Source: Gammaproteobacteria bacterium
Lineage (GTDB): Bacteria > Pseudomonadota > Gammaproteobacteria > Steroidobacterales > Foliamicaceae
NCBI GenBank assembly: GCA_965115835.1
Contig: OZ220471.1
Coordinates: 1,292,401 to 1,356,400 of the forward strand
Reading direction: 5' to 3'
DNA length: 64,000 nucleotides
The position numbers and the translations under genes are program-made. Below, one piece after another: positions 1 to 64,000 of this stretch. How positions within the stretch are numbered: the first letter of the stretch is position 1; every line of letters starts with the position of its first letter. The notes under the pieces are model-generated. The model was not told the DNA's origin and did not search any database. It saw nothing but the letters and a program-made list of their open reading frames with translations.

Positions 1-10052: not shown

Positions 10053-10943
10053 CTATTGTTGCGCCCTGCGTGACTCGATCACCTTCCTGAAGTAGGTCCA
10101 GCTCGTTTCGTTGGGCCGGTCGTCGTCCAGGGGCGGCGCGTGCCGGTAAAGCGGGAAATGCGCCTCGATCGTGGCGCGCAAGCTCCCGGGCAGGTCCGCG
10201 TAGTCGCCCAGCTTCACGCCGCCCGCGTGAAAGTACATCTTGCCGCTGCGCGAACCCATTTCCATCCATGGCAGCCATTGCGCCAGCCGCACCCAGCCCA
10301 CGAAGGCGCCGGCCGAATCGCTTTCCGCATCCAGCAGGTCGCTGAGCCTGCCCTTGAAATTGAACATCTCGGTGGCGTGATAAGTCCCGCCCACGTATTT
10401 CTGGAATTTGCCGGCCAGCGGATTGGGGTAGAACAACGGCGCCGTTACCGACCACCACCAGTCATCGCCCTGAGTGGTCAGCGGCAGCTGATAGTCCGCG
10501 CCATCGGGCCAGCGCGGAAAAACAGCCGGCTGGTTGACGGGGTCGTTCTGCACATGGATCACCTCGACCGTGGCGCCGGTATAGGGGTTCTCCCAGCGAT
10601 CCAGCATCTCGCCTGTCTCGGGATCCTGGTAGACGAGTATCTCGCGCGACAGGAGGCGAAAGCCCGCGCCGCGATCGGGGTCCCGGACCGTGGCGCACTG
10701 GCGTACGTTGACGCCTTCCACCCGAAACAACCTGATGTCGGGCTGGCCGGCCACATTGCCCCAGGCCGCGCCCTTCCACCAGTACACGGTTTCCTTGCCG
10801 TCGATCAGCGAGCACTGGATCTTGCGGTAGGCCGCCAGGCGGCCCTCGGGCGTGTCCAGTCCGGCGACCGTGCCGGCATGCGCCATGCTCCCCAGAAAAA
10901 CGCCAGTCAGAAGCGGCGCGCACGTTCGAGTCAGCAATCTCAT
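10053..10943 (-). CDS. secreted DUF1838-like protein
   Basis: The 296-aa product has the signal peptide MRLLTRTCAPLLTGVFLGSMAHA and Trp-rich motifs (VYWWKGAAWG, DDWWWSV). The DUF1838 assignment is from recall. It ends 12 nt upstream of the longest form of the zincin-LRR ORF. Confidence 0.45.
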   Translation of the reverse strand: MRLLTRTCAPLLTGVFLGSMAHAGTVAGLDTPEGRLAAYRKIQCSLIDGKETVYWWKGAAWGNVAGQPDIRLFRVEGVNVRQCATVRDPDRGAGFRLLSREILVYQDPETGEMLDRWENPYTGATVEVIHVQNDPVNQPAVFPRWPDGADYQLPLTTQGDDWWWSVTAPLFYPNPLAGKFQKYVGGTYHATEMFNFKGRLSDLLDAESDSAGAFVGWVRLAQWLPWMEMGSRSGKMYFHAGGVKLGDYADLPGSLRATIEAHFPLYRHAPPLDDDRPNETSWTYFRKVIESRRAQQ

Positions 10944-11024
10944 CGAATCCTCCCGTACAGAACGAAAATCCCTGCGGCCTTCGGCTCTGGCCCGGCAGCA
11001 ACAGGGACTGTATAGAATAACCGC

Positions 11025-11828
11025 ATGAACGACACCCTGACCGGGATTCTCCTGGGCAATCTGGCGCTGATTCTGGGGATCATGGTGGCATTGTGGCTGC
11101 TGAGCCTGCGCCTTCGCGACACCAGCATCGTGGACCTGTTCTGGGGCCTGGGGTTCGCGGTCGTCGCCGTGGCCACGCTGTGGCGAACCGGAGACGCATC
11201 ACCGCGCGCTTTCCTGCTGGCGCTGCTGACCACCCTGTGGGCGCTGCGCTACAGCTGGCACCTGTGGCGGCGCAACCTGGGCCGGGGGGAGGACTACCGC
11301 TACGCCGCCATGCGCAAGAGCGCCGAAGAGGCCGGCAGGTCATGGAATCTGCGAAGTCTCTACGTGGTCTTCCTGCTCCAGGGCTTCATCCTGTGGCTGG
11401 TATCGCTCCCGGTGCAGCTGGGACAGGTCGGCCCGCAACCCGTCACGCTCGGCTGGCCGGTGATGGCAGGTCTGGCGCTGTGGCTCACGGGAGTGCTCTT
11501 CGAGGCCGTGGGCGACTGGCAGCTGAAGCGTTTCCGCGCCAACCCGGACAATCGCGGCAAGGTCCTGGACAGCGGGCTGTGGCGCTACACCCGCCATCCC
11601 AATTACTTCGGCAACGCCTGCTTGTGGTGGGGAATCTGGCTGTGCGCGGCGGAAGTGGACGCGGCGGCCTGGACGTTCTTCAGCCCCGCGCTGATGACCT
11701 GGGCCCTGCTGAAGTTCTCCGGTGTGCCGATTCTCGAAAAACATCTCACGGCAACACGCCCGGGCTATGAGGACTACATGCGGCGCACCAGCATGTTCCT
11801 GCCCCTGCCGCCGAAGAAAGGAACCTGA
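11025..11828 (+). CDS. DUF1295 / steroid 5-alpha-reductase-like membrane protein
   Basis: The protein is polytopic and carries GLWRYTRHPNYFGNACLWWG, which is typical of DUF1295. Confidence 0.7.
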   Translation: MNDTLTGILLGNLALILGIMVALWLLSLRLRDTSIVDLFWGLGFAVVAVATLWRTGDASPRAFLLALLTTLWALRYSWHLWRRNLGRGEDYRYAAMRKSAEEAGRSWNLRSLYVVFLLQGFILWLVSLPVQLGQVGPQPVTLGWPVMAGLALWLTGVLFEAVGDWQLKRFRANPDNRGKVLDSGLWRYTRHPNYFGNACLWWGIWLCAAEVDAAAWTFFSPALMTWALLKFSGVPILEKHLTATRPGYEDYMRRTSMFLPLPPKKGT

Positions 11829-11830
11829 CC

Positions 11831-12844
11831 GTGCCCGGCAAGCGTGTGCGGCGCGAAGGGCAGGGCTTCAGTCTCTCGTTTCTCGATGTGGTTTGCTGCG
11901 GCTTCGGCGCAGTCATCCTGCTGCTCGTCATTACCAAGATCCACGAGCCGGTCATCATTGAGCGCAGCCGCGAGGAGCTGGAAGGGTTGATCCTGCTGCT
12001 GGAGCGGGAACTGTTCGAAATACGCGGAGAAACTTCGGTCCTGAAGCGCGATCTCGAACCCCTTCAGGCGGACACCGAGGAGCGTGTGCGGCGCTTGACC
12101 CGCACCCGAAAGGAGGTCGAGAGCACCGAAGAACGATATTTCGCGGCCCGCGATTCGGCCCGACAGGGCAGCGACGAAGCCGGCAAACTGCTGGCGGCGC
12201 GCCAGACGCTGACCGAGGAGATGGAACGCCTGCTGGCCGACTACCGCCCGCCCGCCAACGAGACCACGGTGGGCGGAATCCCGGTGGACAGCGAGTACAT
12301 CATTTTCGTGATCGACACCTCGGGCAGCATGGTGGCCAACGCCTGGTCCGCCGTGCAGCGTCTGGTGACCGAAACGCTCCGGGTGTATCCGAGGGTCAAG
12401 GGCATACAGGTGCTCAATGACGAGGGGCAGTACCTGTTTTCTTCGTTTGCGGGCCGCTGGATCCCCGATTCGGCCTCACGCCGGCAATCCATCGTGCGGG
12501 CCATTGCCAACTGGCAGGCGTACTCGGATTCGAACCCCGCCGAGGGCATCGCCACCGCTATCAGCACCTTCTACGAAGACACCAGAAAGGTGAGCATTTA
12601 CGTGTTCGGGGACGACTTTTCACCGCAGTCGGGAACGAGTTCGGCGGAGGCCCTGGTGCGCTATGTCGAACGCATCAACCAGGCCGACCGCTTCGGCAAC
12701 CGACTGGTTCGGATTCACGCGGTGGGCTTCCCGGTGCATCTGCGTAGCGGCGACTTCCAGGGGTTCAGTCGCTTCGCCAACCTGATGCGCGTGCTGTGCG
12801 AGCGCAACGGCGGCACTTTCGTGGCCATGCCAACACTCAACTAG
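11831..12844 (+). CDS. membrane-anchored coiled-coil von Willebrand factor A (VWA) domain protein
   Basis: The GTG start lies 3 nt after the DUF1295 stop. One N-terminal TM segment is present (FLDVVCCGFGAVILLLVI), followed by a charged coiled-coil stretch and a MIDAS-type motif (IIFVIDTSGSM). Confidence 0.7.
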   Translation: MPGKRVRREGQGFSLSFLDVVCCGFGAVILLLVITKIHEPVIIERSREELEGLILLLERELFEIRGETSVLKRDLEPLQADTEERVRRLTRTRKEVESTEERYFAARDSARQGSDEAGKLLAARQTLTEEMERLLADYRPPANETTVGGIPVDSEYIIFVIDTSGSMVANAWSAVQRLVTETLRVYPRVKGIQVLNDEGQYLFSSFAGRWIPDSASRRQSIVRAIANWQAYSDSNPAEGIATAISTFYEDTRKVSIYVFGDDFSPQSGTSSAEALVRYVERINQADRFGNRLVRIHAVGFPVHLRSGDFQGFSRFANLMRVLCERNGGTFVAMPTLN

Positions 12845-13081
12845 GAGCTTGCCCCGCAGGATGATTCGGCATTCAGCCAGTGGGATAGAGCGGCCGGATT
12901 TCGCCAGTATATGGCTTCCTTGGTCCCGATTATCGCCACCAAATCGAGGTATTTGCATAGTGCTGTCCCAAGAGAATTTTCTGCGGCGCAAGCTCCTGGC
13001 GATCCTGGGAGCAGGGCCGCGCATGGCTGCGAATGGGACCGGCGGGAAAGCAATGCCTCCGGCGCCACCGGACGGCACGCC

Positions 13082-13801
13082 GTGAGCCCTTCCGGAACCC
13101 GCCCCAACGCCGACGCATCGGAGCTGGAGCGCTTCGCCGCGATGGCGGCGCAGTGGTGGGATCCGCAGGGGCCGAACCGGGCGCTGATCGCCATGAACCC
13201 GGTGCGGGTGGGATATATCGCCGAACGTGTTGGCGGGCTGTCCGGCAAGAGCTGCGTGGATGTGGGATGCGGCGGCGGACTTCTGACCGAAGCGCTGGCC
13301 CGCGAAGGGGCAGAACCGGTGCTCGGCCTGGATGCTTGCGAGGAAATGCTGGAAGTCGCCCGGCTGCACGCCTCGGCCAGCCGTTTCTCCCGACTCGAAT
13401 ACCGGCGCGGCACAGCCGAGGAACTGCGCGATCAATTCGATGTGGTCTGCTGCCTGGAGGTGCTGGAGCATGTTCCCCGCCCCGCCGAACTCATTGCCGC
13501 CTGCGGCCGGCTGACGCGGCCCGGCGGTCATCTGCTGGTTTCAACACTGAACCGCACGGCCGCCGCCTTCGCGCTCGGCATCGTGGCGGCCGAATTCCTG
13601 CTGGGGCTGCTGCCCCGCGGAACGCACCGTTACGAAAAATTCATCCGGCCTTCAGAACTGGAAGCCTGGGCGCGGGCCGCGGGCCTTGACGCAAGGGACT
13701 TCACAGGGCTTCGATACAATCCGCTGCACGGCAGTTTCCGGCGAAGCGCCGGCCTGGAGGTGAACTACATGGCCCATTTCACAAGGGCGGGCGGCGCGTG
13801 A
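13082..13801 (+). CDS. ubiG: bifunctional 3-demethylubiquinol / 2-polyprenyl-6-hydroxyphenol O-methyltransferase
   Basis: Motifs are ELERFAAMAAQWWDP, the SAM motif CVDVGCGGGLLTEALA and CLEVLEHVP. The in-frame GTG at 13082 gives a typical ~239-aa product. The longer ORF from 12911 is less likely. Confidence 0.85.
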   Translation: MSPSGTRPNADASELERFAAMAAQWWDPQGPNRALIAMNPVRVGYIAERVGGLSGKSCVDVGCGGGLLTEALAREGAEPVLGLDACEEMLEVARLHASASRFSRLEYRRGTAEELRDQFDVVCCLEVLEHVPRPAELIAACGRLTRPGGHLLVSTLNRTAAAFALGIVAAEFLLGLLPRGTHRYEKFIRPSELEAWARAAGLDARDFTGLRYNPLHGSFRRSAGLEVNYMAHFTRAGGA

Positions 13802-14517
13802 GCGCAGCCGCAAGACCGGTTCGCGCGGTGCTGTTCGATCTGGACGGCACGCTGGTGGACACGGCGGCGGACCTGGCAGGCTGCGTACAGGATGTGATGC
13901 GCAGGCGAGGACGGCGCGCGCCGGCGTTCGAGGCGCTGCGTGCTTACGTTTCCCAGGGCTTCCGGGGATTGCTGGCGGCAGGCTTCGGAACCGCATTCGT
14001 GGAGAGCGCCGATTATCCTGCCGTGCTCGACGAATGCCTGGATCTCTACTCGACGCGCCTGGCGGAGCACTCACGCCCGTTTCCCGGCATGCGGCGCGTG
14101 CTGGACGAGCTGGCGCGGCAACGCATCGGCTGGGGCGTGGTCACCAACAAGCCGGAACGCCTCGCCCGGTCGCTGCTGGATGCGCTGGGACTGGCGGAAC
14201 AGTGCGGAGTCACGGTGGGAGGCGGCGCCACCGCCCACAACAAGCCCCACCCCGAGCCCGTGCGGCACGCGGCAAGACATCTGGCGCTGGAGGCGGCCGA
14301 CTGCGTCATGCTGGGAGACGACCTGCGCGACATCCAGGCAGCGACCGCAGCGGGGGCAGTCGGGCTGGCAGCCGCCTGGGGCTATTTCCTTCCGGGGGAA
14401 AATCTTCATGCCTGGGGGGCAGCCGCGGTGCTGGAATCGCCCGGGGACCTGCTCGCCTGGATCGCCAGCCATGGCATTGCCGCGCCCCCCGGCGCCAGAA
14501 CCTCGCGCGCGGCATGA
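13798..14517 (+). CDS. HAD-IA phosphatase (phosphoglycolate phosphatase Gph/MupP-like)
   Basis: VLFDLDGTLVDT is HAD motif I. VVTNKP and GDDLRDIQAA are also present. A GTGA overlap couples it to ubiG. Confidence 0.8.
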   Translation: MSAAARPVRAVLFDLDGTLVDTAADLAGCVQDVMRRRGRRAPAFEALRAYVSQGFRGLLAAGFGTAFVESADYPAVLDECLDLYSTRLAEHSRPFPGMRRVLDELARQRIGWGVVTNKPERLARSLLDALGLAEQCGVTVGGGATAHNKPHPEPVRHAARHLALEAADCVMLGDDLRDIQAATAAGAVGLAAAWGYFLPGENLHAWGAAAVLESPGDLLAWIASHGIAAPPGARTSRAA

Positions 14518-15812
14518 CCCCGCTGGCCGCCCTACTCGCGCTGGCGGCGCTGGCCATCGGGGTTCTGCTGGGTGTGCTGTGGCAGCGCTCGCGCGCCCAG
14601 GCGGCGCTGCGTCACAAGGAAACCGAGCTGGCCGAAACCCAGGCCCGGCTGCGCGAACACAAGGCGGCGGACGAAGCCCGGGCGCAAAGCGTCAAGGACG
14701 CCAACGAGCAGTTTCAGGCGCAACTGAAAGCGCTGGCCAGCGAGGCCTTGAGCCGGAGCCAGAAGGATTTTCTCAATCTGGCAAACCAGACCTTCGAGAA
14801 TGCGCAAACGAAATCCAGCGCCGACCTGAAGCAACGCCAACAGGCCATCGAATCTCTGGTCAAGCCGATCCGCGAGGGCCTGGAGCAAACCCGCAAGAGC
14901 CTCGGCGAGATGGAAAACAAACGCGCCGAAGCCCAGGGAGAACTGCGCGAACAGATCAAGGTGATGACCAGCAGCAATGAGCAGTTGCGCCACACGACGC
15001 ACAGTCTGGTGACGGCCTTGAGGCGCCCCGAGGTTCGTGGCCAATGGGGCGAAATGCAGCTGCGGCGTCTGGTCGAGATTGCCGGGCTCCAGAAGCACTG
15101 CGACTTTGTCGAGCAGCAGCAAGGCCGGGAGGGAAGAACCCGCCCGGACATGATCGTGAACCTGCCCGAAGGCGGTCAGTTGGTGGTGGACGCCAAGACC
15201 CCGCTGGACGCCTTCCTGCGCGCGGTGGAGGAAACCGGGGAAGATGCGCGAGCGGAACTCCTGGACCGGCACGCGAGCAATGTGGAAGAGCAGGTTCGCC
15301 GTCTGGCCTCCAGGGAGTACTGGGGTCAGTTCGAGCGCAGTCCGGACTTCGTGGTGATGTTCCTGCCGGGCGACCACTTCCTGGCGGCGGCTGGCGACAA
15401 GCGCCCCGATTTGATGGAGAAGGCGCTGCGAGAGCGCGTCATCCTGGCGACGCCAACCTCGATGATGGCGCTTCTGCGCGTGACCGCTTACGGCTGGCGG
15501 CAGTTGGCGCTGACGGAAAACGCCCGGGAGATATCCGAAATCGCCGCCACCCTGCACGAGCGCGTCGCCACTTTCAGCGCGCACTTCGAGCGCCTGGGCG
15601 CGCAACTCAACAAGGCAATCAGTACCTACAACCGCGCGACCGGATCGTTCCGCAGCCGCCTGATCCCGGCGCTGGAGAGAATGGAAAGCGCCGGGGTGCA
15701 GCAGACCAGGGAGATCAAGGCGGCCGAGGAAATCACGACCGTCGCCGCACCGGTTCTGCCTCACGACGCCGCCGGAGAGGCCGCGCCTCGGGATTCCGGC
15801 GAAGCGCGGTAA
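14514..15812 (+). CDS. rmuC: DNA recombination protein RmuC
   Basis: The start at MTPLAALLALAALAIGVLLG forms an ATGA overlap with the HAD gene. A long coiled coil precedes the RmuC nuclease-like C-terminus (PDMIVNLPEGGQLVVDAKTPL, FVVMFLPGD). Confidence 0.85.
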   Translation: MTPLAALLALAALAIGVLLGVLWQRSRAQAALRHKETELAETQARLREHKAADEARAQSVKDANEQFQAQLKALASEALSRSQKDFLNLANQTFENAQTKSSADLKQRQQAIESLVKPIREGLEQTRKSLGEMENKRAEAQGELREQIKVMTSSNEQLRHTTHSLVTALRRPEVRGQWGEMQLRRLVEIAGLQKHCDFVEQQQGREGRTRPDMIVNLPEGGQLVVDAKTPLDAFLRAVEETGEDARAELLDRHASNVEEQVRRLASREYWGQFERSPDFVVMFLPGDHFLAAAGDKRPDLMEKALRERVILATPTSMMALLRVTAYGWRQLALTENAREISEIAATLHERVATFSAHFERLGAQLNKAISTYNRATGSFRSRLIPALERMESAGVQQTREIKAAEEITTVAAPVLPHDAAGEAAPRDSGEAR

Positions 15813-15822
15813 TCCGGCGGCG

Positions 15823-16536
15823 CTACAAGCCGGGAAGACTGCGCGGATCGAGCTCCCGCCAGCGCCCGCGAGACAGGTCCCGGGGTAGGCGCACCGGCCC
15901 GTAGCGAATGCGGATCAGCCGGCTGACGGAATGGCCCTGAGCCTTCCATAGCCGGCGAACGATGCGGTGGCGGCCCTGTCCGAGCGTGACCCGGAACCAG
16001 CAGTTGGCGCCGCCCCCCTGCTGCCGCAAAAGGGAGTCGAAGCGAGCCGGACCGTCGTCGAGTTCCACGCCGGCCAGAAGCTGCTGCAACGTCCTCTCGC
16101 CCGGCTGTCCCAGGACCCTCACCAGGTACTCCCGCTCCAGGCCGAAGGACGGATGCATCAGGCGGTGCGCCAGCCCGCCGTCGGTCGTCAACAGCAACAG
16201 CCCGCTGGAGTTGAGGTCCAGACGACCCACCGCAACCCAGCGCCGTCCCCTCAGGCGTGGCAGCGAGGCAAACACGGTGGGACGTCCGGCGCGGCGGTCA
16301 CGCGTGACCAGCTCGCCCTCGGGCTTGTTGTAGGCAATGACACGCCGGGGGCCGTCAAGGGCGCGGGGAAACGCCAGCGGGCGGCCATCCAGTTGAAACC
16401 GCTCTCCGCCCGCCACGCGCTGGCCCGGAACCGCCGGTTGGCCGTTGACGGTCAGGCGGCCCGTGGCGATCCAGCCCTCCACCTTGCGCCGGGAAGCCAC
16501 CCCGGCTTCGGCGAGGTACTTCTGGACGCGAATCAA
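15823..16536 (-). CDS. rluB: 23S rRNA pseudouridine synthase (RluB/RsuA family)
   Basis: An S4 domain (MIRVQKYLAEAGVASRRKVE) is followed by the catalytic motif VGRLDLNSSGLLLLTTDG. Confidence 0.85.
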   Translation of the reverse strand: MIRVQKYLAEAGVASRRKVEGWIATGRLTVNGQPAVPGQRVAGGERFQLDGRPLAFPRALDGPRRVIAYNKPEGELVTRDRRAGRPTVFASLPRLRGRRWVAVGRLDLNSSGLLLLTTDGGLAHRLMHPSFGLEREYLVRVLGQPGERTLQQLLAGVELDDGPARFDSLLRQQGGGANCWFRVTLGQGRHRIVRRLWKAQGHSVSRLIRIRYGPVRLPRDLSRGRWRELDPRSLPGL

Positions 16537-17201
16537 TCGGGAGTGGGGTTGGATCCGCCCGGCTCCGGCGCGTCGTCGAAGAGGCCGCTGCCCTGCTCCG
16601 GAGGAGTCCCGGCTGCGAGGCCATCGCCGTCGGTCCGCGCTTCGTCAGTCCGCGCTCCGGCGACGGGCGCGTCATCAGGCGATGCGAACTCTCCGGAAGA
16701 CGGCAAGTCGTCAAGCCTCCTCAGACCGAAATAGTCCATGAAATCCCGGGTTGTGCCGTACAGCGCCGGCCGACCCGGGGTTTCCCGGTGACCCACCACC
16801 TCGATCCAGTTGCGCTCCATGAGCGTGCGCACGATGTGGCCGCTCAAGCGCACGCCTCGCAACTCCTCGATTTCGGCCCGCGTGATGGGCTGCCGGTAGG
16901 CGATCGCGGCGAGGCTTTCCAGCAGCGCGCGTGAAAACTTCGGCGGACGGAACTTCTCCAGGCGCGCAAGACGTTCGGCAATGGCGCTGCCGGCTTGAAC
17001 GCGCCAGCCGCCGGCCACTTCCGCCAGATGGATTTCCCGCCCCGCGTAGTCGCGCTCCAGCTCGCCGAGGGCGTGGCGCACATCGCTCTCCCCGACTTCC
17101 TCCAGAGGATCGAACAACGCCAGCAACTGGGACATGCTCAAGGGGCGGCCCGCGCCCAGCAGCGCCGCTTCCACCAGGTTGCGGGTATCCGCAACGGTCA
17201 C
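16533..17201 (-). CDS. scpB: segregation and condensation protein B
   Basis: Motifs are VEAALLGAGRPLSMSQL and AYRQPITRAEIEELRGV, with an acidic tail. It overlaps both neighbours by 4 nt. Confidence 0.85.
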   Translation of the reverse strand: MTVADTRNLVEAALLGAGRPLSMSQLLALFDPLEEVGESDVRHALGELERDYAGREIHLAEVAGGWRVQAGSAIAERLARLEKFRPPKFSRALLESLAAIAYRQPITRAEIEELRGVRLSGHIVRTLMERNWIEVVGHRETPGRPALYGTTRDFMDYFGLRRLDDLPSSGEFASPDDAPVAGARTDEARTDGDGLAAGTPPEQGSGLFDDAPEPGGSNPTPD

Positions 17202-18028
17202 TTTCCGGCGCCTTCCTGCTGTCTGGCGGCAGTAACGTATATGGGCGCAAAGGGACCGCTCTGGACCGCCTGCACGCCGTTGTCGCGCACCAGTTCCAGC
17301 AATGCCGAGAAGGTGACGGCGGCGCCCATGCGTCCCTCGCCGGGCGCAAACAATTCCGTAAACTCGGCGAACTCCCGGCCGGAAACCTGCTTGAGAATGT
17401 CCGACATCCGCTCACGCATCGACAGCTGCTCGGTCTGCACCGCCCAGCCCCCCCGGAATCGAACGCGCTCGACGATCCGGGCATAGGCCAGCGCCAGTTC
17501 ATTCAGCGTGGCCTGCGGCAATTCCCGCGGCTGCCGCTTTTCAGGCGCATCCGCAGTGGCGTGAAACGCATCGCGCTCCAGGCGAGGCAGTTCATCCAGC
17601 CCAACCGCCAACTGCTTGAGGCGTTCGTACTCCAGCAGCCTCCGGAACAACTGCGCGCGCGGGTCGATCTCGTCCTCTTCCTCGAGCGGCAGTTGCGGAA
17701 CCAGCATCCGGGACTTGATCTCGGCCAGGGTGGCGGCCATGACAAGGTACTCCCCGGCCAGCTCCAGCTGCATCTCGCGCATCAACTCGATGTATTGCGC
17801 ATACTGCTCGCAGATGTCGGTGACCGGCACCTCCATGATGTCCACATCATGGCGGCGAATCAGGTAGAGCAACAGGTCCAGCGGTCCTTCGAACGACTGC
17901 AGGAACACCCTCAAGGCCTCCGGCGGGATGAACAGATCCGCCGGAGGCTCCACGCGGGATTTGCCGGACACGATCGCCAGCCCCGGCTCGCGGCCGGGAT
18001 CCTGAAACTGTTCCTGTTGCTCCGCCAT
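17198..18028 (-). CDS. scpA: segregation and condensation protein A
   Basis: FEGPLDLLLYLIRRHDVDIMEVPVTDI and LAGEYLVMAATLAEIKSRMLVP are kleisin ScpA signatures. Confidence 0.9.
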   Translation of the reverse strand: MAEQQEQFQDPGREPGLAIVSGKSRVEPPADLFIPPEALRVFLQSFEGPLDLLLYLIRRHDVDIMEVPVTDICEQYAQYIELMREMQLELAGEYLVMAATLAEIKSRMLVPQLPLEEEDEIDPRAQLFRRLLEYERLKQLAVGLDELPRLERDAFHATADAPEKRQPRELPQATLNELALAYARIVERVRFRGGWAVQTEQLSMRERMSDILKQVSGREFAEFTELFAPGEGRMGAAVTFSALLELVRDNGVQAVQSGPFAPIYVTAARQQEGAGK

Positions 18029-18034
18029 GGCGAC

Positions 18035-19087
18035 TCAGTCGGACTCCACCACGATTTCGGGAAAGACGGTGCGGGCGGTGCGCGTGTGGCCGGCCAGACG
18101 CGCGGCCACGGCCCGCGAGAGCGCCCGATAGTCGCCGCCAGAGTCCGGTTCTCCGGGAGCCACCAGCCGCCCGTCGTCGGTAGCCGCCCGCACGTCCGCC
18201 GACAGCGGCAGCTGCGCGAGCAGGGGCACATCGAATTCCCCGGCCAGACGCTCGCCGCCGCCTTCGCCGAACAGCGTCCCGGTGTGGCCGCAGCGAGGAC
18301 ACACATGAACGCTCATGTTCTCGATCACCCCGAGCACCGGCACGTTGACCTTGCCGAACATGGCCAGCCCCTTGCGCGCGTCCGCCACGGCCAGCTCCTG
18401 CGGCGTGGTCACCACTACCGCTGCCGCCAGCGGCACGCGCTGGGACAGCGTCAGTTGAATGTCCCCGGTTCCCGGAGGCATGTCCACGATCAGGTAATCG
18501 AGGTCCTTCCAGCGCGTCTGTCCCAACAACTGCATGAGCGCCTGCGTCACCATGGGGCCGCGCCACACCACCGGGCTGCGCGTATCGACCAGAAAACCGA
18601 TGGAACTCGCCTGCAACCCGTGCGCACAAAGCGGTTCGAAGCTCTTGCCGTCGGCGCTGCGCGGACGTTCGCCTTCCAGCCCCAGCATGCGCGGCACACT
18701 GGGGCCGTATATGTCGGCATCCAGAATTCCCGTTCGCGCTCCGTCCAGCGCCAGCCCGACAGCAAGGTTGGCCGCCACCGTCGACTTGCCGACGCCGCCC
18801 TTGGCCGAAGCCACCGCGATGATGTTCTTGACCTGCTCCAGCCTCCGCAGTTGCGGCGGCACCGTGTGCGCGCCGATCTCGGTGCGGATGACGATGTCTT
18901 CCAGCCCGGAGACCTCGAGCACCGCAGCAGCCAGTTGCGCCTTGAATCCCTCGCAAGGGAATCCCACGGCCAACTCGGCGCTTCCGCCGCCGGCCGGCAC
19001 GCGCACGCGAACGCCCGCCTCGCCCAGGCTCAGACCTCCGAAAGGGGCTTCCGCGGCCAGAATGGCCTGTTTCAGGTTTGCCGGCAT
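18035..19087 (-). CDS. apbC: Fe-S cluster carrier ATPase ApbC/Mrp
   Basis: I chose the internal ATG (MPANLKQAI) at 19087. Motifs are IIAVASAKGGVGKST (deviant Walker A), DADIYGPS and the CPRCGH cluster-binding motif. Confidence 0.9.
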   Translation of the reverse strand: MPANLKQAILAAEAPFGGLSLGEAGVRVRVPAGGGSAELAVGFPCEGFKAQLAAAVLEVSGLEDIVIRTEIGAHTVPPQLRRLEQVKNIIAVASAKGGVGKSTVAANLAVGLALDGARTGILDADIYGPSVPRMLGLEGERPRSADGKSFEPLCAHGLQASSIGFLVDTRSPVVWRGPMVTQALMQLLGQTRWKDLDYLIVDMPPGTGDIQLTLSQRVPLAAAVVVTTPQELAVADARKGLAMFGKVNVPVLGVIENMSVHVCPRCGHTGTLFGEGGGERLAGEFDVPLLAQLPLSADVRAATDDGRLVAPGEPDSGGDYRALSRAVAARLAGHTRTARTVFPEIVVESD

Positions 19088-19226
19088 GGAATCCACCAAA
19101 AGACCAGAGGGCGATTTTATGCGCCGGCACGCTTGCGCGCGCGCCGAATCGCAGTCGCTCCCGTCCGAAATTGCGCAATCCGGCAAGACATCCGGGCTAC
19201 ACTGCAACCCCCTTCGGGGAAAATTC

Positions 19227-20630
19227 ATGAACAGGCCTGCGCCAACGACCCCGCTCGCCCGCGCGAGCAACCGCGCAAACGGATCCAGGGTTTCGAGAAC
19301 CCTGCGCATCAATTTCGGCGCCGGAGCGCTGGGCATGGCCATCGTCCTGAACACGCCAGCCATCATCCTTGCGCCATTCATGACCAACTTCCTCGGCATT
19401 GGCGCCGGCGCCGCGGCCGCACTCCTGCTGGCCTCGAAGCTCTATGACATGGCCACCGACCCACTCATGGGCATCGCCAGCGACCGTACCCGGAGCCGCT
19501 ACGGGCGCCGGCGCCCGTACCTGTTGCTCGGCGGGTTCATCAGCGCCGCCGGATTCTTCCTGACCTTCAATCCCCATCTGGCGCCCGGCGGGCAGACCTG
19601 GCTCGTCGCATTCATGCTGGCCGCCCTGCTGGTGACCTGTACCGGCTACACGATCTTCAACATCCCTTATCTCGCCATGCCAGCGGAGATGACCGACAGC
19701 TACCACGAACGCACCTCGCTCATGTCCCACCGCATTTTTTTCGTGAACTGCGGCATGCTGGTTTCGGCATTCTCCCCCTTGCTGGTCGAATGGCTGGGCA
19801 AGGATCGGGCAGCGCACGGCGCCATGGGCTGGATCTACGCAACGCTGATCTTGCTGGCCTCCGTGTACGGCTTCTTCGGCACCGCTGCGGCCCGCCAGAC
19901 GGAAGGAGCCAGAAAGAAGACTCATTCCATTCTCATGCAGGTCCGCACCGCTTTCGGCAACCGCCCCCTGAGGCTGCTTCTGGGCGCCAAGCTCTGCCAG
20001 CTTCTCGGCTTCGCCAGCGTGGGAGCAACCGGCCTGTATTTCAAGGTCGTGATCCTGGGAATGAGTTACGCGCTTGCAACCGCCTATCAGGTCACGGGCG
20101 TGCTCGTCATCCTCCTCGTTCTCCCGCTGTGGAGCATTGCCTCGCGCAAGTACGGCAAACGCTCCATCTACATGGTGTGCGCGGCGGGCTACGCCCTGGT
20201 GACGGCGACCTGGCTTCTGGCGACAGCGGAAGATCCGCTGTACTCCTTCTTCGTTCGAGCCGCGTTCCTGGGCCTGTTCGCCAGCGGCGTGCTGGTCATG
20301 GCCCCCTCGCTGCTGCCGGACGCCGTCGAGTACGACTACCTCAAGACCGGAATGCGCCGCGAGGCCACCATTTCCGCCTTCTACACCACCGTCGAAAAGT
20401 TCTCCTTTGCGGTCGGCCCGGCGCTGGCGCTCGCCATCCTGGAGGCGTACGGTTACCGGTCCGGCACGGAAGGCTTGCAAATCGAGCAGCCCGACAGCGC
20501 AATCACGGCAATCTACCTGGGCGCCGGTCTGGCGCCAGCCGCACTCTATGCGCTCAGCCTCGTTTTTCTGGCCAGATACGACCTCACGGAAGAAAAGCTC
20601 AAGGCGATGCGCCGGCTTCGCCAGGCGTGA
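19227..20630 (+). CDS. glycoside-pentoside-hexuronide (GPH) family cation symporter
   Basis: The start is at MNRPAPTT. The GPH signature DMATDPLMGIASDRTRSRYGRRRPYLL is present in a 12-TM-like hydrophobic profile. Confidence 0.75.
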   Translation: MNRPAPTTPLARASNRANGSRVSRTLRINFGAGALGMAIVLNTPAIILAPFMTNFLGIGAGAAAALLLASKLYDMATDPLMGIASDRTRSRYGRRRPYLLLGGFISAAGFFLTFNPHLAPGGQTWLVAFMLAALLVTCTGYTIFNIPYLAMPAEMTDSYHERTSLMSHRIFFVNCGMLVSAFSPLLVEWLGKDRAAHGAMGWIYATLILLASVYGFFGTAAARQTEGARKKTHSILMQVRTAFGNRPLRLLLGAKLCQLLGFASVGATGLYFKVVILGMSYALATAYQVTGVLVILLVLPLWSIASRKYGKRSIYMVCAAGYALVTATWLLATAEDPLYSFFVRAAFLGLFASGVLVMAPSLLPDAVEYDYLKTGMRREATISAFYTTVEKFSFAVGPALALAILEAYGYRSGTEGLQIEQPDSAITAIYLGAGLAPAALYALSLVFLARYDLTEEKLKAMRRLRQA

Positions 20631-20883
20631 GCGCGGTAATGGCCAGCGCGTGGATCGGGCCGTCGATCATTTCACCCAGCGCCGCGTAAACGCGGCGGTG
20701 GCGGGCAAGCGGCGGCAGCCCGCAAAACTGCTCCGCCACGATATGCACCGAATAGTGGCCGCCTCCCTCGCGCGCGCCCACATGCCCCGCATGAAAGCGC
20801 GAATCGTCCCTTACCTCGACCTCGCAGGGCGCCAGCGCCGCAAGCAGCCGAGCGCGAATGAGCGCAGTGCGATCCGCACTCAT
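20599..20883 (-). CDS. bolA: BolA family protein
   Basis: The 94-aa product reads MSADRTALIRARL...FHAGHVG...HYSVHIVAEQF...RHRRVYAAL...IHALAI. Confidence 0.85.
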   Translation of the reverse strand: MSADRTALIRARLLAALAPCEVEVRDDSRFHAGHVGAREGGGHYSVHIVAEQFCGLPPLARHRRVYAALGEMIDGPIHALAITALTPGEAGASP

Positions 20884-20885
20884 CG

Positions 20886-21437
20886 TCACTCGACCACCCT
20901 GAGCGAGCGCACCAGCCAGAACGCCTGCAGCACGGCAAACGCCAGGGTCAGGCCAGTCAGACCGAACAGCTTGAAATACACCCAGACGGGCTCGCTGAAG
21001 GTATACGCCACCCACAGGTTGAGGACGCCCATGGACGCCAGAAACGCCAGCCAGGCCCAGTCGAGAACCGACGCCGCCCGGGGCGGAAGATGCGCGAACC
21101 CCTCGGCCCGGGACGCCAGCATTGCGTGGACCACTCCCTTTCGCTTCCACAGGCGGGCAACGAACAGGGCCAGACTCACTGCCCAGTAGAGGACAGTCGG
21201 CTTCCACTTGATAAACACCGGATCCTTCAGCAAGACCGTCAGCGCGCCGAACACCAGAACCAGCACCCCCGAGACCAGCGTGGTCGGCTTCGGCCGGTAA
21301 CGGCCGCCAATCAGCCACTGCAAGGCAAGCTGCACGATCACGGCGCCCATGAGCACCCACACGGCGGGAATCATCCCCCACAGGATGTAGGCGGCGAAAA
21401 ACGGCGCCAGAAAGAAAAAATCCAGGGCAAGCTGCAC
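20886..21437 (-). CDS. yciB: intracellular septation protein A (YciB/IspZ)
   Basis: The GTG start gives MQLALDFFFLAPFFAAYILWG, then TM-rich sequence with KDPVFIKWKPTVLYW. Only the last 183 codons of the 599-aa ORF look real. Confidence 0.8.
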   Translation of the reverse strand: MQLALDFFFLAPFFAAYILWGMIPAVWVLMGAVIVQLALQWLIGGRYRPKPTTLVSGVLVLVFGALTVLLKDPVFIKWKPTVLYWAVSLALFVARLWKRKGVVHAMLASRAEGFAHLPPRAASVLDWAWLAFLASMGVLNLWVAYTFSEPVWVYFKLFGLTGLTLAFAVLQAFWLVRSLRVVE

Positions 21438-21497
21438 GGCGGCGGCAATGATAGCCCGTCCGCCTCGCCTTTTCCCCAGGCTGCATATAATGCGCCG

Positions 21498-22970
21498 ATG
21501 CTCCGCTTCGGCCAACATCCGCGGGGGCTCGCAACCCTGTTCTTCACCGAGATGTGGGAGCGCATGAGCTATTACGGCATGCGCGCCCTGCTGGTGCTCT
21601 TCATGGTCGATCAGGTGCAAAGGGGCGGCATGGGCCTGAGCGACGAAATCGCCACCGCCATTTATGGCGTGTACACCGCCGCCGTGTACCTGGTTGCGCT
21701 GCCGGGCGGATGGATGGCGGACCGACTGCTGGGCGGCCAGCGGGCCGTGTGGGTGGGCGGCGTCATCATCATGAGCGGGCATTTCGTGCTGGCCATCCCC
21801 AGCGTTGCCGCCTTCTACCTCGGGCTGCTCCTGGTGGTCATGGGCACCGGGCTGTTGAAGCCCAACATCAGCGCCCTGGTGGGACAACTCTACGCGCCCA
21901 CCGACCCGCGCCGCGACGGCGGATTCACGCTCTATTACCTCGGCATCAATGTCGGCGCGTTCATCGGTCCGCTGGTTTGCGGCAAGCTGGCCGACTACAA
22001 CTGGCACTACGGCTTCGCCGCGGCAGGCGTGGGAATGTTCTTCGGCCTGGTGCAGTTTCATTTCACCCGGGAGTACCTGGGGGAGGCCGGCGCCCGTCCC
22101 GAAGCCGCGCTCTCGCCAACCTGGCGAAGGATGGCGTGGCTGGGCGTGGTGGCCTGTCTGGCGACTTGCGCCGTCGTTTACGCAGCCGCCCTCGGCGGCG
22201 CCATCGAACTGAACGCCCGCGCCATTGCGGGAGCGAGCGCCTGGGTGATCCTTGCGGTGGCCGCGATCTACTTTATTTTGCTGCTGTTTTACGGGGGGCT
22301 GACCTCTCGGGAACGCCTTCGCATGGTCGGCATCATCGTACTGTTCTTCGGCGCCGTCATGTTCTGGGCCGGCTTCGAGCAGTCCGGCTCGTCCCTCAAC
22401 CTGTTCGCCGAACGCTACACCATCCGCGAGTTCGGGGGGTTCCGCTTTCCGGCGGAGTGGTTCCAGTCGCTCAACCCCTTCTTCATCATCGTCCTGGGGC
22501 CGCTGTTCGCCATGCTGTGGACAGCCCTGGCGCGCCGCAATCTCGACCCGTCCACGCCGCTGAAATTCGCCTTCGGCCTCATCCAGCTCGGACTGGGATT
22601 CCTGGTGATGATCGGCGCCGCCACCCTGGTGGCCAGGGGCAACCCGGTCCTGCCCACCTGGCTGTTCTTCACCTACCTGCTGCACACCACCGGCGAGCTT
22701 TGCCTGAGCCCGGTGGGCCTGTCCGCCGTCACGCGGCTGGCGCCCAGGAAATACGTGGGGCAGATGATGGGCATCTGGTTTCTGGGGGCGTCGCTGGGCA
22801 GCCTGATCGCCGGACTGATCGCGGGCGAGTTCGACCCCGAGGCGCTCGGCGACATGCCGGGACTGTACTGGCAGATCGTGCTCACCACCGTGGGCAGCGG
22901 CTTGATCCTTGCGGTTTGCCTCAAACCGCTGAAAAAATGCATGACACCTGCGGAGGAAGTGAAAAAATGA
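21498..22970 (+). CDS. proton-dependent oligopeptide transporter (POT/PTR2, DtpT-like)
   Basis: GLATLFFTEMWERMSYYGMRALLVLF is the ExxERFxYY-type motif. The rest is polytopic MFS. Confidence 0.85.
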   Translation: MLRFGQHPRGLATLFFTEMWERMSYYGMRALLVLFMVDQVQRGGMGLSDEIATAIYGVYTAAVYLVALPGGWMADRLLGGQRAVWVGGVIIMSGHFVLAIPSVAAFYLGLLLVVMGTGLLKPNISALVGQLYAPTDPRRDGGFTLYYLGINVGAFIGPLVCGKLADYNWHYGFAAAGVGMFFGLVQFHFTREYLGEAGARPEAALSPTWRRMAWLGVVACLATCAVVYAAALGGAIELNARAIAGASAWVILAVAAIYFILLLFYGGLTSRERLRMVGIIVLFFGAVMFWAGFEQSGSSLNLFAERYTIREFGGFRFPAEWFQSLNPFFIIVLGPLFAMLWTALARRNLDPSTPLKFAFGLIQLGLGFLVMIGAATLVARGNPVLPTWLFFTYLLHTTGELCLSPVGLSAVTRLAPRKYVGQMMGIWFLGASLGSLIAGLIAGEFDPEALGDMPGLYWQIVLTTVGSGLILAVCLKPLKKCMTPAEEVKK

Positions 22971-24763
22971 AGTACCGAATCGTCATTACGACCCTGGCCA
23001 TGACCCTTTTCGCCGGCGCTTCCGTGCCGGACACAGCGCAACCCGACGCCGAGGAGTTCGTCAGGCAGACCAGCCGGAAGTACGAGGAAACGCGCCGGGA
23101 GGCGGCGGCTGCGGGCTGGGCCTACCAGACGTATATCACCCCGGACACCTCGCTGCTGGCCTCCAGGGCGCAGGAACGCGCACTGAAGCTCCAGAACGAG
23201 GCGGTGGCGGGCGCCCGGCAATACGACGGCATGGACCTCGATCCCGTCACGCAGCGCGCCATCGATACAATCAAATGGGGAGCGACGCTGCCTGCGCCCA
23301 ACGACGACGCCAAGCGCCGCGAGCTGTCGGAAATCATGACGCGCATGGAAGGCGCCTACGGAAGCGGCAAGTACTGCCCGGACGGACCGGAAAGCTGCCG
23401 GGACCTCGAGGAGTTGAGCGTGGTGATGGCTCGCAGCCGGAATTACGACGAGCTGCTGGACGCCTGGCGCGGCTGGCGAACCATTTCACCGCCGTTGCGG
23501 GCCGATTACCAGCGCTTCGTGGAGTTGGGCAACGAGGGCGCCCGGGAGCTTGGATTCAACGACATGGGCGAACTGTGGCGCTCGGGCTACGACATGCCCG
23601 TGGCGGACTTTCGCGACGAAGTGGAGCGACTCTGGAGCCAGGTTTCACCGCTGTACGAGCAGTTGCACTGCTACACCGCCAACAAGCTCAGGCAGGCTTA
23701 CGGCGAGGCTGTCGTGCCGAAGGGCGAGCCGATTCCGGCGCACCTGCTGGGCAACATGTGGTCGCAAACCTGGGGAGAGATCTTCGAGCTGGCGGAGCCC
23801 CATGCGGGAGTCGCGAAGCTGGATGTGACCCAGGCGATGCAGGACCAGGGCTACACCGCCGCGTACATGACCGAACTCGCCGAAGACTTCTTCGTGTCGC
23901 TGGGGATGCCGAAACTCCCCGGGAGTTTCTGGCAGCGCTCGATGCTGGTAAAGCCCGCCGACCGCGAGGTGGTCTGCCACGCCAGCGCATGGAGCATGGA
24001 CGGCAAGGACGATGTGCGGATCAAGATGTGCATCGAACCCACCCAGGAACACCTGTTTACCATCTATCACGAACTGGGCCACATCTACTACTTCCTCGCC
24101 TACCGCGACCAGCCGATCCTGTTCCAGTCCGGAGCGCATGACGGCTTCCATGAGGCCGTCGGCGACACCGTCACGCTGTCGATGACCGGCGACTTTCTCA
24201 GGAACCTCGGGCTGGTGGAGCAGGCGGAGGACAGCCCCGAGGCGCTGATCAATGCGCAGATGAAGCTGGCGCTGGACAAGATCGCCTTCTTGCCGTTCGG
24301 CAAGCTCATGGACCAGTGGCGCTGGGGCGTGTTTTCCGGGGAGATTGCGCCGCAGGATTACAACGCGGCCTGGTGGGATCTCAGAACCCGCTACCAGGGA
24401 ATCCGGCCACCGGTCGAACGCAGCGAAGCCGACTTCGACCCGGGCGCCAAGTACCACATTCCAGCCAATACGCCCTACACGCGCTACTTCCTGGCCTTCG
24501 TGCTGCAATTCCAGTTCCAGAGGGCGCTGTGCGAGGCAAGCGGCTTCGAGGGCCCGCTGCATGAATGCTCCATCTATGGAAACAGGAAAGCCGGCGAGTT
24601 GCTGTGGAAGATGCTCCGGCAGGGCTCGAAGCAACCCTGGCAGGACTCGCTGGAAGAAGTAACCGGACAGCGGGAGATGGACGCATCGGCAATCATTGCC
24701 TATTTCCAGCCGCTCATGGACTGGCTGGAAACCGAAAACAGGGGGCTTGCCTGCGGCTGGTAG
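22967..24763 (+). CDS. peptidase M2 (angiotensin-converting-enzyme-like peptidyl-dipeptidase), secreted
   Basis: An ATGA overlap couples it to the POT gene. The signal peptide is MKYRIVITTLAMTLFAGA. Zinc motifs are TIYHELGHIYYF and GFHEAVGDTV. Confidence 0.85.
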   Translation: MKYRIVITTLAMTLFAGASVPDTAQPDAEEFVRQTSRKYEETRREAAAAGWAYQTYITPDTSLLASRAQERALKLQNEAVAGARQYDGMDLDPVTQRAIDTIKWGATLPAPNDDAKRRELSEIMTRMEGAYGSGKYCPDGPESCRDLEELSVVMARSRNYDELLDAWRGWRTISPPLRADYQRFVELGNEGARELGFNDMGELWRSGYDMPVADFRDEVERLWSQVSPLYEQLHCYTANKLRQAYGEAVVPKGEPIPAHLLGNMWSQTWGEIFELAEPHAGVAKLDVTQAMQDQGYTAAYMTELAEDFFVSLGMPKLPGSFWQRSMLVKPADREVVCHASAWSMDGKDDVRIKMCIEPTQEHLFTIYHELGHIYYFLAYRDQPILFQSGAHDGFHEAVGDTVTLSMTGDFLRNLGLVEQAEDSPEALINAQMKLALDKIAFLPFGKLMDQWRWGVFSGEIAPQDYNAAWWDLRTRYQGIRPPVERSEADFDPGAKYHIPANTPYTRYFLAFVLQFQFQRALCEASGFEGPLHECSIYGNRKAGELLWKMLRQGSKQPWQDSLEEVTGQREMDASAIIAYFQPLMDWLETENRGLACGW

Positions 24764-24851
24764 ATGGTCTCGCCCCTATCCGGGGCGCACGACACGCCAA
24801 AGGCTCTCACAGGCAGAGCCTGCCCCCGGGCCTTGCAGGAAAATTGCGACG

Positions 24852-26849
24852 ATGACACGAAGGATTCTCGTTACCGCAGCGTTGCCATACGCCAGCGGCC
24901 GTATTCATCTGGGCAACCTGCTGGAGATGGTGCAGACCGACATCTGGGTACGCTACCAGCGGCTGTCCGGCGCGGATTGCGTCCTGGTGTGCGCCACCGA
25001 CGCGCACGGAACGCCCACCATGCTCAAGGCGCGCGAGGAAGGCAAGAGCCCGGAAGAGTACGCCGAATCCTGCCGGGTGGCGCATATGCGGGATTTCGAG
25101 GCCTTCGGAATCCGCTTCGACAACTACTACACGACTCATTCGCCGGAAAACCGCGAACTGGTGGAGCGTATCTACGCGCGGCTGGTGGAGCGGGGGCATA
25201 TCCGCACCCGCACCATACAGCAGGCCTACGACGAACAGGCCGGCATGTTCCTGCCGGACCGCTATGTGCGTGGCGAATGTCCGCGCTGCGGCGCGCAGGA
25301 TCAGTACGGCGACAGCTGTTCCTCCTGCGGCGCCACCTATGCGCCGTCGGAACTCGTCAATCCGCGTTCGATCCTGAGCGGCCTCGCCCCGGTCACTCGC
25401 GAATCGGAACACAAGTTCTTCAAGCTGGCGGAATTCGAGCCGCTCCTGAAAACCTGGATGCAGGCCAGCAACCTGAACCGGGGCGCCCGCAACAAGCTGG
25501 CCGAATGGTTCGGGGAAGGCTTGAGAGACTGGGACATCACGCGCGACGAGCCGTATTTCGGGTTTGAAGTGCCAGGCGAGAAAGGCAAGTACTTCTACGT
25601 CTGGCTGGACGCCCCGGTGGGCTACATGGCCAGTTTCCGCAACCTTTGCGGTCCCGGCACGGAGGGCGAGGCCCGGTTCGGGCAGTACTTCGGCCCGGAC
25701 AGCGACGCGGAGCTGTATCACTTCATCGGCAAGGACATCCTGTACTTCCACGCGCTGTTCTGGCCGGCGGTGCTCCTGGGGGCGGGCCTGCGCACGCCCA
25801 GCGGCGTGTTCGTGCATGGGTTCCTCACCGTCGACGGCCAGAAGATGTCGAAGTCGCGCGGCACTTTCATCACCGCCGCCGACTACCTCGCCGCCGGTCT
25901 GGAGCCCGACTGCCTGCGCTATTACTACGCCGCAAAGCTGGGGCCGGGGATGGACGACATCGACCTGCAACTGGAGGATTTCGCCGCCAGGATCAACTCC
26001 GACCTTGTGGGCAAGCTGGTCAATATCGCCAGCCGTTGCGCCAGCTTCATCGAACGTGGATTCGACAATCGCCTGGGGCCGCGCCTGCACGACCCGTCCC
26101 TTCACGAGGAATTCGTCGCGCAAAGGGAGGAGCTGGGCGCGCACTACGAGTCCCGTTCCTACGCCAGGGGCATGCGGGCAATCGGGGCGCTGGCCGACCG
26201 GGCCAATGTCTGGATCAATGAACACAAGCCCTGGGAACTGGTCAGGCAACCGGAAAGGCGAGACGAGCTGCAGGCAGTAGCCACCCAGGGAATCAACCTG
26301 TTTCGGGTGCTGATGACCTACCTCGCGCCGGTGCTTCCGAACATTTCCTCGAAGGCCGGGGACTTCCTGCGCTGCGAGTTGAGCTGGCGCGCCATCGACA
26401 AGCCGCTGCTCGGCCAATCCATCGGCAAGTTCAAACCTCTGGCGAAGCGCATATCCCTGAAGACGCTCAAGGCGCTGGTCGAAGCCAACCGCGGACAGGC
26501 CGCTGCCGAAGCAGGCAGCATCGAGCCGCTCGATCTCGAGGACTTCCTGCGCACCGACCTTCGCGTGGCGAAAATTGTCAACGCCGAGCGGGTGCCCGGC
26601 GCCAACCGGCTGTTGCGCCTTGCGCTGGATGACGGCGGCAAGGGCCGCACCGTCTTTGCCGGGATTGCCGGCGCCTACGCGCCGTCGATCCTGGTTGGCC
26701 GCAAGGTGGTGCTGGTGGCGAACCTGAAGCCGCGCAAGATGCGCTTCGGGGTGTCGGAGGGTATGGTGCTGGCCGCCGGAGAAGACGATTCGCGCGTTTT
26801 CCTGCTGTCGCCCGACGAAGGAGCGGAGCCGGGCATGCGGGTGCGCTGA
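24852..26849 (+). CDS. metG: methionine--tRNA ligase
   Basis: Motifs are [13 protein letters not shown], a Zn knuckle ([18 protein letters not shown]), KMSKSRG and a C-terminal tRNA-binding domain ([17 protein letters not shown]). Confidence 0.95.
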
Positions 26850-26857
26850 ATCGCCCG

Positions 26858-27262
26858 GTGCAGCCCTCGGTAGCGCGCATCGACGAAGCGGCGTGCGTGG
26901 GCTGCGCGCGCTGTCTGCCTGCCTGTCCGGTGGACGCCATCATCGGCAGCCGGGATTTCACCCACACCGTCATCCACAAGGAATGCGTGGGCTGCGGCCT
27001 GTGTCTGGCGCCCTGCCCGGTCGAATGCATCGTGCTCGAGCCCCGCTTCGCCGCGCCGGCCACCGATGGCGAGGAACAAGACAGGCGCCGCAACAGTCTG
27101 CGCAGCCTGGCCGAAACGGCCCGGCGGCGTTTCCGGGCTCGCCGGCAGCGGGTCTCCGATCTCGGCGAACGAGCCGAGGCGCGCCAGTCCGGCGCGCCGC
27201 CCGCCTCGGCGGCAACCCCTTCCGGCGACGAAATCGAGGCCCTGATCCGCCGCCTTTCCTGA
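26858..27262 (+). CDS. 2x[4Fe-4S] ferredoxin (RnfB C-terminal-like)
   Basis: Two cluster motifs are present, [12 protein letters not shown] and [12 protein letters not shown]. The start is GTG. Confidence 0.7.
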
Positions 27263-27331
27263 CCCCCGGCCGGGGGCGGGAAACGAGGTCATCCACTTTG
27301 GTCGATAGCCGGAAGCTCCCGGCCAGACAGG

Positions 27332-28594
27332 CTACCGGGCGGCTTCCAGCTCCTCTTCGGTAGCGTAGTGGCGGATCTGCCACTCGGAGATCATCGGCAA
27401 GCTGCGGTACATCAGCAGAACCAGGAAGAGCCAGGCGCAAAGCGCGGCAATGGCGATCAGCCATTCGGAGGCGACCATGAACGGCACATGGCTGTCGTTC
27501 AAAAAAGGCATGACAATCAGGTAGCGGTTGATCCAGAAACCGACCACCAGAACTCCGGACAACAGCAGCATCGCCGGCCAGGACCGCTTCACCCAGGCGA
27601 AGATCCCGCACAACAACGGAATGAAGAACATGCAGCTCACCATGGCCCAGAAAAACGGCTGGTAGTGCCCGTACATGTATTTCCTGACCACTCCGTACTC
27701 ATGCGGGAGGTTGCCGAACCAGGAAACGAAGTACTGCGCCCAGAACATGTACAGCCACAGCAGGCTGAATGAAGTCACGAGGATGCCCATCTGCTTGAGG
27801 CGACCGCGGTCGAACCACTCTCTCAGGCCCTCGCAGCGCCACAGCGCCGCGCTCATCAGCAGCAGCGCCCCGCACCCAGCAAGGTTGACGCCCTGAATGA
27901 AATACATCGGAAACACCGAGCTGTGGTAGTGCTCGACCAGCATCATCCCGAAATCCCAGGCGACCAGGGAGTTGCCGACCACATAGAAGAGCAGGATGAA
28001 AAAGGACGAATGGAACAACCGCCGCTGCAGCGCAAACGTGTCCACACGGCGGCGCCAGACGGCCAGCCTGCGCCAGACTGCGCGACACAGGGCATTGCCG
28101 CTTGCAGCCCGTTCATCGGTGGAATCGGGCAGCAGCCCCCAGCAGAAATACAGCACGGACAAGCCGTAGAAGGCCGCCATTGCAACCAGATGGCGCCACA
28201 GCAGGAAATCCTCGTTCAGCCATGGACTCGGATCATGCCCGCCAGCGGTTTCGCGCAACCAGTAAAACAGCGATTCCCGGCCGCAGGCGAAGATCAGACC
28301 GAAGCCGATGAACGCGAACGGCAAAAACGCCAGCGTCATCACCTCGCCCACGCGGTAGAAGGGTCGCGCGAACTCGGCCTTGCAAAGACGCATCACCGCG
28401 GTAAAGCAGATGCCTGCCTGACTCAGGCCGGTCACGAACATCCACATGACAACCGCAAAGGCCCAGGGGAATTGGCCGTCGTCCCCCATCCCGGGCAGCA
28501 GCACAAGGGACCCGCCCGCCAGCCCCGCCAGGAGAGCGGCCGTCGTCACGAAGGCCGAGCGGCTCAGCGCGCCCCTGCCCGCGGTCCGGTTCAT
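27332..28594 (-). CDS. actF: Alternative Complex III subunit ActF (NrfD-like membrane subunit)
   Basis: The start at MNRTAGRG forms an ATGA overlap with actE. It is a polytopic membrane protein occupying the last position of the act operon. Confidence 0.7.
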   Translation of the reverse strand: MNRTAGRGALSRSAFVTTAALLAGLAGGSLVLLPGMGDDGQFPWAFAVVMWMFVTGLSQAGICFTAVMRLCKAEFARPFYRVGEVMTLAFLPFAFIGFGLIFACGRESLFYWLRETAGGHDPSPWLNEDFLLWRHLVAMAAFYGLSVLYFCWGLLPDSTDERAASGNALCRAVWRRLAVWRRRVDTFALQRRLFHSSFFILLFYVVGNSLVAWDFGMMLVEHYHSSVFPMYFIQGVNLAGCGALLLMSAALWRCEGLREWFDRGRLKQMGILVTSFSLLWLYMFWAQYFVSWFGNLPHEYGVVRKYMYGHYQPFFWAMVSCMFFIPLLCGIFAWVKRSWPAMLLLSGVLVVGFWINRYLIVMPFLNDSHVPFMVASEWLIAIAALCAWLFLVLLMYRSLPMISEWQIRHYATEEELEAAR

Positions 28595-29163
28595 TCCGCG
28601 GCCTGCCCTTCCGCTTCGGTTTCGGTGGCTTGCGCCATCCTTGCGGCCTGCTCGAGCAACCCGGTCCGCAGATAGCGCACGATACGCCAGCGGTCGTCTT
28701 TGGATATCGCAAAGCGATAACCGGGCATCACGACGCCGCCATGCGTGATCGTGTAGAAGAGTTGGCCGTCGGGCTGGTTCTGGACATAGGGCAGCGTCAG
28801 GTCCATGGGCTGCGGGTTGTACTTGAGGCCCACATTGCCGTCGCCGGTTCCTCCCGCACCGTGACAGGTCTGGCAATAGTGCTGGTACTTGAGCGCGCCG
28901 CGTCCGCCGGCGCCCTCATCGCCCGCAAGCGGATTGTCCAGCCTCTCGCCCGCCTTCAGCCGCGCCCGCACCAGATCCTCAAGGCCGTCCGGCCCGTCCA
29001 GCTCGCCTCCGTCGCGGGGAACGGACCGGGCCGGCAACTCCACCGGGAACTCCTGGGTCTTGACGCTGGGCTGGTCCTTCATGTCGTCGTTCCAGGGCAG
29101 CGCCTCGAGCACGACCGGGGCCGCCAGCGCGGCGCACAACAGCAGGGCGGAAATCCGCTTCAT
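28591..29163 (-). CDS. actE: Alternative Complex III monoheme cytochrome c subunit ActE
   Basis: The signal peptide is MKRISALLLCAALAAP. There is a single CQTCH heme motif. An ATGA overlap couples it to actD. Confidence 0.75.
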   Translation of the reverse strand: MKRISALLLCAALAAPVVLEALPWNDDMKDQPSVKTQEFPVELPARSVPRDGGELDGPDGLEDLVRARLKAGERLDNPLAGDEGAGGRGALKYQHYCQTCHGAGGTGDGNVGLKYNPQPMDLTLPYVQNQPDGQLFYTITHGGVVMPGYRFAISKDDRWRIVRYLRTGLLEQAARMAQATETEAEGQAAE

Positions 29164-29654
29164 CGCTCGCCGTCCCGCTCCACCGACTCGGCGCCCGAGG
29201 CGCGCAGTATCCCTTCGGCCTGATCCGCAGACGCGCCCGCCACCGCGATCACAAAGCGGTCCACATGGCTGGACGGACGATAGACCCGGTCGCGCCAGGC
29301 GGGAAAGCGGCCCACCACAAAGAAGGCGAGCAGCGTTGCGAGCACACCCAGAAGAATGGTCGATTCGTAGGTGATCAGCAGGTAGGGCGGCAGGGAAATC
29401 ACGGGCCGCCCGGCGGTGGGCAGGACAAACCGGGTGGCCGTCCACACGCACAGCGCAAATCCGCCGACCGCGCCCAGTAGGGCGCCCAGCAGGGTGTACA
29501 GCCGCACCTTCGACCGGCCCAGCCCCAGCGCTTCTTCCGCCCCGTGCAGCGGAATGGGCGAGAAAAGCTCGATGCCGGCAACACCCTGCTCGCGCAGCGC
29601 GCGGGCCGCCGCAAGCGCCGTGTCCTCGTGCGAGAAGGTGGCAAGCAGCGTCAC
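29160..29654 (-). CDS. actD: Alternative Complex III subunit ActD (DUF3341)
   Basis: The 164-aa product begins MTLLATFSHEDTALAAARALREQG and is followed by two TM helices. Its position lies between the two NrfD-like subunits. Confidence 0.7.
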   Translation of the reverse strand: MTLLATFSHEDTALAAARALREQGVAGIELFSPIPLHGAEEALGLGRSKVRLYTLLGALLGAVGGFALCVWTATRFVLPTAGRPVISLPPYLLITYESTILLGVLATLLAFFVVGRFPAWRDRVYRPSSHVDRFVIAVAGASADQAEGILRASGAESVERDGER

Positions 29655-31063
29655 GTGCGAACCTCCTGCTTGCGCAACGGATCGAGAGTTTCCTTGACCT
29701 CATAGATTGATACGGCAGGAAACACCTTCACGAACAGGAGAAACAGCGTGGTGAAGACGGCAAACGACCCCACCGTAATGGAAATCTCGACCAGACTGGG
29801 AAAATACACGCCGAACACATCAGGCAGGAATTTGCGCGGCAGGGAGCTGGCGACGATGATGAAGCGTTCCGTCAGCATGCCGATATTGATCAGGATGGAA
29901 ATCGCCAGCATCACATTCCAGTTCCGGCGGATCCGGCGCGAGAACAGCAGCAGCGGAACCAGGGCGCAAAAGACGATCATTTCCCAATACAGCCAGGCGT
30001 ACGGGCCGCCGCGGATCCTGGAAGCGATGGCCTCGTTTTCGTACGGCGTGTCGGCGTACCAGCCGGTCCTGAAAGCGATGGCCTCGTTCTCGTACGGCGT
30101 GTCGGCGTACCAGCCGGTAAACATCTCGCAGATGTTGATATAGGTCCATATCAGCGACAGCACCAGCAACAGCTTGGAGAGGTTGTCGATATGAAGCTTG
30201 CCGATATAGCGGCCGAAGCCCATGTAGCGCCGCAGCATCCACATCACGGTCACGATGCCCGCAGTGCCCGAATAGATCGCGCCGCAAACGAAATAGGGCG
30301 CGAATATGGTCTGGTGCAGCCCGGGCACCGTGGACATGGCGAAGTCCCATGACACGATGGAGTGCACCGAGACCGCCAGCGGGATCACGAGCACGGCGAA
30401 GAAGGTGTAGGCCCAGCCCAGGGTGTGCCATTCATGCCCGGTCCCGCGCCAGCCAAAGGACAGGATCGCGTAGATCCGGCGGCGCAAGCCCGTGGAGGCG
30501 TCGCGAACCGCCGCGAAGTCCGGCAGGGATCCCATGTAGATGAACACGCTGCTCGCAGTCAGGTAGGTCATGATGGCCATGACGTCGAACATCAGCGGCG
30601 AGCGGAAGTTCGGCCACAGCTCCATCGGGTTGGGGATCGGAAAGGTCCAGTGCACGAACCACAGCCTTCCCACATGCACCATCACGAACATGGCGGCGGT
30701 CATCAGCGAAAACAGCGTCATCGCCTCGGCGCTGCGGTAGATCGACTTGCGCCAGTCCGACTGGGTGATGTGCAGCACCGCCGACAGCAGCGTTCCGGAG
30801 TGGCTCAGGCCGATCCAGAAAATGAAGTTCGACAGGTACGTGCCCCACATGGCGTTGCGGTTCATGCCCGCAGCGCCCACCCCCACGCCGATCTGGTAAA
30901 TCCAGGGGGCAATGAAGAACAGCAGGGCCACGCTGGCCGAAATGCCCAGCGTTACCCAGTAGCGCCACGTGGTGGTGGTGAGCGCCTTGATAACATCGCG
31001 GTTGACCTCGGCGTAGGTGGGTTCGCCGTGGTCGAACATCTGTTGGCGCAGCACAGAAGACAT
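29651..31063 (-). CDS. actC: Alternative Complex III quinol-interacting membrane subunit ActC (NrfD/PsrC-like)
   Basis: This is a 470-aa polytopic protein directly downstream of the Fe-S subunit. It contains an in-frame 17-aa tandem duplication, listed separately as a repeat. Confidence 0.8.
   Translation of the reverse strand: MSSVLRQQMFDHGEPTYAEVNRDVIKALTTTTWRYWVTLGISASVALLFFIAPWIYQIGVGVGAAGMNRNAMWGTYLSNFIFWIGLSHSGTLLSAVLHITQSDWRKSIYRSAEAMTLFSLMTAAMFVMVHVGRLWFVHWTFPIPNPMELWPNFRSPLMFDVMAIMTYLTASSVFIYMGSLPDFAAVRDASTGLRRRIYAILSFGWRGTGHEWHTLGWAYTFFAVLVIPLAVSVHSIVSWDFAMSTVPGLHQTIFAPYFVCGAIYSGTAGIVTVMWMLRRYMGFGRYIGKLHIDNLSKLLLVLSLIWTYINICEMFTGWYADTPYENEAIAFRTGWYADTPYENEAIASRIRGGPYAWLYWEMIVFCALVPLLLFSRRIRRNWNVMLAISILINIGMLTERFIIVASSLPRKFLPDVFGVYFPSLVEISITVGSFAVFTTLFLLFVKVFPAVSIYEVKETLDPLRKQEVRT
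30017..30118. repeat. perfectly in-frame tandem duplication, 2 x 51 bp, inside actC
   Basis: Copies 30017..30067 and 30068..30118 differ at 2 of 51 positions. They encode GWYADTPYENEAIAFRT followed by GWYADTPYENEAIASRI. Confidence 0.9.
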
Positions 31064-31065
31064 GC

Positions 31066-31917
31066 TCAGGCTCCCGCGCTGCCGCTATCCGCCCACCGGG
31101 GTTCGCCGGCTGCCGCATGGTCTCCGGCGGCAGCGCGCCCGTGATGATTGCCGCCGTGGCCGGCGGGCAAGGGAGCGCGCGCATTGCGGAGATACCAAAC
31201 GCTCGGCTCGGTGTTGAGCGCCTTCAGCACCGTATAGGCGCGGGAGTCCCTCACCTTGCGCGATACGGCGCTTTCCGGGTCGTTGCGGTCGCCGAACACG
31301 ATCGCGTCCGTGGGACAGGCCTGGGCGCAGGCAGGCTGCGCCTCGCCGTCGGCCACCCGGCGGTCTTCGTCGCGCGCCCGGTCCTTGGCGCGATTGATGC
31401 GCTGGATGCAGAATGTGCATTTCTCCATTACGCCCTTTTCACGCACCGTCACGTCCGGGTTGAGCTGCTGTTCCAGCGGCTCCTCCCAGGTGTAGGTGAA
31501 CCAGTTGAAGAAGCGCACCTCGTACGGGCAATACACCGCACAGGTGCGGGTGCCGATGCAGCGGTTGTACACCTGGGCGTTGAGTCCGTCCGGGTTGTGG
31601 TAGGTGGCGAACACCGGGCAGGCGATCTCGCAGGGCGCCTTATCGCAGTGCTGGCAGAGCATGGGAATGAAATTCAGCCGCGCGTCGGGGTATTCCCCGT
31701 CCCAGTAGCGCTCTATCCGGATCCACTTCATCTCGCGGCCCTGGCGGATGCGCTTCTCGCCCACGACCGGCAGGTTGTTCTCGGCCTGACAGGCCACCAC
31801 GCAAGCCTCGCAGCCCGTGCAGCGGTCCAGGTCGATAGCCATGGTCCAGTGGTAGTCGAACTTCGGGTAGTACCTGTCCGTTCGGTATTTGCGCAAGGTG
31901 TCCCTGATCGTGCTCAT
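31066..31917 (-). CDS. actB: Alternative Complex III Fe-S subunit (ActB2 module, separate gene)
   Basis: Cys clusters are CTGCEACVVAC, CQHCDKAPCEIACP, CIGTRTCAVYCP and CTFC...CAQACP. Confidence 0.8.
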   Translation of the reverse strand: MSTIRDTLRKYRTDRYYPKFDYHWTMAIDLDRCTGCEACVVACQAENNLPVVGEKRIRQGREMKWIRIERYWDGEYPDARLNFIPMLCQHCDKAPCEIACPVFATYHNPDGLNAQVYNRCIGTRTCAVYCPYEVRFFNWFTYTWEEPLEQQLNPDVTVREKGVMEKCTFCIQRINRAKDRARDEDRRVADGEAQPACAQACPTDAIVFGDRNDPESAVSRKVRDSRAYTVLKALNTEPSVWYLRNARAPLPAGHGGNHHGRAAAGDHAAAGEPRWADSGSAGA

Positions 31918-31921
31918 TGTC

Positions 31922-34120
31922 CTAATGCTTCTCGTCCGGCCCGAGGATCTGTCGGCCCAATGCGCGGCTCACGCCGCCGGGGCCGCCGCCGGTTCTGGTA
32001 AGGCGCCCCCGCTTGCCCGAAACGCGCAGGGCAACCCGGGTAGCCGCCCAGGCGAGCGCCCCGGTGACCGCATCGGCTCGCGCCGCCAGCAGCGAGGCGG
32101 CGTTCGCCCCGCGACCTTTCGCATAGCGGCCGTTGGCGCGGTGGCCGTGCCCCAACGGCATGGCGATCACGTCCGGGCGCACGCCGGGATACTTCACCAC
32201 AGGCACGCTCAGCTTGCCGGCCGGGGATCGCAATTCCACCAGATCCCCGGTGTGCAGGCCGAGACTCTCGGCGGTGGCGGGATTCACCTCCGCCCAGCTT
32301 CCGTACACGACGCTGGTCAGCGGATCCGGCAATTCCTGTATCCAGGGCAGGTTGGCGCCCGCGCCCTCGCGAAAGCCCTGCGTGACATAGGGGTGAAAGA
32401 AGAACGGGAACTCGGACTCGTCGCCCGCAAACTCGGCGTCAGGCACCGATTGCGGCATGGCCATCCGGTCGGAAAGCGTATCCGCCATTCCCTCCGCCAG
32501 CGGCGCTGCCCAAACCCCATCCTGCTGGGCGCGCCGGAAGCGGGCGTCGAAGTCGCCGGACACCCCCAGGGATTCCCATGCCCTGGCCCATTCCGCGCGG
32601 GTAAACGCCCGCGCGTCCTCATGGGGCAGCGCCTCGGCGGCCGCGCCGCCAAGGCGGGCGGCCAGCCGCAACACGATATCGGTAATCGACAGGGTGTCGT
32701 ACAGGCGCGGCCGCACCGGCTGCTGCAGGGTGACCGCCAGCATGCCGGCGCCCGGCGAGGAAATATCGTCCCCCCAGGTCTCCAGGAAGTTGTCGGTAGC
32801 CAGGATCCAGTCGGCCATGGTGGCCGAGTCGTTGAGGAAGCTGTCCAGGCTCACAACCCGGTCGGCCTGCTCCAGCGCTTCCCGGACGCCCAGCGATTCG
32901 GGCAGGTCGTGCACCGGATCGACGCCAGCGAGAATGACCAGCGAGACCTCGCCGTTGGCGGCGGCGGCGGCAAACGCCTCGATGTCCGGCACACCGGAAT
33001 AGGCCGTTGCATGTCCCAGACCGGGCAGCACGGTCTTGCCGGCCGCTCCCAGAACGCGATTGAGGGCGGCAACCGCGGTGAGCGCAACCGTTGCGTTACT
33101 GCCCGCGCCGACCGCGCCCCCGCCCAGTGCAAGCGGCGCCCTGGCGGCAGCCAGACGATCGCCCAGGGCCTCCACGCGAGCTACCGGCAGGCCGGCATAT
33201 CGGGCCGCTTCGGCAAGGCTCATCGCCTCGCCACGATCGACCCGGGACGCGACCTCCGCACCGCCGTGGCCGCGCCGCAGCATCTCGGCCGCCAGCGCAA
33301 GGGCCAGCGCGCCCTCTGTCCCCGGCCGCGCCGGAAGCCACTCGTCGGCGTTGGCGCCGGTAAGCGACAGACGCGGTTCGATCTGCGCCAGATGGCCGCG
33401 CCCGCCTCTGGCGCCATGGCGAAAATCGCCGTACGCCTTGGCGTAGGCGACCGGCGAGCGCCAGGAACCGAGGAAATCGGCGCCGAACGAAACCACCAGA
33501 TCCGCGTTCGCAATGTCGTAGTGCGGAAGCCCCGAAAAACCGTAGGCCGCCCCGGCCGCCGCCAGTTCCGCGGCGGTGGTGTCCAGGGCAAGCCGCCGCA
33601 CATTGGCGTTCAACGCACTGGAGAGGCGGCTCAGCGCTTCTTCTCCGGAACTCAGGGCGCCGCCGGTGAGCACCCAGATGCGACTGCCCATGCCGGCCGA
33701 TTGCAGGGCGCCGAGTTGCGACGCCAGCTCTTCCAGGGCCTCGTCCCAGGAGGTCGGAACAAATCCGCCCTGCCCGTCGGCGCGCATGGGGGAGCGAAGG
33801 CGATCGGGGTTGTACAGGGCGGTCAGGGAAGCCTGGCCCAGCGCGCAGGCGCCGCCGCGATTCACCGGGTGCCCGACATTCCCCTCGATCTTCTTGGCCT
33901 GGCCTTCGCGCACCCTCACGGAAATGCCGCAGCCAGCCGGACACATGCGGCACAGCGTGTTGTACCAGGTGTCCAGACCCGGCGAGAAATCCTCCGGGGG
34001 AACATGGGTGGAAAGCAGGGATTCCAGGGGCCTCTGGTTGACCTCGCCCAGCAACAGGCCCAGGCCCGCGCCCACGCCTCCGGCGCCGGCAAACTTGAAG
34101 ATATCCCTGCGACTTGCCAC
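31922..34120 (-). CDS. actB: Alternative Complex III molybdopterin-oxidoreductase-like subunit (ActB1 module), Tat-exported
   Basis: The Tat signal is MASRRDIFKFAGAGGVGAG. An N-terminal CRMCPAGCG cluster motif is present and the length is typical of the MopB family. Confidence 0.8.
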   Translation of the reverse strand: MASRRDIFKFAGAGGVGAGLGLLLGEVNQRPLESLLSTHVPPEDFSPGLDTWYNTLCRMCPAGCGISVRVREGQAKKIEGNVGHPVNRGGACALGQASLTALYNPDRLRSPMRADGQGGFVPTSWDEALEELASQLGALQSAGMGSRIWVLTGGALSSGEEALSRLSSALNANVRRLALDTTAAELAAAGAAYGFSGLPHYDIANADLVVSFGADFLGSWRSPVAYAKAYGDFRHGARGGRGHLAQIEPRLSLTGANADEWLPARPGTEGALALALAAEMLRRGHGGAEVASRVDRGEAMSLAEAARYAGLPVARVEALGDRLAAARAPLALGGGAVGAGSNATVALTAVAALNRVLGAAGKTVLPGLGHATAYSGVPDIEAFAAAAANGEVSLVILAGVDPVHDLPESLGVREALEQADRVVSLDSFLNDSATMADWILATDNFLETWGDDISSPGAGMLAVTLQQPVRPRLYDTLSITDIVLRLAARLGGAAAEALPHEDARAFTRAEWARAWESLGVSGDFDARFRRAQQDGVWAAPLAEGMADTLSDRMAMPQSVPDAEFAGDESEFPFFFHPYVTQGFREGAGANLPWIQELPDPLTSVVYGSWAEVNPATAESLGLHTGDLVELRSPAGKLSVPVVKYPGVRPDVIAMPLGHGHRANGRYAKGRGANAASLLAARADAVTGALAWAATRVALRVSGKRGRLTRTGGGPGGVSRALGRQILGPDEKH

Positions 34121-34124
34121 GACG

Positions 34125-34751
34125 TCAATAATGGCAGGTCAAGCAGTCCCGGCCGTTGTCCACCTGCCGCTCGGTGTGGCAATCGATGCACCAGGGCATC
34201 CGCAGGTTCTCGTTGATGTCGACGCGGCGGGCAACCCGTTCCATTTCTTCCACCGGACCGTGGCATTCCTGGCACGCGACCCCGGCGCGAATATGCGGCT
34301 TGTGACGGAAATGGACGAAATCGGGCGTGTCATGCACCTTGACCCAGGCGATCCCCTCGCCCCGCTCCCAGTAGTCGAACAGTTTCTGCACTTCAGGCCG
34401 GTCGCGAACCTCGCCCAGGCCCTTGTGACATCCCACGCAGGTTTCCACGCTGGGCACGCCGGCAGTGGCCGAACGATCCGCCCAGGCATGGCAATACTCG
34501 CAGGGAATCCCGTTATCACCCGCGTGGATCCTGTGGCTGAACTCGATCGGCTGGACCGGAGTGTGGTCGTTCAGCCATGCGCCGTGCGCCCAATGGCCGA
34601 CAAACGCCCCGACAACTATCATCACGGCAACCAGCAGGCCTGTGAAAACGGGCCTTGCGGCCTCGAGCACCGAAATCGACAAGATCAACTCCACGCCTTG
34701 ACGGCGCGCGATTATAGACCCTTCCCGCCGCTCTGCCCACCGGCGGCGCAA
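34125..34751 (-). CDS. actA: Alternative Complex III pentaheme cytochrome c subunit ActA
   Basis: There are five CxxCH motifs (CEYCH, CVGCH, CQECH, CIDCH, CLTCH) after one TM helix. The start is uncertain and may be an internal TTG or GTG. Confidence 0.8.
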   Translation of the reverse strand: MRRRWAERREGSIIARRQGVELILSISVLEAARPVFTGLLVAVMIVVGAFVGHWAHGAWLNDHTPVQPIEFSHRIHAGDNGIPCEYCHAWADRSATAGVPSVETCVGCHKGLGEVRDRPEVQKLFDYWERGEGIAWVKVHDTPDFVHFRHKPHIRAGVACQECHGPVEEMERVARRVDINENLRMPWCIDCHTERQVDNGRDCLTCHY

Positions 34752-35014
34752 CGAAGCCGGATCACGGCGCCGGCATCCGCCAACAGCGGCCGATCAAGGC
34801 CGAGTCGTCCAGAAACCGAAAAGAGCAAGCCCAATTGGCAGCAACCAGTGAAAACATGAAATCGGACAAGATGTTGTGAAGTCTCATCCTGTCCTGGTGT
34901 GAGATACGCGGTCTACAATGCCCATCATGTGGCCCAGCCCATGGGGCTGCTTCGCGCCGGATTGCATTGCGGCTGCGTGAGCGGGAAATTGATCTACTCC
35001 GGAAACGAAACCTC

Positions 35015-36547
35015 GTGATCTTTCGCCCCCGGCAAATCCCGAGGGCAACGGCAACGCTTCTTGCCCTGGCGCTGGCCAGCGCGGCGCCCAGCCTTTCGGG
35101 CAGCGACGCGATGCTGCGCATGGCGGTGGTGAATCTGCCATCCAGTTTCGGCGACCCGTTCCGCGCCGTGGGCATTCCGGGCGATTTCGTGTGGCGGCAG
35201 ATATTCGACTCCCTCACGGAGAGCGGCGAAGACGGGCGCATTGCGCCCTTGCTGGCCAGACGCTGGGAGAATCCGAGCCCCTGTACCTGGCGTTTCGAGC
35301 TGCGTGAGGGGGTGCGCTTTTCCAATGGCAGGTCGTTCAACGCGGAGGCGGCGGGGCGGGTGCTGCGATGGCTGATGAGCGCCGAGGGTCAGGCCACGGT
35401 TGCAGGGTCCGAGTTGCGCGGCCTGCTCAGCGTGGAGGCTCCGGGTTCGCACACGCTGGTCGTCACCACGAAAACACCCGATCCGATACTGCCCAACCGC
35501 CTTGCGGTGGTGATGATGATCGATCCGCAAGCCTTTTCCGAGCTGGGCCGGCAAGGCTTTTCGCGACAACCCGTGGGCACCGGATCCTACATCGTGGAAG
35601 ATTGGCAAAACCGCAACGGCGCCCTCCTTCTGACTCCGAACCCCCATGCCTGGCGCCCGCCGCGAACACCACAGGTGGAGGTCTACCCGCTGCGCGACCA
35701 CGCCTCGCGTTTCCAGGCGGCGCTTTCGGGACAACTCGACATCGCCATGTCGCTGCGCCCCGAGCAACTGCAAGCGTTTGCAGAAAGGGGCTTTACCACG
35801 CACATCGATTCGCTGCGCCAGATCACCTCGCTGGCCTTCGACGTGACCGGGCATGCCGACACCCCGATCGGTGACGTCCGGGTTCGTCAGGCGCTCAACC
35901 ATGCGGTGAACCGCAAAGCCTTGTCGGACGACATCATGGCTGGCTTCGCCCCGCCGGCCAGCCAGGGATCCTCGCCTGGTGTGTTCGGGCACAACCGGGC
36001 GCTCAAGCCCTACCCCTTCGACCCGCAAAAGGCCAGGGCGCTGCTCGCCGCCGCCGGTTATCCGCAAGGATTCTCCATGGAGGTCCAGGTGGTTACCGGA
36101 ACCTATTCCAACGATCTGGAAGTGTTCGCCAAGGTGCAACAGGACCTGGCGGCCGTGGGCGTGACAGCGACTTTCCGCGCGACGCTGTTCTCGGACTGGA
36201 TCCGCCAGTATGTCCAGGGCGCCTGGCGCAGCGAAGCCTTCTCCATTGGCTGGAACACCGCGCCGCACAACGATGCCTTGCGGCCCATGGAGTACTTTTC
36301 CTGCCTGAAGAACCGGCCGTTTTTCTGCGACGAATCGCTGAACGAGCCGCTCGCTGCGGCCGCCCGGGAAATGGATCCGGCCCGCAGGGAAGCAATGCTT
36401 CAGGATCTGGCGATCGAATACCGCAACCGCGCGCCGAGCCTCCTGCTGCTTCAGTACGGACATATCTGGGTGGTTTCCCGGGAGGTGCGCGGCTTTCGGC
36501 TGCGAGCCCGTGTGCCGCAGCTCTACCGCATGGAACTGGCCCGATGA
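35015..36547 (+). CDS. ABC transporter substrate-binding protein, family 5 (peptide/nickel/opine type)
   Basis: The GTG at 35015 gives a signal-like N-terminus, ATATLLALALASAAPSLSG. Motifs LARRWENPSPCTWRFELREGVRFSNG and VGTGSYIV are typical of DppA/OppA-like proteins. The ORF could also start at 34967. Confidence 0.75.
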   Translation: MIFRPRQIPRATATLLALALASAAPSLSGSDAMLRMAVVNLPSSFGDPFRAVGIPGDFVWRQIFDSLTESGEDGRIAPLLARRWENPSPCTWRFELREGVRFSNGRSFNAEAAGRVLRWLMSAEGQATVAGSELRGLLSVEAPGSHTLVVTTKTPDPILPNRLAVVMMIDPQAFSELGRQGFSRQPVGTGSYIVEDWQNRNGALLLTPNPHAWRPPRTPQVEVYPLRDHASRFQAALSGQLDIAMSLRPEQLQAFAERGFTTHIDSLRQITSLAFDVTGHADTPIGDVRVRQALNHAVNRKALSDDIMAGFAPPASQGSSPGVFGHNRALKPYPFDPQKARALLAAAGYPQGFSMEVQVVTGTYSNDLEVFAKVQQDLAAVGVTATFRATLFSDWIRQYVQGAWRSEAFSIGWNTAPHNDALRPMEYFSCLKNRPFFCDESLNEPLAAAAREMDPARREAMLQDLAIEYRNRAPSLLLLQYGHIWVVSREVRGFRLRARVPQLYRMELAR

Positions 36548-37470
36548 TCCGGTCCGGTCTGGCCCAGCGTGCGGCAAGGCTGGCGACTCTCCTGCTGGGC
36601 GTCAATGCGCTGCTTTTCATTGCGCTGAACATGGCGGGCGACCCGGCGATGCTGCTGGCGGGGGAAGACGCACAACCGGAACTGGTTGAGCGCATCCGCG
36701 CCGAGCACGGGCTGGACCTGCCGGCCTGGCGGCGTTATCTGGTTCAACTCGGGCGCATGGCGCGGCTCGACTTCGGCGCCTCCCTGTACACCGGCCAGGC
36801 GGCGCTGGCAATGGTGCTGGAGCAGCTTCCGGGCACACTGCTGATGGCGGCGCTCGGTATGGGCCTGACGCTGGTCACGGCGATTCCCGCCGGCGTCTGG
36901 CTGGGGGCGCATCCCCAGGCGCCGTCCCGGCGTCTGGGCGCGTTGCTGACTACCATCGCCCAGGGCATTCCGGGGTTTGTGGCGGCGCTCGCCCTGATCC
37001 AGGTATTCGTGGCGCAACTGGGCTGGCTGCCATCCCTCGGTTACGCACGGCCCGCCGCCTGGATTCTGCCCAGCGTCTCCCTGGGCTTCTTCCTGGCGCC
37101 CAAGCTGTGCCGCATCGTCAGTGCGGGCGTGGCCGAAGCCATGCAGGAGGATTACATCCGTACCGCGCGAGCCAATGGCGCGAGCCCGCGCTTCATTCTG
37201 TGGCGCGAAGCCCTGCCCGCCGCCCTGCCGGCCGCCGTGGCGCTGATTGGCACGCAGTTCGCGTTCCTGATATCGGGCGTCGTGCTGATCGAGACGCTGT
37301 TCCTGTGGCCGGGCCTGGGACTGCTGCTGCTGCGCTCCGCCCAGACCCTGGACTTTCCGGTACTGCAGGCGATCAGCTTCGTGGTGGCGCTTTTGGTGTT
37401 CGCCGCCAACAGTCTGGCGGATGCCGCGCTGCGCCTGATCGACCCCCGGCTGCAGCCGGCCGCGCAATGA
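36544..37470 (+). CDS. ABC transporter permease (DppB-like)
   Basis: The 308-aa polytopic product carries an EAA-like loop (EDYIRTARANGASPRFILWREALP). It overlaps the SBP gene by 4 nt. Confidence 0.8.
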   Translation: MIRSGLAQRAARLATLLLGVNALLFIALNMAGDPAMLLAGEDAQPELVERIRAEHGLDLPAWRRYLVQLGRMARLDFGASLYTGQAALAMVLEQLPGTLLMAALGMGLTLVTAIPAGVWLGAHPQAPSRRLGALLTTIAQGIPGFVAALALIQVFVAQLGWLPSLGYARPAAWILPSVSLGFFLAPKLCRIVSAGVAEAMQEDYIRTARANGASPRFILWREALPAALPAAVALIGTQFAFLISGVVLIETLFLWPGLGLLLLRSAQTLDFPVLQAISFVVALLVFAANSLADAALRLIDPRLQPAAQ

Positions 37471-38313
37471 GCTTGCCCTCAAGCCTGCGACGGGGGCTGG
37501 AACCGTTTCGCGTGGCGCCGCAACTGGCCGCGGGCGTGGCCGCTCTTTCCGGGTGGCTGCTCCTGCTGGCGCTGGCAAGCGTACTGCAGACCCACGACCC
37601 GCAAGCTGGCGACCTGAGCCTGCGCTTTGCGCCTGCCGGCACGGCAAACCATTGGCTGGGAACCGACAACCTCGGCCGCGACCTGTGGTCGCGCGTGCTG
37701 TCCGGGCTGCCGTGGTCGGTGGGCGTCGCCTCGGTCTCCTGCCTGATCGCGCTGCTGCTGGGCGGGACCCTCGGCATGTGCGCGGCGCAGTTTCAGGGTT
37801 GGCCGCGCGCCATCATCAATCAGTTGGTGGACGCAACCTTGTCGTTCCCGGGACTGGTGGCGGCGATCATCATCGTGGCGGTGGCGGGCAGGGGCTTCTG
37901 GCCACTGAGCGTCACTCTGGGACTCCTGAGCTGGCCGGTATTTGCCCGGGTAGTTCATGCAGAGAGCCTGCGCCTGCTCGCGCAGGACTACGTGACCGCC
38001 GCGCGGGTCATTGGCAGTGTGCACGCCGCGCATCCTGCTGGGCCATGTCCTGCCCGGTCTCAGGCCAGTGCTCTCCGTAGTGCTTACCTTCCATTTCGCC
38101 GATATGCTGGTGGCCGAGAGCGCGCTCTCTTTCCTGGGCCTGGGAGCGCCGCTGGGCGTACCCACCTGGGGTGCGCTGCTGCAGGAATCCCGTGATTTCC
38201 TGCTCGTCGCTCCCTGGCTGATGGTGGTTCCGGGCACGGCCATTGCCTTGCTGGTGGTGTCCATTCACCTTTTGGGAGACGGTTTGCGCGTGCTCGACCG
38301 GGAGCAAGCGTGA
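37467..38313 (+). pseudogene. ABC transporter permease (DppC-like) interrupted by a +1 frame break near 38010-38030
   Basis: The N-terminal frame from ATG 37467 reads ...DYVTAARVIGSV and then becomes Arg/Pro-rich junk until the stop at 38195. The conserved continuation PRILLGHVLPGLRPVL...SFLGLGAP...LLGDGLR lies in the +1 frame (ORF 38011..38313). The total span is 847 nt, which is 3n+1. Confidence 0.7.
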
Positions 38314-39905
38314 ACGACGCGCAAACCACCGTCCTTCGCGTCCGCAAGTTGTGTGTGGACTTTCGCCGCAGCGGTCGAGTGCTGCACCAGGTGTCGCTGA
38401 ACGCAGACCGCGGAGAGATCGTGGGGCTGGTGGGCGAATCCGGGGCCGGCAAATCGATGCTGGCGCTGTCCATCCTGGGACTTGCGCCGGCAAGCGCCCG
38501 GATCCGTTCCGGACGCATCTTTCTTCATGGCCGGGAACTGACGGGGCTGGACGAAGAAACACTGCGGCCACTGCGCGGCAGGCTGGCGGGTTTCGTGTTC
38601 CAGGACCCCCTGTCCTCGCTCAACCCGCTGCGCCGGGTGGGCTCGGCCCTGATCGAGAGCGCCATGCGGCATTCCGGGCTGGACCGCGGACAGGCGCGAA
38701 AACGGGCGATCGAATCCTTGCGCGCGGTCGAGCTGCCGCGGCCGGAGACGGCCCTGCGCGCCTATCCCCACCAGTTTTCCGGAGGCCAGAGGCAGCGCAT
38801 CGTGATCGCGCTGGCGCTCATCAACCGCCCCGCGCTGCTGATTGCCGACGAACCCACAAGCGCTCTCGACGCCGCGGTGCAATCCCGGATTCTGGGTCTG
38901 CTGCAACGCGGCGCCAGACGCCGGACCCTGCTTTTGATCACCCACGACCTTGCGCTGGCGGCGCGGTTCTGTGATCGCGTGTATGTCATGCGGCGCGGAC
39001 GTGTAGTCGAGAACGGGCCGGCGCGGCAGGTATTCTCCGATCCGGCACACGAGTACACCCGCTCGCTGCTGGAATCACTGCCCGGCAGACGGGCCTTGCC
39101 GCAAGCTTCCTCACCGGGCCGGAAGGCGCAGGAACCGTTGGTTGCCGCGCACGGCCTGACTGTTCGTTACCGTGGCCTGGACCGGCCGGTAGTGGACAAG
39201 GCGTCGTTTGCAATCCTGCCCAACGAAACCGTTTGCCTGGTGGGCGAGTCCGGATCAGGCAAGACCACCATCGCGCGGGCCCTGGCGGGCGTCGTCCGCA
39301 CAACCCCCGGACAGGTTCGTTTCCCTGCCCTGAGCAACGAACGCCCCGCTGCCGCCGACCGTGCGCGCCATCTCCAGATGGTATTTCAGTACCCCTATTC
39401 CAGCCTCGATCCCCGGTGGACCGTGGAGCGCATCGTTGCGGAACCGTTGAGGACGCACCGCCTGTGTCCGGCAAGAGAGCGGTCCGACCGGGTGGCTGCC
39501 CTGCTCGGTCGCGTCGGTCTGGATCCGGCAACCATGCGGCGCCGTCCCGGCGCTTTTTCCGGCGGCCAGCGCCAGCGAATCGCGCTGGCGCGCGCCCTGG
39601 CCATGAACCCGCGCCTGCTGATCGCCGACGAGGCCCTCTCGGCTCTGGATATTCGCACCCAGGCGCGAATCCTCGCCCTGCTTCGCGATATTCGCGCAGA
39701 GCGGTGGCTCGCCCTGCTGCTGATCACACACGATCTGGCGTTGGCCGCGGAAATTGCCGACCGGGTCATCGTGCTGCGCAACGGGAAAATACTGGAGCAG
39801 GGACCGGTTTCGGCCATCGTGAATACGCCCAGGCGCCCGTACACGCGCGAGCTGCTCGCTGCCGGAGCTTGCCGGAGCTTCGGGCCGCGAACCGGAAGTT
39901 CGTGA
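38310..39905 (+). CDS. ABC transporter ATP-binding protein with two fused ATPase domains (DppD/DppF-like)
   Basis: Two Walker A motifs (GESGAGKS, GESGSGKT) and two signature motifs ([20 protein letters not shown]) are present. The start is GTG. Confidence 0.85.
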   Translation: MNDAQTTVLRVRKLCVDFRRSGRVLHQVSLNADRGEIVGLVGESGAGKSMLALSILGLAPASARIRSGRIFLHGRELTGLDEETLRPLRGRLAGFVFQDPLSSLNPLRRVGSALIESAMRHSGLDRGQARKRAIESLRAVELPRPETALRAYPHQFSGGQRQRIVIALALINRPALLIADEPTSALDAAVQSRILGLLQRGARRRTLLLITHDLALAARFCDRVYVMRRGRVVENGPARQVFSDPAHEYTRSLLESLPGRRALPQASSPGRKAQEPLVAAHGLTVRYRGLDRPVVDKASFAILPNETVCLVGESGSGKTTIARALAGVVRTTPGQVRFPALSNERPAAADRARHLQMVFQYPYSSLDPRWTVERIVAEPLRTHRLCPARERSDRVAALLGRVGLDPATMRRRPGAFSGGQRQRIALARALAMNPRLLIADEALSALDIRTQARILALLRDIRAERWLALLLITHDLALAAEIADRVIVLRNGKILEQGPVSAIVNTPRRPYTRELLAAGACRSFGPRTGSS

Positions 39906-40011
39906 CCCTTGCCCGGAAGGCCGCAATCCGGGGTGCCCGGCCCGGGTCAGGAGACTCGTCAAGGCGCAGCGACATTCCCACGGCGCCGTTGCGCATGTAC
40001 ACTGGGGGCCT

Positions 40012-41517
40012 GTGAAACGCCGAGATCTGTTGCGTGGCGCGGCCGGCGCCCTGGCGCTGGCGTCCCCGGCGGTGCGGGCTGCCGGCCTGCTGGAGCCTCG
40101 CTGGGACTTCATCATCGTGGGCGCCGGAACGGCGGGCCTTCCAGCCGCGATTCATGCGTCGAGGCGCGGCGCCAGCGTGCTGCTGCTGGAGGCGGCCGGC
40201 AAGCTGGGCGGCACGCTCAACATGGCGCAAGGTCAGATCAGCGCCGCGGGCACGCGGCTGCAGGAAGCCAGGGGCATTGCCGACTCGCCCGACCGGCACT
40301 ATGAAGACATCATGGAGATCACCTTCGGCGAGGCGGACCCGCTGATTATCCGGCGCACGGTGGATCAGGCCCCCGACACGCTGAACTGGCTGCTCGACCG
40401 CGGCCTCGTGCCCCTGCCCGATCATCCGATCACCGGCGCCGCGCCGGGACGCGCCGGTTACAGCGTGCCCCGCTATTTCTGGGGCGCGGAAGAAGGTCGC
40501 GCAATCCTCAAGGTGGTGCTGGAGGAGCTCGACCGGGAGTTGCCCGCCGGACGCATCGCCATACGGCTGAATACCCGCGTCCGTGGCCTGTTGATGTCCG
40601 ATGCGGGCGCGGTGGAAGGGGTGCGGGCGCAAGAGGGGAGTGAGGAATTCGCCTTTCAGGGCCGCCATGTGCTGCTCACCAGCGGCGGTTACGCCATGAA
40701 CCCCGACATGTTCGCATTGCTTACCGGGCATCCGGCCTACACCGCGAGCGCCTGGCCCCATTCGCTGGGCGACGGACTGGAACTGGCGGTTTCCGCAGGC
40801 GGATGGCTGCGAGGCCAGCGGCTTCATCGGGCGGGAACCGGTTCCATCCTCAGCGCCGATGCGTTTCCCGCCAGGGTGTACGCGCGATTCTCCACCGTCC
40901 CCCAGAATCGTCCGCCCTGGGAAATCTGGGTGAACAATCAGGGTCGGCGATTCATCCGCGAGGACGAACCTCGGGTCCGGGCGCGAGCCCGGGCGGTTCT
41001 GGGGCTGCCGCGCCTGCGCTACGTGATCGTGTTCGATGAGCACATCCTGGGCGCGGCGCCTCCCGGATTACCGGATTTCAGCCGCGAGCGGCTACTGGAG
41101 CACTGCAACAGCCACCCCATGTTCGCCCGGGCGAACAGTCTGGCCGAATTGGCGGCAAAGGCGAATGTGGATCCGACCGGGCTCGAACAGACAGTGAACC
41201 GCTACAACGCAGCCGTGGCGAGCGGCCAGGATGATTTCGGCAGAGAACATCTGCCGGCCCCCATCCGCCGGCCGCCTTTCTACGCCATCACACACCTGGG
41301 CAGTTCGGCCACCTCCTCGACGGGCGTGGCGGTCAACGGCGAGATGAAGGTCGTGCGGGGCAACCGGGAACCGATTCCCGGTCTCTACGCCGCCGGCGAG
41401 GTAATCGGCTCGGGCGCAACCCTCGGCGCCGCTTTCGCGCCGGGCATGATGCTCACCCCGGCGCTCTCCCTGGGGCGCTGGCTTGGCATGACGCTACCTG
41501 TCCGAACCCGGGTATAG
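40012..41517 (+). CDS. Tat-exported FAD-dependent oxidoreductase (FAD_binding_2 / fumarate reductase flavoprotein-like)
   Basis: The Tat signal is MKRRDLLRGAAGALALA. The dinucleotide motif is DFIIVGAGTAGLPAA. The C-terminal motif is GLYAAGEVIGSG. Confidence 0.75.
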   Translation: MKRRDLLRGAAGALALASPAVRAAGLLEPRWDFIIVGAGTAGLPAAIHASRRGASVLLLEAAGKLGGTLNMAQGQISAAGTRLQEARGIADSPDRHYEDIMEITFGEADPLIIRRTVDQAPDTLNWLLDRGLVPLPDHPITGAAPGRAGYSVPRYFWGAEEGRAILKVVLEELDRELPAGRIAIRLNTRVRGLLMSDAGAVEGVRAQEGSEEFAFQGRHVLLTSGGYAMNPDMFALLTGHPAYTASAWPHSLGDGLELAVSAGGWLRGQRLHRAGTGSILSADAFPARVYARFSTVPQNRPPWEIWVNNQGRRFIREDEPRVRARARAVLGLPRLRYVIVFDEHILGAAPPGLPDFSRERLLEHCNSHPMFARANSLAELAAKANVDPTGLEQTVNRYNAAVASGQDDFGREHLPAPIRRPPFYAITHLGSSATSSTGVAVNGEMKVVRGNREPIPGLYAAGEVIGSGATLGAAFAPGMMLTPALSLGRWLGMTLPVRTRV

Positions 41518-41565
41518 GCCTCCATCCGCGAGCAGCGTCCGGACGGACGCCGCTTGCGATGCTTG

Positions 41566-43752
41566 TCAGAATTCCCGGGTCGCGACCAGTCCGATCTGCC
41601 GGGGATCCGCCAGCGGGTACTGGAAGGCGCGCACGAAAGAGGAAGTGCGAGCGCTGTTTCCGCGCGGCAGTATGTTCTTGAAGTCCACAAAGCGGATCAC
41701 GGTGGAAGGCGTGCGGTCATCCGTGAGGTTGCGCACGAACAGGCCCAACTGCCATGCGCCCACATCCAGCCCCAGCCTCAGGTTGATCAGGTTCTGATCG
41801 CCGCTGTGCGCATGATTGAATATCTGCGCATACTTGCGACTGGCATACGAGTAGTCGGCCCGGATCCAGGCGATGTGGGCGCCCACAGGCCATTCATAGC
41901 GTGCGAAGGCGCTGGCCTGATGCTTCGATGCGTTGGGTGTCTGGTTGCCGGCCACCGACGGGTCTCCACCGGTGAATATCCGCTGCTCCGAATCGTCGAA
42001 CTCGACAAAGGAGGCATCGTTCAGGGCATAGCCGAAACCAGCCGTGAATTGCTCGGTAAAGATGTGCGCAACCTCGACTTCCAGGCCCCTGGCCTCGGTT
42101 TCACCGGCGTTGACCACGACCGTGATCGGGCGGCCGTCGCTGAGCGTCGCGCCCATGGTGAGCTGCTGGTTGGTCCAGTCGATGAAATAGGCGGCCACGT
42201 TGAACGTGGTGCGGCCGTCATTGATGGTGTTCTTGGCGCCCACCTCAAAGTTCCAGGACTCTTCCTCGTCGGCAAACAACAGCGCAGGATCCAGTAGCGG
42301 GTTGGCGTTGATGAAGCCCGGCTTGTTGCCCTTGGCGACCGTCCCGTACAGCAGACGATCCTCCGCATACTTCCAGTCCAGCGTGGCGCGCGGCGACCAG
42401 CTCTTGAACGTGTTTTCGATCAGCGGCAACGTGGGGCGGGCGGGCGGATTGTCGTTGCCGATCTGGTCGGAAGCGTAGCGCAGCTCCAGTGTGCCGGTTA
42501 TCGTATCGGAAAAGTCGCGGGCAACCGATCCGAACACGGCCCAGTGGTCCGTGCGCGCCTCGCCCTGATCGACGGTGGAGCCGTTGAGCCGGTCTTCGCG
42601 AAAGTCGCGGCGGCTCCGGTACAGGTACATCCCCCCCAGCAGCCGGGTAGCGCCCCCCAGGTCGGTATCGACCAGCAATTCGGTGGACCACTCGCGCCGG
42701 TCGCTGACGGCGATCCGATTGAAAGTTCCGCCCAATACAGTCGAGTTGGATGTGACATCCACATCATATCCGTACAGGACATCGGCGCCGAAGTAGCCCG
42801 TGTTGGACCGCACAGTGAAGTCGTCCAGGTCCCATTGAAGCTGTGCCGAAGCTCGCCAAGCCGTCTTGTCGAGGCCGATATCGTCGCCGAACAGCTCGAG
42901 GTTCTGCTCGGTGCTGTCCAGTTCCACCACCTCGCCGCAGTAGTACTGCCGTGCGATTTCCAGAAAACAGTTGTTCCGGGTGCGATCCTGCAAGGTCACG
43001 GCGGCAGCGCCATCGTCATCCTTGCCGTAGCCCAGATTGAAGCGGGCCGAGAAGCGCTCCGAGAGCCGCAGCTCCAGGGAAAGGTTCAGGTTGACCGACT
43101 CTTCGTCGCCCACGAGCTGGTTATCCAGCGTGTTGCGGTAGAAGCCGCCATAGGTGTAGTAACGTACATGAGCCATGTAAAAGGCGCTGTCTCGAGAAAT
43201 CGGTCCGCGGGAGAGGAAGTTGAACTCGCCTTCTTCATGCTCCGCCACGCGCAACGACACCTTGTTCTCCGGCTCGTTGGTCCCCTTTTTGGTGATCAGG
43301 TTGATGGCGCCGGCAAAGGTCGCGCGACCGAACAGCGCCGCCTGCGGGCCCTTGATCACTTCTACCCGTTCGACAATATCGAAGGGAAACGACAGGATGG
43401 AGTCGTTGTACTGCACGCCGTCGACGAAAATGGACGCGTTAGCCTCGCCCAGGATCTGCGACTGCCCCCGGATGACCGGGCGGCTACCGCCACCTTGCAC
43501 ACCGTAGCGATTCAACTTCTCGAACGAGAAGCCCGGCGTGAACTGGCTGATGTCCATCACGTCGCCCAGGCCGCGTTCGCTCAATTCGGCTGCCGTGAAC
43601 GCGGCAATCGCGAGCGGCACGTCCTGAATCCTCTCTTCCTGCTTGCGCGCAGTGACCACCACTTCCTCGATCTCCCCGGCGCCTTGCTGCGCCAGCGCCG
43701 CCGGCGCGCTCACAGCGAGCGTACAGGCAAGGAACCCGATTCCTGTCCTCAT
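41566..43752 (-). CDS. TonB-dependent outer-membrane receptor
   Basis: The start at MRTGIGFLACTLAVSAPAALA gives a signal peptide. The plug region reads IEEVVVTARKQEERIQDVPLAI. A long beta-barrel ends in the terminal ...VATREF. Confidence 0.9.
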   Translation of the reverse strand: MRTGIGFLACTLAVSAPAALAQQGAGEIEEVVVTARKQEERIQDVPLAIAAFTAAELSERGLGDVMDISQFTPGFSFEKLNRYGVQGGGSRPVIRGQSQILGEANASIFVDGVQYNDSILSFPFDIVERVEVIKGPQAALFGRATFAGAINLITKKGTNEPENKVSLRVAEHEEGEFNFLSRGPISRDSAFYMAHVRYYTYGGFYRNTLDNQLVGDEESVNLNLSLELRLSERFSARFNLGYGKDDDGAAAVTLQDRTRNNCFLEIARQYYCGEVVELDSTEQNLELFGDDIGLDKTAWRASAQLQWDLDDFTVRSNTGYFGADVLYGYDVDVTSNSTVLGGTFNRIAVSDRREWSTELLVDTDLGGATRLLGGMYLYRSRRDFREDRLNGSTVDQGEARTDHWAVFGSVARDFSDTITGTLELRYASDQIGNDNPPARPTLPLIENTFKSWSPRATLDWKYAEDRLLYGTVAKGNKPGFINANPLLDPALLFADEEESWNFEVGAKNTINDGRTTFNVAAYFIDWTNQQLTMGATLSDGRPITVVVNAGETEARGLEVEVAHIFTEQFTAGFGYALNDASFVEFDDSEQRIFTGGDPSVAGNQTPNASKHQASAFARYEWPVGAHIAWIRADYSYASRKYAQIFNHAHSGDQNLINLRLGLDVGAWQLGLFVRNLTDDRTPSTVIRFVDFKNILPRGNSARTSSFVRAFQYPLADPRQIGLVATREF

Positions 43753-44182
43753 GCGGAAACCTCCAGAAAAAACAAGCCACAAGGAATATACCCGAAAATC
43801 GCCGCCGTATCGGCGAACGGCCACAGGCTCCAGGAGCGCGCCTATCCGAAGGACAACCTGGAGGGATCCAGTCAGCCATCAGGACAGTCGGCCGCGGATG
43901 CGTAAGGCGGGTTCTCCGGAAGCCAAAAAGCCCGCCATTTCAGGAGCAGCAATTCCCGACAAGCGTGACAATGCTCGAAAATCAGCTCCGGCCCAACGCC
44001 TGAATAATCACAAGCTTGGGTATCCGGCCCTGAACGAATGGCTCTGCATCATTAGCGGGAATTGCTGTTTCCGGGCTTCCGAAATTGAGCAACATCGAAA
44101 ATGTCCGAACTCGAGAGAACACCATGCCGGTTCCGCCGGATGCCGAGTCTCGACCTCTTTTCAAGGAATACGCCCGGCGGCG

Positions 44183-44480
44183 CTATCCGCGGGTGCTTTC
44201 GTCTTCGCTCCCCCTCAGTGTGAAGTAGATCCGTTCGATGAACTCCCGGCGCTCCCGGTCGAGGGCCGCGCGTTCTTCCTCGCTGAACTCGAAGGATTCC
44301 ACGGCCGCCGCGCTTGCCGAGCGCCTCCAGCGCCGCCAGCCTTTCCTTGACCACCCACAACTCCTGGGCCAGACCCATGGTGATGGACACCAGTTCGTCC
44401 ACTCCCCGGACCTCGAAGAAACGATGCGTCTTGCCCCGGGTAATATCCCCCAGCCGGGGCTTCGGAGAATCTCCGGACAA
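44183..44480 (-). CDS. small hypothetical protein, apparently split by a 1-nt frame break near 44300-44320
   Basis: Frame 1 from TTG 44480 reads LSGDSPKPRLGDITRGKTHRFFEVRGVDELVSITMGLAQELWVVKERLAALEAL and then becomes Arg-rich junk. The +1 frame from about 44302 reads VESFEFSEEERAALDRERREFIERIYFTLRGSEDESTRG and stops at TAG 44183. The span is 298 nt, which is 3n+1. I recognise no family. Confidence 0.3.
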
Positions 44481-44491
44481 GACCGCAGACC

Positions 44492-45694
44492 CTACTTCCA
44501 GGCGCCGAAACAGTACCAGCGAATCGACGGCGCCAACCGCCCGGTGTTCTCGTCCACCACCAGGCCCTTCCCGGCCACATAGTCCCGAAACTCGTTCGGG
44601 CCGTTGCGCGCCAGACTGGGAATCGTGAACTCCACGAATGCGGATGAGTCGAATCCGGCTTCAGCGCACAGTTCCCCGGGATGCATGTCGCGAAACGCCT
44701 TGTAGTACGGCTCCTGGTTGTAGTAGCTGTCCCAATCCAGGTAGAAGCTGTCGTAAGGCCGGGTGCGGCAATTGGGCGGCAACTCCATGTGCAGCATGAG
44801 CCCGCCCTTTCGCAGAAGGCGACGCGCTTCGCGAAGCACCGCCCGCACTTCCCCGGGCGGAAGCTCGTGCAGAAACATGGAAGACCACACCACATCGAAG
44901 CTTTCCTCGCCATCAAGATTACACTCGGTGGCATTCATCTGCCGGAAGTGAACCTTCACGCCCAGCAACTCCGCCCGTGCGTGCGCGTAGCGCAGCAACG
45001 GCGCAGCCGCATCCACGGCCCAGGTCTCGGCGGCGGAAAAGGCGCGCGCCCAGGGCAGCGTGTTGGAGCCGATGGAGCACCCCATGTCGAGGATGCGACG
45101 CGGTCGGAAATCGGGATATTTCGCGGCAACGAACCTCGCTACGGTGTTCCCGATGTCGTCACGATCGCTGCCGAACAGGCCCATGCTATGCACGGCTGTT
45201 CCGTTGTCGTAAAGCGCGCCCGCGGCGGCGTCATTGGCGCCGTGCTCGGTGTGATAGCAACCCGGCATCAGGTGTACATCATGATTGACGATATAGGGGG
45301 GCATGTCCAGGTCCGGCGCGAGTTCGAGCGTGCCGCCGTATTCGTTGCCGGTGGCGGGCACGGCGCCCACCCGCCGGTTCAGCTCGTCGAGGTTGCGCTC
45401 AATGGTGGGGATAACCGACCGCCAGACCAGCTTCTGGCAGTTCACGCGCATGGCCGAATAAAAACGGTATGCGGATTCGGCGCGCATGGCCTTGTGCACC
45501 TGCACGCCGTCCTGCGGCGGAGCCCCCGTCTCACGGGTAATCGCGGGCTCGATCTTGCGGTCGTATGCCGAGCGCATTTCCCGCGCCAGGTCTCCCAGGA
45601 TATGGCGCCGCATCTCGCACACGAAGCGCTGGCGCGACAGTTCGTCCCGGGTGGGCTCGATACGAAGGCCGTGTCGCACATAGTCGGTCATCAA
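44492..45694 (-). CDS. class I SAM-dependent methyltransferase with a ~190-aa N-terminal extension
   Basis: SAM motif I is RILDMGCSIGSNT. Post-I and II motifs are AVDAAAPLL and FDVVWSSMFLHELP. Confidence 0.75.
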   Translation of the reverse strand: MMTDYVRHGLRIEPTRDELSRQRFVCEMRRHILGDLAREMRSAYDRKIEPAITRETGAPPQDGVQVHKAMRAESAYRFYSAMRVNCQKLVWRSVIPTIERNLDELNRRVGAVPATGNEYGGTLELAPDLDMPPYIVNHDVHLMPGCYHTEHGANDAAAGALYDNGTAVHSMGLFGSDRDDIGNTVARFVAAKYPDFRPRRILDMGCSIGSNTLPWARAFSAAETWAVDAAAPLLRYAHARAELLGVKVHFRQMNATECNLDGEESFDVVWSSMFLHELPPGEVRAVLREARRLLRKGGLMLHMELPPNCRTRPYDSFYLDWDSYYNQEPYYKAFRDMHPGELCAEAGFDSSAFVEFTIPSLARNGPNEFRDYVAGKGLVVDENTGRLAPSIRWYCFGAWK

Positions 45695-45905
45695 GAACGC
45701 CCCCGGATCCGGTCAGGATGTATGGAAGTTCAGCATACCGCATTCATGGGCAAGAAAGCGTCGAATGATGGAACAACGGCGCCAGGCGGCCAGTGCGCGC
45801 CAGGGGGAAGCGGTGAAAGCGTATAGAATCCTCAAGGCCCTACGGCGTCGTCGGATTCGGGCAAGCATCGCGCCGGGAGTCCCCCGGAATGAGGAGCAAA
45901 ATCAG

Positions 45906-46931
45906 GTGAGCGTGAACGAGCAAGAGGAAATCATTGCGCCGCACGGTTCGCCGTTGCGGGCCGCCGTGATCGGCTGTCGCGATCTCGATGCGTCCAGGGC
46001 GTTCTACCGGGACCGGATCGGCCTGTCGGTACTGGCCGACGAGTTGTGGAACGGACCGGAGTTCTGCCGCTTCTGGAACCTGCGCGAGGGAACGGCCGCG
46101 CGCGCCGTGCTGCTTGGGCAGGGCGACGAGGCCGTTGGTCAGGTGCTGCTACTCGAGTTCCAGCTGCCCGAGGGCGGCGCACCGCCAGTCGAAGTGCGCG
46201 ACCGCAGCGTGGTTCGCGCCTACGGCGTGTTCAACCTGAACTTCTACACCGCCGACATCCACGCGGCATTCAAGGCCCTGAAAAAGAGCGGATTCGTCAC
46301 TTGGGCACAACCGGTGCAACACCATTTCGGACCCGCTGTGGGAGATCCGATTGAAGGCATTTTCGAAGGGCCGGACCGGGTCCCGATCAATCTGGTGGAA
46401 CTCGCCACCCGCGACCCCGCCACACGCGTCGGGCAAATGCGGGCCTATGTGGAGCGACGCGGCTACACGAAAACCGGCTTCACGCCCATCGTCACGACCT
46501 CGCACGGAGTCGATTCCTGCGAGCGCGCCATGGCCTGGTATGGCGGGGTTCTGGGCATGGAGCCGCTGATCGACGAGGAGCTTGGCGCTCCGGCGTCCAA
46601 TAGCTTGCTCAATCTACCGGAGGACGCCAGAACCCGGGTGGTCTTCATGCAGGGCGCCCACATGTTCGGCAAGGTGGTGCTCTCGCAACCGCTCAATTAC
46701 GAGTGTGAATCGCTGATCAAGAGGGCCAGGCCGCCGAATATCGGTTATCTGGCGCAGGCCTTCCCGGTCCCGGACCTGAATGAAGCCGCCAGACAGTGCG
46801 AGGCGATGCGGATCGAAGTGGCCAGCAGCCCCCGGGAAACGGCTTGGCCCGGCGCGGGAAACGTGCCCGCCATGCTGGTGCGCACACCCGGCAGCGGCGC
46901 CTTGCAATGGTTGCTGGAGGATCGCGCATGA
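45906..46931 (+). CDS. two-domain VOC (glyoxalase / extradiol dioxygenase fold) protein
   Basis: The GTG at 45906 is preceded by GAGGAG 9 nt upstream. There are two beta-alpha-beta-beta-beta modules (AVIGCRDLDASRAFYRDRIGL and VDSCERAMAWYGGVLGM). Confidence 0.65.
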   Translation: MSVNEQEEIIAPHGSPLRAAVIGCRDLDASRAFYRDRIGLSVLADELWNGPEFCRFWNLREGTAARAVLLGQGDEAVGQVLLLEFQLPEGGAPPVEVRDRSVVRAYGVFNLNFYTADIHAAFKALKKSGFVTWAQPVQHHFGPAVGDPIEGIFEGPDRVPINLVELATRDPATRVGQMRAYVERRGYTKTGFTPIVTTSHGVDSCERAMAWYGGVLGMEPLIDEELGAPASNSLLNLPEDARTRVVFMQGAHMFGKVVLSQPLNYECESLIKRARPPNIGYLAQAFPVPDLNEAARQCEAMRIEVASSPRETAWPGAGNVPAMLVRTPGSGALQWLLEDRA

Positions 46932-47878
46932 GCATTCATGGAATGACCTCGGTCACGGTGGGGGTAAGCAACATCGAAGAATCGCTGCGCCTGTTTCGCG
47001 ACGCCATGGAGTTGCAAGTGGAGAACGATACCGGGGCGCCGCCCGCACTGCTGGATGCCTGGGGGCTGCCTGCCGGCGCCGGCGCCCGGTTGGTCGAACT
47101 GTCCTGCCGCGGATACCCCGCCGGACGCCTGCGCCTGGCCCAATACACGCCTGCCGTTACCGGCGCCGTTCGTCTCGACCACGGCGCGGGAGCAGTCGAT
47201 TCCTCGACCGACATTGGCCCCAAGGCTATCGACTTCTATGTTCCGCCGCCCATGAGCAAGGCCGTCGAGGCCGTTACCGGCGCCGGTTTTGCCTTCCGCT
47301 CCGAGCCTATCCGTTACGAGATAGGCGATGTCGAAAGCGAGGAGTGCCTGTTTTCCGGCCCCGACGGCGTGCCCGCGCTCCTGATGATCGGCCACCGCCA
47401 CCCTCCCGAGTCCATGCGCGCCTTGCCCGGGGGTGTTCGCTTCTCCGAAATCGCGACCACATCGGTGGTGTGCGCCGACCCGGAGGCAGCCCGCCGCCTT
47501 TACTGCGATGCGCTCGGCATGGAGGCCGGAACCGAGGCCTGGGCGCCGGAAGAAAACCTGGATCTGGCGCGCCGGCTGACCGGCGTGAAGGAAGCCTCCG
47601 GCATGCATTTCCTCTTGGTCGCCAGTCCCGGAGAACCCAGCGGCAAGCTGCTGTTCGTGCATTTCCGCAACGCGCCGGGCAAGCGCCTGAGCGGGCGCAT
47701 GCGCCCCGGAAGGCTCGGCGTGAACCTGTTCAGTTACACCGCAAGCGATCTCGACGCCACCCTGGCGAAAGCCTGCGAGGCGGGCGGCGCGCTGCTGCGC
47801 GGTCCGACGAGGGTGGGCGACCGTCGCGTGGCGCTGCTGCTCGGCCCCAGCGAGGAACTCCTCGAACTGACCGGTTGA
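46928..47878 (+). CDS. second two-domain VOC-fold protein
   Basis: An ATGA overlap couples it to the previous VOC gene. Modules are VTVGVSNIEESLRLFRDAMEL and VVCADPEAARRLYCDALGM. Confidence 0.65.
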   Translation: MSIHGMTSVTVGVSNIEESLRLFRDAMELQVENDTGAPPALLDAWGLPAGAGARLVELSCRGYPAGRLRLAQYTPAVTGAVRLDHGAGAVDSSTDIGPKAIDFYVPPPMSKAVEAVTGAGFAFRSEPIRYEIGDVESEECLFSGPDGVPALLMIGHRHPPESMRALPGGVRFSEIATTSVVCADPEAARRLYCDALGMEAGTEAWAPEENLDLARRLTGVKEASGMHFLLVASPGEPSGKLLFVHFRNAPGKRLSGRMRPGRLGVNLFSYTASDLDATLAKACEAGGALLRGPTRVGDRRVALLLGPSEELLELTG

Positions 47879-47892
47879 GAGCCTCTGCCAGG

Positions 47893-48831
47893 ATGTTGGA
47901 ACAGGGCGCCTCGGGCATGGACCGCCGAACACTGTTGCAGGGTTTGATATCGGCGCCTGTGGCGCTGGCATGGACGGGAGCGCGGACCGAAACCACGGGG
48001 CGCGAGCGGGGGCGAATTCGCCGGCGCTACGTGGATGGGCGGTTCGGCCAGATGCACCTGCGTATTGCCGAAGCCCTTGATGAATCTGCGGGCAACACGC
48101 CGCTGATGTGCTTTCATCCCACGGCCGTGTCGGGGGATTTCTTCCACGACTTCATGCTGGAGATGAGCCGGGACCGGCGGGTGATGGCGATGGACACGCC
48201 GGGTTACGGGCGGTCGGACCCGCCGCCCGAACCGCAGCCGATGAGCGAACTTGCCGGCGCCGCCGCCGACGCGCTGGAGGCGCTGGGCTACGGGGCCGAT
48301 AGCCAGGGCGCAGTGGATGTAATCGGCTATCACACCGGAACTTTCATCGCGATCGAACTGGCCGTCGCCCGCCCGGACCTTGTGCGCCGGCTGGTGCTGC
48401 CGGGAATCCCCTATAACGTGGGCGAAAAGCGCCGGGAAATGTACCAGCGCTACGCCCGGCGCAAGGAGCTTGCGGAAGATGGATCGAGCGTCATGGAGAT
48501 CTGGCGCTTCTGGGTGACGAACCGGCACCCGGATGTTTCCCTGCAGCGCGGCGCCTCGCACTTCGCCGACCATCTGCAATCGGGACCCCATTCCTGGTGG
48601 GCCTATCACAGCGTGTTCAGCTATCCGGCCGAAGAGCGCCTGCCTCGGGTGCAGCAACCGGTTCTGGTGCCCAATACGCATGGCAACCTGCGGGAAAACT
48701 CCCGGGAGGCCGCGCGGCTGCTGCCGGATGTGCGGGTGGTGGAAATGCCCGGCCTCACCCACGGCGTGTTCGATGTGGGTGCGGAGCAGCTGGCCGGCGT
48801 GGCGCGCGAGTTCCTGGACTCGGCCCCGTGA
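47893..48831 (+). CDS. alpha/beta-hydrolase-fold protein with a Tat-like signal
   Basis: MDRRTLLQGLISAPVALAWTGA resembles a Tat signal. The core reads PLMCFHPTAVSG...MDTPGYGRSDPP...VIGYHTGTFIAIELA. It is paralogous to the gene at 54049..54861. Confidence 0.65.
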   Translation: MLEQGASGMDRRTLLQGLISAPVALAWTGARTETTGRERGRIRRRYVDGRFGQMHLRIAEALDESAGNTPLMCFHPTAVSGDFFHDFMLEMSRDRRVMAMDTPGYGRSDPPPEPQPMSELAGAAADALEALGYGADSQGAVDVIGYHTGTFIAIELAVARPDLVRRLVLPGIPYNVGEKRREMYQRYARRKELAEDGSSVMEIWRFWVTNRHPDVSLQRGASHFADHLQSGPHSWWAYHSVFSYPAEERLPRVQQPVLVPNTHGNLRENSREAARLLPDVRVVEMPGLTHGVFDVGAEQLAGVAREFLDSAP

Positions 48832-49643
48832 AATTCGAAAGGGTTGCCGCCCTCGGAGCCGAGGTGTCCGGGATCGAACTCTCCCCGAACCTGTCGCAGA
48901 CCGCAATCGACGAGATCGAGCGGGGCCTGCTGGAACACCGGGTGCTGTTTTTCCGCGATCAGGGCTTGAGTGGCGAGGAACTGGTCGAATTCTCCCGGCG
49001 CTTCGGGAAAAGTTTCATTCAGCCGGCGCTGGCGCACAAATATCGGGAACTCCTGTTTCTCGAGAACGACAGGAACAAGCCCCCCACGCTCAATACCTTT
49101 CACCAGGACATGACCGGCCTCAAGCAACCCCCGGCGCTGCACATGCTGCATGCACTGGTGATTCCGGACGGCGGCGGCGACACCATGTGGGCCTGCAACT
49201 ACTGCGCCTACGAAGCTCTTTCAGAAAGCATGAAGCAGATCCTTTGCGGCTTGCGCTGCACCCACAGTGTGCTCCGGTACTACGGACCGATCATCGAGAC
49301 CTGGAAGAACAGCGCGGAAAAACGGAAGGAATTCGAGGCGGCCTTTCCGCCGGTATCACACCCTCTGGTAAGAACCCACCCGCAAACCGGCCGCAAATCG
49401 CTGTTCGTCAACCGCTTCTTCACCGACCGCATCGATGGCTTCACGGCGAAGGAAAGCGAGAACCTCCTCGAATTCCTGTACCGTCACATCGAAACACCGG
49501 AGTTCTGTGTCCGGCTGAGATGGAGGGTGGGGACGCTGGCCATCTGGGACAACCGCTGCACCTCTCACTACGCGGTGGCCGACTATTACCCGCAGCACCG
49601 CAAGATGCAGCGCGCGTCAGTCGCCGGCGACCCTGTTTTCTGA
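48828..49643 (+). CDS. TauD/TfdA-family Fe(II)/2-oxoglutarate dioxygenase
   Basis: A GTGA overlap couples it to the hydrolase gene. The HxD iron motif is in TFHQDMTG, and the distal His lies in IWDNRCTSHYAV. Confidence 0.75.
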   Translation: MKFERVAALGAEVSGIELSPNLSQTAIDEIERGLLEHRVLFFRDQGLSGEELVEFSRRFGKSFIQPALAHKYRELLFLENDRNKPPTLNTFHQDMTGLKQPPALHMLHALVIPDGGGDTMWACNYCAYEALSESMKQILCGLRCTHSVLRYYGPIIETWKNSAEKRKEFEAAFPPVSHPLVRTHPQTGRKSLFVNRFFTDRIDGFTAKESENLLEFLYRHIETPEFCVRLRWRVGTLAIWDNRCTSHYAVADYYPQHRKMQRASVAGDPVF

Positions 49644-49813
49644 ACCGCATGTCCCACGAAAGCAAGGAGCAGCGGGAAATATACAAACAGGTTGGCGCGC
49701 AGCGGGCTTGCCTCGTTTTCACGGTCAAGCACAACGCCTGACGTTCCATCGGCGGCTTGCGGGCGCTTCTTGGCGATGCGAACCGGTAGCCGGTCGGCCG
49801 AGGCAAGGACGGA

Positions 49814-51325
49814 TGGCGAAGAAGCTCCCGGCCAGCGCGCCTGCAATCAATACAACACCTGCACCCCGCGCTCCTCCAGCGCCGGGATGTGAATGCTCAG
49901 GGCATCCGGGTCCAGCGGGTTATCGCGCAGGTCCAGATACTCCAGGGCGGGCAATTCCGCCAGCGCCGCAATGTCCGCTACCTGATTCTGGCCGAGACTC
50001 AGCAACTCCAGCTTCTGCAACCCGGATAGCGCCGAAACATCCGCAACATCGTTGCCGTCCAGCACCAGCTGCTCCAGTTCCGCCAGCTGCAACAGCGGCG
50101 TCAGGTTGGAAATCTTGTTCCGGGCCAGAAACAGCTTGGTCAGGCTGGAAAGGGAAGAAAGCGCCGAAACATCCGAAATGCTGTTGTCGTCCAGCACCAG
50201 TTGCCTGAGCGCCGCCAATTGCGACAGCGGCGTCAGGTCGGAAACCGCGTTCCTCGCCAGAAACAGCTTGGTCAAGCCGGAGAAAGAAGAAAGCGGCGAC
50301 AGGTTCGAAATGCCGTTGCCGTCCAGGAACAACGTTTCGATCTGCGTCAGATTGGCCAGCGCGCCGATGTCCACCAACCCGCAGTCCCTCAGGTACAGGC
50401 CGCGAAGTTGTCGGAAGCCGGTGGACGGGAACCCGGAGAGCGGATTGCCGTTGAGATTCAGCGAGGCCAGACGGGGCAATGCCGCCAGCGCGGACACATC
50501 CGTGATCCGATTGTCGTTGAGCGACAGGCTGCGGAGCGTGGTCAGATCGGCCAGCAGCGAGACATCCTCAATTTGGTTGGCGCCCAGATGCAAGAAGGAG
50601 AGCTTGAGCAGAGCTTGCAGGGGCGACAGATCGGTAATCCCGTTGCCCGAGAGCGACAGCGTGCGCAATTCGGCGAACGCCGAAAGCAGGCTGAAGTCCG
50701 TAACGCCGATGTGGTCAAGACGCAGCGTCTCCAGCATTGTCAATCCTGACAGCGGCGACAGGTCCACAATCTGGCGGTTCGACGACAAGGTCAGGGTTTC
50801 GAGGCGGATCAGGCCGGCAAGCGGGGTGAGGTCCGAAGCGCCGATGCCGTCAAGACGCAGCGTCTCCAGCAGGATCAGTTCCGAAAGCGGCGACAGGTCC
50901 ACAATCTGCCGGTTCCACGACAAGTTCAGGGTTTTGAGACGAACCAGACCAACAAGCGGCGTGAGATCCGAAACGCCGGTGCGGTCAAGACGCAGCGTCT
51001 CCAGCAGCGCCAATCCCGAAAGCGGCGTGAGATCCATGATCCGGCGGTTCGACGACAAGTCCAGATTGCCGAGACGGGTCAGGCCGACAAGCGGCGTGAG
51101 ATCCGAAATCCGGTTGCCGCTCAAGTTCAGCGACTTCAGGCTCAAGGCTATTTCCAGACCGGTGAGGTCGGCCACGCCCGAACGGGTCGCATTCAGCCCT
51201 GACAGCAGCGCAACTTCCGTCTTGTTGCTGCGCGTAAGGTCGGTCGCGCCCAAAGCCCGGGCCACTACCCTTGCGAGACCGGCGTCCGGGAAGGACACGC
51301 CACCGCCACCGACAACCTCGACAAC
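49814..51325. repeat. dispersed repeat copy B (~1.51 kb) of the LRR cassette
   Basis: It is the partner of 7501..9080. Both proteins share VSFPDAGLARVV...ALGATDL at the cassette start and DLRDNPLD.DAL..HIPALEERGVQVLY at the end. Confidence 0.85.
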
Positions 51326-53872
51326 ATCCCCGACGCTCCCAACATCACCGCCGTCGCCATCATCGGTAGGGGCGGAGGGAGACCGGGTCGTGTCCGTCAC
51401 CGTCACGGTGACATTATCGATTCTGAGCGACGAGCCATAGTTGCTGTCGCTGCTGGCCGATGTGTGCGTCAGGGTCGCGGTGTCGTTGGTCCTGTCGTCA
51501 TCGGTTCCGGCGTTGACCGTCACCGTCTGCGCAGTGCCATAGTTGCCCGGCGTGAACGTCAGCGGCGAACCGGTCACCGTCACCTCGCCCGATTGGCCGC
51601 CCACCGTCACCGTCACGTTCGCCGCCGGCGCCGTGTTCAGATTCACGGCGTACGTGCCGCTGCTGCCTTCATTGATCGTCAGCGCGGTCGGCGCCACCAC
51701 CACGCGTGGAGTGCTCGCCGCAAACGGCGTCGCCGTCACCACATCCGACCAGGGGCCGTTGTTGCCGGCCCCCTGGCTGGCCCGGATGCGAAATTCGTAC
51801 GCCGTGCCGGCAGTCAGGCCGGTGATCGTCCGGCTCGTGGCGGCGCCGGTTCCCGCAACGAATGTCGCCGAGGCGGGCCAGGCGCCGCCGCTCGCCCTGC
51901 GCTGGTGGCCCCAGCGGGCGATGCGCTGGTTCGGCTGGGCGTCCCAGCTCAGGGTGACCTGACCCACGCCTGCCTCCGCGCTCAGCCCGGACGGCTTCGA
52001 CGGAACACCCTTCCAGACCATGGTGACCGTGGCCTGGCTCGACGCCACGCCGGCGCCGTTGGCGTTCACTGCCCGCACCTTGAAGGCATAGGCCGTCCCG
52101 GTGCTCAGGCCTGTCACCGTGTGGGTGATGGTCGTGGCGCTCGAACCCGGCACATTCCTCCATGCGCCGTCCTGCGAATACCGCCACCTGGTAATGCTGG
52201 CGTCGTTCGGATTGGTCCAGGACAGTACCGCCTGTCCGTTGCCGCTGCCCTGGACGGCGGTAAAGCCCGTCGGCTTGGCGGGGCGGGTCGAGCTGCCGGC
52301 CTCATCGTCGTCCCTGATCGTCAGGGTGAGCCTGCCGGTGGCCCAGCCGTCCTCGTAGCCGATGAGGTTGATCGTCTCGTCCGGTTCGTCCCGGGTATCG
52401 CCGAGTATGCGGACGACCTTCGTGCCCTGGGTCTGGCCTTCGGCGATAGGGACAATAACCCCATTCGGGAGGCACACGTCCGTGTCCTTCGGGAGCAGGG
52501 GCGGGTCGCAGGGGTCACGCCCCTTGCCGGAGGCAGTGGCTGTGCCAATGTCGCTGGGGTAACCCAGCGACACCGAGAAGTTCGTCGGCGCAGGCTCGCT
52601 GAGGGTGAAGGTGATGGTGACATCCGTCGAGCCGGAATCGCCCTCGGTGATCGTGGCCGACGGGGACGCCGACAACGTAATCGTCTTCTTGGGACTGGCG
52701 GCCTTCTCCGTCACGGTGACCGTGGTGGAGGTCGTGCCGGCCACGGCAGTGCCGTCACGGCCCTTCCAGCTCCAGGTGACGGTATGCGCGCCCACGCCCA
52801 GCGTGGCGCAGGGAAACAGATTGACGCCGAGGCCGGTCGTAATGCCGGCAGGCGCCTGCGTGATCGCGACGCGGTTATTCCCCTCGAGGTTCGCAAGCCG
52901 GTTAATGTACGAGTTTCCCCCGGTGCGTTGTTGTAGCCAGACGAGATTATCATTCCCCCTGACCTGCTTGACCGACAGCAGGTTGAAGCACACCAGCGTC
53001 GTCGCATCGGCCGACCCGACCGTGACGGTTTTATCCGGATCGGAGGTCAGCGTCGGGGTCGACCCCCGCGGCACGGCGCTGACCCAGCCAAGGTTGTGGA
53101 TCACGGAATGAGCGTGGGCGCCGCCCCCGCCGCTCATATACCGAATAGCGATATTGTAGGTCCTTCCGTTAACAAGATTTTCAATGTCAGCTGAGCGGGC
53201 GGCAGTATAGTCTGCAAGCTGTTTCCATGGGCCGCCGCCTGTTCCCTCAAAAGTCTGATGCTCCCAGTGACTGCCGACTTGACTACCGTGATAGGCCCAG
53301 CGGACCCGTATTTTGCTGTCCAGCCCGGTGGCGGACAAGATGATGAGGTCGTTCGGCACCACCGTGACACGGTTGGAAGTTGCAATATGAATCCCGCCAG
53401 GACGATTCGCTCGCAACTCGATCTGATATATCGCGCCGTTGGTCAGACCGGTTAGCGTCGCTGTGGGAGCCGTCGTCGCCGTTCCGGAAAAGGTTTTAGC
53501 TCCGGATACGCGGTACTGCCAACGAATTTGTCCGGTAATGCCGGTCCAGGTCCAGGACAGGTCGACCTTGCCGTTGCCCGGCGTTGCGGTGAGTGTAATG
53601 GACTGCGCTTGCGCGGTCTGCGGCGCGAGGGCGGCGGCGAGCGCAAGCAGGAAGACGCCGGCGAATGCCGCGTTCAGACGCCGTGGGGTTATCCGGGGGT
53701 ACGCGCTCACTGGCTCAGCCTCGCGCCTGAATTTCAGGGGGGGGGGGGTACAGGCAGGCCATGCGCCAAGTGCGCATGCGGCGCCCCGACCCCGCCCGAA
53801 ATGCCGCGCCAGCCAGCCCATCGCAGCCGACACGGCGCTGTCGCCTTCGAGTCTGTTACCCATCTTCGCCAT
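49847..53872 (-). CDS. giant secreted FN3 / Calx-beta-like / Ig-like repeat protein with a C-terminal LRR array
   Basis: The signal peptide is RRLNAAFAGVFLLALAAALAPQTAQA. Several FN3-like modules are present (for example PAKPTGFTAVQGSGNGQAVLSWTNP...TGTAYAFKVRAVNANG), plus a Calx-beta-like module ending LTIRDDDE, then ~19 LRRs. Candidate starts are ATG 53872 (AGGAGG-type SD 7 nt upstream), GTG 53710 and ATG 53902. Confidence 0.8.
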   Translation of the reverse strand: MAKMGNRLEGDSAVSAAMGWLARHFGRGRGAACALGAWPACTPPPLKFRREAEPVSAYPRITPRRLNAAFAGVFLLALAAALAPQTAQAQSITLTATPGNGKVDLSWTWTGITGQIRWQYRVSGAKTFSGTATTAPTATLTGLTNGAIYQIELRANRPGGIHIATSNRVTVVPNDLIILSATGLDSKIRVRWAYHGSQVGSHWEHQTFEGTGGGPWKQLADYTAARSADIENLVNGRTYNIAIRYMSGGGGAHAHSVIHNLGWVSAVPRGSTPTLTSDPDKTVTVGSADATTLVCFNLLSVKQVRGNDNLVWLQQRTGGNSYINRLANLEGNNRVAITQAPAGITTGLGVNLFPCATLGVGAHTVTWSWKGRDGTAVAGTTSTTVTVTEKAASPKKTITLSASPSATITEGDSGSTDVTITFTLSEPAPTNFSVSLGYPSDIGTATASGKGRDPCDPPLLPKDTDVCLPNGVIVPIAEGQTQGTKVVRILGDTRDEPDETINLIGYEDGWATGRLTLTIRDDDEAGSSTRPAKPTGFTAVQGSGNGQAVLSWTNPNDASITRWRYSQDGAWRNVPGSSATTITHTVTGLSTGTAYAFKVRAVNANGAGVASSQATVTMVWKGVPSKPSGLSAEAGVGQVTLSWDAQPNQRIARWGHQRRASGGAWPASATFVAGTGAATSRTITGLTAGTAYEFRIRASQGAGNNGPWSDVVTATPFAASTPRVVVAPTALTINEGSSGTYAVNLNTAPAANVTVTVGGQSGEVTVTGSPLTFTPGNYGTAQTVTVNAGTDDDRTNDTATLTHTSASSDSNYGSSLRIDNVTVTVTDTTRSPSAPTDDGDGGDVGSVGDVVEVVGGGGVSFPDAGLARVVARALGATDLTRSNKTEVALLSGLNATRSGVADLTGLEIALSLKSLNLSGNRISDLTPLVGLTRLGNLDLSSNRRIMDLTPLSGLALLETLRLDRTGVSDLTPLVGLVRLKTLNLSWNRQIVDLSPLSELILLETLRLDGIGASDLTPLAGLIRLETLTLSSNRQIVDLSPLSGLTMLETLRLDHIGVTDFSLLSAFAELRTLSLSGNGITDLSPLQALLKLSFLHLGANQIEDVSLLADLTTLRSLSLNDNRITDVSALAALPRLASLNLNGNPLSGFPSTGFRQLRGLYLRDCGLVDIGALANLTQIETLFLDGNGISNLSPLSSFSGLTKLFLARNAVSDLTPLSQLAALRQLVLDDNSISDVSALSSLSSLTKLFLARNKISNLTPLLQLAELEQLVLDGNDVADVSALSGLQKLELLSLGQNQVADIAALAELPALEYLDLRDNPLDPDALSIHIPALEERGVQVLY
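50698..51102. repeat. in-frame tandem repeat, 3 x 135 bp inside the giant LRR gene
   Basis: Units start at 50698, 50833 and 50968 and are homologous to the units at 8385..8789. Confidence 0.8.
53737..53748. repeat. homopolymer G12 (C12 on the coding strand) in the 5' region of the giant LRR gene
   Basis: The plus strand reads atttca-GGGGGGGGGGGG-tacagg. This is the longest homopolymer I saw in the window; the next is a C8 at 63966..63973. Confidence 0.95.
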
Positions 53873-53925
53873 GACACCGCCCTCCTGTCTGGAATTTCCC
53901 AATGCCTCGCAGGCGTAAGTTGGAA

Positions 53926-53931
53926 ATTATA
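53926..53931 (-). promoter_or_regulatory. candidate -10 box (TATAAT) upstream of the giant LRR gene
   Basis: The minus strand reads ggttgcggTATAATttcc, 54 nt upstream of ATG 53872, in a locally AT-richer spacer. The -35 match is weak (cTGAag with a 17-nt spacer). Confidence 0.3.
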
Positions 53932-54048
53932 CCGCAACCTGGACATCGCTTCAGCCACACGACGGCAGGAAATGTGGGAGCGGAGGACAAACCAAGGCAA
54001 TTCCGGCAGGGAGCAACACAGTAACTTGCTCCGGCGAGGATATTTGGG

Positions 54049-54861
54049 CTATGCGGCGTCGAGAAAGGCAAGCACTTCTTCGGCAATCGCGCATGCGCCC
54101 TCTTCCATGACGGAGCGGGTCACGTCCCGGCGTTCGACGAAGACGGCGCCGGGAATCGCGCGGGCGGCCTTGCGTGTGTGTTCCGCAAGCACGAATCGGG
54201 TGGCCACGACCAGCGTGGCGTGCCGAATGTCTCGGAACTGCGGCGCGCAATCGTAGGTGAGCGTGGCGTGATAGCCCCAGTTGGCGTGCTCGCCGGCGCG
54301 CAGGAGTTCCACGAAGTGGCCGAAGGCCCGCTCGAACGACATGCCCCCGAGCCGCCGGGTCACCGCGAATTCCCAGGCCGATGCAAGGCTGTTCAGTTTT
54401 TCGGTGTAGCGCACCCCGGCGGTGGATTCGGAATACCGCGCATCCTGCTCCCCGGGAGTGAAATACGGCACGTCGATCAGCGCCATCTTGCGTATCCGGG
54501 CGCGTTCGAGTCGGGCCATCTCCACCGCCAGCAGACAACCGCTGTGAAACCCGAGCAGGTCGAACGGCGCCCCGGCGAGCTCTCCGCAGGCGGCGAGCGC
54601 CTCGTGCATGGCGGCGGCGATTTCCTCCATGGAGAGCATTTTTGCGGGGGAATCCGACCCTCCGTATCCGGGGCAATCCGGGGCGCAGATCACTCGCCGG
54701 TCGCCCAGCAGGGGAGCGATCGTCTCGAAGTAGCGGCCGCTGTAGGGAAAGGGATGCAGGCACACAAGCGCCGGTGCGCCTGCGCCCGGCGCCTTGCCGG
54801 GCGTGTGCAAGCGGAGATGGATCTGGCCCGAACGGGTGGCTGCGTAGCTGCGAATCATCAT
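54049..54861 (-). CDS. alpha/beta-hydrolase-fold protein (paralog of 47893..48831)
   Basis: Motifs are GQIHLRLH, ALVCLHPFPYSG, PDCPGYGGSDSP and LLGFHSGCLLAVEMA. There is no signal peptide. Confidence 0.65.
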   Translation of the reverse strand: MMIRSYAATRSGQIHLRLHTPGKAPGAGAPALVCLHPFPYSGRYFETIAPLLGDRRVICAPDCPGYGGSDSPAKMLSMEEIAAAMHEALAACGELAGAPFDLLGFHSGCLLAVEMARLERARIRKMALIDVPYFTPGEQDARYSESTAGVRYTEKLNSLASAWEFAVTRRLGGMSFERAFGHFVELLRAGEHANWGYHATLTYDCAPQFRDIRHATLVVATRFVLAEHTRKAARAIPGAVFVERRDVTRSVMEEGACAIAEEVLAFLDAA

Positions 54862-54939
54862 GGGGAGATCCGCACACCCCTTGTCCCCCGGAGATAGCGC
54901 CGCAGCCGCTTGGCGGGCGCCGTCCGGCCGCCGTTTCCG

Positions 54940-56406
54940 CTATTCCCGGGCCAGCGCCGGCGCATACGAGAGGTTGGGCTTGCGCGCCGCAAGCACCTCG
55001 TCGGGGCGGCGGACGGGCAGGCGATGAGGCGCTGAAATCACCGCCTCGGGCTCGCTCAGCGCCTTGTCGCGAATCCGGACCATGGCGTCAACCAGGGCGT
55101 CCAGCGCTTCGGGGGACTCCGTTTCAGTGGGCTCGACAAGCAGGCACTCGGGCACCAGCAAGGGGAAATACACCGTGGGCGCATGAAACCCTTCGTCGAG
55201 CATGGCCTTGGCGAAATCGGCCGCGCTCACACCGGTATCTTCGCGCAGGCGTTTCAAACTCACGACGAACTCGTGGCCGGCGCGCCGGGACGGGTACGCC
55301 AGATCGAAGCCTTCCGCTGCGAGCCGGCACGCCAGATAGTTGGCGTTCAGGACCGCATGACCGGACACCCTTTGAAGCCCCTCCCGCCCCAGCATCCTCA
55401 TGTACGCCCAGGCGCGCAGCAACACGCCGATATTCCCGCCGTTGGCGGCCAGACGCCCTATGCTCCGGGGGCAGTCGGTCCGCCAGCGATACCCTCCCTT
55501 GCTCTGCTCCACCACCGGAACGGGAAGAAAGGGCTTGAGCGCAGCCGTCACGCCCACGGCGCCGGCGCCGGGTCCGCCGCCGCCGTGGGGCGTGGAAAAC
55601 GTCTTGTGGAGATTCAGGTGGACGGCGTCGAACCCCATGTCGCCGGGCAATACGCGGCCCAGCAAGGCGTTGAGGTTGGCGCCGTCGTAATACAGCAGCC
55701 CGCCGGCGGTGTGAACGCGCTCCGAGATCTCGAGAATGCGGCGCTCGAAAACGCCCAGGGTGGACGGATTGGTGAGCATGATGCCGGCGGTCCGAGGGCC
55801 CAGCGCGGCGTCCAGCGCCCCAAGGTCGATATCGCCGTCCTTGCCGGTGGCGATCTCGCGAACTTTCATGCCGCACATGGCCGCGGTGGCCGGATTGGTG
55901 CCATGGGCGGCGTCGGGCACGATGATTTCATCGCGGTCATGGTCCCCGCGCGACCGGTGATAGGCCCTGAACATCGCCACGCCGGCAAACTCTCCCTGCG
56001 CTCCCGCCATCGGCGCCAGGGAGACGGCTTCCATGCCCGTCACCCGGGCGAGCATTTCCTGAAGTTCGTGCAGACACTCCAAAAGCCCCTGAGCGGCCGA
56101 ATCGGGGGTGGCCGGATGCATATCCAGAAAGCCCGGCAGCGAGGCCAGGCGGTGGCAGGCCCGCGGGTTGTACTTCATGGTGCAGGAGCCCAGCGGATAG
56201 CTGTTGGTGTCTATGCAGAAGTTGAGTTGCGAAAGGCGCGTGTAGTGGCGCACCGCATCCAGTTCGGAAACCTCCGGCAGGGGCGCGTCCCGCTCCCGGA
56301 TCAGTTCCTCCGGCAGGCCTGCCGGTTGCGGGACAGCGCCTGCCGGCGCCTGCGCCCGCGCCCGCCGGCCCGGGTGCGAAATTTCGAAAATCAGCTTACG
56401 CGGCAT
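54940..56406 (-). CDS. gcvPB: glycine dehydrogenase (decarboxylating) subunit 2
   Basis: Motifs are [12 protein letters not shown] and [18 protein letters not shown] (PLP-Lys region). Confidence 0.9.
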
Positions 56407-57781
56407 GCCGCCCCCTTCCTCCGGGCGAAGGTTGCTCGCGCATTACCCTTTCCATGGCCGAGGCGTAGAACTCGATTTCCTCCGTCGTGCGCATTTCGGT
56501 TGCGCACACCAGCAGCGCATTGCCCAGTTCCGGGTAGTCCGCCGAAACATCGATGCCGCCAAGGATGCCCTCCCCGACCAACGCGGCCAGAACGGGCGCT
56601 ACCGGCCGGTCCAGGCACAGGATATCCTCGTGAAAGAAAGGCGCATCCCAGGCCCGCCGGATCCCGCGGATGGCCGTCAGCGCCTCTGTCAGTTCCGCTG
56701 CCCTTGCGTGGCAGGCCGCCGCCACCCGGCGCAGACCCTGACCGCCCAACAGCGCCATGTACAGCGTGGCCGCGACCACCATCAGACCCTGGTTGGTGCA
56801 GATATTGGAGGTGGCCCGGCTGCGGCGGATGTGCTGCTCGCGCGCCTGCAGGGTCAGCACGTAGGCCGGATCGCCCGCCAAATCGACGGTCCTCCCGGCC
56901 AGACGCCCGGGTATCTGGCGAAGATGGCGGGCCTTGCAGGCCAAAAGCCCCAGGTAGGGGCCGCCGCCGGACATGGGAATACCCAGGGGCTGGCCTTCGC
57001 CACAGACAATATCGGCGCCCCATTCTCCCGGGGGCCGCAGCGCTCCCAGCGCCACAGGGTTGGCGCCCACCACCAGCAGGGCCTGTTCCCGGTCGGCCCT
57101 CGCCCTCCAGGCGCCGAGGTCCGGAAGGCCTCCCAGATAGCTCGGCGTGGCCACGGCGAACGCCGCGAAACCGCCGCCGGGATCCCGGTCCAGCGGCCCG
57201 AAATCGGCCCCGCCATTCGCATCCAGCGGCACTTCCACCAACTCGATCTCCTGTCCTTTCAGCAGCGTTGCCGCCACGGACCGCCAGGCCGGATGCAGCG
57301 ATCGGGCCACCGCAATCCGGCGCGAGGCCGACTGCCGGTTGCAGCGCACCGCCATCAGACAGGCTTCGGCGAAGGCGGTGGCGCCGTCGTACAGCGACGC
57401 ATTGGCGACCTCCATGCCGGTCAGCCCGGCAATCATGGTCTGGTACTCGTAGGTCAGCTGCAGGGAACCCTGGGCGGCTTCCGCCTGGTACGGCGTGTAG
57501 TTGCTGTAAAACTCGCCACGCGAGGCGATGTCCCATACCGCCGCCGGAATGTGATGCTCGTATGCGCCGCCGCCGGCGAAACACACCAGCGGGCGGTTAC
57601 GCCGGGCGCGCTCCCTGGCAATCCGGCCTATTCCGGCTTCGTCCAGCCCGGGAAAAATTTCCGGTGGCTCGGCGCGCAGCAGCGCCGCCGGAATCTCGTC
57701 GTACAGATCGCCCATGGCGCCCGCGCCCAGGCGCCGCAGCATGTCCCGAACCTGCGAGGAGGTGTGCGGAACAAAGGGCAT
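56396..57781 (-). CDS. gcvPA: glycine dehydrogenase (decarboxylating) subunit 1
   Basis: Motifs are [31 protein letters not shown] and [18 protein letters not shown]. Confidence 0.9.
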
Positions 57782-57787
57782 GTCGGA

Positions 57788-58174
57788 TCAGGACTCCAGA
57801 AGCTCCGCGTACTGGTCCGAGTCCATCAGATCCCCCCATTCGGCGGGATCTTCCGGCGTCATCCGAAACAACCACCCGGAGCCATAGGGGTCCTCCGAAA
57901 TCAACTCCGGCGATTCCTTGAGAGCATCGTTTACGGAAACGACCTCGCCTCCCACCGGCGCGTACACATCGCTGGCCGCCTTGACCGATTCCACCACCGC
58001 GCAGATGTCGCCGGCCACGAACGAAGCGCCTGCTTCGGGGGTGTCCACATACACCAGATCGCCCAGCTGCTCCTGCGCATAGTCGGTCAACCCCACCACC
58101 AGCACGCCGTCGTCTTCCAGACGCGCCCATTCGTGCTCGCTGGTGTATTTGAGATCAGTTGGAATTTCAGACAC
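57788..58174 (-). CDS. gcvH: glycine cleavage system H protein
   Basis: Motifs are LKYTSEHEW and the lipoyl-Lys motif VESVKAASDVYAPV. The start is GTG. Confidence 0.95.
   Translation of the reverse strand: MSEIPTDLKYTSEHEWARLEDDGVLVVGLTDYAQEQLGDLVYVDTPEAGASFVAGDICAVVESVKAASDVYAPVGGEVVSVNDALKESPELISEDPYGSGWLFRMTPEDPAEWGDLMDSDQYAELLES

Positions 58175-64000: not shown

Follow-up and report, generated by a model that had tools for sequence, protein, structure and literature searches.

Nutrient islands of Proteobacteria that combine a TonB-dependent receptor (TBDR) with an ABC importer carry genes for the receptor, a solute-binding protein (SBP), two permeases and an ATPase beside genes for exported and cytoplasmic enzymes. 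The island described here, which occupies positions 34967..49643 of the 64-kb stretch of DNA that was analyzed (the window), has the same architecture and predicted compartments. However, it carries no regulator, adds a methyltransferase/partner pair, has a frameshifted importer, and its set of enzymes is unlike those of characterized pathways. Its importer shares with the Dpp, Opp, Nik and Gsi family-5 systems an SBP_bac_5 protein, two BPD_transp_1 permeases and ATPase domains with oligo_HPY, but the ATPases are fused and the SBP is distant from any SBP of known ligand (at most 121 bits).

The enzymes have described counterparts as well. The tauABCD, ssuEADCB and atsK systems have in common with the island a TauD/TfdA oxygenase with Fe-, 2-oxoglutarate- and anion-binding residues, whereas the island SBP belongs to family 5 rather than to the TauA or SsuA type, SsuD and SsuE are lacking, and the oxygenase forms a distinct orthogroup. 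The flavin-domain fold, Arg402 and the predicted periplasmic location of the island flavoprotein are those of Shewanella flavocytochrome c3 and the urocanate reductase UrdA, from which it differs by having no heme domain, by its Tat signal and by the replacement of four fumarate-binding residues. A two-domain vicinal-oxygen-chelate (VOC) protein is likewise found beside an alpha/beta-fold protein in the BphC/BphD and HsaC/HsaD pairs. This adjacency recurs in unrelated genomes, and the island alpha/beta-fold protein gives weak profile matches to HsaD and MCP hydrolases. Unlike these pairs, the C-terminal domain of the island's VOC1 appears to lack a conserved carboxylate ligand, and the alpha/beta-fold protein has His for Ser and an export signal.

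Organization of the island

The island lies between an alternative-complex-III operon and a glycine-cleavage operon in an uncultured bacterium of a sponge-associated clade of Candidatus Foliamicus-like Gammaproteobacteria. Three modules can be recognized. The first, for uptake and periplasmic steps, comprises the TBDR, the Dpp-type ABC importer and a flavoprotein with a putative Tat signal. The second is a cytoplasmic core formed by a SAM methyltransferase of about 400 aa and a helical partner of about 100 aa, adjoining the two-domain VOC1 (and VOC2). The third pairs an alpha/beta-fold protein, again with a putative Tat signal, with a translationally coupled TauD-like Fe(II)/2-oxoglutarate oxygenase. 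The genes for VOC1, VOC2, the alpha/beta-fold protein and the TauD-like enzyme form a divergent arm on the forward strand, and those for the methyltransferase, a small ORF and the TBDR are on the reverse strand.

This gene order was first proposed in a sequence-only reading and is borne out, with matching Pfam domains. The ATGA and GTGA overlaps and the 14-nt gap given there proved exact when read directly from the sequence, and such start/stop overlaps couple genes inside each module. The description of the block as regulator-less also holds, as no transcription-factor domain is encoded in it or by its immediate neighbors, and no Rfam elements were found at the block. Profile, sequence and structure comparisons agree with the earlier statement that the combination matches no named pathway, and subfamily assignment placed none of the enzymes in a characterized one. 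Insertions have also accumulated in the region; they encode proteins with eukaryote-like repeats and an additional TBDR.

Our best reading, to which we give a probability of about one half, is that the island is modular, serves to import and process an anionic small molecule, and has partly decayed in this genome. It would be an accessory island built from three modules that can each occur separately, with the helical partner obligate for the methyltransferase. The analysis shows the gene content, compartments, conservation and modularity; the substrate and the order of steps we infer as follows. An anionic small organic compound would pass the outer membrane through the TBDR. In the periplasm, the flavoprotein might reduce or oxidize a C=C bond beside a carboxylate or carbonyl, and the alpha/beta-fold protein might also modify the compound. 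The modified compound would then be imported and cleaved oxidatively beside a heteroatom by the TauD-like enzyme, and the VOC proteins and the methyltransferase pair would work on the resulting products. Probably this compound resembles amino acids or peptides in structure or origin, and the host may be its source.

Conservation within and beyond the clade

The gene island is real and conserved in its clade, and is not a one-off adjacency. About 10 of the 16 Candidatus Foliamicus-like species genomes have the complete gene order, at 70-86% amino-acid identity. Four relatives are without the segment that holds the ABC importer, flavoprotein and TBDR and retain the enzyme genes, three others with full flanks have no hydrolase/TauD pair within 10 kb, and VOC2 is absent from two. 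Synteny of the VOC-VOC-hydrolase-TauD-methyltransferase-TBDR set is found in these roughly 10 genomes, with modular losses in the clade, but the complete set was never seen in 64 loci of other lineages, which hold subsets only. The housekeeping flanks are syntenic in the relatives as well, and at about 80% identity synteny is expected in this clade without functional coupling too. Because modules are lost and gained separately, one common substrate is not required, and the pattern does not support the earlier proposal if it is read as one linear route involving all twelve genes.

Outside the clade, 22 of the 64 distant loci have a methyltransferase match no more than 10 kb from VOC1. The methyltransferase gene is about 1.2 kb upstream of VOC1, mostly in divergent orientation, in the 14 distant loci where it was called, and the small-partner gene was called in 12 distant VOC1 loci. 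The methyltransferase that re-associates with VOC1 in this way, together with a small partner, is paralogous to that of the island. VOC1, methyltransferase and partner occur without any transporter in most of these lineages.

Several distant loci bring together other parts of the island. In L033 and L062, VOC1 is accompanied by a flavoprotein homologue (40% identity, signal retained), two methyltransferases and secreted alpha/beta hydrolases, and in L076 and L079 a member of the island's alpha/beta-fold family directly follows VOC1. In locus L086, less than 5 kb separates a TauD-like orthologue from a small VOC and a small-partner/methyltransferase pair, and an M24 peptidase is encoded at a distance of about 5.5 kb. 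Locus L089 combines two methyltransferase/partner pairs with genes for a TBDR, an M24 peptidase, MFS transporters and a Dpp-type ABC system. The neighborhoods of distant TauD-like orthologues are variable and mostly unrelated.

The genes might be neighbors merely by descent, with unrelated functions piled up where two housekeeping operons flank a variable region, and no common pathway. Such an origin would fit the independent presence and absence of modules among relatives, the insertions of repeat proteins and a second TBDR, the restriction of the complete set to the clade and the variable contexts of the distant TauD-like orthologues. We nevertheless consider it somewhat unlikely, given that genes are translationally coupled inside each operon and that the genes for VOC1, the methyltransferase/partner, the flavoprotein, the alpha/beta-fold protein and the TauD-like enzyme re-associate in different orders in unrelated lineages. 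In addition, the island copy of the alpha/beta-fold protein has gained a Tat signal, unlike its paralogues.

The alpha/beta-fold protein and the TauD-like oxygenase

The alpha/beta-fold gene (47893..48831, forward strand; Abhydrolase_1) starts 14 nt after VOC2. Its product had been taken for a hydrolase acting in the periplasm, which is doubtful because His replaces the nucleophile Ser. The elbow reads G-Y-H-T-G, and alignment places its His at the position of the Ser nucleophile in 3kxp (G-H-S-L-G) and 4g8c (G-W-S-L-G). The nucleophile position is His or Gln throughout the family. We rejected an assignment as an alpha/beta-fold serine hydrolase, since the G-x-Nu-x-G elbow offers no Ser (or Cys or Asp) nucleophile. 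There is also a weak Pfam match to Thioesterase. The Tat-like motif, DRRTLL, has the form RRR[LI][VI]Q..L.A in eight relatives, and cytoplasmic paralogues have no RR motif. In both exported candidates the twin-arginine motif is N-terminal and precedes a hydrophobic stretch. With the motif of the flavoprotein also present and conserved (see below), the compartments assigned by the sequence-only reading hold, export itself being a prediction from signal motifs.

The gene for the TauD/TfdA-family Fe(II)/2-oxoglutarate oxygenase (48828..49643, forward strand; Pfam TauD, 200 bits) has a GTGA overlap with the alpha/beta-fold gene. The protein keeps His99, Asp101, His255 and the 2-oxoglutarate Arg266, which are conserved in 58-59 of the 59 members of a distinct orthogroup (at least 55% identity inside, at most 51% beyond). 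It has Gln, Leu, Leu and Tyr where E. coli TauD has His70, Tyr73, Asn95 and Ser158, respectively, and it retains Arg270; we take these five TauD residues to be the taurine contacts of that structure. Positions 73 and 95 vary also among lower-scoring annotated taurine dioxygenases, and His70Gln is the clearest difference: Gln occupies this position in 57 of 59 orthogroup members, together with Leu95, Met102 and Tyr159. The protein scores 264.3 bits against the NCBIfam NF007104 equivalog, below its cut-off of 313. On the basis of this score and the four replaced contacts, identity with the taurine dioxygenase TauD was rejected.

The island might still serve sulfur scavenging akin to that of the tau, ssu and ats systems, wherein an organosulfonate or sulfate ester would be imported, the TauD-like enzyme would free its sulfite or sulfate, and the remaining enzymes would handle the carbon skeleton. 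Among characterized proteins, E. coli TauD is closest to the enzyme (223 bits), ahead of the (R)-phenoxypropionate dioxygenases (184-190 bits) and, lower, the alkylsulfatase AtsK (156 bits), and the enzyme has conserved Fe ligands, Arg266 and an Arg270 that binds sulfonate in TauD. Moreover, the relatives are sponge-associated MAGs, and taurine and sulfated compounds abound in sponges. The low equivalog score and the Gln at the His70 position with its accompanying residues dampen our enthusiasm for this function, which we regard as quite improbable. A search of the block revealed no TauABC- or SsuABC-type binding protein, SsuD/E or sulfite-handling gene, and sulfur release would leave the methyltransferase pair and the VOC proteins unexplained.

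The methyltransferase, its partner and the VOC proteins

The methyltransferase gene (44492..45691, reverse strand) codes for a class I SAM-dependent enzyme of 399 aa, an assignment that rests on a Rossmann-type SAM-binding domain and structural matches to SAM-bound methyltransferases. Methyltransf_25, Methyltransf_11 and Methyltransf_12 match residues 186-321 (E 1e-13 to 1e-19), and the glycine-rich motif I (D202-x-G204-C205-x-x-G208) is invariant in alignment A2. A Pfam search with the helical N-terminal domain of about 180 aa gave no match. The protein has more than 2000 homologues, and the structures matched by its AF2 model (pLDDT 88.5) are no more specific than small-molecule methyltransferases in general (TM 0.33-0.43), among them the natural-product enzymes RedM, NovO, RebM and MitM. 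A methyltransferase is an unusual component for a catabolic route, which counts against our reading.

The adjoining "small unknown ORF" of 142 aa is actually a frameshifted copy of a conserved helical methyltransferase partner of 97 aa, of which a remnant persists (44184..44480, reverse strand). Every orthologue aligns to it in split frames. The cause is an 11-nt deletion near 44310, which only the present genome has, as seen against all aligned relatives. The partner family has a conserved RERL..LE motif, and a Pfam search returned no family.

The VOC1 gene (45906..46931, forward strand; Glyoxalase and Glyoxalase_4) has a GTG start at 45906 or 45912, and VOC2 (46928..47878, forward strand; Pfam Glyoxalase) follows with an ATGA overlap. 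Both had been called VOC proteins, correctly, but the presence of two domains in each (341 and 316 aa) was overlooked. VOC1 has 389 homologues, and its AF2 model (pLDDT 93) yields generic two-domain VOC matches (TM about 0.6). VOC2 is a clade-specific paralogue with about 25-30% identity to VOC1, and is found only in Foliamicus-like loci (79-84% identity).

The metal-ligand positions of VOC1 are assigned here from its sequence and predicted secondary structure. In alignment A1, His200 and His252 are near-invariant and no Glu or Asp is invariant after residue 223, so that the family has no such residue in its last 90 or so positions; two glutamines, Gln284 and Gln334, are invariant in their place. 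Thus, the ring-cleavage-type chemistry proposed earlier finds no support at the residue level, as VOC1 seems to lack a conserved carboxylate where the third metal ligand is usually found. That the alpha/beta-fold protein has no Ser nucleophile and VOC1 no obvious 2-His-1-carboxylate site weakens our reading of the island, since it bears on the chemistry of three of the enzymes.

Methyltransferases and TauD/TfdA, VOC and thioesterase-like proteins are common tailoring enzymes, and the cluster might be biosynthetic: these proteins, with the TauD-type enzyme as a hydroxylase, would make a small metabolite that has its own re-uptake system. The natural-product enzymes among the methyltransferase matches and the Thioesterase match of the alpha/beta-fold protein are in keeping with such a function. 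It is very unlikely, however, since the examined segments of the 64-kb window encode no NRPS, PKS, ligase or synthase that could provide a scaffold, two of the enzymes are predicted to be exported, and the transporters are importers rather than exporters.

The divergent spacer between the methyltransferase and VOC1 genes (45692..45905) measures 212 bp here, whereas 11 of the 12 relatives in the alignment have about 110-125 bp. Both palindromes reported for it, GTATG-N9-CATAC at 45720-45738 and CCGGATCCGG at 45703-45712, are present. As operators, however, they are neither above chance nor conserved: per 212 bp, about 7.8 inverted repeats (5-bp arms, 0-20 nt spacer) and 0.33 perfect 10-bp palindromes are expected by chance, and both lie in the segment that 11 of the 12 relatives lack.

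The uptake module and gene disruption

The importer operon begins with the family-5 (Dpp/Nik/Gsi-type) periplasmic SBP (34967..36547, forward strand; Pfam SBP_bac_5, 200 bits), whose start codon is uncertain. It shares 69-74% identity with relatives. In NCBIfam and the PDB it comes closest to NikA and GsiB/YliB, but its scores of 113-121 bits are far under the equivalog cut-offs of 594-600. Permease 1 (36544..37470, forward strand; Pfam BPD_transp_1) has an ATGA overlap with the SBP gene. A fused double ATPase of the Dpp/Opp type (38310..39905, forward strand), with two ABC_tran stretches and oligo_HPY, has a GTGA overlap with permease 2. It exceeds the NikD and NikE cut-offs and also scores against CntD/CntF. 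Because YejF and GsiA score higher, the NikD/NikE matches reflect no more than membership of the Dpp/Opp/Nik ATPase family.

Permease 2 (37467..38313, forward strand) had been taken for a normal gene, but its frame is split by a 1-nt insertion at about 38011 (+1 frameshift). The intact orthologue of 279 aa aligns in two frames (37491-38012, then 38011-38307), and the sequence reads CATTGG here and CATGG in 10 relatives (one extra T). A Dpp/Opp-type importer requires two intact permease genes, which the relatives have and this genome lacks. Judged from its coding sequence, the inner-membrane import step as encoded in the present genome is broken. With both permease 2 and the methyltransferase partner frameshifted, the island as encoded here is at least partly non-functional. 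The frameshifts are specific to these two genes, as the roughly 27 kb of the window covered by proteins of relatives contained no further gene split between frames. Both frameshifts could be assembly errors, the 1-nt one most plausibly.

The TBDR gene (41566..43752, reverse strand; plug and beta-barrel domains) is convergent with the flavoprotein gene. The receptor is 83-86% identical to those of relatives and falls under every NCBIfam cut-off, its top profile being a siderophore-receptor subfamily (128 bits; cut-off 223.5). This profile, the SBP matches to NikA, the staphylopine-binding CntA and GsiB, and the ATPase scores against NikD/NikE and CntD/CntF could point to uptake of a nickel-, cobalt- or iron-chelate whose ligand the enzymes free or recycle, but this is the least probable function, as the SBP (113 versus 600 bits) and TBDR are far under cut-offs, the ATPase scores higher for YejF and GsiA, no metallophore synthase, Fur-type element or typical reductase was found, and VOC1, methyltransferase and partner are mostly transporter-free in other lineages.

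The flavoprotein (40012..41517, forward strand; FAD_binding_2, 171 bits) belongs to the soluble fumarate-reductase/urocanate-reductase superfamily, and Shewanella flavocytochrome c3 is the PDB entry that it matches best (151 bits). It retains Arg381 and Arg402 (flavocytochrome c3 numbering) and has Gly, Val, Ala and Phe at the positions of His365, Thr377, His504 and Arg545, respectively. We take these four to be fumarate-binding residues, and Arg402 to be catalytic, in reductases of the flavocytochrome c3 type. Their replacement and the missing heme domain led us to reject a soluble fumarate reductase identity, and the four changes indicate that the substrate differs from that of fumarate reductase. 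The Tat-like motif is KRRDLL, with KRR[DE]LLKGAGA in 10 relatives, and the distant copies in L033 and L062 carry SKREFL.

Gene content and flanks of the island

Genes were called from third-position G+C and Pfam scans of the window, whose G+C content is about 65%. The island (34967-49643) opens on the forward strand with an ABC importer, composed of a family-5 solute-binding protein (SBP; 34967-36547), permease 1 (36544-37470), permease 2 (from 37467) and a fused double ATPase (38310-39905), followed by a FAD_binding_2 flavoprotein (40012-41517). The reverse strand carries a convergent TonB-dependent receptor (TBDR; 41566-43752), a small gene in two frames (44184-44480), delimited by aligning the proteins of relatives in split frames, and a 399-aa class I SAM methyltransferase (44492-45691). 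The remaining forward-strand genes code for VOC1 (45906-46931) and VOC2 (46928-47878), each with two VOC domains, an alpha/beta-fold protein (47893-48831), and a TauD-family protein (48828-49643). On direct checking, the ATGA and GTGA overlaps and the 14-nucleotide gap described for these four genes match exactly.

On its left the island directly adjoins an alternative-complex-III-like operon (29651-34751, reverse strand), which includes genes for a multiheme cytochrome c7-like protein, a molybdopterin-type subunit, an FeS subunit, and an NrfD-type membrane subunit. To the right lie a 1351-aa protein (49847-53902, reverse strand) with many leucine-rich repeats (LRR) and fibronectin type III (fn3) domains, and then a paralog of the alpha/beta-fold protein with glycine-cleavage genes. 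Because the TauD-like gene and this paralog/glycine-cleavage operon are adjacent in relatives, the 1351-aa LRR/fn3 gene between them is an insertion. In another relative, the TBDR and flavoprotein genes are separated by an inserted gene for a 2067-aa fn3 protein.

Conservation within the Foliamicus-like clade

The closest homologs come from metagenome-assembled genomes named Candidatus Foliamicus sp. or Gammaproteobacteria bacterium. Several of the isolate names (COS, CAR, RHO, PNGco, SB06xx) suggest to us, from the names alone, sponge-metagenome bins. Scanning with a VOC1 profile, using one genome per species, yielded 80 loci with 10-kb flanks, against which every protein of the island was compared. 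Sixteen of these are from Foliamicus-like species, where VOC1 is 74-83% identical. The methyltransferase and its small partner are present at 15 of the 16 loci, VOC2 at 14, the pair formed by the alpha/beta-fold and TauD-like proteins at 12, the TBDR at 11, and the ABC genes and the flavoprotein at 10 each (11 for the flavoprotein with a further comparison).

The full gene order is kept at about 10 of the 16 loci. The modules are lost separately, and the complete gene set is seen at none of the 64 loci outside the clade. The segment containing the ABC genes, flavoprotein, and TBDR is entirely missing from four loci (L006, L007, L009, and L018), two of which (L006 and L009) carry a Tat-signal M24 peptidase and a Tat-signal PLP enzyme in its place. 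VOC2 is missing from two loci, and the alpha/beta-fold/TauD-like pair is not found within 10 kb at three loci that have full flanks. Where the window has only the 14-nucleotide gap (47879-47892) after VOC2, most relatives (L005-L020, at about 11950-14200) encode a second TBDR of about 690 aa on the opposite strand, ahead of the alpha/beta-fold gene. The insertion points of the large repeat proteins also differ between genomes. These losses and varying insertions indicate that the region is a variable island of modules. The housekeeping flanks are syntenic as well, and therefore synteny within the clade does not by itself demonstrate functional coupling. In relatives without the ABC/flavoprotein/TBDR segment, the alternative-complex-III-like operon lies closer to the methyltransferase gene, with few genes between.

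Recurrence outside the clade

The other 64 loci are from Steroidobacteraceae, Rhodospirillaceae, and other Alpha- and Gammaproteobacteria, with VOC1 43-54% identical. Homologs of VOC2, the TauD-like protein, the ABC genes, and the TBDR are absent from all 64. A methyltransferase match is present at 22 of the 64 loci, and its identity of 24-33% marks it as a paralog rather than an ortholog. At the 14 loci where the methyltransferase gene was called, its position is about 1.2 kb upstream of VOC1 and its orientation mostly divergent, as in the window. A partner gene of about 124 aa, whose product aligns with the 97-aa protein of the island, was called at 12 loci. The small partner also accompanies methyltransferases of about 50% identity away from VOC1 (L003, L004, L086, and L089), on either side of the gene, so the pairing is a property of the methyltransferase family. 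In 15 loci among L021-L059, which are of the Steroidobacteraceae type, a secreted DUF1838 protein of about 300 aa directly follows the methyltransferase/partner pair, about 2.8 kb upstream of VOC1. Literature searches returned no functional information for Foliamicus or DUF1838, and titles and abstracts on UBA10353 and sponges gave no lead either.

Other components recur piecemeal. Loci L033 and L062 combine VOC1 with a flavoprotein homolog of 40% identity that retains its export signal, along with two methyltransferases and with alpha/beta hydrolases that are secreted, and at L076 and L079 a signal-less member of the alpha/beta-fold family directly follows VOC1. At L086, a TauD-like ortholog lies less than 5 kb from both a small VOC gene and a methyltransferase with its partner, and an M24 peptidase is encoded about 5.5 kb away. 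Locus L089 (contig_5 of ERZ26166911, 8389-11532) carries two methyltransferase/partner pairs that adjoin each other and are divergently transcribed. Around them lie genes for a TBDR, two MFS transporters, an M24 peptidase, cupins, an amidohydrolase, and Dpp-type ABC components. Three methyltransferase genes are present at L002, two of which are tandem homologs of about 395 aa of the window methyltransferase. Loci L089 and L002 suggest that the methyltransferase family has expanded inside uptake islands. However, other TauD-like orthologs occur in unrelated contexts, and many neighbors of VOC1 in other lineages are plainly housekeeping genes.

Subfamily assignment of the enzymes and importer

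The statement that the gene set matches no named pathway is upheld by NCBIfam profiles, PDB, and fold searches, none of which gave an equivalog for any enzyme; NCBIfam gave none for the SBP or TBDR either. Only the ATPase scores above NCBIfam cut-offs (NikD and NikE), and these matches are generic to its family. In PDB sequence searches, the methyltransferase, VOC1, the alpha/beta-fold protein, and the SBP had matches no better than distant or generic; VOC1 had no significant match, and the SBP is related only distantly to GsiB/YliB and NikA.

The closest solved relative of the TauD-like protein is E. coli TauD (223 bits), followed by a second taurine dioxygenase, (R)-phenoxypropionate dioxygenases and, lower down, AtsK. 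It scores 264 bits against a curated TauD cut-off of 313. Its orthologs form a discrete group of 271-aa proteins that share at least 55% identity, below which identities are at most 51%. The group keeps the Fe ligands, Arg266, and the anion-binding Arg270, whereas throughout it His70 of E. coli TauD is replaced by Gln and positions 95, 102, and 159 are Leu, Met, and Tyr. Positions 73 and 95 also vary in lower-scoring proteins named as taurine dioxygenases by their sources, so the case for a distinct group leans mostly on the curated cut-off, the gap in identity, and His70Gln.

The flavoprotein matches the flavin domain of Shewanella flavocytochrome c3 at 151 bits and that of urocanate reductase at 93 bits. 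Of the flavocytochrome c3 residues, Arg381 and Arg402 are kept, but all four that bind fumarate are replaced, and there is no heme domain.

For VOC1, a predicted structure (pLDDT 93) found only generic two-domain VOC matches by Foldseek, at a TM score of about 0.6. The C-terminal domain of the family alignment has two nearly invariant His and two invariant Gln residues, and no invariant carboxylate was found after residue 223. The methyltransferase model (pLDDT 88.5) likewise gave only generic fold matches, to small-molecule methyltransferases at TM scores of 0.33-0.43. Neither its N-terminal 180 or so residues nor the partner matches a Pfam family, and an exact-sequence look-up for the methyltransferase gave no record. 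Assignment of the VOC proteins as HPPD or hydroxymandelate synthase was rejected at Foldseek TM scores of only about 0.3. The arsenic ArsM/ArsI pair is rejected because ArsM-type models reach only 21-22 bits against cut-offs of 510-575; the Cys motifs that we take to be characteristic of ArsM appear, on our own reading of the sequences, to be absent. A sterol methyltransferase is dismissed for want of a Sterol_MT_C domain.

The alpha/beta-fold protein, previously called a hydrolase, is predicted to be one by fold only. Its nucleophile elbow reads G-Y-H-T-G, in which the His aligns with, and replaces, the catalytic Ser of two solved hydrolases. The elbow position is His or Gln throughout the family, with Gln in a distant member. 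In the paralog beside the glycine-cleavage genes (54049-54939, reverse strand), the elbow is G-F-H-S-G. A C-terminal His of the catalytic type is kept only by the Tat-signal copies of the family.

Two apparently disrupted genes

Split-frame alignment of relatives' proteins identified exactly two disrupted genes in the window, with no further split-frame gene in the approximately 27 kb covered by these proteins. In permease 2 the frame switches at about 38011, where the window has one extra T (CATTGG, versus CATGG in ten relatives). In the small gene the switch is at about 44310, where 11 nucleotides are missing relative to all aligned relatives. Thus the 142-aa "small unknown ORF" of the sequence-only reading is a read-through of a broken copy of the 97-aa gene. 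The 1-nucleotide insertion could be a base-calling error, whereas such an error is unlikely to account for the 11-nucleotide deletion. Either the island is decaying in this genome, where both the importer and the methyltransferase partner are disrupted, or assembly errors happen to fall at exactly these two sites. The two disruptions are a warning against inferring a working pathway from domain content alone.

Three candidate modules

The outline of the locus proposed from the DNA itself is largely right, several important details are wrong, and the interpretation is partly supported. Its compartment logic is sound and finds support in the conserved export signals, but a single route through twelve genes does not. 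The data instead fit three modules. The first would comprise the TBDR, ABC importer, and periplasmic flavoprotein; the second, the methyltransferase, its partner, and VOC1, plus VOC2; and the third, the TauD-like oxygenase together with the alpha/beta-fold protein. Such modules have been joined in the Foliamicus-like clade and re-associate piecemeal elsewhere. In its general design the locus is a variation on the familiar uptake-and-processing island.

We give a probability of about one in four to the following reading as a whole. The 400-aa methyltransferase and its obligate helical partner of about 100 aa, recurrently located beside VOC1, may constitute an uncharacterized small-molecule-processing system of two or three components that is widespread in Proteobacteria. 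Less often, this system would be joined by an alpha/beta-fold protein that lacks a nucleophile, by a periplasmic flavoprotein resembling enoate reductases, and by a TauD-like oxygenase with a substrate other than taurine. Sponge symbionts would have wired it to a TBDR and an ABC importer so as to use a host-derived metabolite, by a route not yet described.

Families that recur around methyltransferase modules elsewhere include M24 peptidases/creatinase-like enzymes, amidohydrolases, amidases, Dpp-type ABC components, and MFS transporters, which loosely point to small nitrogen-containing or peptide-like organic acids as substrates. The retained Arg270 of the TauD-like enzyme might indicate an anionic group on the substrate.

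Should the compound handled by the island come from the host, the locus would represent a specific, testable nutrient link between sponges and an uncultured symbiont lineage. The most interesting content of the locus is its three families without a characterized member in the libraries searched, namely the methyltransferase/partner pair (more than 2000 homologs), the VOC1 family (389 homologs), and the His-elbow alpha/beta-fold family, together with their recurrent association. Their repeated co-location is a starting point for assigning function.

Regulation and spacers

As previously noted, no regulator is evident: Pfam finds no transcription-factor domain in the island or its immediate neighbors. 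A riboswitch might explain this absence, but an Rfam scan revealed none, and a scan for promoter and terminator consensus sequences gave no signal above that of shuffled sequences. The two palindromes reported in the divergent methyltransferase-VOC1 spacer are where they were placed, but neither statistics nor conservation supports them as an operator. Inverted repeats with 5-bp arms and 0-20-nucleotide spacers occur 7.8 times per 212 bp in the window, and perfect 10-bp palindromes 0.33 times. Of 12 relatives, 11 have a spacer of only about 110-125 bp that lacks the segment with both palindromes. One relative (L008, OY762064.1) has AGTAT-N9-ATACT at the aligned position.

The longer intergenic stretches contain neither repeats nor mobile-element remnants. 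The untranslated stretch from the TBDR start to the small-gene end (43753-44183) spans about 430 bp in the window, compared with about 75 bp in relatives. It is not repeated within the window, and neither the related loci nor Rfam gave a match to it. Between the convergent genes for the flavoprotein and the TBDR, a 48-nucleotide gap (41518-41565) contains the inverted repeat GCGTCCGGACGGACGC, which might form a bidirectional terminator hairpin.

Follow-up and report, generated by a model that had tools for sequence, protein, structure and literature searches.

Candidate slipped-strand frame switch: a poly-C tract between two potential starts of a giant fn3/LRR surface-protein gene

The 5′ region of the giant gene

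The minus strand of the window (the whole 64-kb stretch of DNA that was analysed) carries a giant gene whose product, according to Pfam and NCBIfam scans, carries fn3-like repeats in its N-terminal part, two Pfam fn3 domains, and an internalin-like LRR array towards the C-terminus. Upstream of its signal peptide, the 5′ region holds two potential starts separated by a run of twelve cytosines. Its features, in the reading direction of the gene, are as follows:

53949-53954, minus strand: weak candidate -35 element CTGAAG (3/6 matches), 17 nt 5′ of TATAAT
53926-53931, minus strand: candidate -10 element TATAAT, read directly, 53 nt upstream of the ATG
53881-53885, minus strand: Shine-Dalgarno (SD) sequence GGAGG for the upstream ATG, with 8 nt spacing
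53872-53870, minus strand: upstream start ATG, read directly
53749-53872, minus strand: leader ORF from ATG 53872 to the last base before the tract, 124 nt, with the peptide MAKMGNRLEGDSAVSAAMGWLARHFGRGRGAACALGAWPAC..
53737-53748, minus strand: poly-C tract, C12 on the coding strand and G12 on the plus strand, the proposed slipped-strand switch
53711-53736, minus strand: 26-nt spacer between the tract and the GTG, with both out-of-frame TGA stops and GAGG
53734-53736, minus strand: frame-2 stop TGA, directly at the tract end
53719-53722, minus strand: weak SD sequence GAGG for the GTG, 8 nt 5′ of it
53715-53717, minus strand: frame-1 stop TGA, 4 nt 5′ of the GTG
53606-53710, minus strand: in-frame GTG start (53708-53710) and 35-codon Sec-type signal peptide, cut between AQA and QS
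49847-53710, minus strand: body of the giant surface-protein gene, from the ORF list (1287 aa from the GTG, 1341 aa from the ATG)

Direct reading bears out the preliminary description of this DNA, which had placed a C12 tract between an SD-ATG at 53872 and a GTG at 53710 with its signal peptide; the AGGAGG-type SD, the upstream TATAAT (53 nt from the ATG), and the GAGG before the GTG are also all present. In the frame of ATG 53872 the tract is crossed as ACC CCC CCC CCC CTG, and the signal peptide that starts at GTG 53710 is VSAYPRITPRRLNAAFAGVFLLALAAALAPQTAQA, followed by QS. In the fused form, 55-65 residues that include a polyproline stretch precede this Sec signal peptide, which gives it an unusual position. 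No ESPR-type motif was detected in the ATG-initiated protein by the Pfam scan, which returned only LRR, fn3, and related matches.

The promoter is a candidate only, proposed as a guess at the level of the consensus. A strict scan, which models solely the sigma-70 consensus, called no sigma-70-like site in 53600-54150, and the TATAAT hexamer escaped it because its -35 element matches at just 3/6 positions. Similarly, a terminator scan found no terminator-like site around the tract or the GTG. A GGGCGC...GCGCCC stem spotted by eye was considered as a conserved RNA structure at the GTG and rejected, as the folds of five segments of the tract-to-signal-peptide region were not more stable than their shuffles (z from +0.06 to +1.5).

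Simulation of tracts from C9 to C16 yields three outcomes. With C9, C12, and C15 the leader is fused to the gene (1340-1342 aa); with C10, C13, and C16 it stops at TGA 53717-53715, 4 nt short of the GTG; and with C11 and C14 it stops at TGA 53736-53734, at the tract end. The stops previously worked out by hand for C11 and C13, and the fusion for C12 plus or minus 3, are thereby reproduced. C12 is the sole G/C run longer than 8 in the 64-kb window, where about 0.12 runs of at least 12 are expected. The tract exceeds chance, and homopolymers are otherwise avoided in the window, with four G/C runs of at least 7 against the approximately 33 expected from base composition; a C8 at 63966 is among the shorter runs. 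As already described, the paralogue at 7534-9945 is devoid of the tract; it starts from its own ATG and signal peptide and has no cassette either. No further cassette copy was found within the window, and its Rfam and tRNA scans were empty.

The cassette across paralogues and species

Homologous copies were found in related MAGs, 19 in number, which makes 20 with the copy of the window (L001-L004, L006, L007, L009-L012, with L011 counted twice, L014-L018, and L020-L022). They were sought with a DNA pattern that left out the tract itself and required GGCTGAGCC, with the exception of L020, L021, and L022, which were recovered through protein homology alone. All 20 copies share one module, in which the tract is followed after 26-30 nt by the GTG and the signal peptide. 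Between the window and the MAG cassettes, the similarity sets in 4 nt before the tract and runs to the end of the signal peptide (79% nucleotide identity over 136 nt, E = 6e-28). The family comprises at least 20 genes in at least five alphaproteobacterial MAG species, plus the more diverged lineage of the window, and its products are giant fn3, LRR, autotransporter, PKD, and Calx-beta surface proteins, at least one of them with an autotransporter beta-domain. Proteins of these kinds are classic targets of phase variation. A repeated protein search with the consensus module added just two proteins. The single match of a metagenome scan with the cassette pattern, L019, was discarded as a chance hit, its sequence being the same as that of the chance match L005.

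The poly-C run occupies the identical position in the 20 cassettes, whereas its length is far from fixed: values of 9, 10, 11, 12, 13, 15, 16, 18, 19, 22, 33, and 37 were found, together with a split tract of 13+10. In this comparison among paralogues and species, uninterrupted tracts come in 11 distinct lengths (9-37). The tract is uninterrupted in 17 of the 20 copies. In L021 it is split by a 39-nt insert, and two others are interrupted, one of which (C7TC4) sits in a truncated gene fragment. Outside the cassettes, C-runs of 9 to 16 also occur in L002, L004, L007, and L011. The flanks adjoining the tract are conserved among the same paralogues and species in which its length is polymorphic. 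Away from the tract, the spacer and the signal-peptide region are nearly free of indels in the cassette comparison, the exceptions being 3 nt inserted in the copy of the window and changes of 2 nt right next to the tract in L017 and L018. The GTG stands in every copy where a normal signal peptide should begin. The arrangement TGA-N4-GTG is likewise retained in 20/20 copies, a conservation that is partly due to ascertainment because the DNA pattern required GGCTGAGCC, although it extends to the three copies found without the pattern and survives in L021 and L022 despite altered neighbouring bases.

These lengths have to be read with the nature of the assemblies in mind. The MAGs seem to be long-read metagenome assemblies, judging from their multi-megabase contigs, and homopolymer lengths in such assemblies, especially those of 15 or more, may be off by at least one base, which would scramble the frame table given below. 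Each of the related contigs is present in one assembly, and exact-protein look-ups with the hydrolase, the LRR protein, and GcvP2 of the window returned no second assembly carrying this locus. No pair of copies is near-identical on both flanks, the copies being mosaic between their upstream and downstream parts, and the mutation rate of the tract therefore cannot be scaled against the substitution rate.

Frame states were tabulated for 17 copies, with L020-L022 found outside this table. Five of them have the SD-start leader ORF fused to the gene, and in three (four of 20 with L021, which was added later) it ends at the TGA-N4-GTG stop. In the remaining nine it ends elsewhere, at +31 in eight and at -20 in one. 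No tract of 15 or more gives a fusion, an observation that counts against the frame switch proposed below. In the out-of-frame states, the SD-ATG leader ORFs span about 45-60 codons. Behind the GTG, long reading frames of 431 to >2300 aa stay open whichever of the three frame states applies, as expected if OFF states are transient, and short fragments of 121-204 aa follow it in 3/17 copies. Gene callers mirror these states, rendering the L001 cassette as an 823-aa fusion and splitting the L002 cassette into an ORF of 57 aa and a gene of 431 aa.

The leaders fall into three non-homologous types, and in every type an SD and a start codon open an ORF that runs into the tract. In all main-family copies the ATG is preceded by GGGAGGA, and L006 and L010 hold independent SD and start pairs. 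Homology among the paralogous MAG cassettes begins just 5′ of TTGAAA-N17-TATGGG/TATAGT, about 70 nt before the SD-ATG. BLAST similarity between the leader of the window and the MAG leaders was not significant. The SD and ATG, the open frame, and the leader indels of the MAG copies, all of them multiples of three (6, 6, 6, and 54 nt), suggest that the leader is translated. Selection on the leader peptide was also considered, and it was supported neither by the distribution of substitutions over codon positions (11/10/10, with no third-position excess) nor by the GC-phase test, whose outcome was mixed. Leader swaps with their break exactly at the tract are seen in L006, L010, L020, L021, and the window. 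In other pairs, such as L011b/L012, the mosaic break lies at the 3′ end of the signal peptide, which excludes the tract as the sole recombination junction.

The proposed switch and its alternatives

The tract of the window is probably, in our moderately confident judgement, a hypermutable homopolymer by which translation of a giant secreted or surface protein is switched between frames at the 5′ end of its gene. With twelve cytosines, it is long enough for slippage (about eight or more G/C), and it lies in putatively translated sequence, where any change other than a multiple of three alters the product, according to the simulation and the 17-copy table. Transcription would probably start 5′ of the SD-ATG, and ribosomes are expected to load at the strong SD-ATG 53872 and to translate a short, unconstrained leader into the tract. 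Slipped-strand mispairing during replication would generate a new tract length and, with it, a new exit frame. In one of the frames, that of C12 in the window, the leader would be joined to the frame of the GTG and signal peptide, yielding the full protein from the strong start, and the fused leader would be removed along with the signal peptide at the cut between AQA and Q. In the other two, the leader would end at the TGA 4 nt before the GTG or nearby, and the gene would rely on the weak GTG, through reinitiation or under occlusion, with low or no expression. Each cell lineage would in this way express a stochastic, heritable, and reversible subset of the fn3-rich, adhesin-like family. The slippage rate, the promoter, and the identity of the ON frame are the inferred parts of this model; both the fused frame and that with the stop 4 nt before the GTG are candidates for the ON state. 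The slipped-strand switch put forward in the preliminary description gains support from the comparative data, namely from the 11 lengths (9 to 37) that occupy the same cassette position in paralogous and orthologous genes, from the frame table, in which just five of 17 upstream ORFs are in frame with the gene although the long downstream ORFs are open, and from the interrupted tract of a truncated gene fragment. Switching within the population at this locus is suggested by that comparison among paralogues and species.

The same elements could operate without any functional fusion, the protein always being made from the GTG with its 35-aa signal peptide while the tract length sets the position of the leader stop. 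A stop at the TGA 4 nt before the GTG would then give efficient termination-reinitiation (ON), one located 31 nt inside the gene or at the tract end would result in occlusion or poor coupling (OFF or low), and the fused frame would be an aberrant precursor, with polyproline stalling perhaps adding a length-dependent effect. Such coupling, which we consider unlikely but worth keeping in view, would account for the exact placement of the GTG for a normal signal peptide and for the TGA-N4-GTG of every copy, even where the neighbouring bases have changed; however, the search pattern contributes to the latter conservation, just 4/20 copies are in the corresponding stop frame, and the GTG is preceded by a weak SD (GGGG or GAGG). 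The leader peptide is unconstrained, as in many regulatory leader peptides, and a precedent exists in pil1 of S. gallolyticus, where a leader-peptide SSR sets the stop position and downstream expression (PMC3894217), but at this locus neither the folds nor the terminator scan provide a hairpin or terminator to be opened.

A switch acting on transcription, with the tract as a promoter spacer or between an activator site and the promoter and with translation always from the GTG, appears improbable. It would fit a conserved homology between window and MAGs that starts at the tract, and a GTG 26-30 nt downstream would leave a feasible short 5′ UTR. Promoter-spacer tracts may indeed exist in the lineage, given a C15 between TTGACT and TATTGT in L004 (5038-5052). 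The hexamers flanking the tract of the cassette (TTGTAC/CTGTAC before it and AAGAGT/GAAATT after it, found by eye), on the contrary, match the consensus at 3/6 positions, the upstream one is missing in L006, L010, and L020, and the strict promoter scan is empty around the tract. The cassette has a promoter-like motif with better conservation at its 5′ edge, about 200 nt before the tract, and all three leader types carry an SD and a start. Lengths of 9-37 extend far beyond any workable spacer window and agree better with a mod-3 rule than with a promoter-spacer optimum. Similarly low is the probability that we assign to the absence of any switch, with the tract as a neutral hotspot of mutation or recombination, or in part an assembly artefact, and with constitutive expression from the GTG. 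Long homopolymers cause transcriptional slippage, and RNA-polymerase slippage on a long C-run could blur frame effects. Rearrangement breakpoints at the tract (the new leaders of L006 and L010, the insert of L021, and the homology edge of the window), the end of an IS-type gene 25 nt from the tract in L020, the mosaic copies, and the possible mis-sizing of homopolymers in apparently long-read assemblies all speak for it. Against it stand the uninterrupted tracts of 17/20 copies, in several species and a diverged lineage, because point mutation would soon break an unselected run, as well as the avoidance of homopolymers elsewhere in the window, the truncation of the gene that carries one of the two interrupted tracts, and the recurrence in unrelated sequence of SD-start leaders that read into the tract.

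Beyond the translational frame switch itself, we advance tentatively, as a possibility that we hold to be doubtful, that the poly-C tract, about 28 nt, TGA-N4-GTG, and the signal peptide make up a portable "switch-and-secrete" module that would recombine onto varied leaders and adhesin bodies. It might behave as a three-state switch (fusion, termination-reinitiation, and occlusion), possibly modulated by polyproline stalling that scales with tract length, and the tract, a G-run on the other strand, might serve as a recombination breakpoint. If this reading is true, uncultured, possibly host-associated Alphaproteobacteria would have their first described multigene contingency system, one that governs eukaryotic-like (LRR/fn3) surface proteins. 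More generally, a hypervariable poly-C module across a giant fn3/LRR/autotransporter family would imply stochastic, heritable variation of the cell surface. To our knowledge, slipped-strand contingency loci are textbook matter for a few host-adapted pathogens and hardly documented in uncultured environmental or symbiotic bacteria; literature searches returned no description of these MAGs, nor of phase variation in LRR/fn3 "eukaryotic-like" symbiont proteins. There are also practical consequences, as the tract length decides whether gene callers split or extend these genes, and long-read homopolymer errors will flip their apparent frame state. The layout is suited to asking whether a repeat-controlled leader ORF yields three expression levels, by fusion, reinitiation, and occlusion.

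Relation to known systems

Homopolymer phase variation is a known general mechanism, and it is the layout that is less usual here. In the promoter-spacer switches, such as the poly-C of Bordetella fim and the homopolymers of N. meningitidis porA and opc, a poly-C/G tract lies 5′ of the functional start and occurs on several members of a gene family, as in the cassettes described above. Unlike in those systems, the best promoter-like motif of the cassettes precedes the tract by about 200 nt, and the tract itself lacks convincing -35/-10 flanks (judged against the sigma-70 consensus only) and covers a range of 9-37 that is incompatible with a spacer optimum.

A long N-terminal region ahead of a giant adhesin is also known from ESPRs, the extended signal peptides of giant adhesins (autotransporters and TPS proteins). 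If the fused frame is functional, the window gene would resemble them in having a cleaved N-terminal region of about 80-90 aa. This extension, in contrast, carries no ESPR motif or Pfam match and shows no sequence conservation, and most copies have it out of frame with the gene.

Closer parallels are the homopolymer contingency loci at the 5′ end of surface-protein genes, among them Neisseria pilC and the poly-G genes of Campylobacter. In Gardnerella nanH3, a tract of C8-14 lies about 100 nt from the start and adjoins the signal peptide, and clones are heterogeneous in its length (10.1101/2020.09.16.300947), while the alphaproteobacterial badE of Bartonella holds A9/G9 tracts directly after the start codon (PMC11466379). 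The present locus shares with all of these a long mononucleotide run in the first ~150 translated nt of a surface-protein gene, where a change of plus or minus 1 shifts the frame, and tract lengths that differ among related copies. The classic contingency layout ascribed to it in the preliminary description stands as far as a tract in a surface-protein gene is concerned, but not in its arrangement: the tract lies inside a leader ORF, 5′ of both the signal peptide and the in-frame alternative GTG, so that out-of-frame states give a short leader peptide ending beside a potential restart instead of a truncated protein. The cassettes differ further in forming a conserved module on at least 20 genes, with lengths up to 33-37, and in being known from sequence comparison.

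Repeats in leader regions can also be read in other ways. In H. pylori, a homopolymer in the mRNA leader of tlpB is targeted by the trans-acting sRNA RepG (PMC8295292). The pil1 and pil3 loci of S. gallolyticus combine GCAGA pentanucleotide repeats with an intrinsic terminator hairpin that is melted by the ribosome, in a process of attenuation (PMC3894217). As in pil1, the repeat of the cassette is situated in a short upstream ORF with its own RBS, the number of repeats sets the leader stop, and the sequence of the leader peptide itself is unimportant. Unlike in pil1, the scan and the folds gave neither a terminator nor a stable hairpin between the leader stop and the gene start, the repeat is a homopolymer, and one of the frames fuses the leader to the gene.

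The poly-C tract and start region of the giant LRR gene

The preliminary description had placed a C12 tract (G12 on the plus strand) between a strong start and the signal peptide of the giant LRR gene. All of its sequence statements are borne out on the minus strand of 53500-54100, where the gene start is arranged as follows, behind its upstream neighbours:

54940-57781: gcvP1/gcvP2
54049-54861, minus strand: alpha/beta-hydrolase of 270 aa, coming after gcvP1/gcvP2 and the real upstream neighbour of the giant gene
53931-53926, minus strand: TATAAT hexamer (direct reading)
53872, minus strand: upstream start ATG, with GGAGG at 53885-53881 (spacing 8 nt)
53748-53737, minus strand: poly-C tract of exactly 12 C (direct reading)
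53710, minus strand: in-frame GTG, with GAGG 8 nt upstream

The frame opened by ATG 53872 crosses the tract as ACC CCC CCC CCC CTG, and a Sec-type signal peptide (VSAYPRITPRRLNAAFAGVFLLALAAALAPQTAQA|QS) begins right at GTG 53710. The TATAAT hexamer is paired with a weak -35, and a strict promoter scanner makes no call there. Simulation of tract lengths C9-C16 reproduced the three outcomes previously worked out by hand: C9, C12 and C15 lead to a fusion protein of 1340-1342 aa; C10, C13 and C16 to a stop at TGA 53717-53715, 4 nt ahead of the GTG; and C11 and C14 to a stop where the tract ends, at TGA 53736-53734. No other G/C run in the window is longer than 8, and runs of at least 7 number 4 versus about 33 expected from composition; this genome thus avoids homopolymers, a pattern from which the tract clearly departs.

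The gene product (1287/1341 aa) comprises fn3-type repeats and an internalin-like LRR array. Its LRR paralogue at 7534-9945 lacks the tract, as had been stated, and also the cassette described below, holding its own ATG and signal peptide. The whole 64-kb window contains no Rfam match at the gathering threshold and no tRNA gene, and no glycine riboswitch was detected within it despite the presence of gcvP1/gcvP2.

A 5' cassette shared with related genomes

The N-terminal 560 aa, used as query in a homology search, retrieved no close orthologue of the window protein, and returned proteins matching the leader/signal-peptide region at their N-termini. Their DNA repeats the window arrangement: SD-ATG, leader, poly-C, about 28 nt, GTG and signal peptide. 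Among these loci from related MAGs (L001 to L022), L001, where C11 puts the ATG in frame, is annotated as a single 823-aa ORF; L002, out of frame with C16, is annotated as a 57-aa ORF plus a gene from the GTG. A genome-collection scan for two invariant blocks downstream of the tract, the tract itself not being required, produced 17 matches distributed over 16 loci, with a single match due to chance. Five of the source MAG assemblies bear the label Alphaproteobacteria bacterium, and one bears that of Vicinamibacteria. Three more copies were recovered through protein homology only, and a metagenome scan with the cassette pattern yielded no additional ones. Since GGCTGAGCC and the Ala-rich block were imposed by the DNA pattern, their invariance among pattern-derived copies reflects ascertainment. 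The two cassettes under the Vicinamibacteria (Acidobacteriota) label, L006 and L010 (OZ220470.1), carry a signal-peptide module nearly identical to the alphaproteobacterial ones and different leaders, which points to mis-binning, mislabelling or horizontal transfer.

The comparison of tract length across related genomes, proposed in the preliminary description, places a poly-C at the identical position in all 20 cassette copies, with differing lengths; these copies represent paralogues and different species rather than one locus within a population. The adjoining spacer and signal-peptide region is nearly without indels.

Tract lengths in the 20 cassette copies (L011a and L011b, two cassettes of one locus)
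C9: L007
C10: L014
C11: L001, L003, L009
C11, then an interrupting G: L018
C12: L016, window
C13: L006
C15: L010
C16: L002
C18: L004, L017
C19: L011b (5213-5231), L015
C22: L012
C33: L011a (3844-3876)
C37: L020
C13 + 39-nt insert + C10: L021 (1123-1184)
C7TC4: L022

The MAGs appear, from their multi-megabase contigs, to be long-read metagenome assemblies, so that single tract lengths (the long ones above all), and hence frame calls, may be off by one base or several; that the tracts exist and vary is not in doubt. In 17 copies the frame of the SD-bearing upstream start was compared with that of the GTG and signal peptide. Both are fused in five (window, L001, L003, L006 and L009), about the one third expected were the frame free. 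The leader ORF stops at the TGA 4 nt ahead of the GTG in three (L004, L011a and L016), 31 nt into the signal-peptide coding region in eight, and at -20 in the interrupted L018. Every tract of at least 15 is non-fused. In L021, outside this set, the leader ORF crosses both C13 and C10 and terminates at the TGA preceding the GTG by 4 nt. Main-family leaders, such as that of L004 (898-1008), have ATG codons in two frames, and in L004, L011b, L012, L015 and L016 a second-frame ATG without SD would provide the fusion or TGA stop that the SD-ATG frame fails to give, an arrangement that recalls multi-ATG repeat loci, for example lic1 of H. influenzae.

In each of the three frame states the GTG is followed by open ORFs, whose lengths range from 431 to over 2300 aa apart from three short fragments of 121-204 aa. 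They encode fn3-rich proteins with autotransporter, PKD or Calx-beta parts or, in the window, LRR parts. A single contig carries both L011 cassettes, separated by 1.35 kb, L011a preceding only a 138-aa ORF and L011b a gene of over 900 aa; L011a, L015 (121 aa) and L016 (204 aa) may represent either fragments of genes or silent copies of the cassette.

Window and MAG family share 79% nucleotide identity over 136 nt (E = 6e-28), beginning 4 nt before the tract and extending through the signal peptide, which defines the conserved module as tract, spacer, GTG and signal peptide. Three leader types are joined to it, one in the window, one in the main family and one shared by L006 and L010, and all of them have their own SD, start codon and an ORF running into the tract. 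Main-family leaders measure 96, 90, 84 and 42 nt, with independent indels of 6, 6, 6 and 54 nt, all multiples of three. Substitutions spread 11/10/10 over the codon positions, and the GC-phase signal is mixed. The leader therefore looks translated, with a peptide sequence that is unconstrained. Homology among paralogues sets in immediately 5' of a TTGAAA-N17-TATGGG/TATAGT motif that precedes the SD-ATG by about 70 nt. TGA-N4-GTG is kept in all copies; in L021 and L022, both found independently of the pattern, it survives changes of neighbouring bases.

The copies are mosaic: identity between L011b and L012 is about 98% on the upstream side of the tract and about 78% on its downstream side, and between L003 and L018 it is 64% and 99%, respectively, which implies recombination or gene conversion inside the conserved 5' cassette. 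Rearrangements adjoining the tract include an IS-type gene end (L020), the 39-nt insert (L021) and leader swaps. In L020, a 129-aa ORF (2523-2972) with a transposase-like C-terminus, recognized by eye, ends 25 nt before C37; this IS-type insertion abuts the tract and takes the place of the usual promoter and leader. Genes for TrwC relaxase, integrase, transposase and SlipAM surround those of L001 and L002, suggesting a mobile-element setting for MAG cassette genes. Unlike these copies, that of the window sits behind the chromosomal gcvP1-gcvP2-hydrolase cluster.

Long G/C runs also occur outside cassettes. At L004 5038-5052, a C15 lies between TTGACT and TATTGT (gtgtgTTGACTtca-C15-ggTATTGTcaagg) and looks like a promoter with the tract as spacer, the nearest downstream plus-strand ORF of at least 100 aa beginning about 270 nt away. 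L011 2016-2050 is a perfect palindrome, G15-CTAG-C16, with inverted ttcact/agtgaa flanks, about 1.8 kb upstream of a cassette. Other runs are C11 at L007 7504-7514 and C9 at L002 10255-10263 (L013 7621-7629). The MAG lineage seems rich in long G/C homopolymers, versus a single one in the window.

Proposed translational switching and its alternatives

The best-supported reading of these sequences is that the tract would act as a slipped-strand translational frame switch. Ribosomes would initiate at the strong SD-ATG, traverse a leader whose sequence is immaterial, and emerge from the tract in the frame that its length dictates. One frame would run on into the signal peptide and giant protein, the leader being cut off together with the signal peptide, which would explain the freedom of the leader sequence. 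In the other two frames, the leader ORF would end close to the GTG, beside it or slightly beyond, so that no more than a weak restart would be left. Three further effects are conceivable on general grounds: polyproline stalling on the tract, RNA-polymerase slippage along the long C-run and, in OFF states, Rho-dependent polarity over the untranslated 4-kb gene.

The ON state may be either the fused or the stop-before-GTG frame. The protein could always be made from the GTG, the leader being a regulatory upstream ORF, with termination-reinitiation at the GTG as the ON state; the location of the GTG exactly where a normal signal peptide should start, together with the retention of the stop 4 nt before it, makes this a serious rival to the frame switch. 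Tuning of transcription by tract length is less likely, as the very wide range of 9-37 fits a mod-3 rule and not a promoter-spacer optimum. Also less likely is a tract without function that is just a neutral hotspot. Between the tract and the signal peptide, neither a terminator nor an RNA fold more stable than shuffles was found.

Comparison with known contingency loci

The general mechanism is not new: homopolymer contingency loci are a familiar feature of adhesin-gene 5' ends, with examples in Neisseria and Campylobacter among them. The literature searched holds no description of a poly-C/GTG/signal-peptide module, and does not link phase variation to LRR/fn3 'eukaryotic-like' symbiont proteins. 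Among individual systems, Gardnerella nanH3 has a C8-14 tract adjoining the signal peptide, with clone-level heterogeneity (10.1101/2020.09.16.300947), and badE from the alphaproteobacterium Bartonella has A9/G9 tracts (PMC11466379). The leader-peptide switch of S. gallolyticus pil1 (PMC3894217) is conceptually close to reinitiation at the GTG; however, pil1 has a terminator hairpin, which the window and MAG cassettes lack. Unlike in known loci, the cassette tract lies inside a leader ORF, upstream of both the signal peptide and an alternative start that a conserved stop precedes by 4 nt; its lengths are extreme, and one apparently recombining module is common to at least 20 giant surface-protein genes from several uncultured species. 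The tract is a solid, well-supported candidate switch, unusual in its layout and not surprising in principle.
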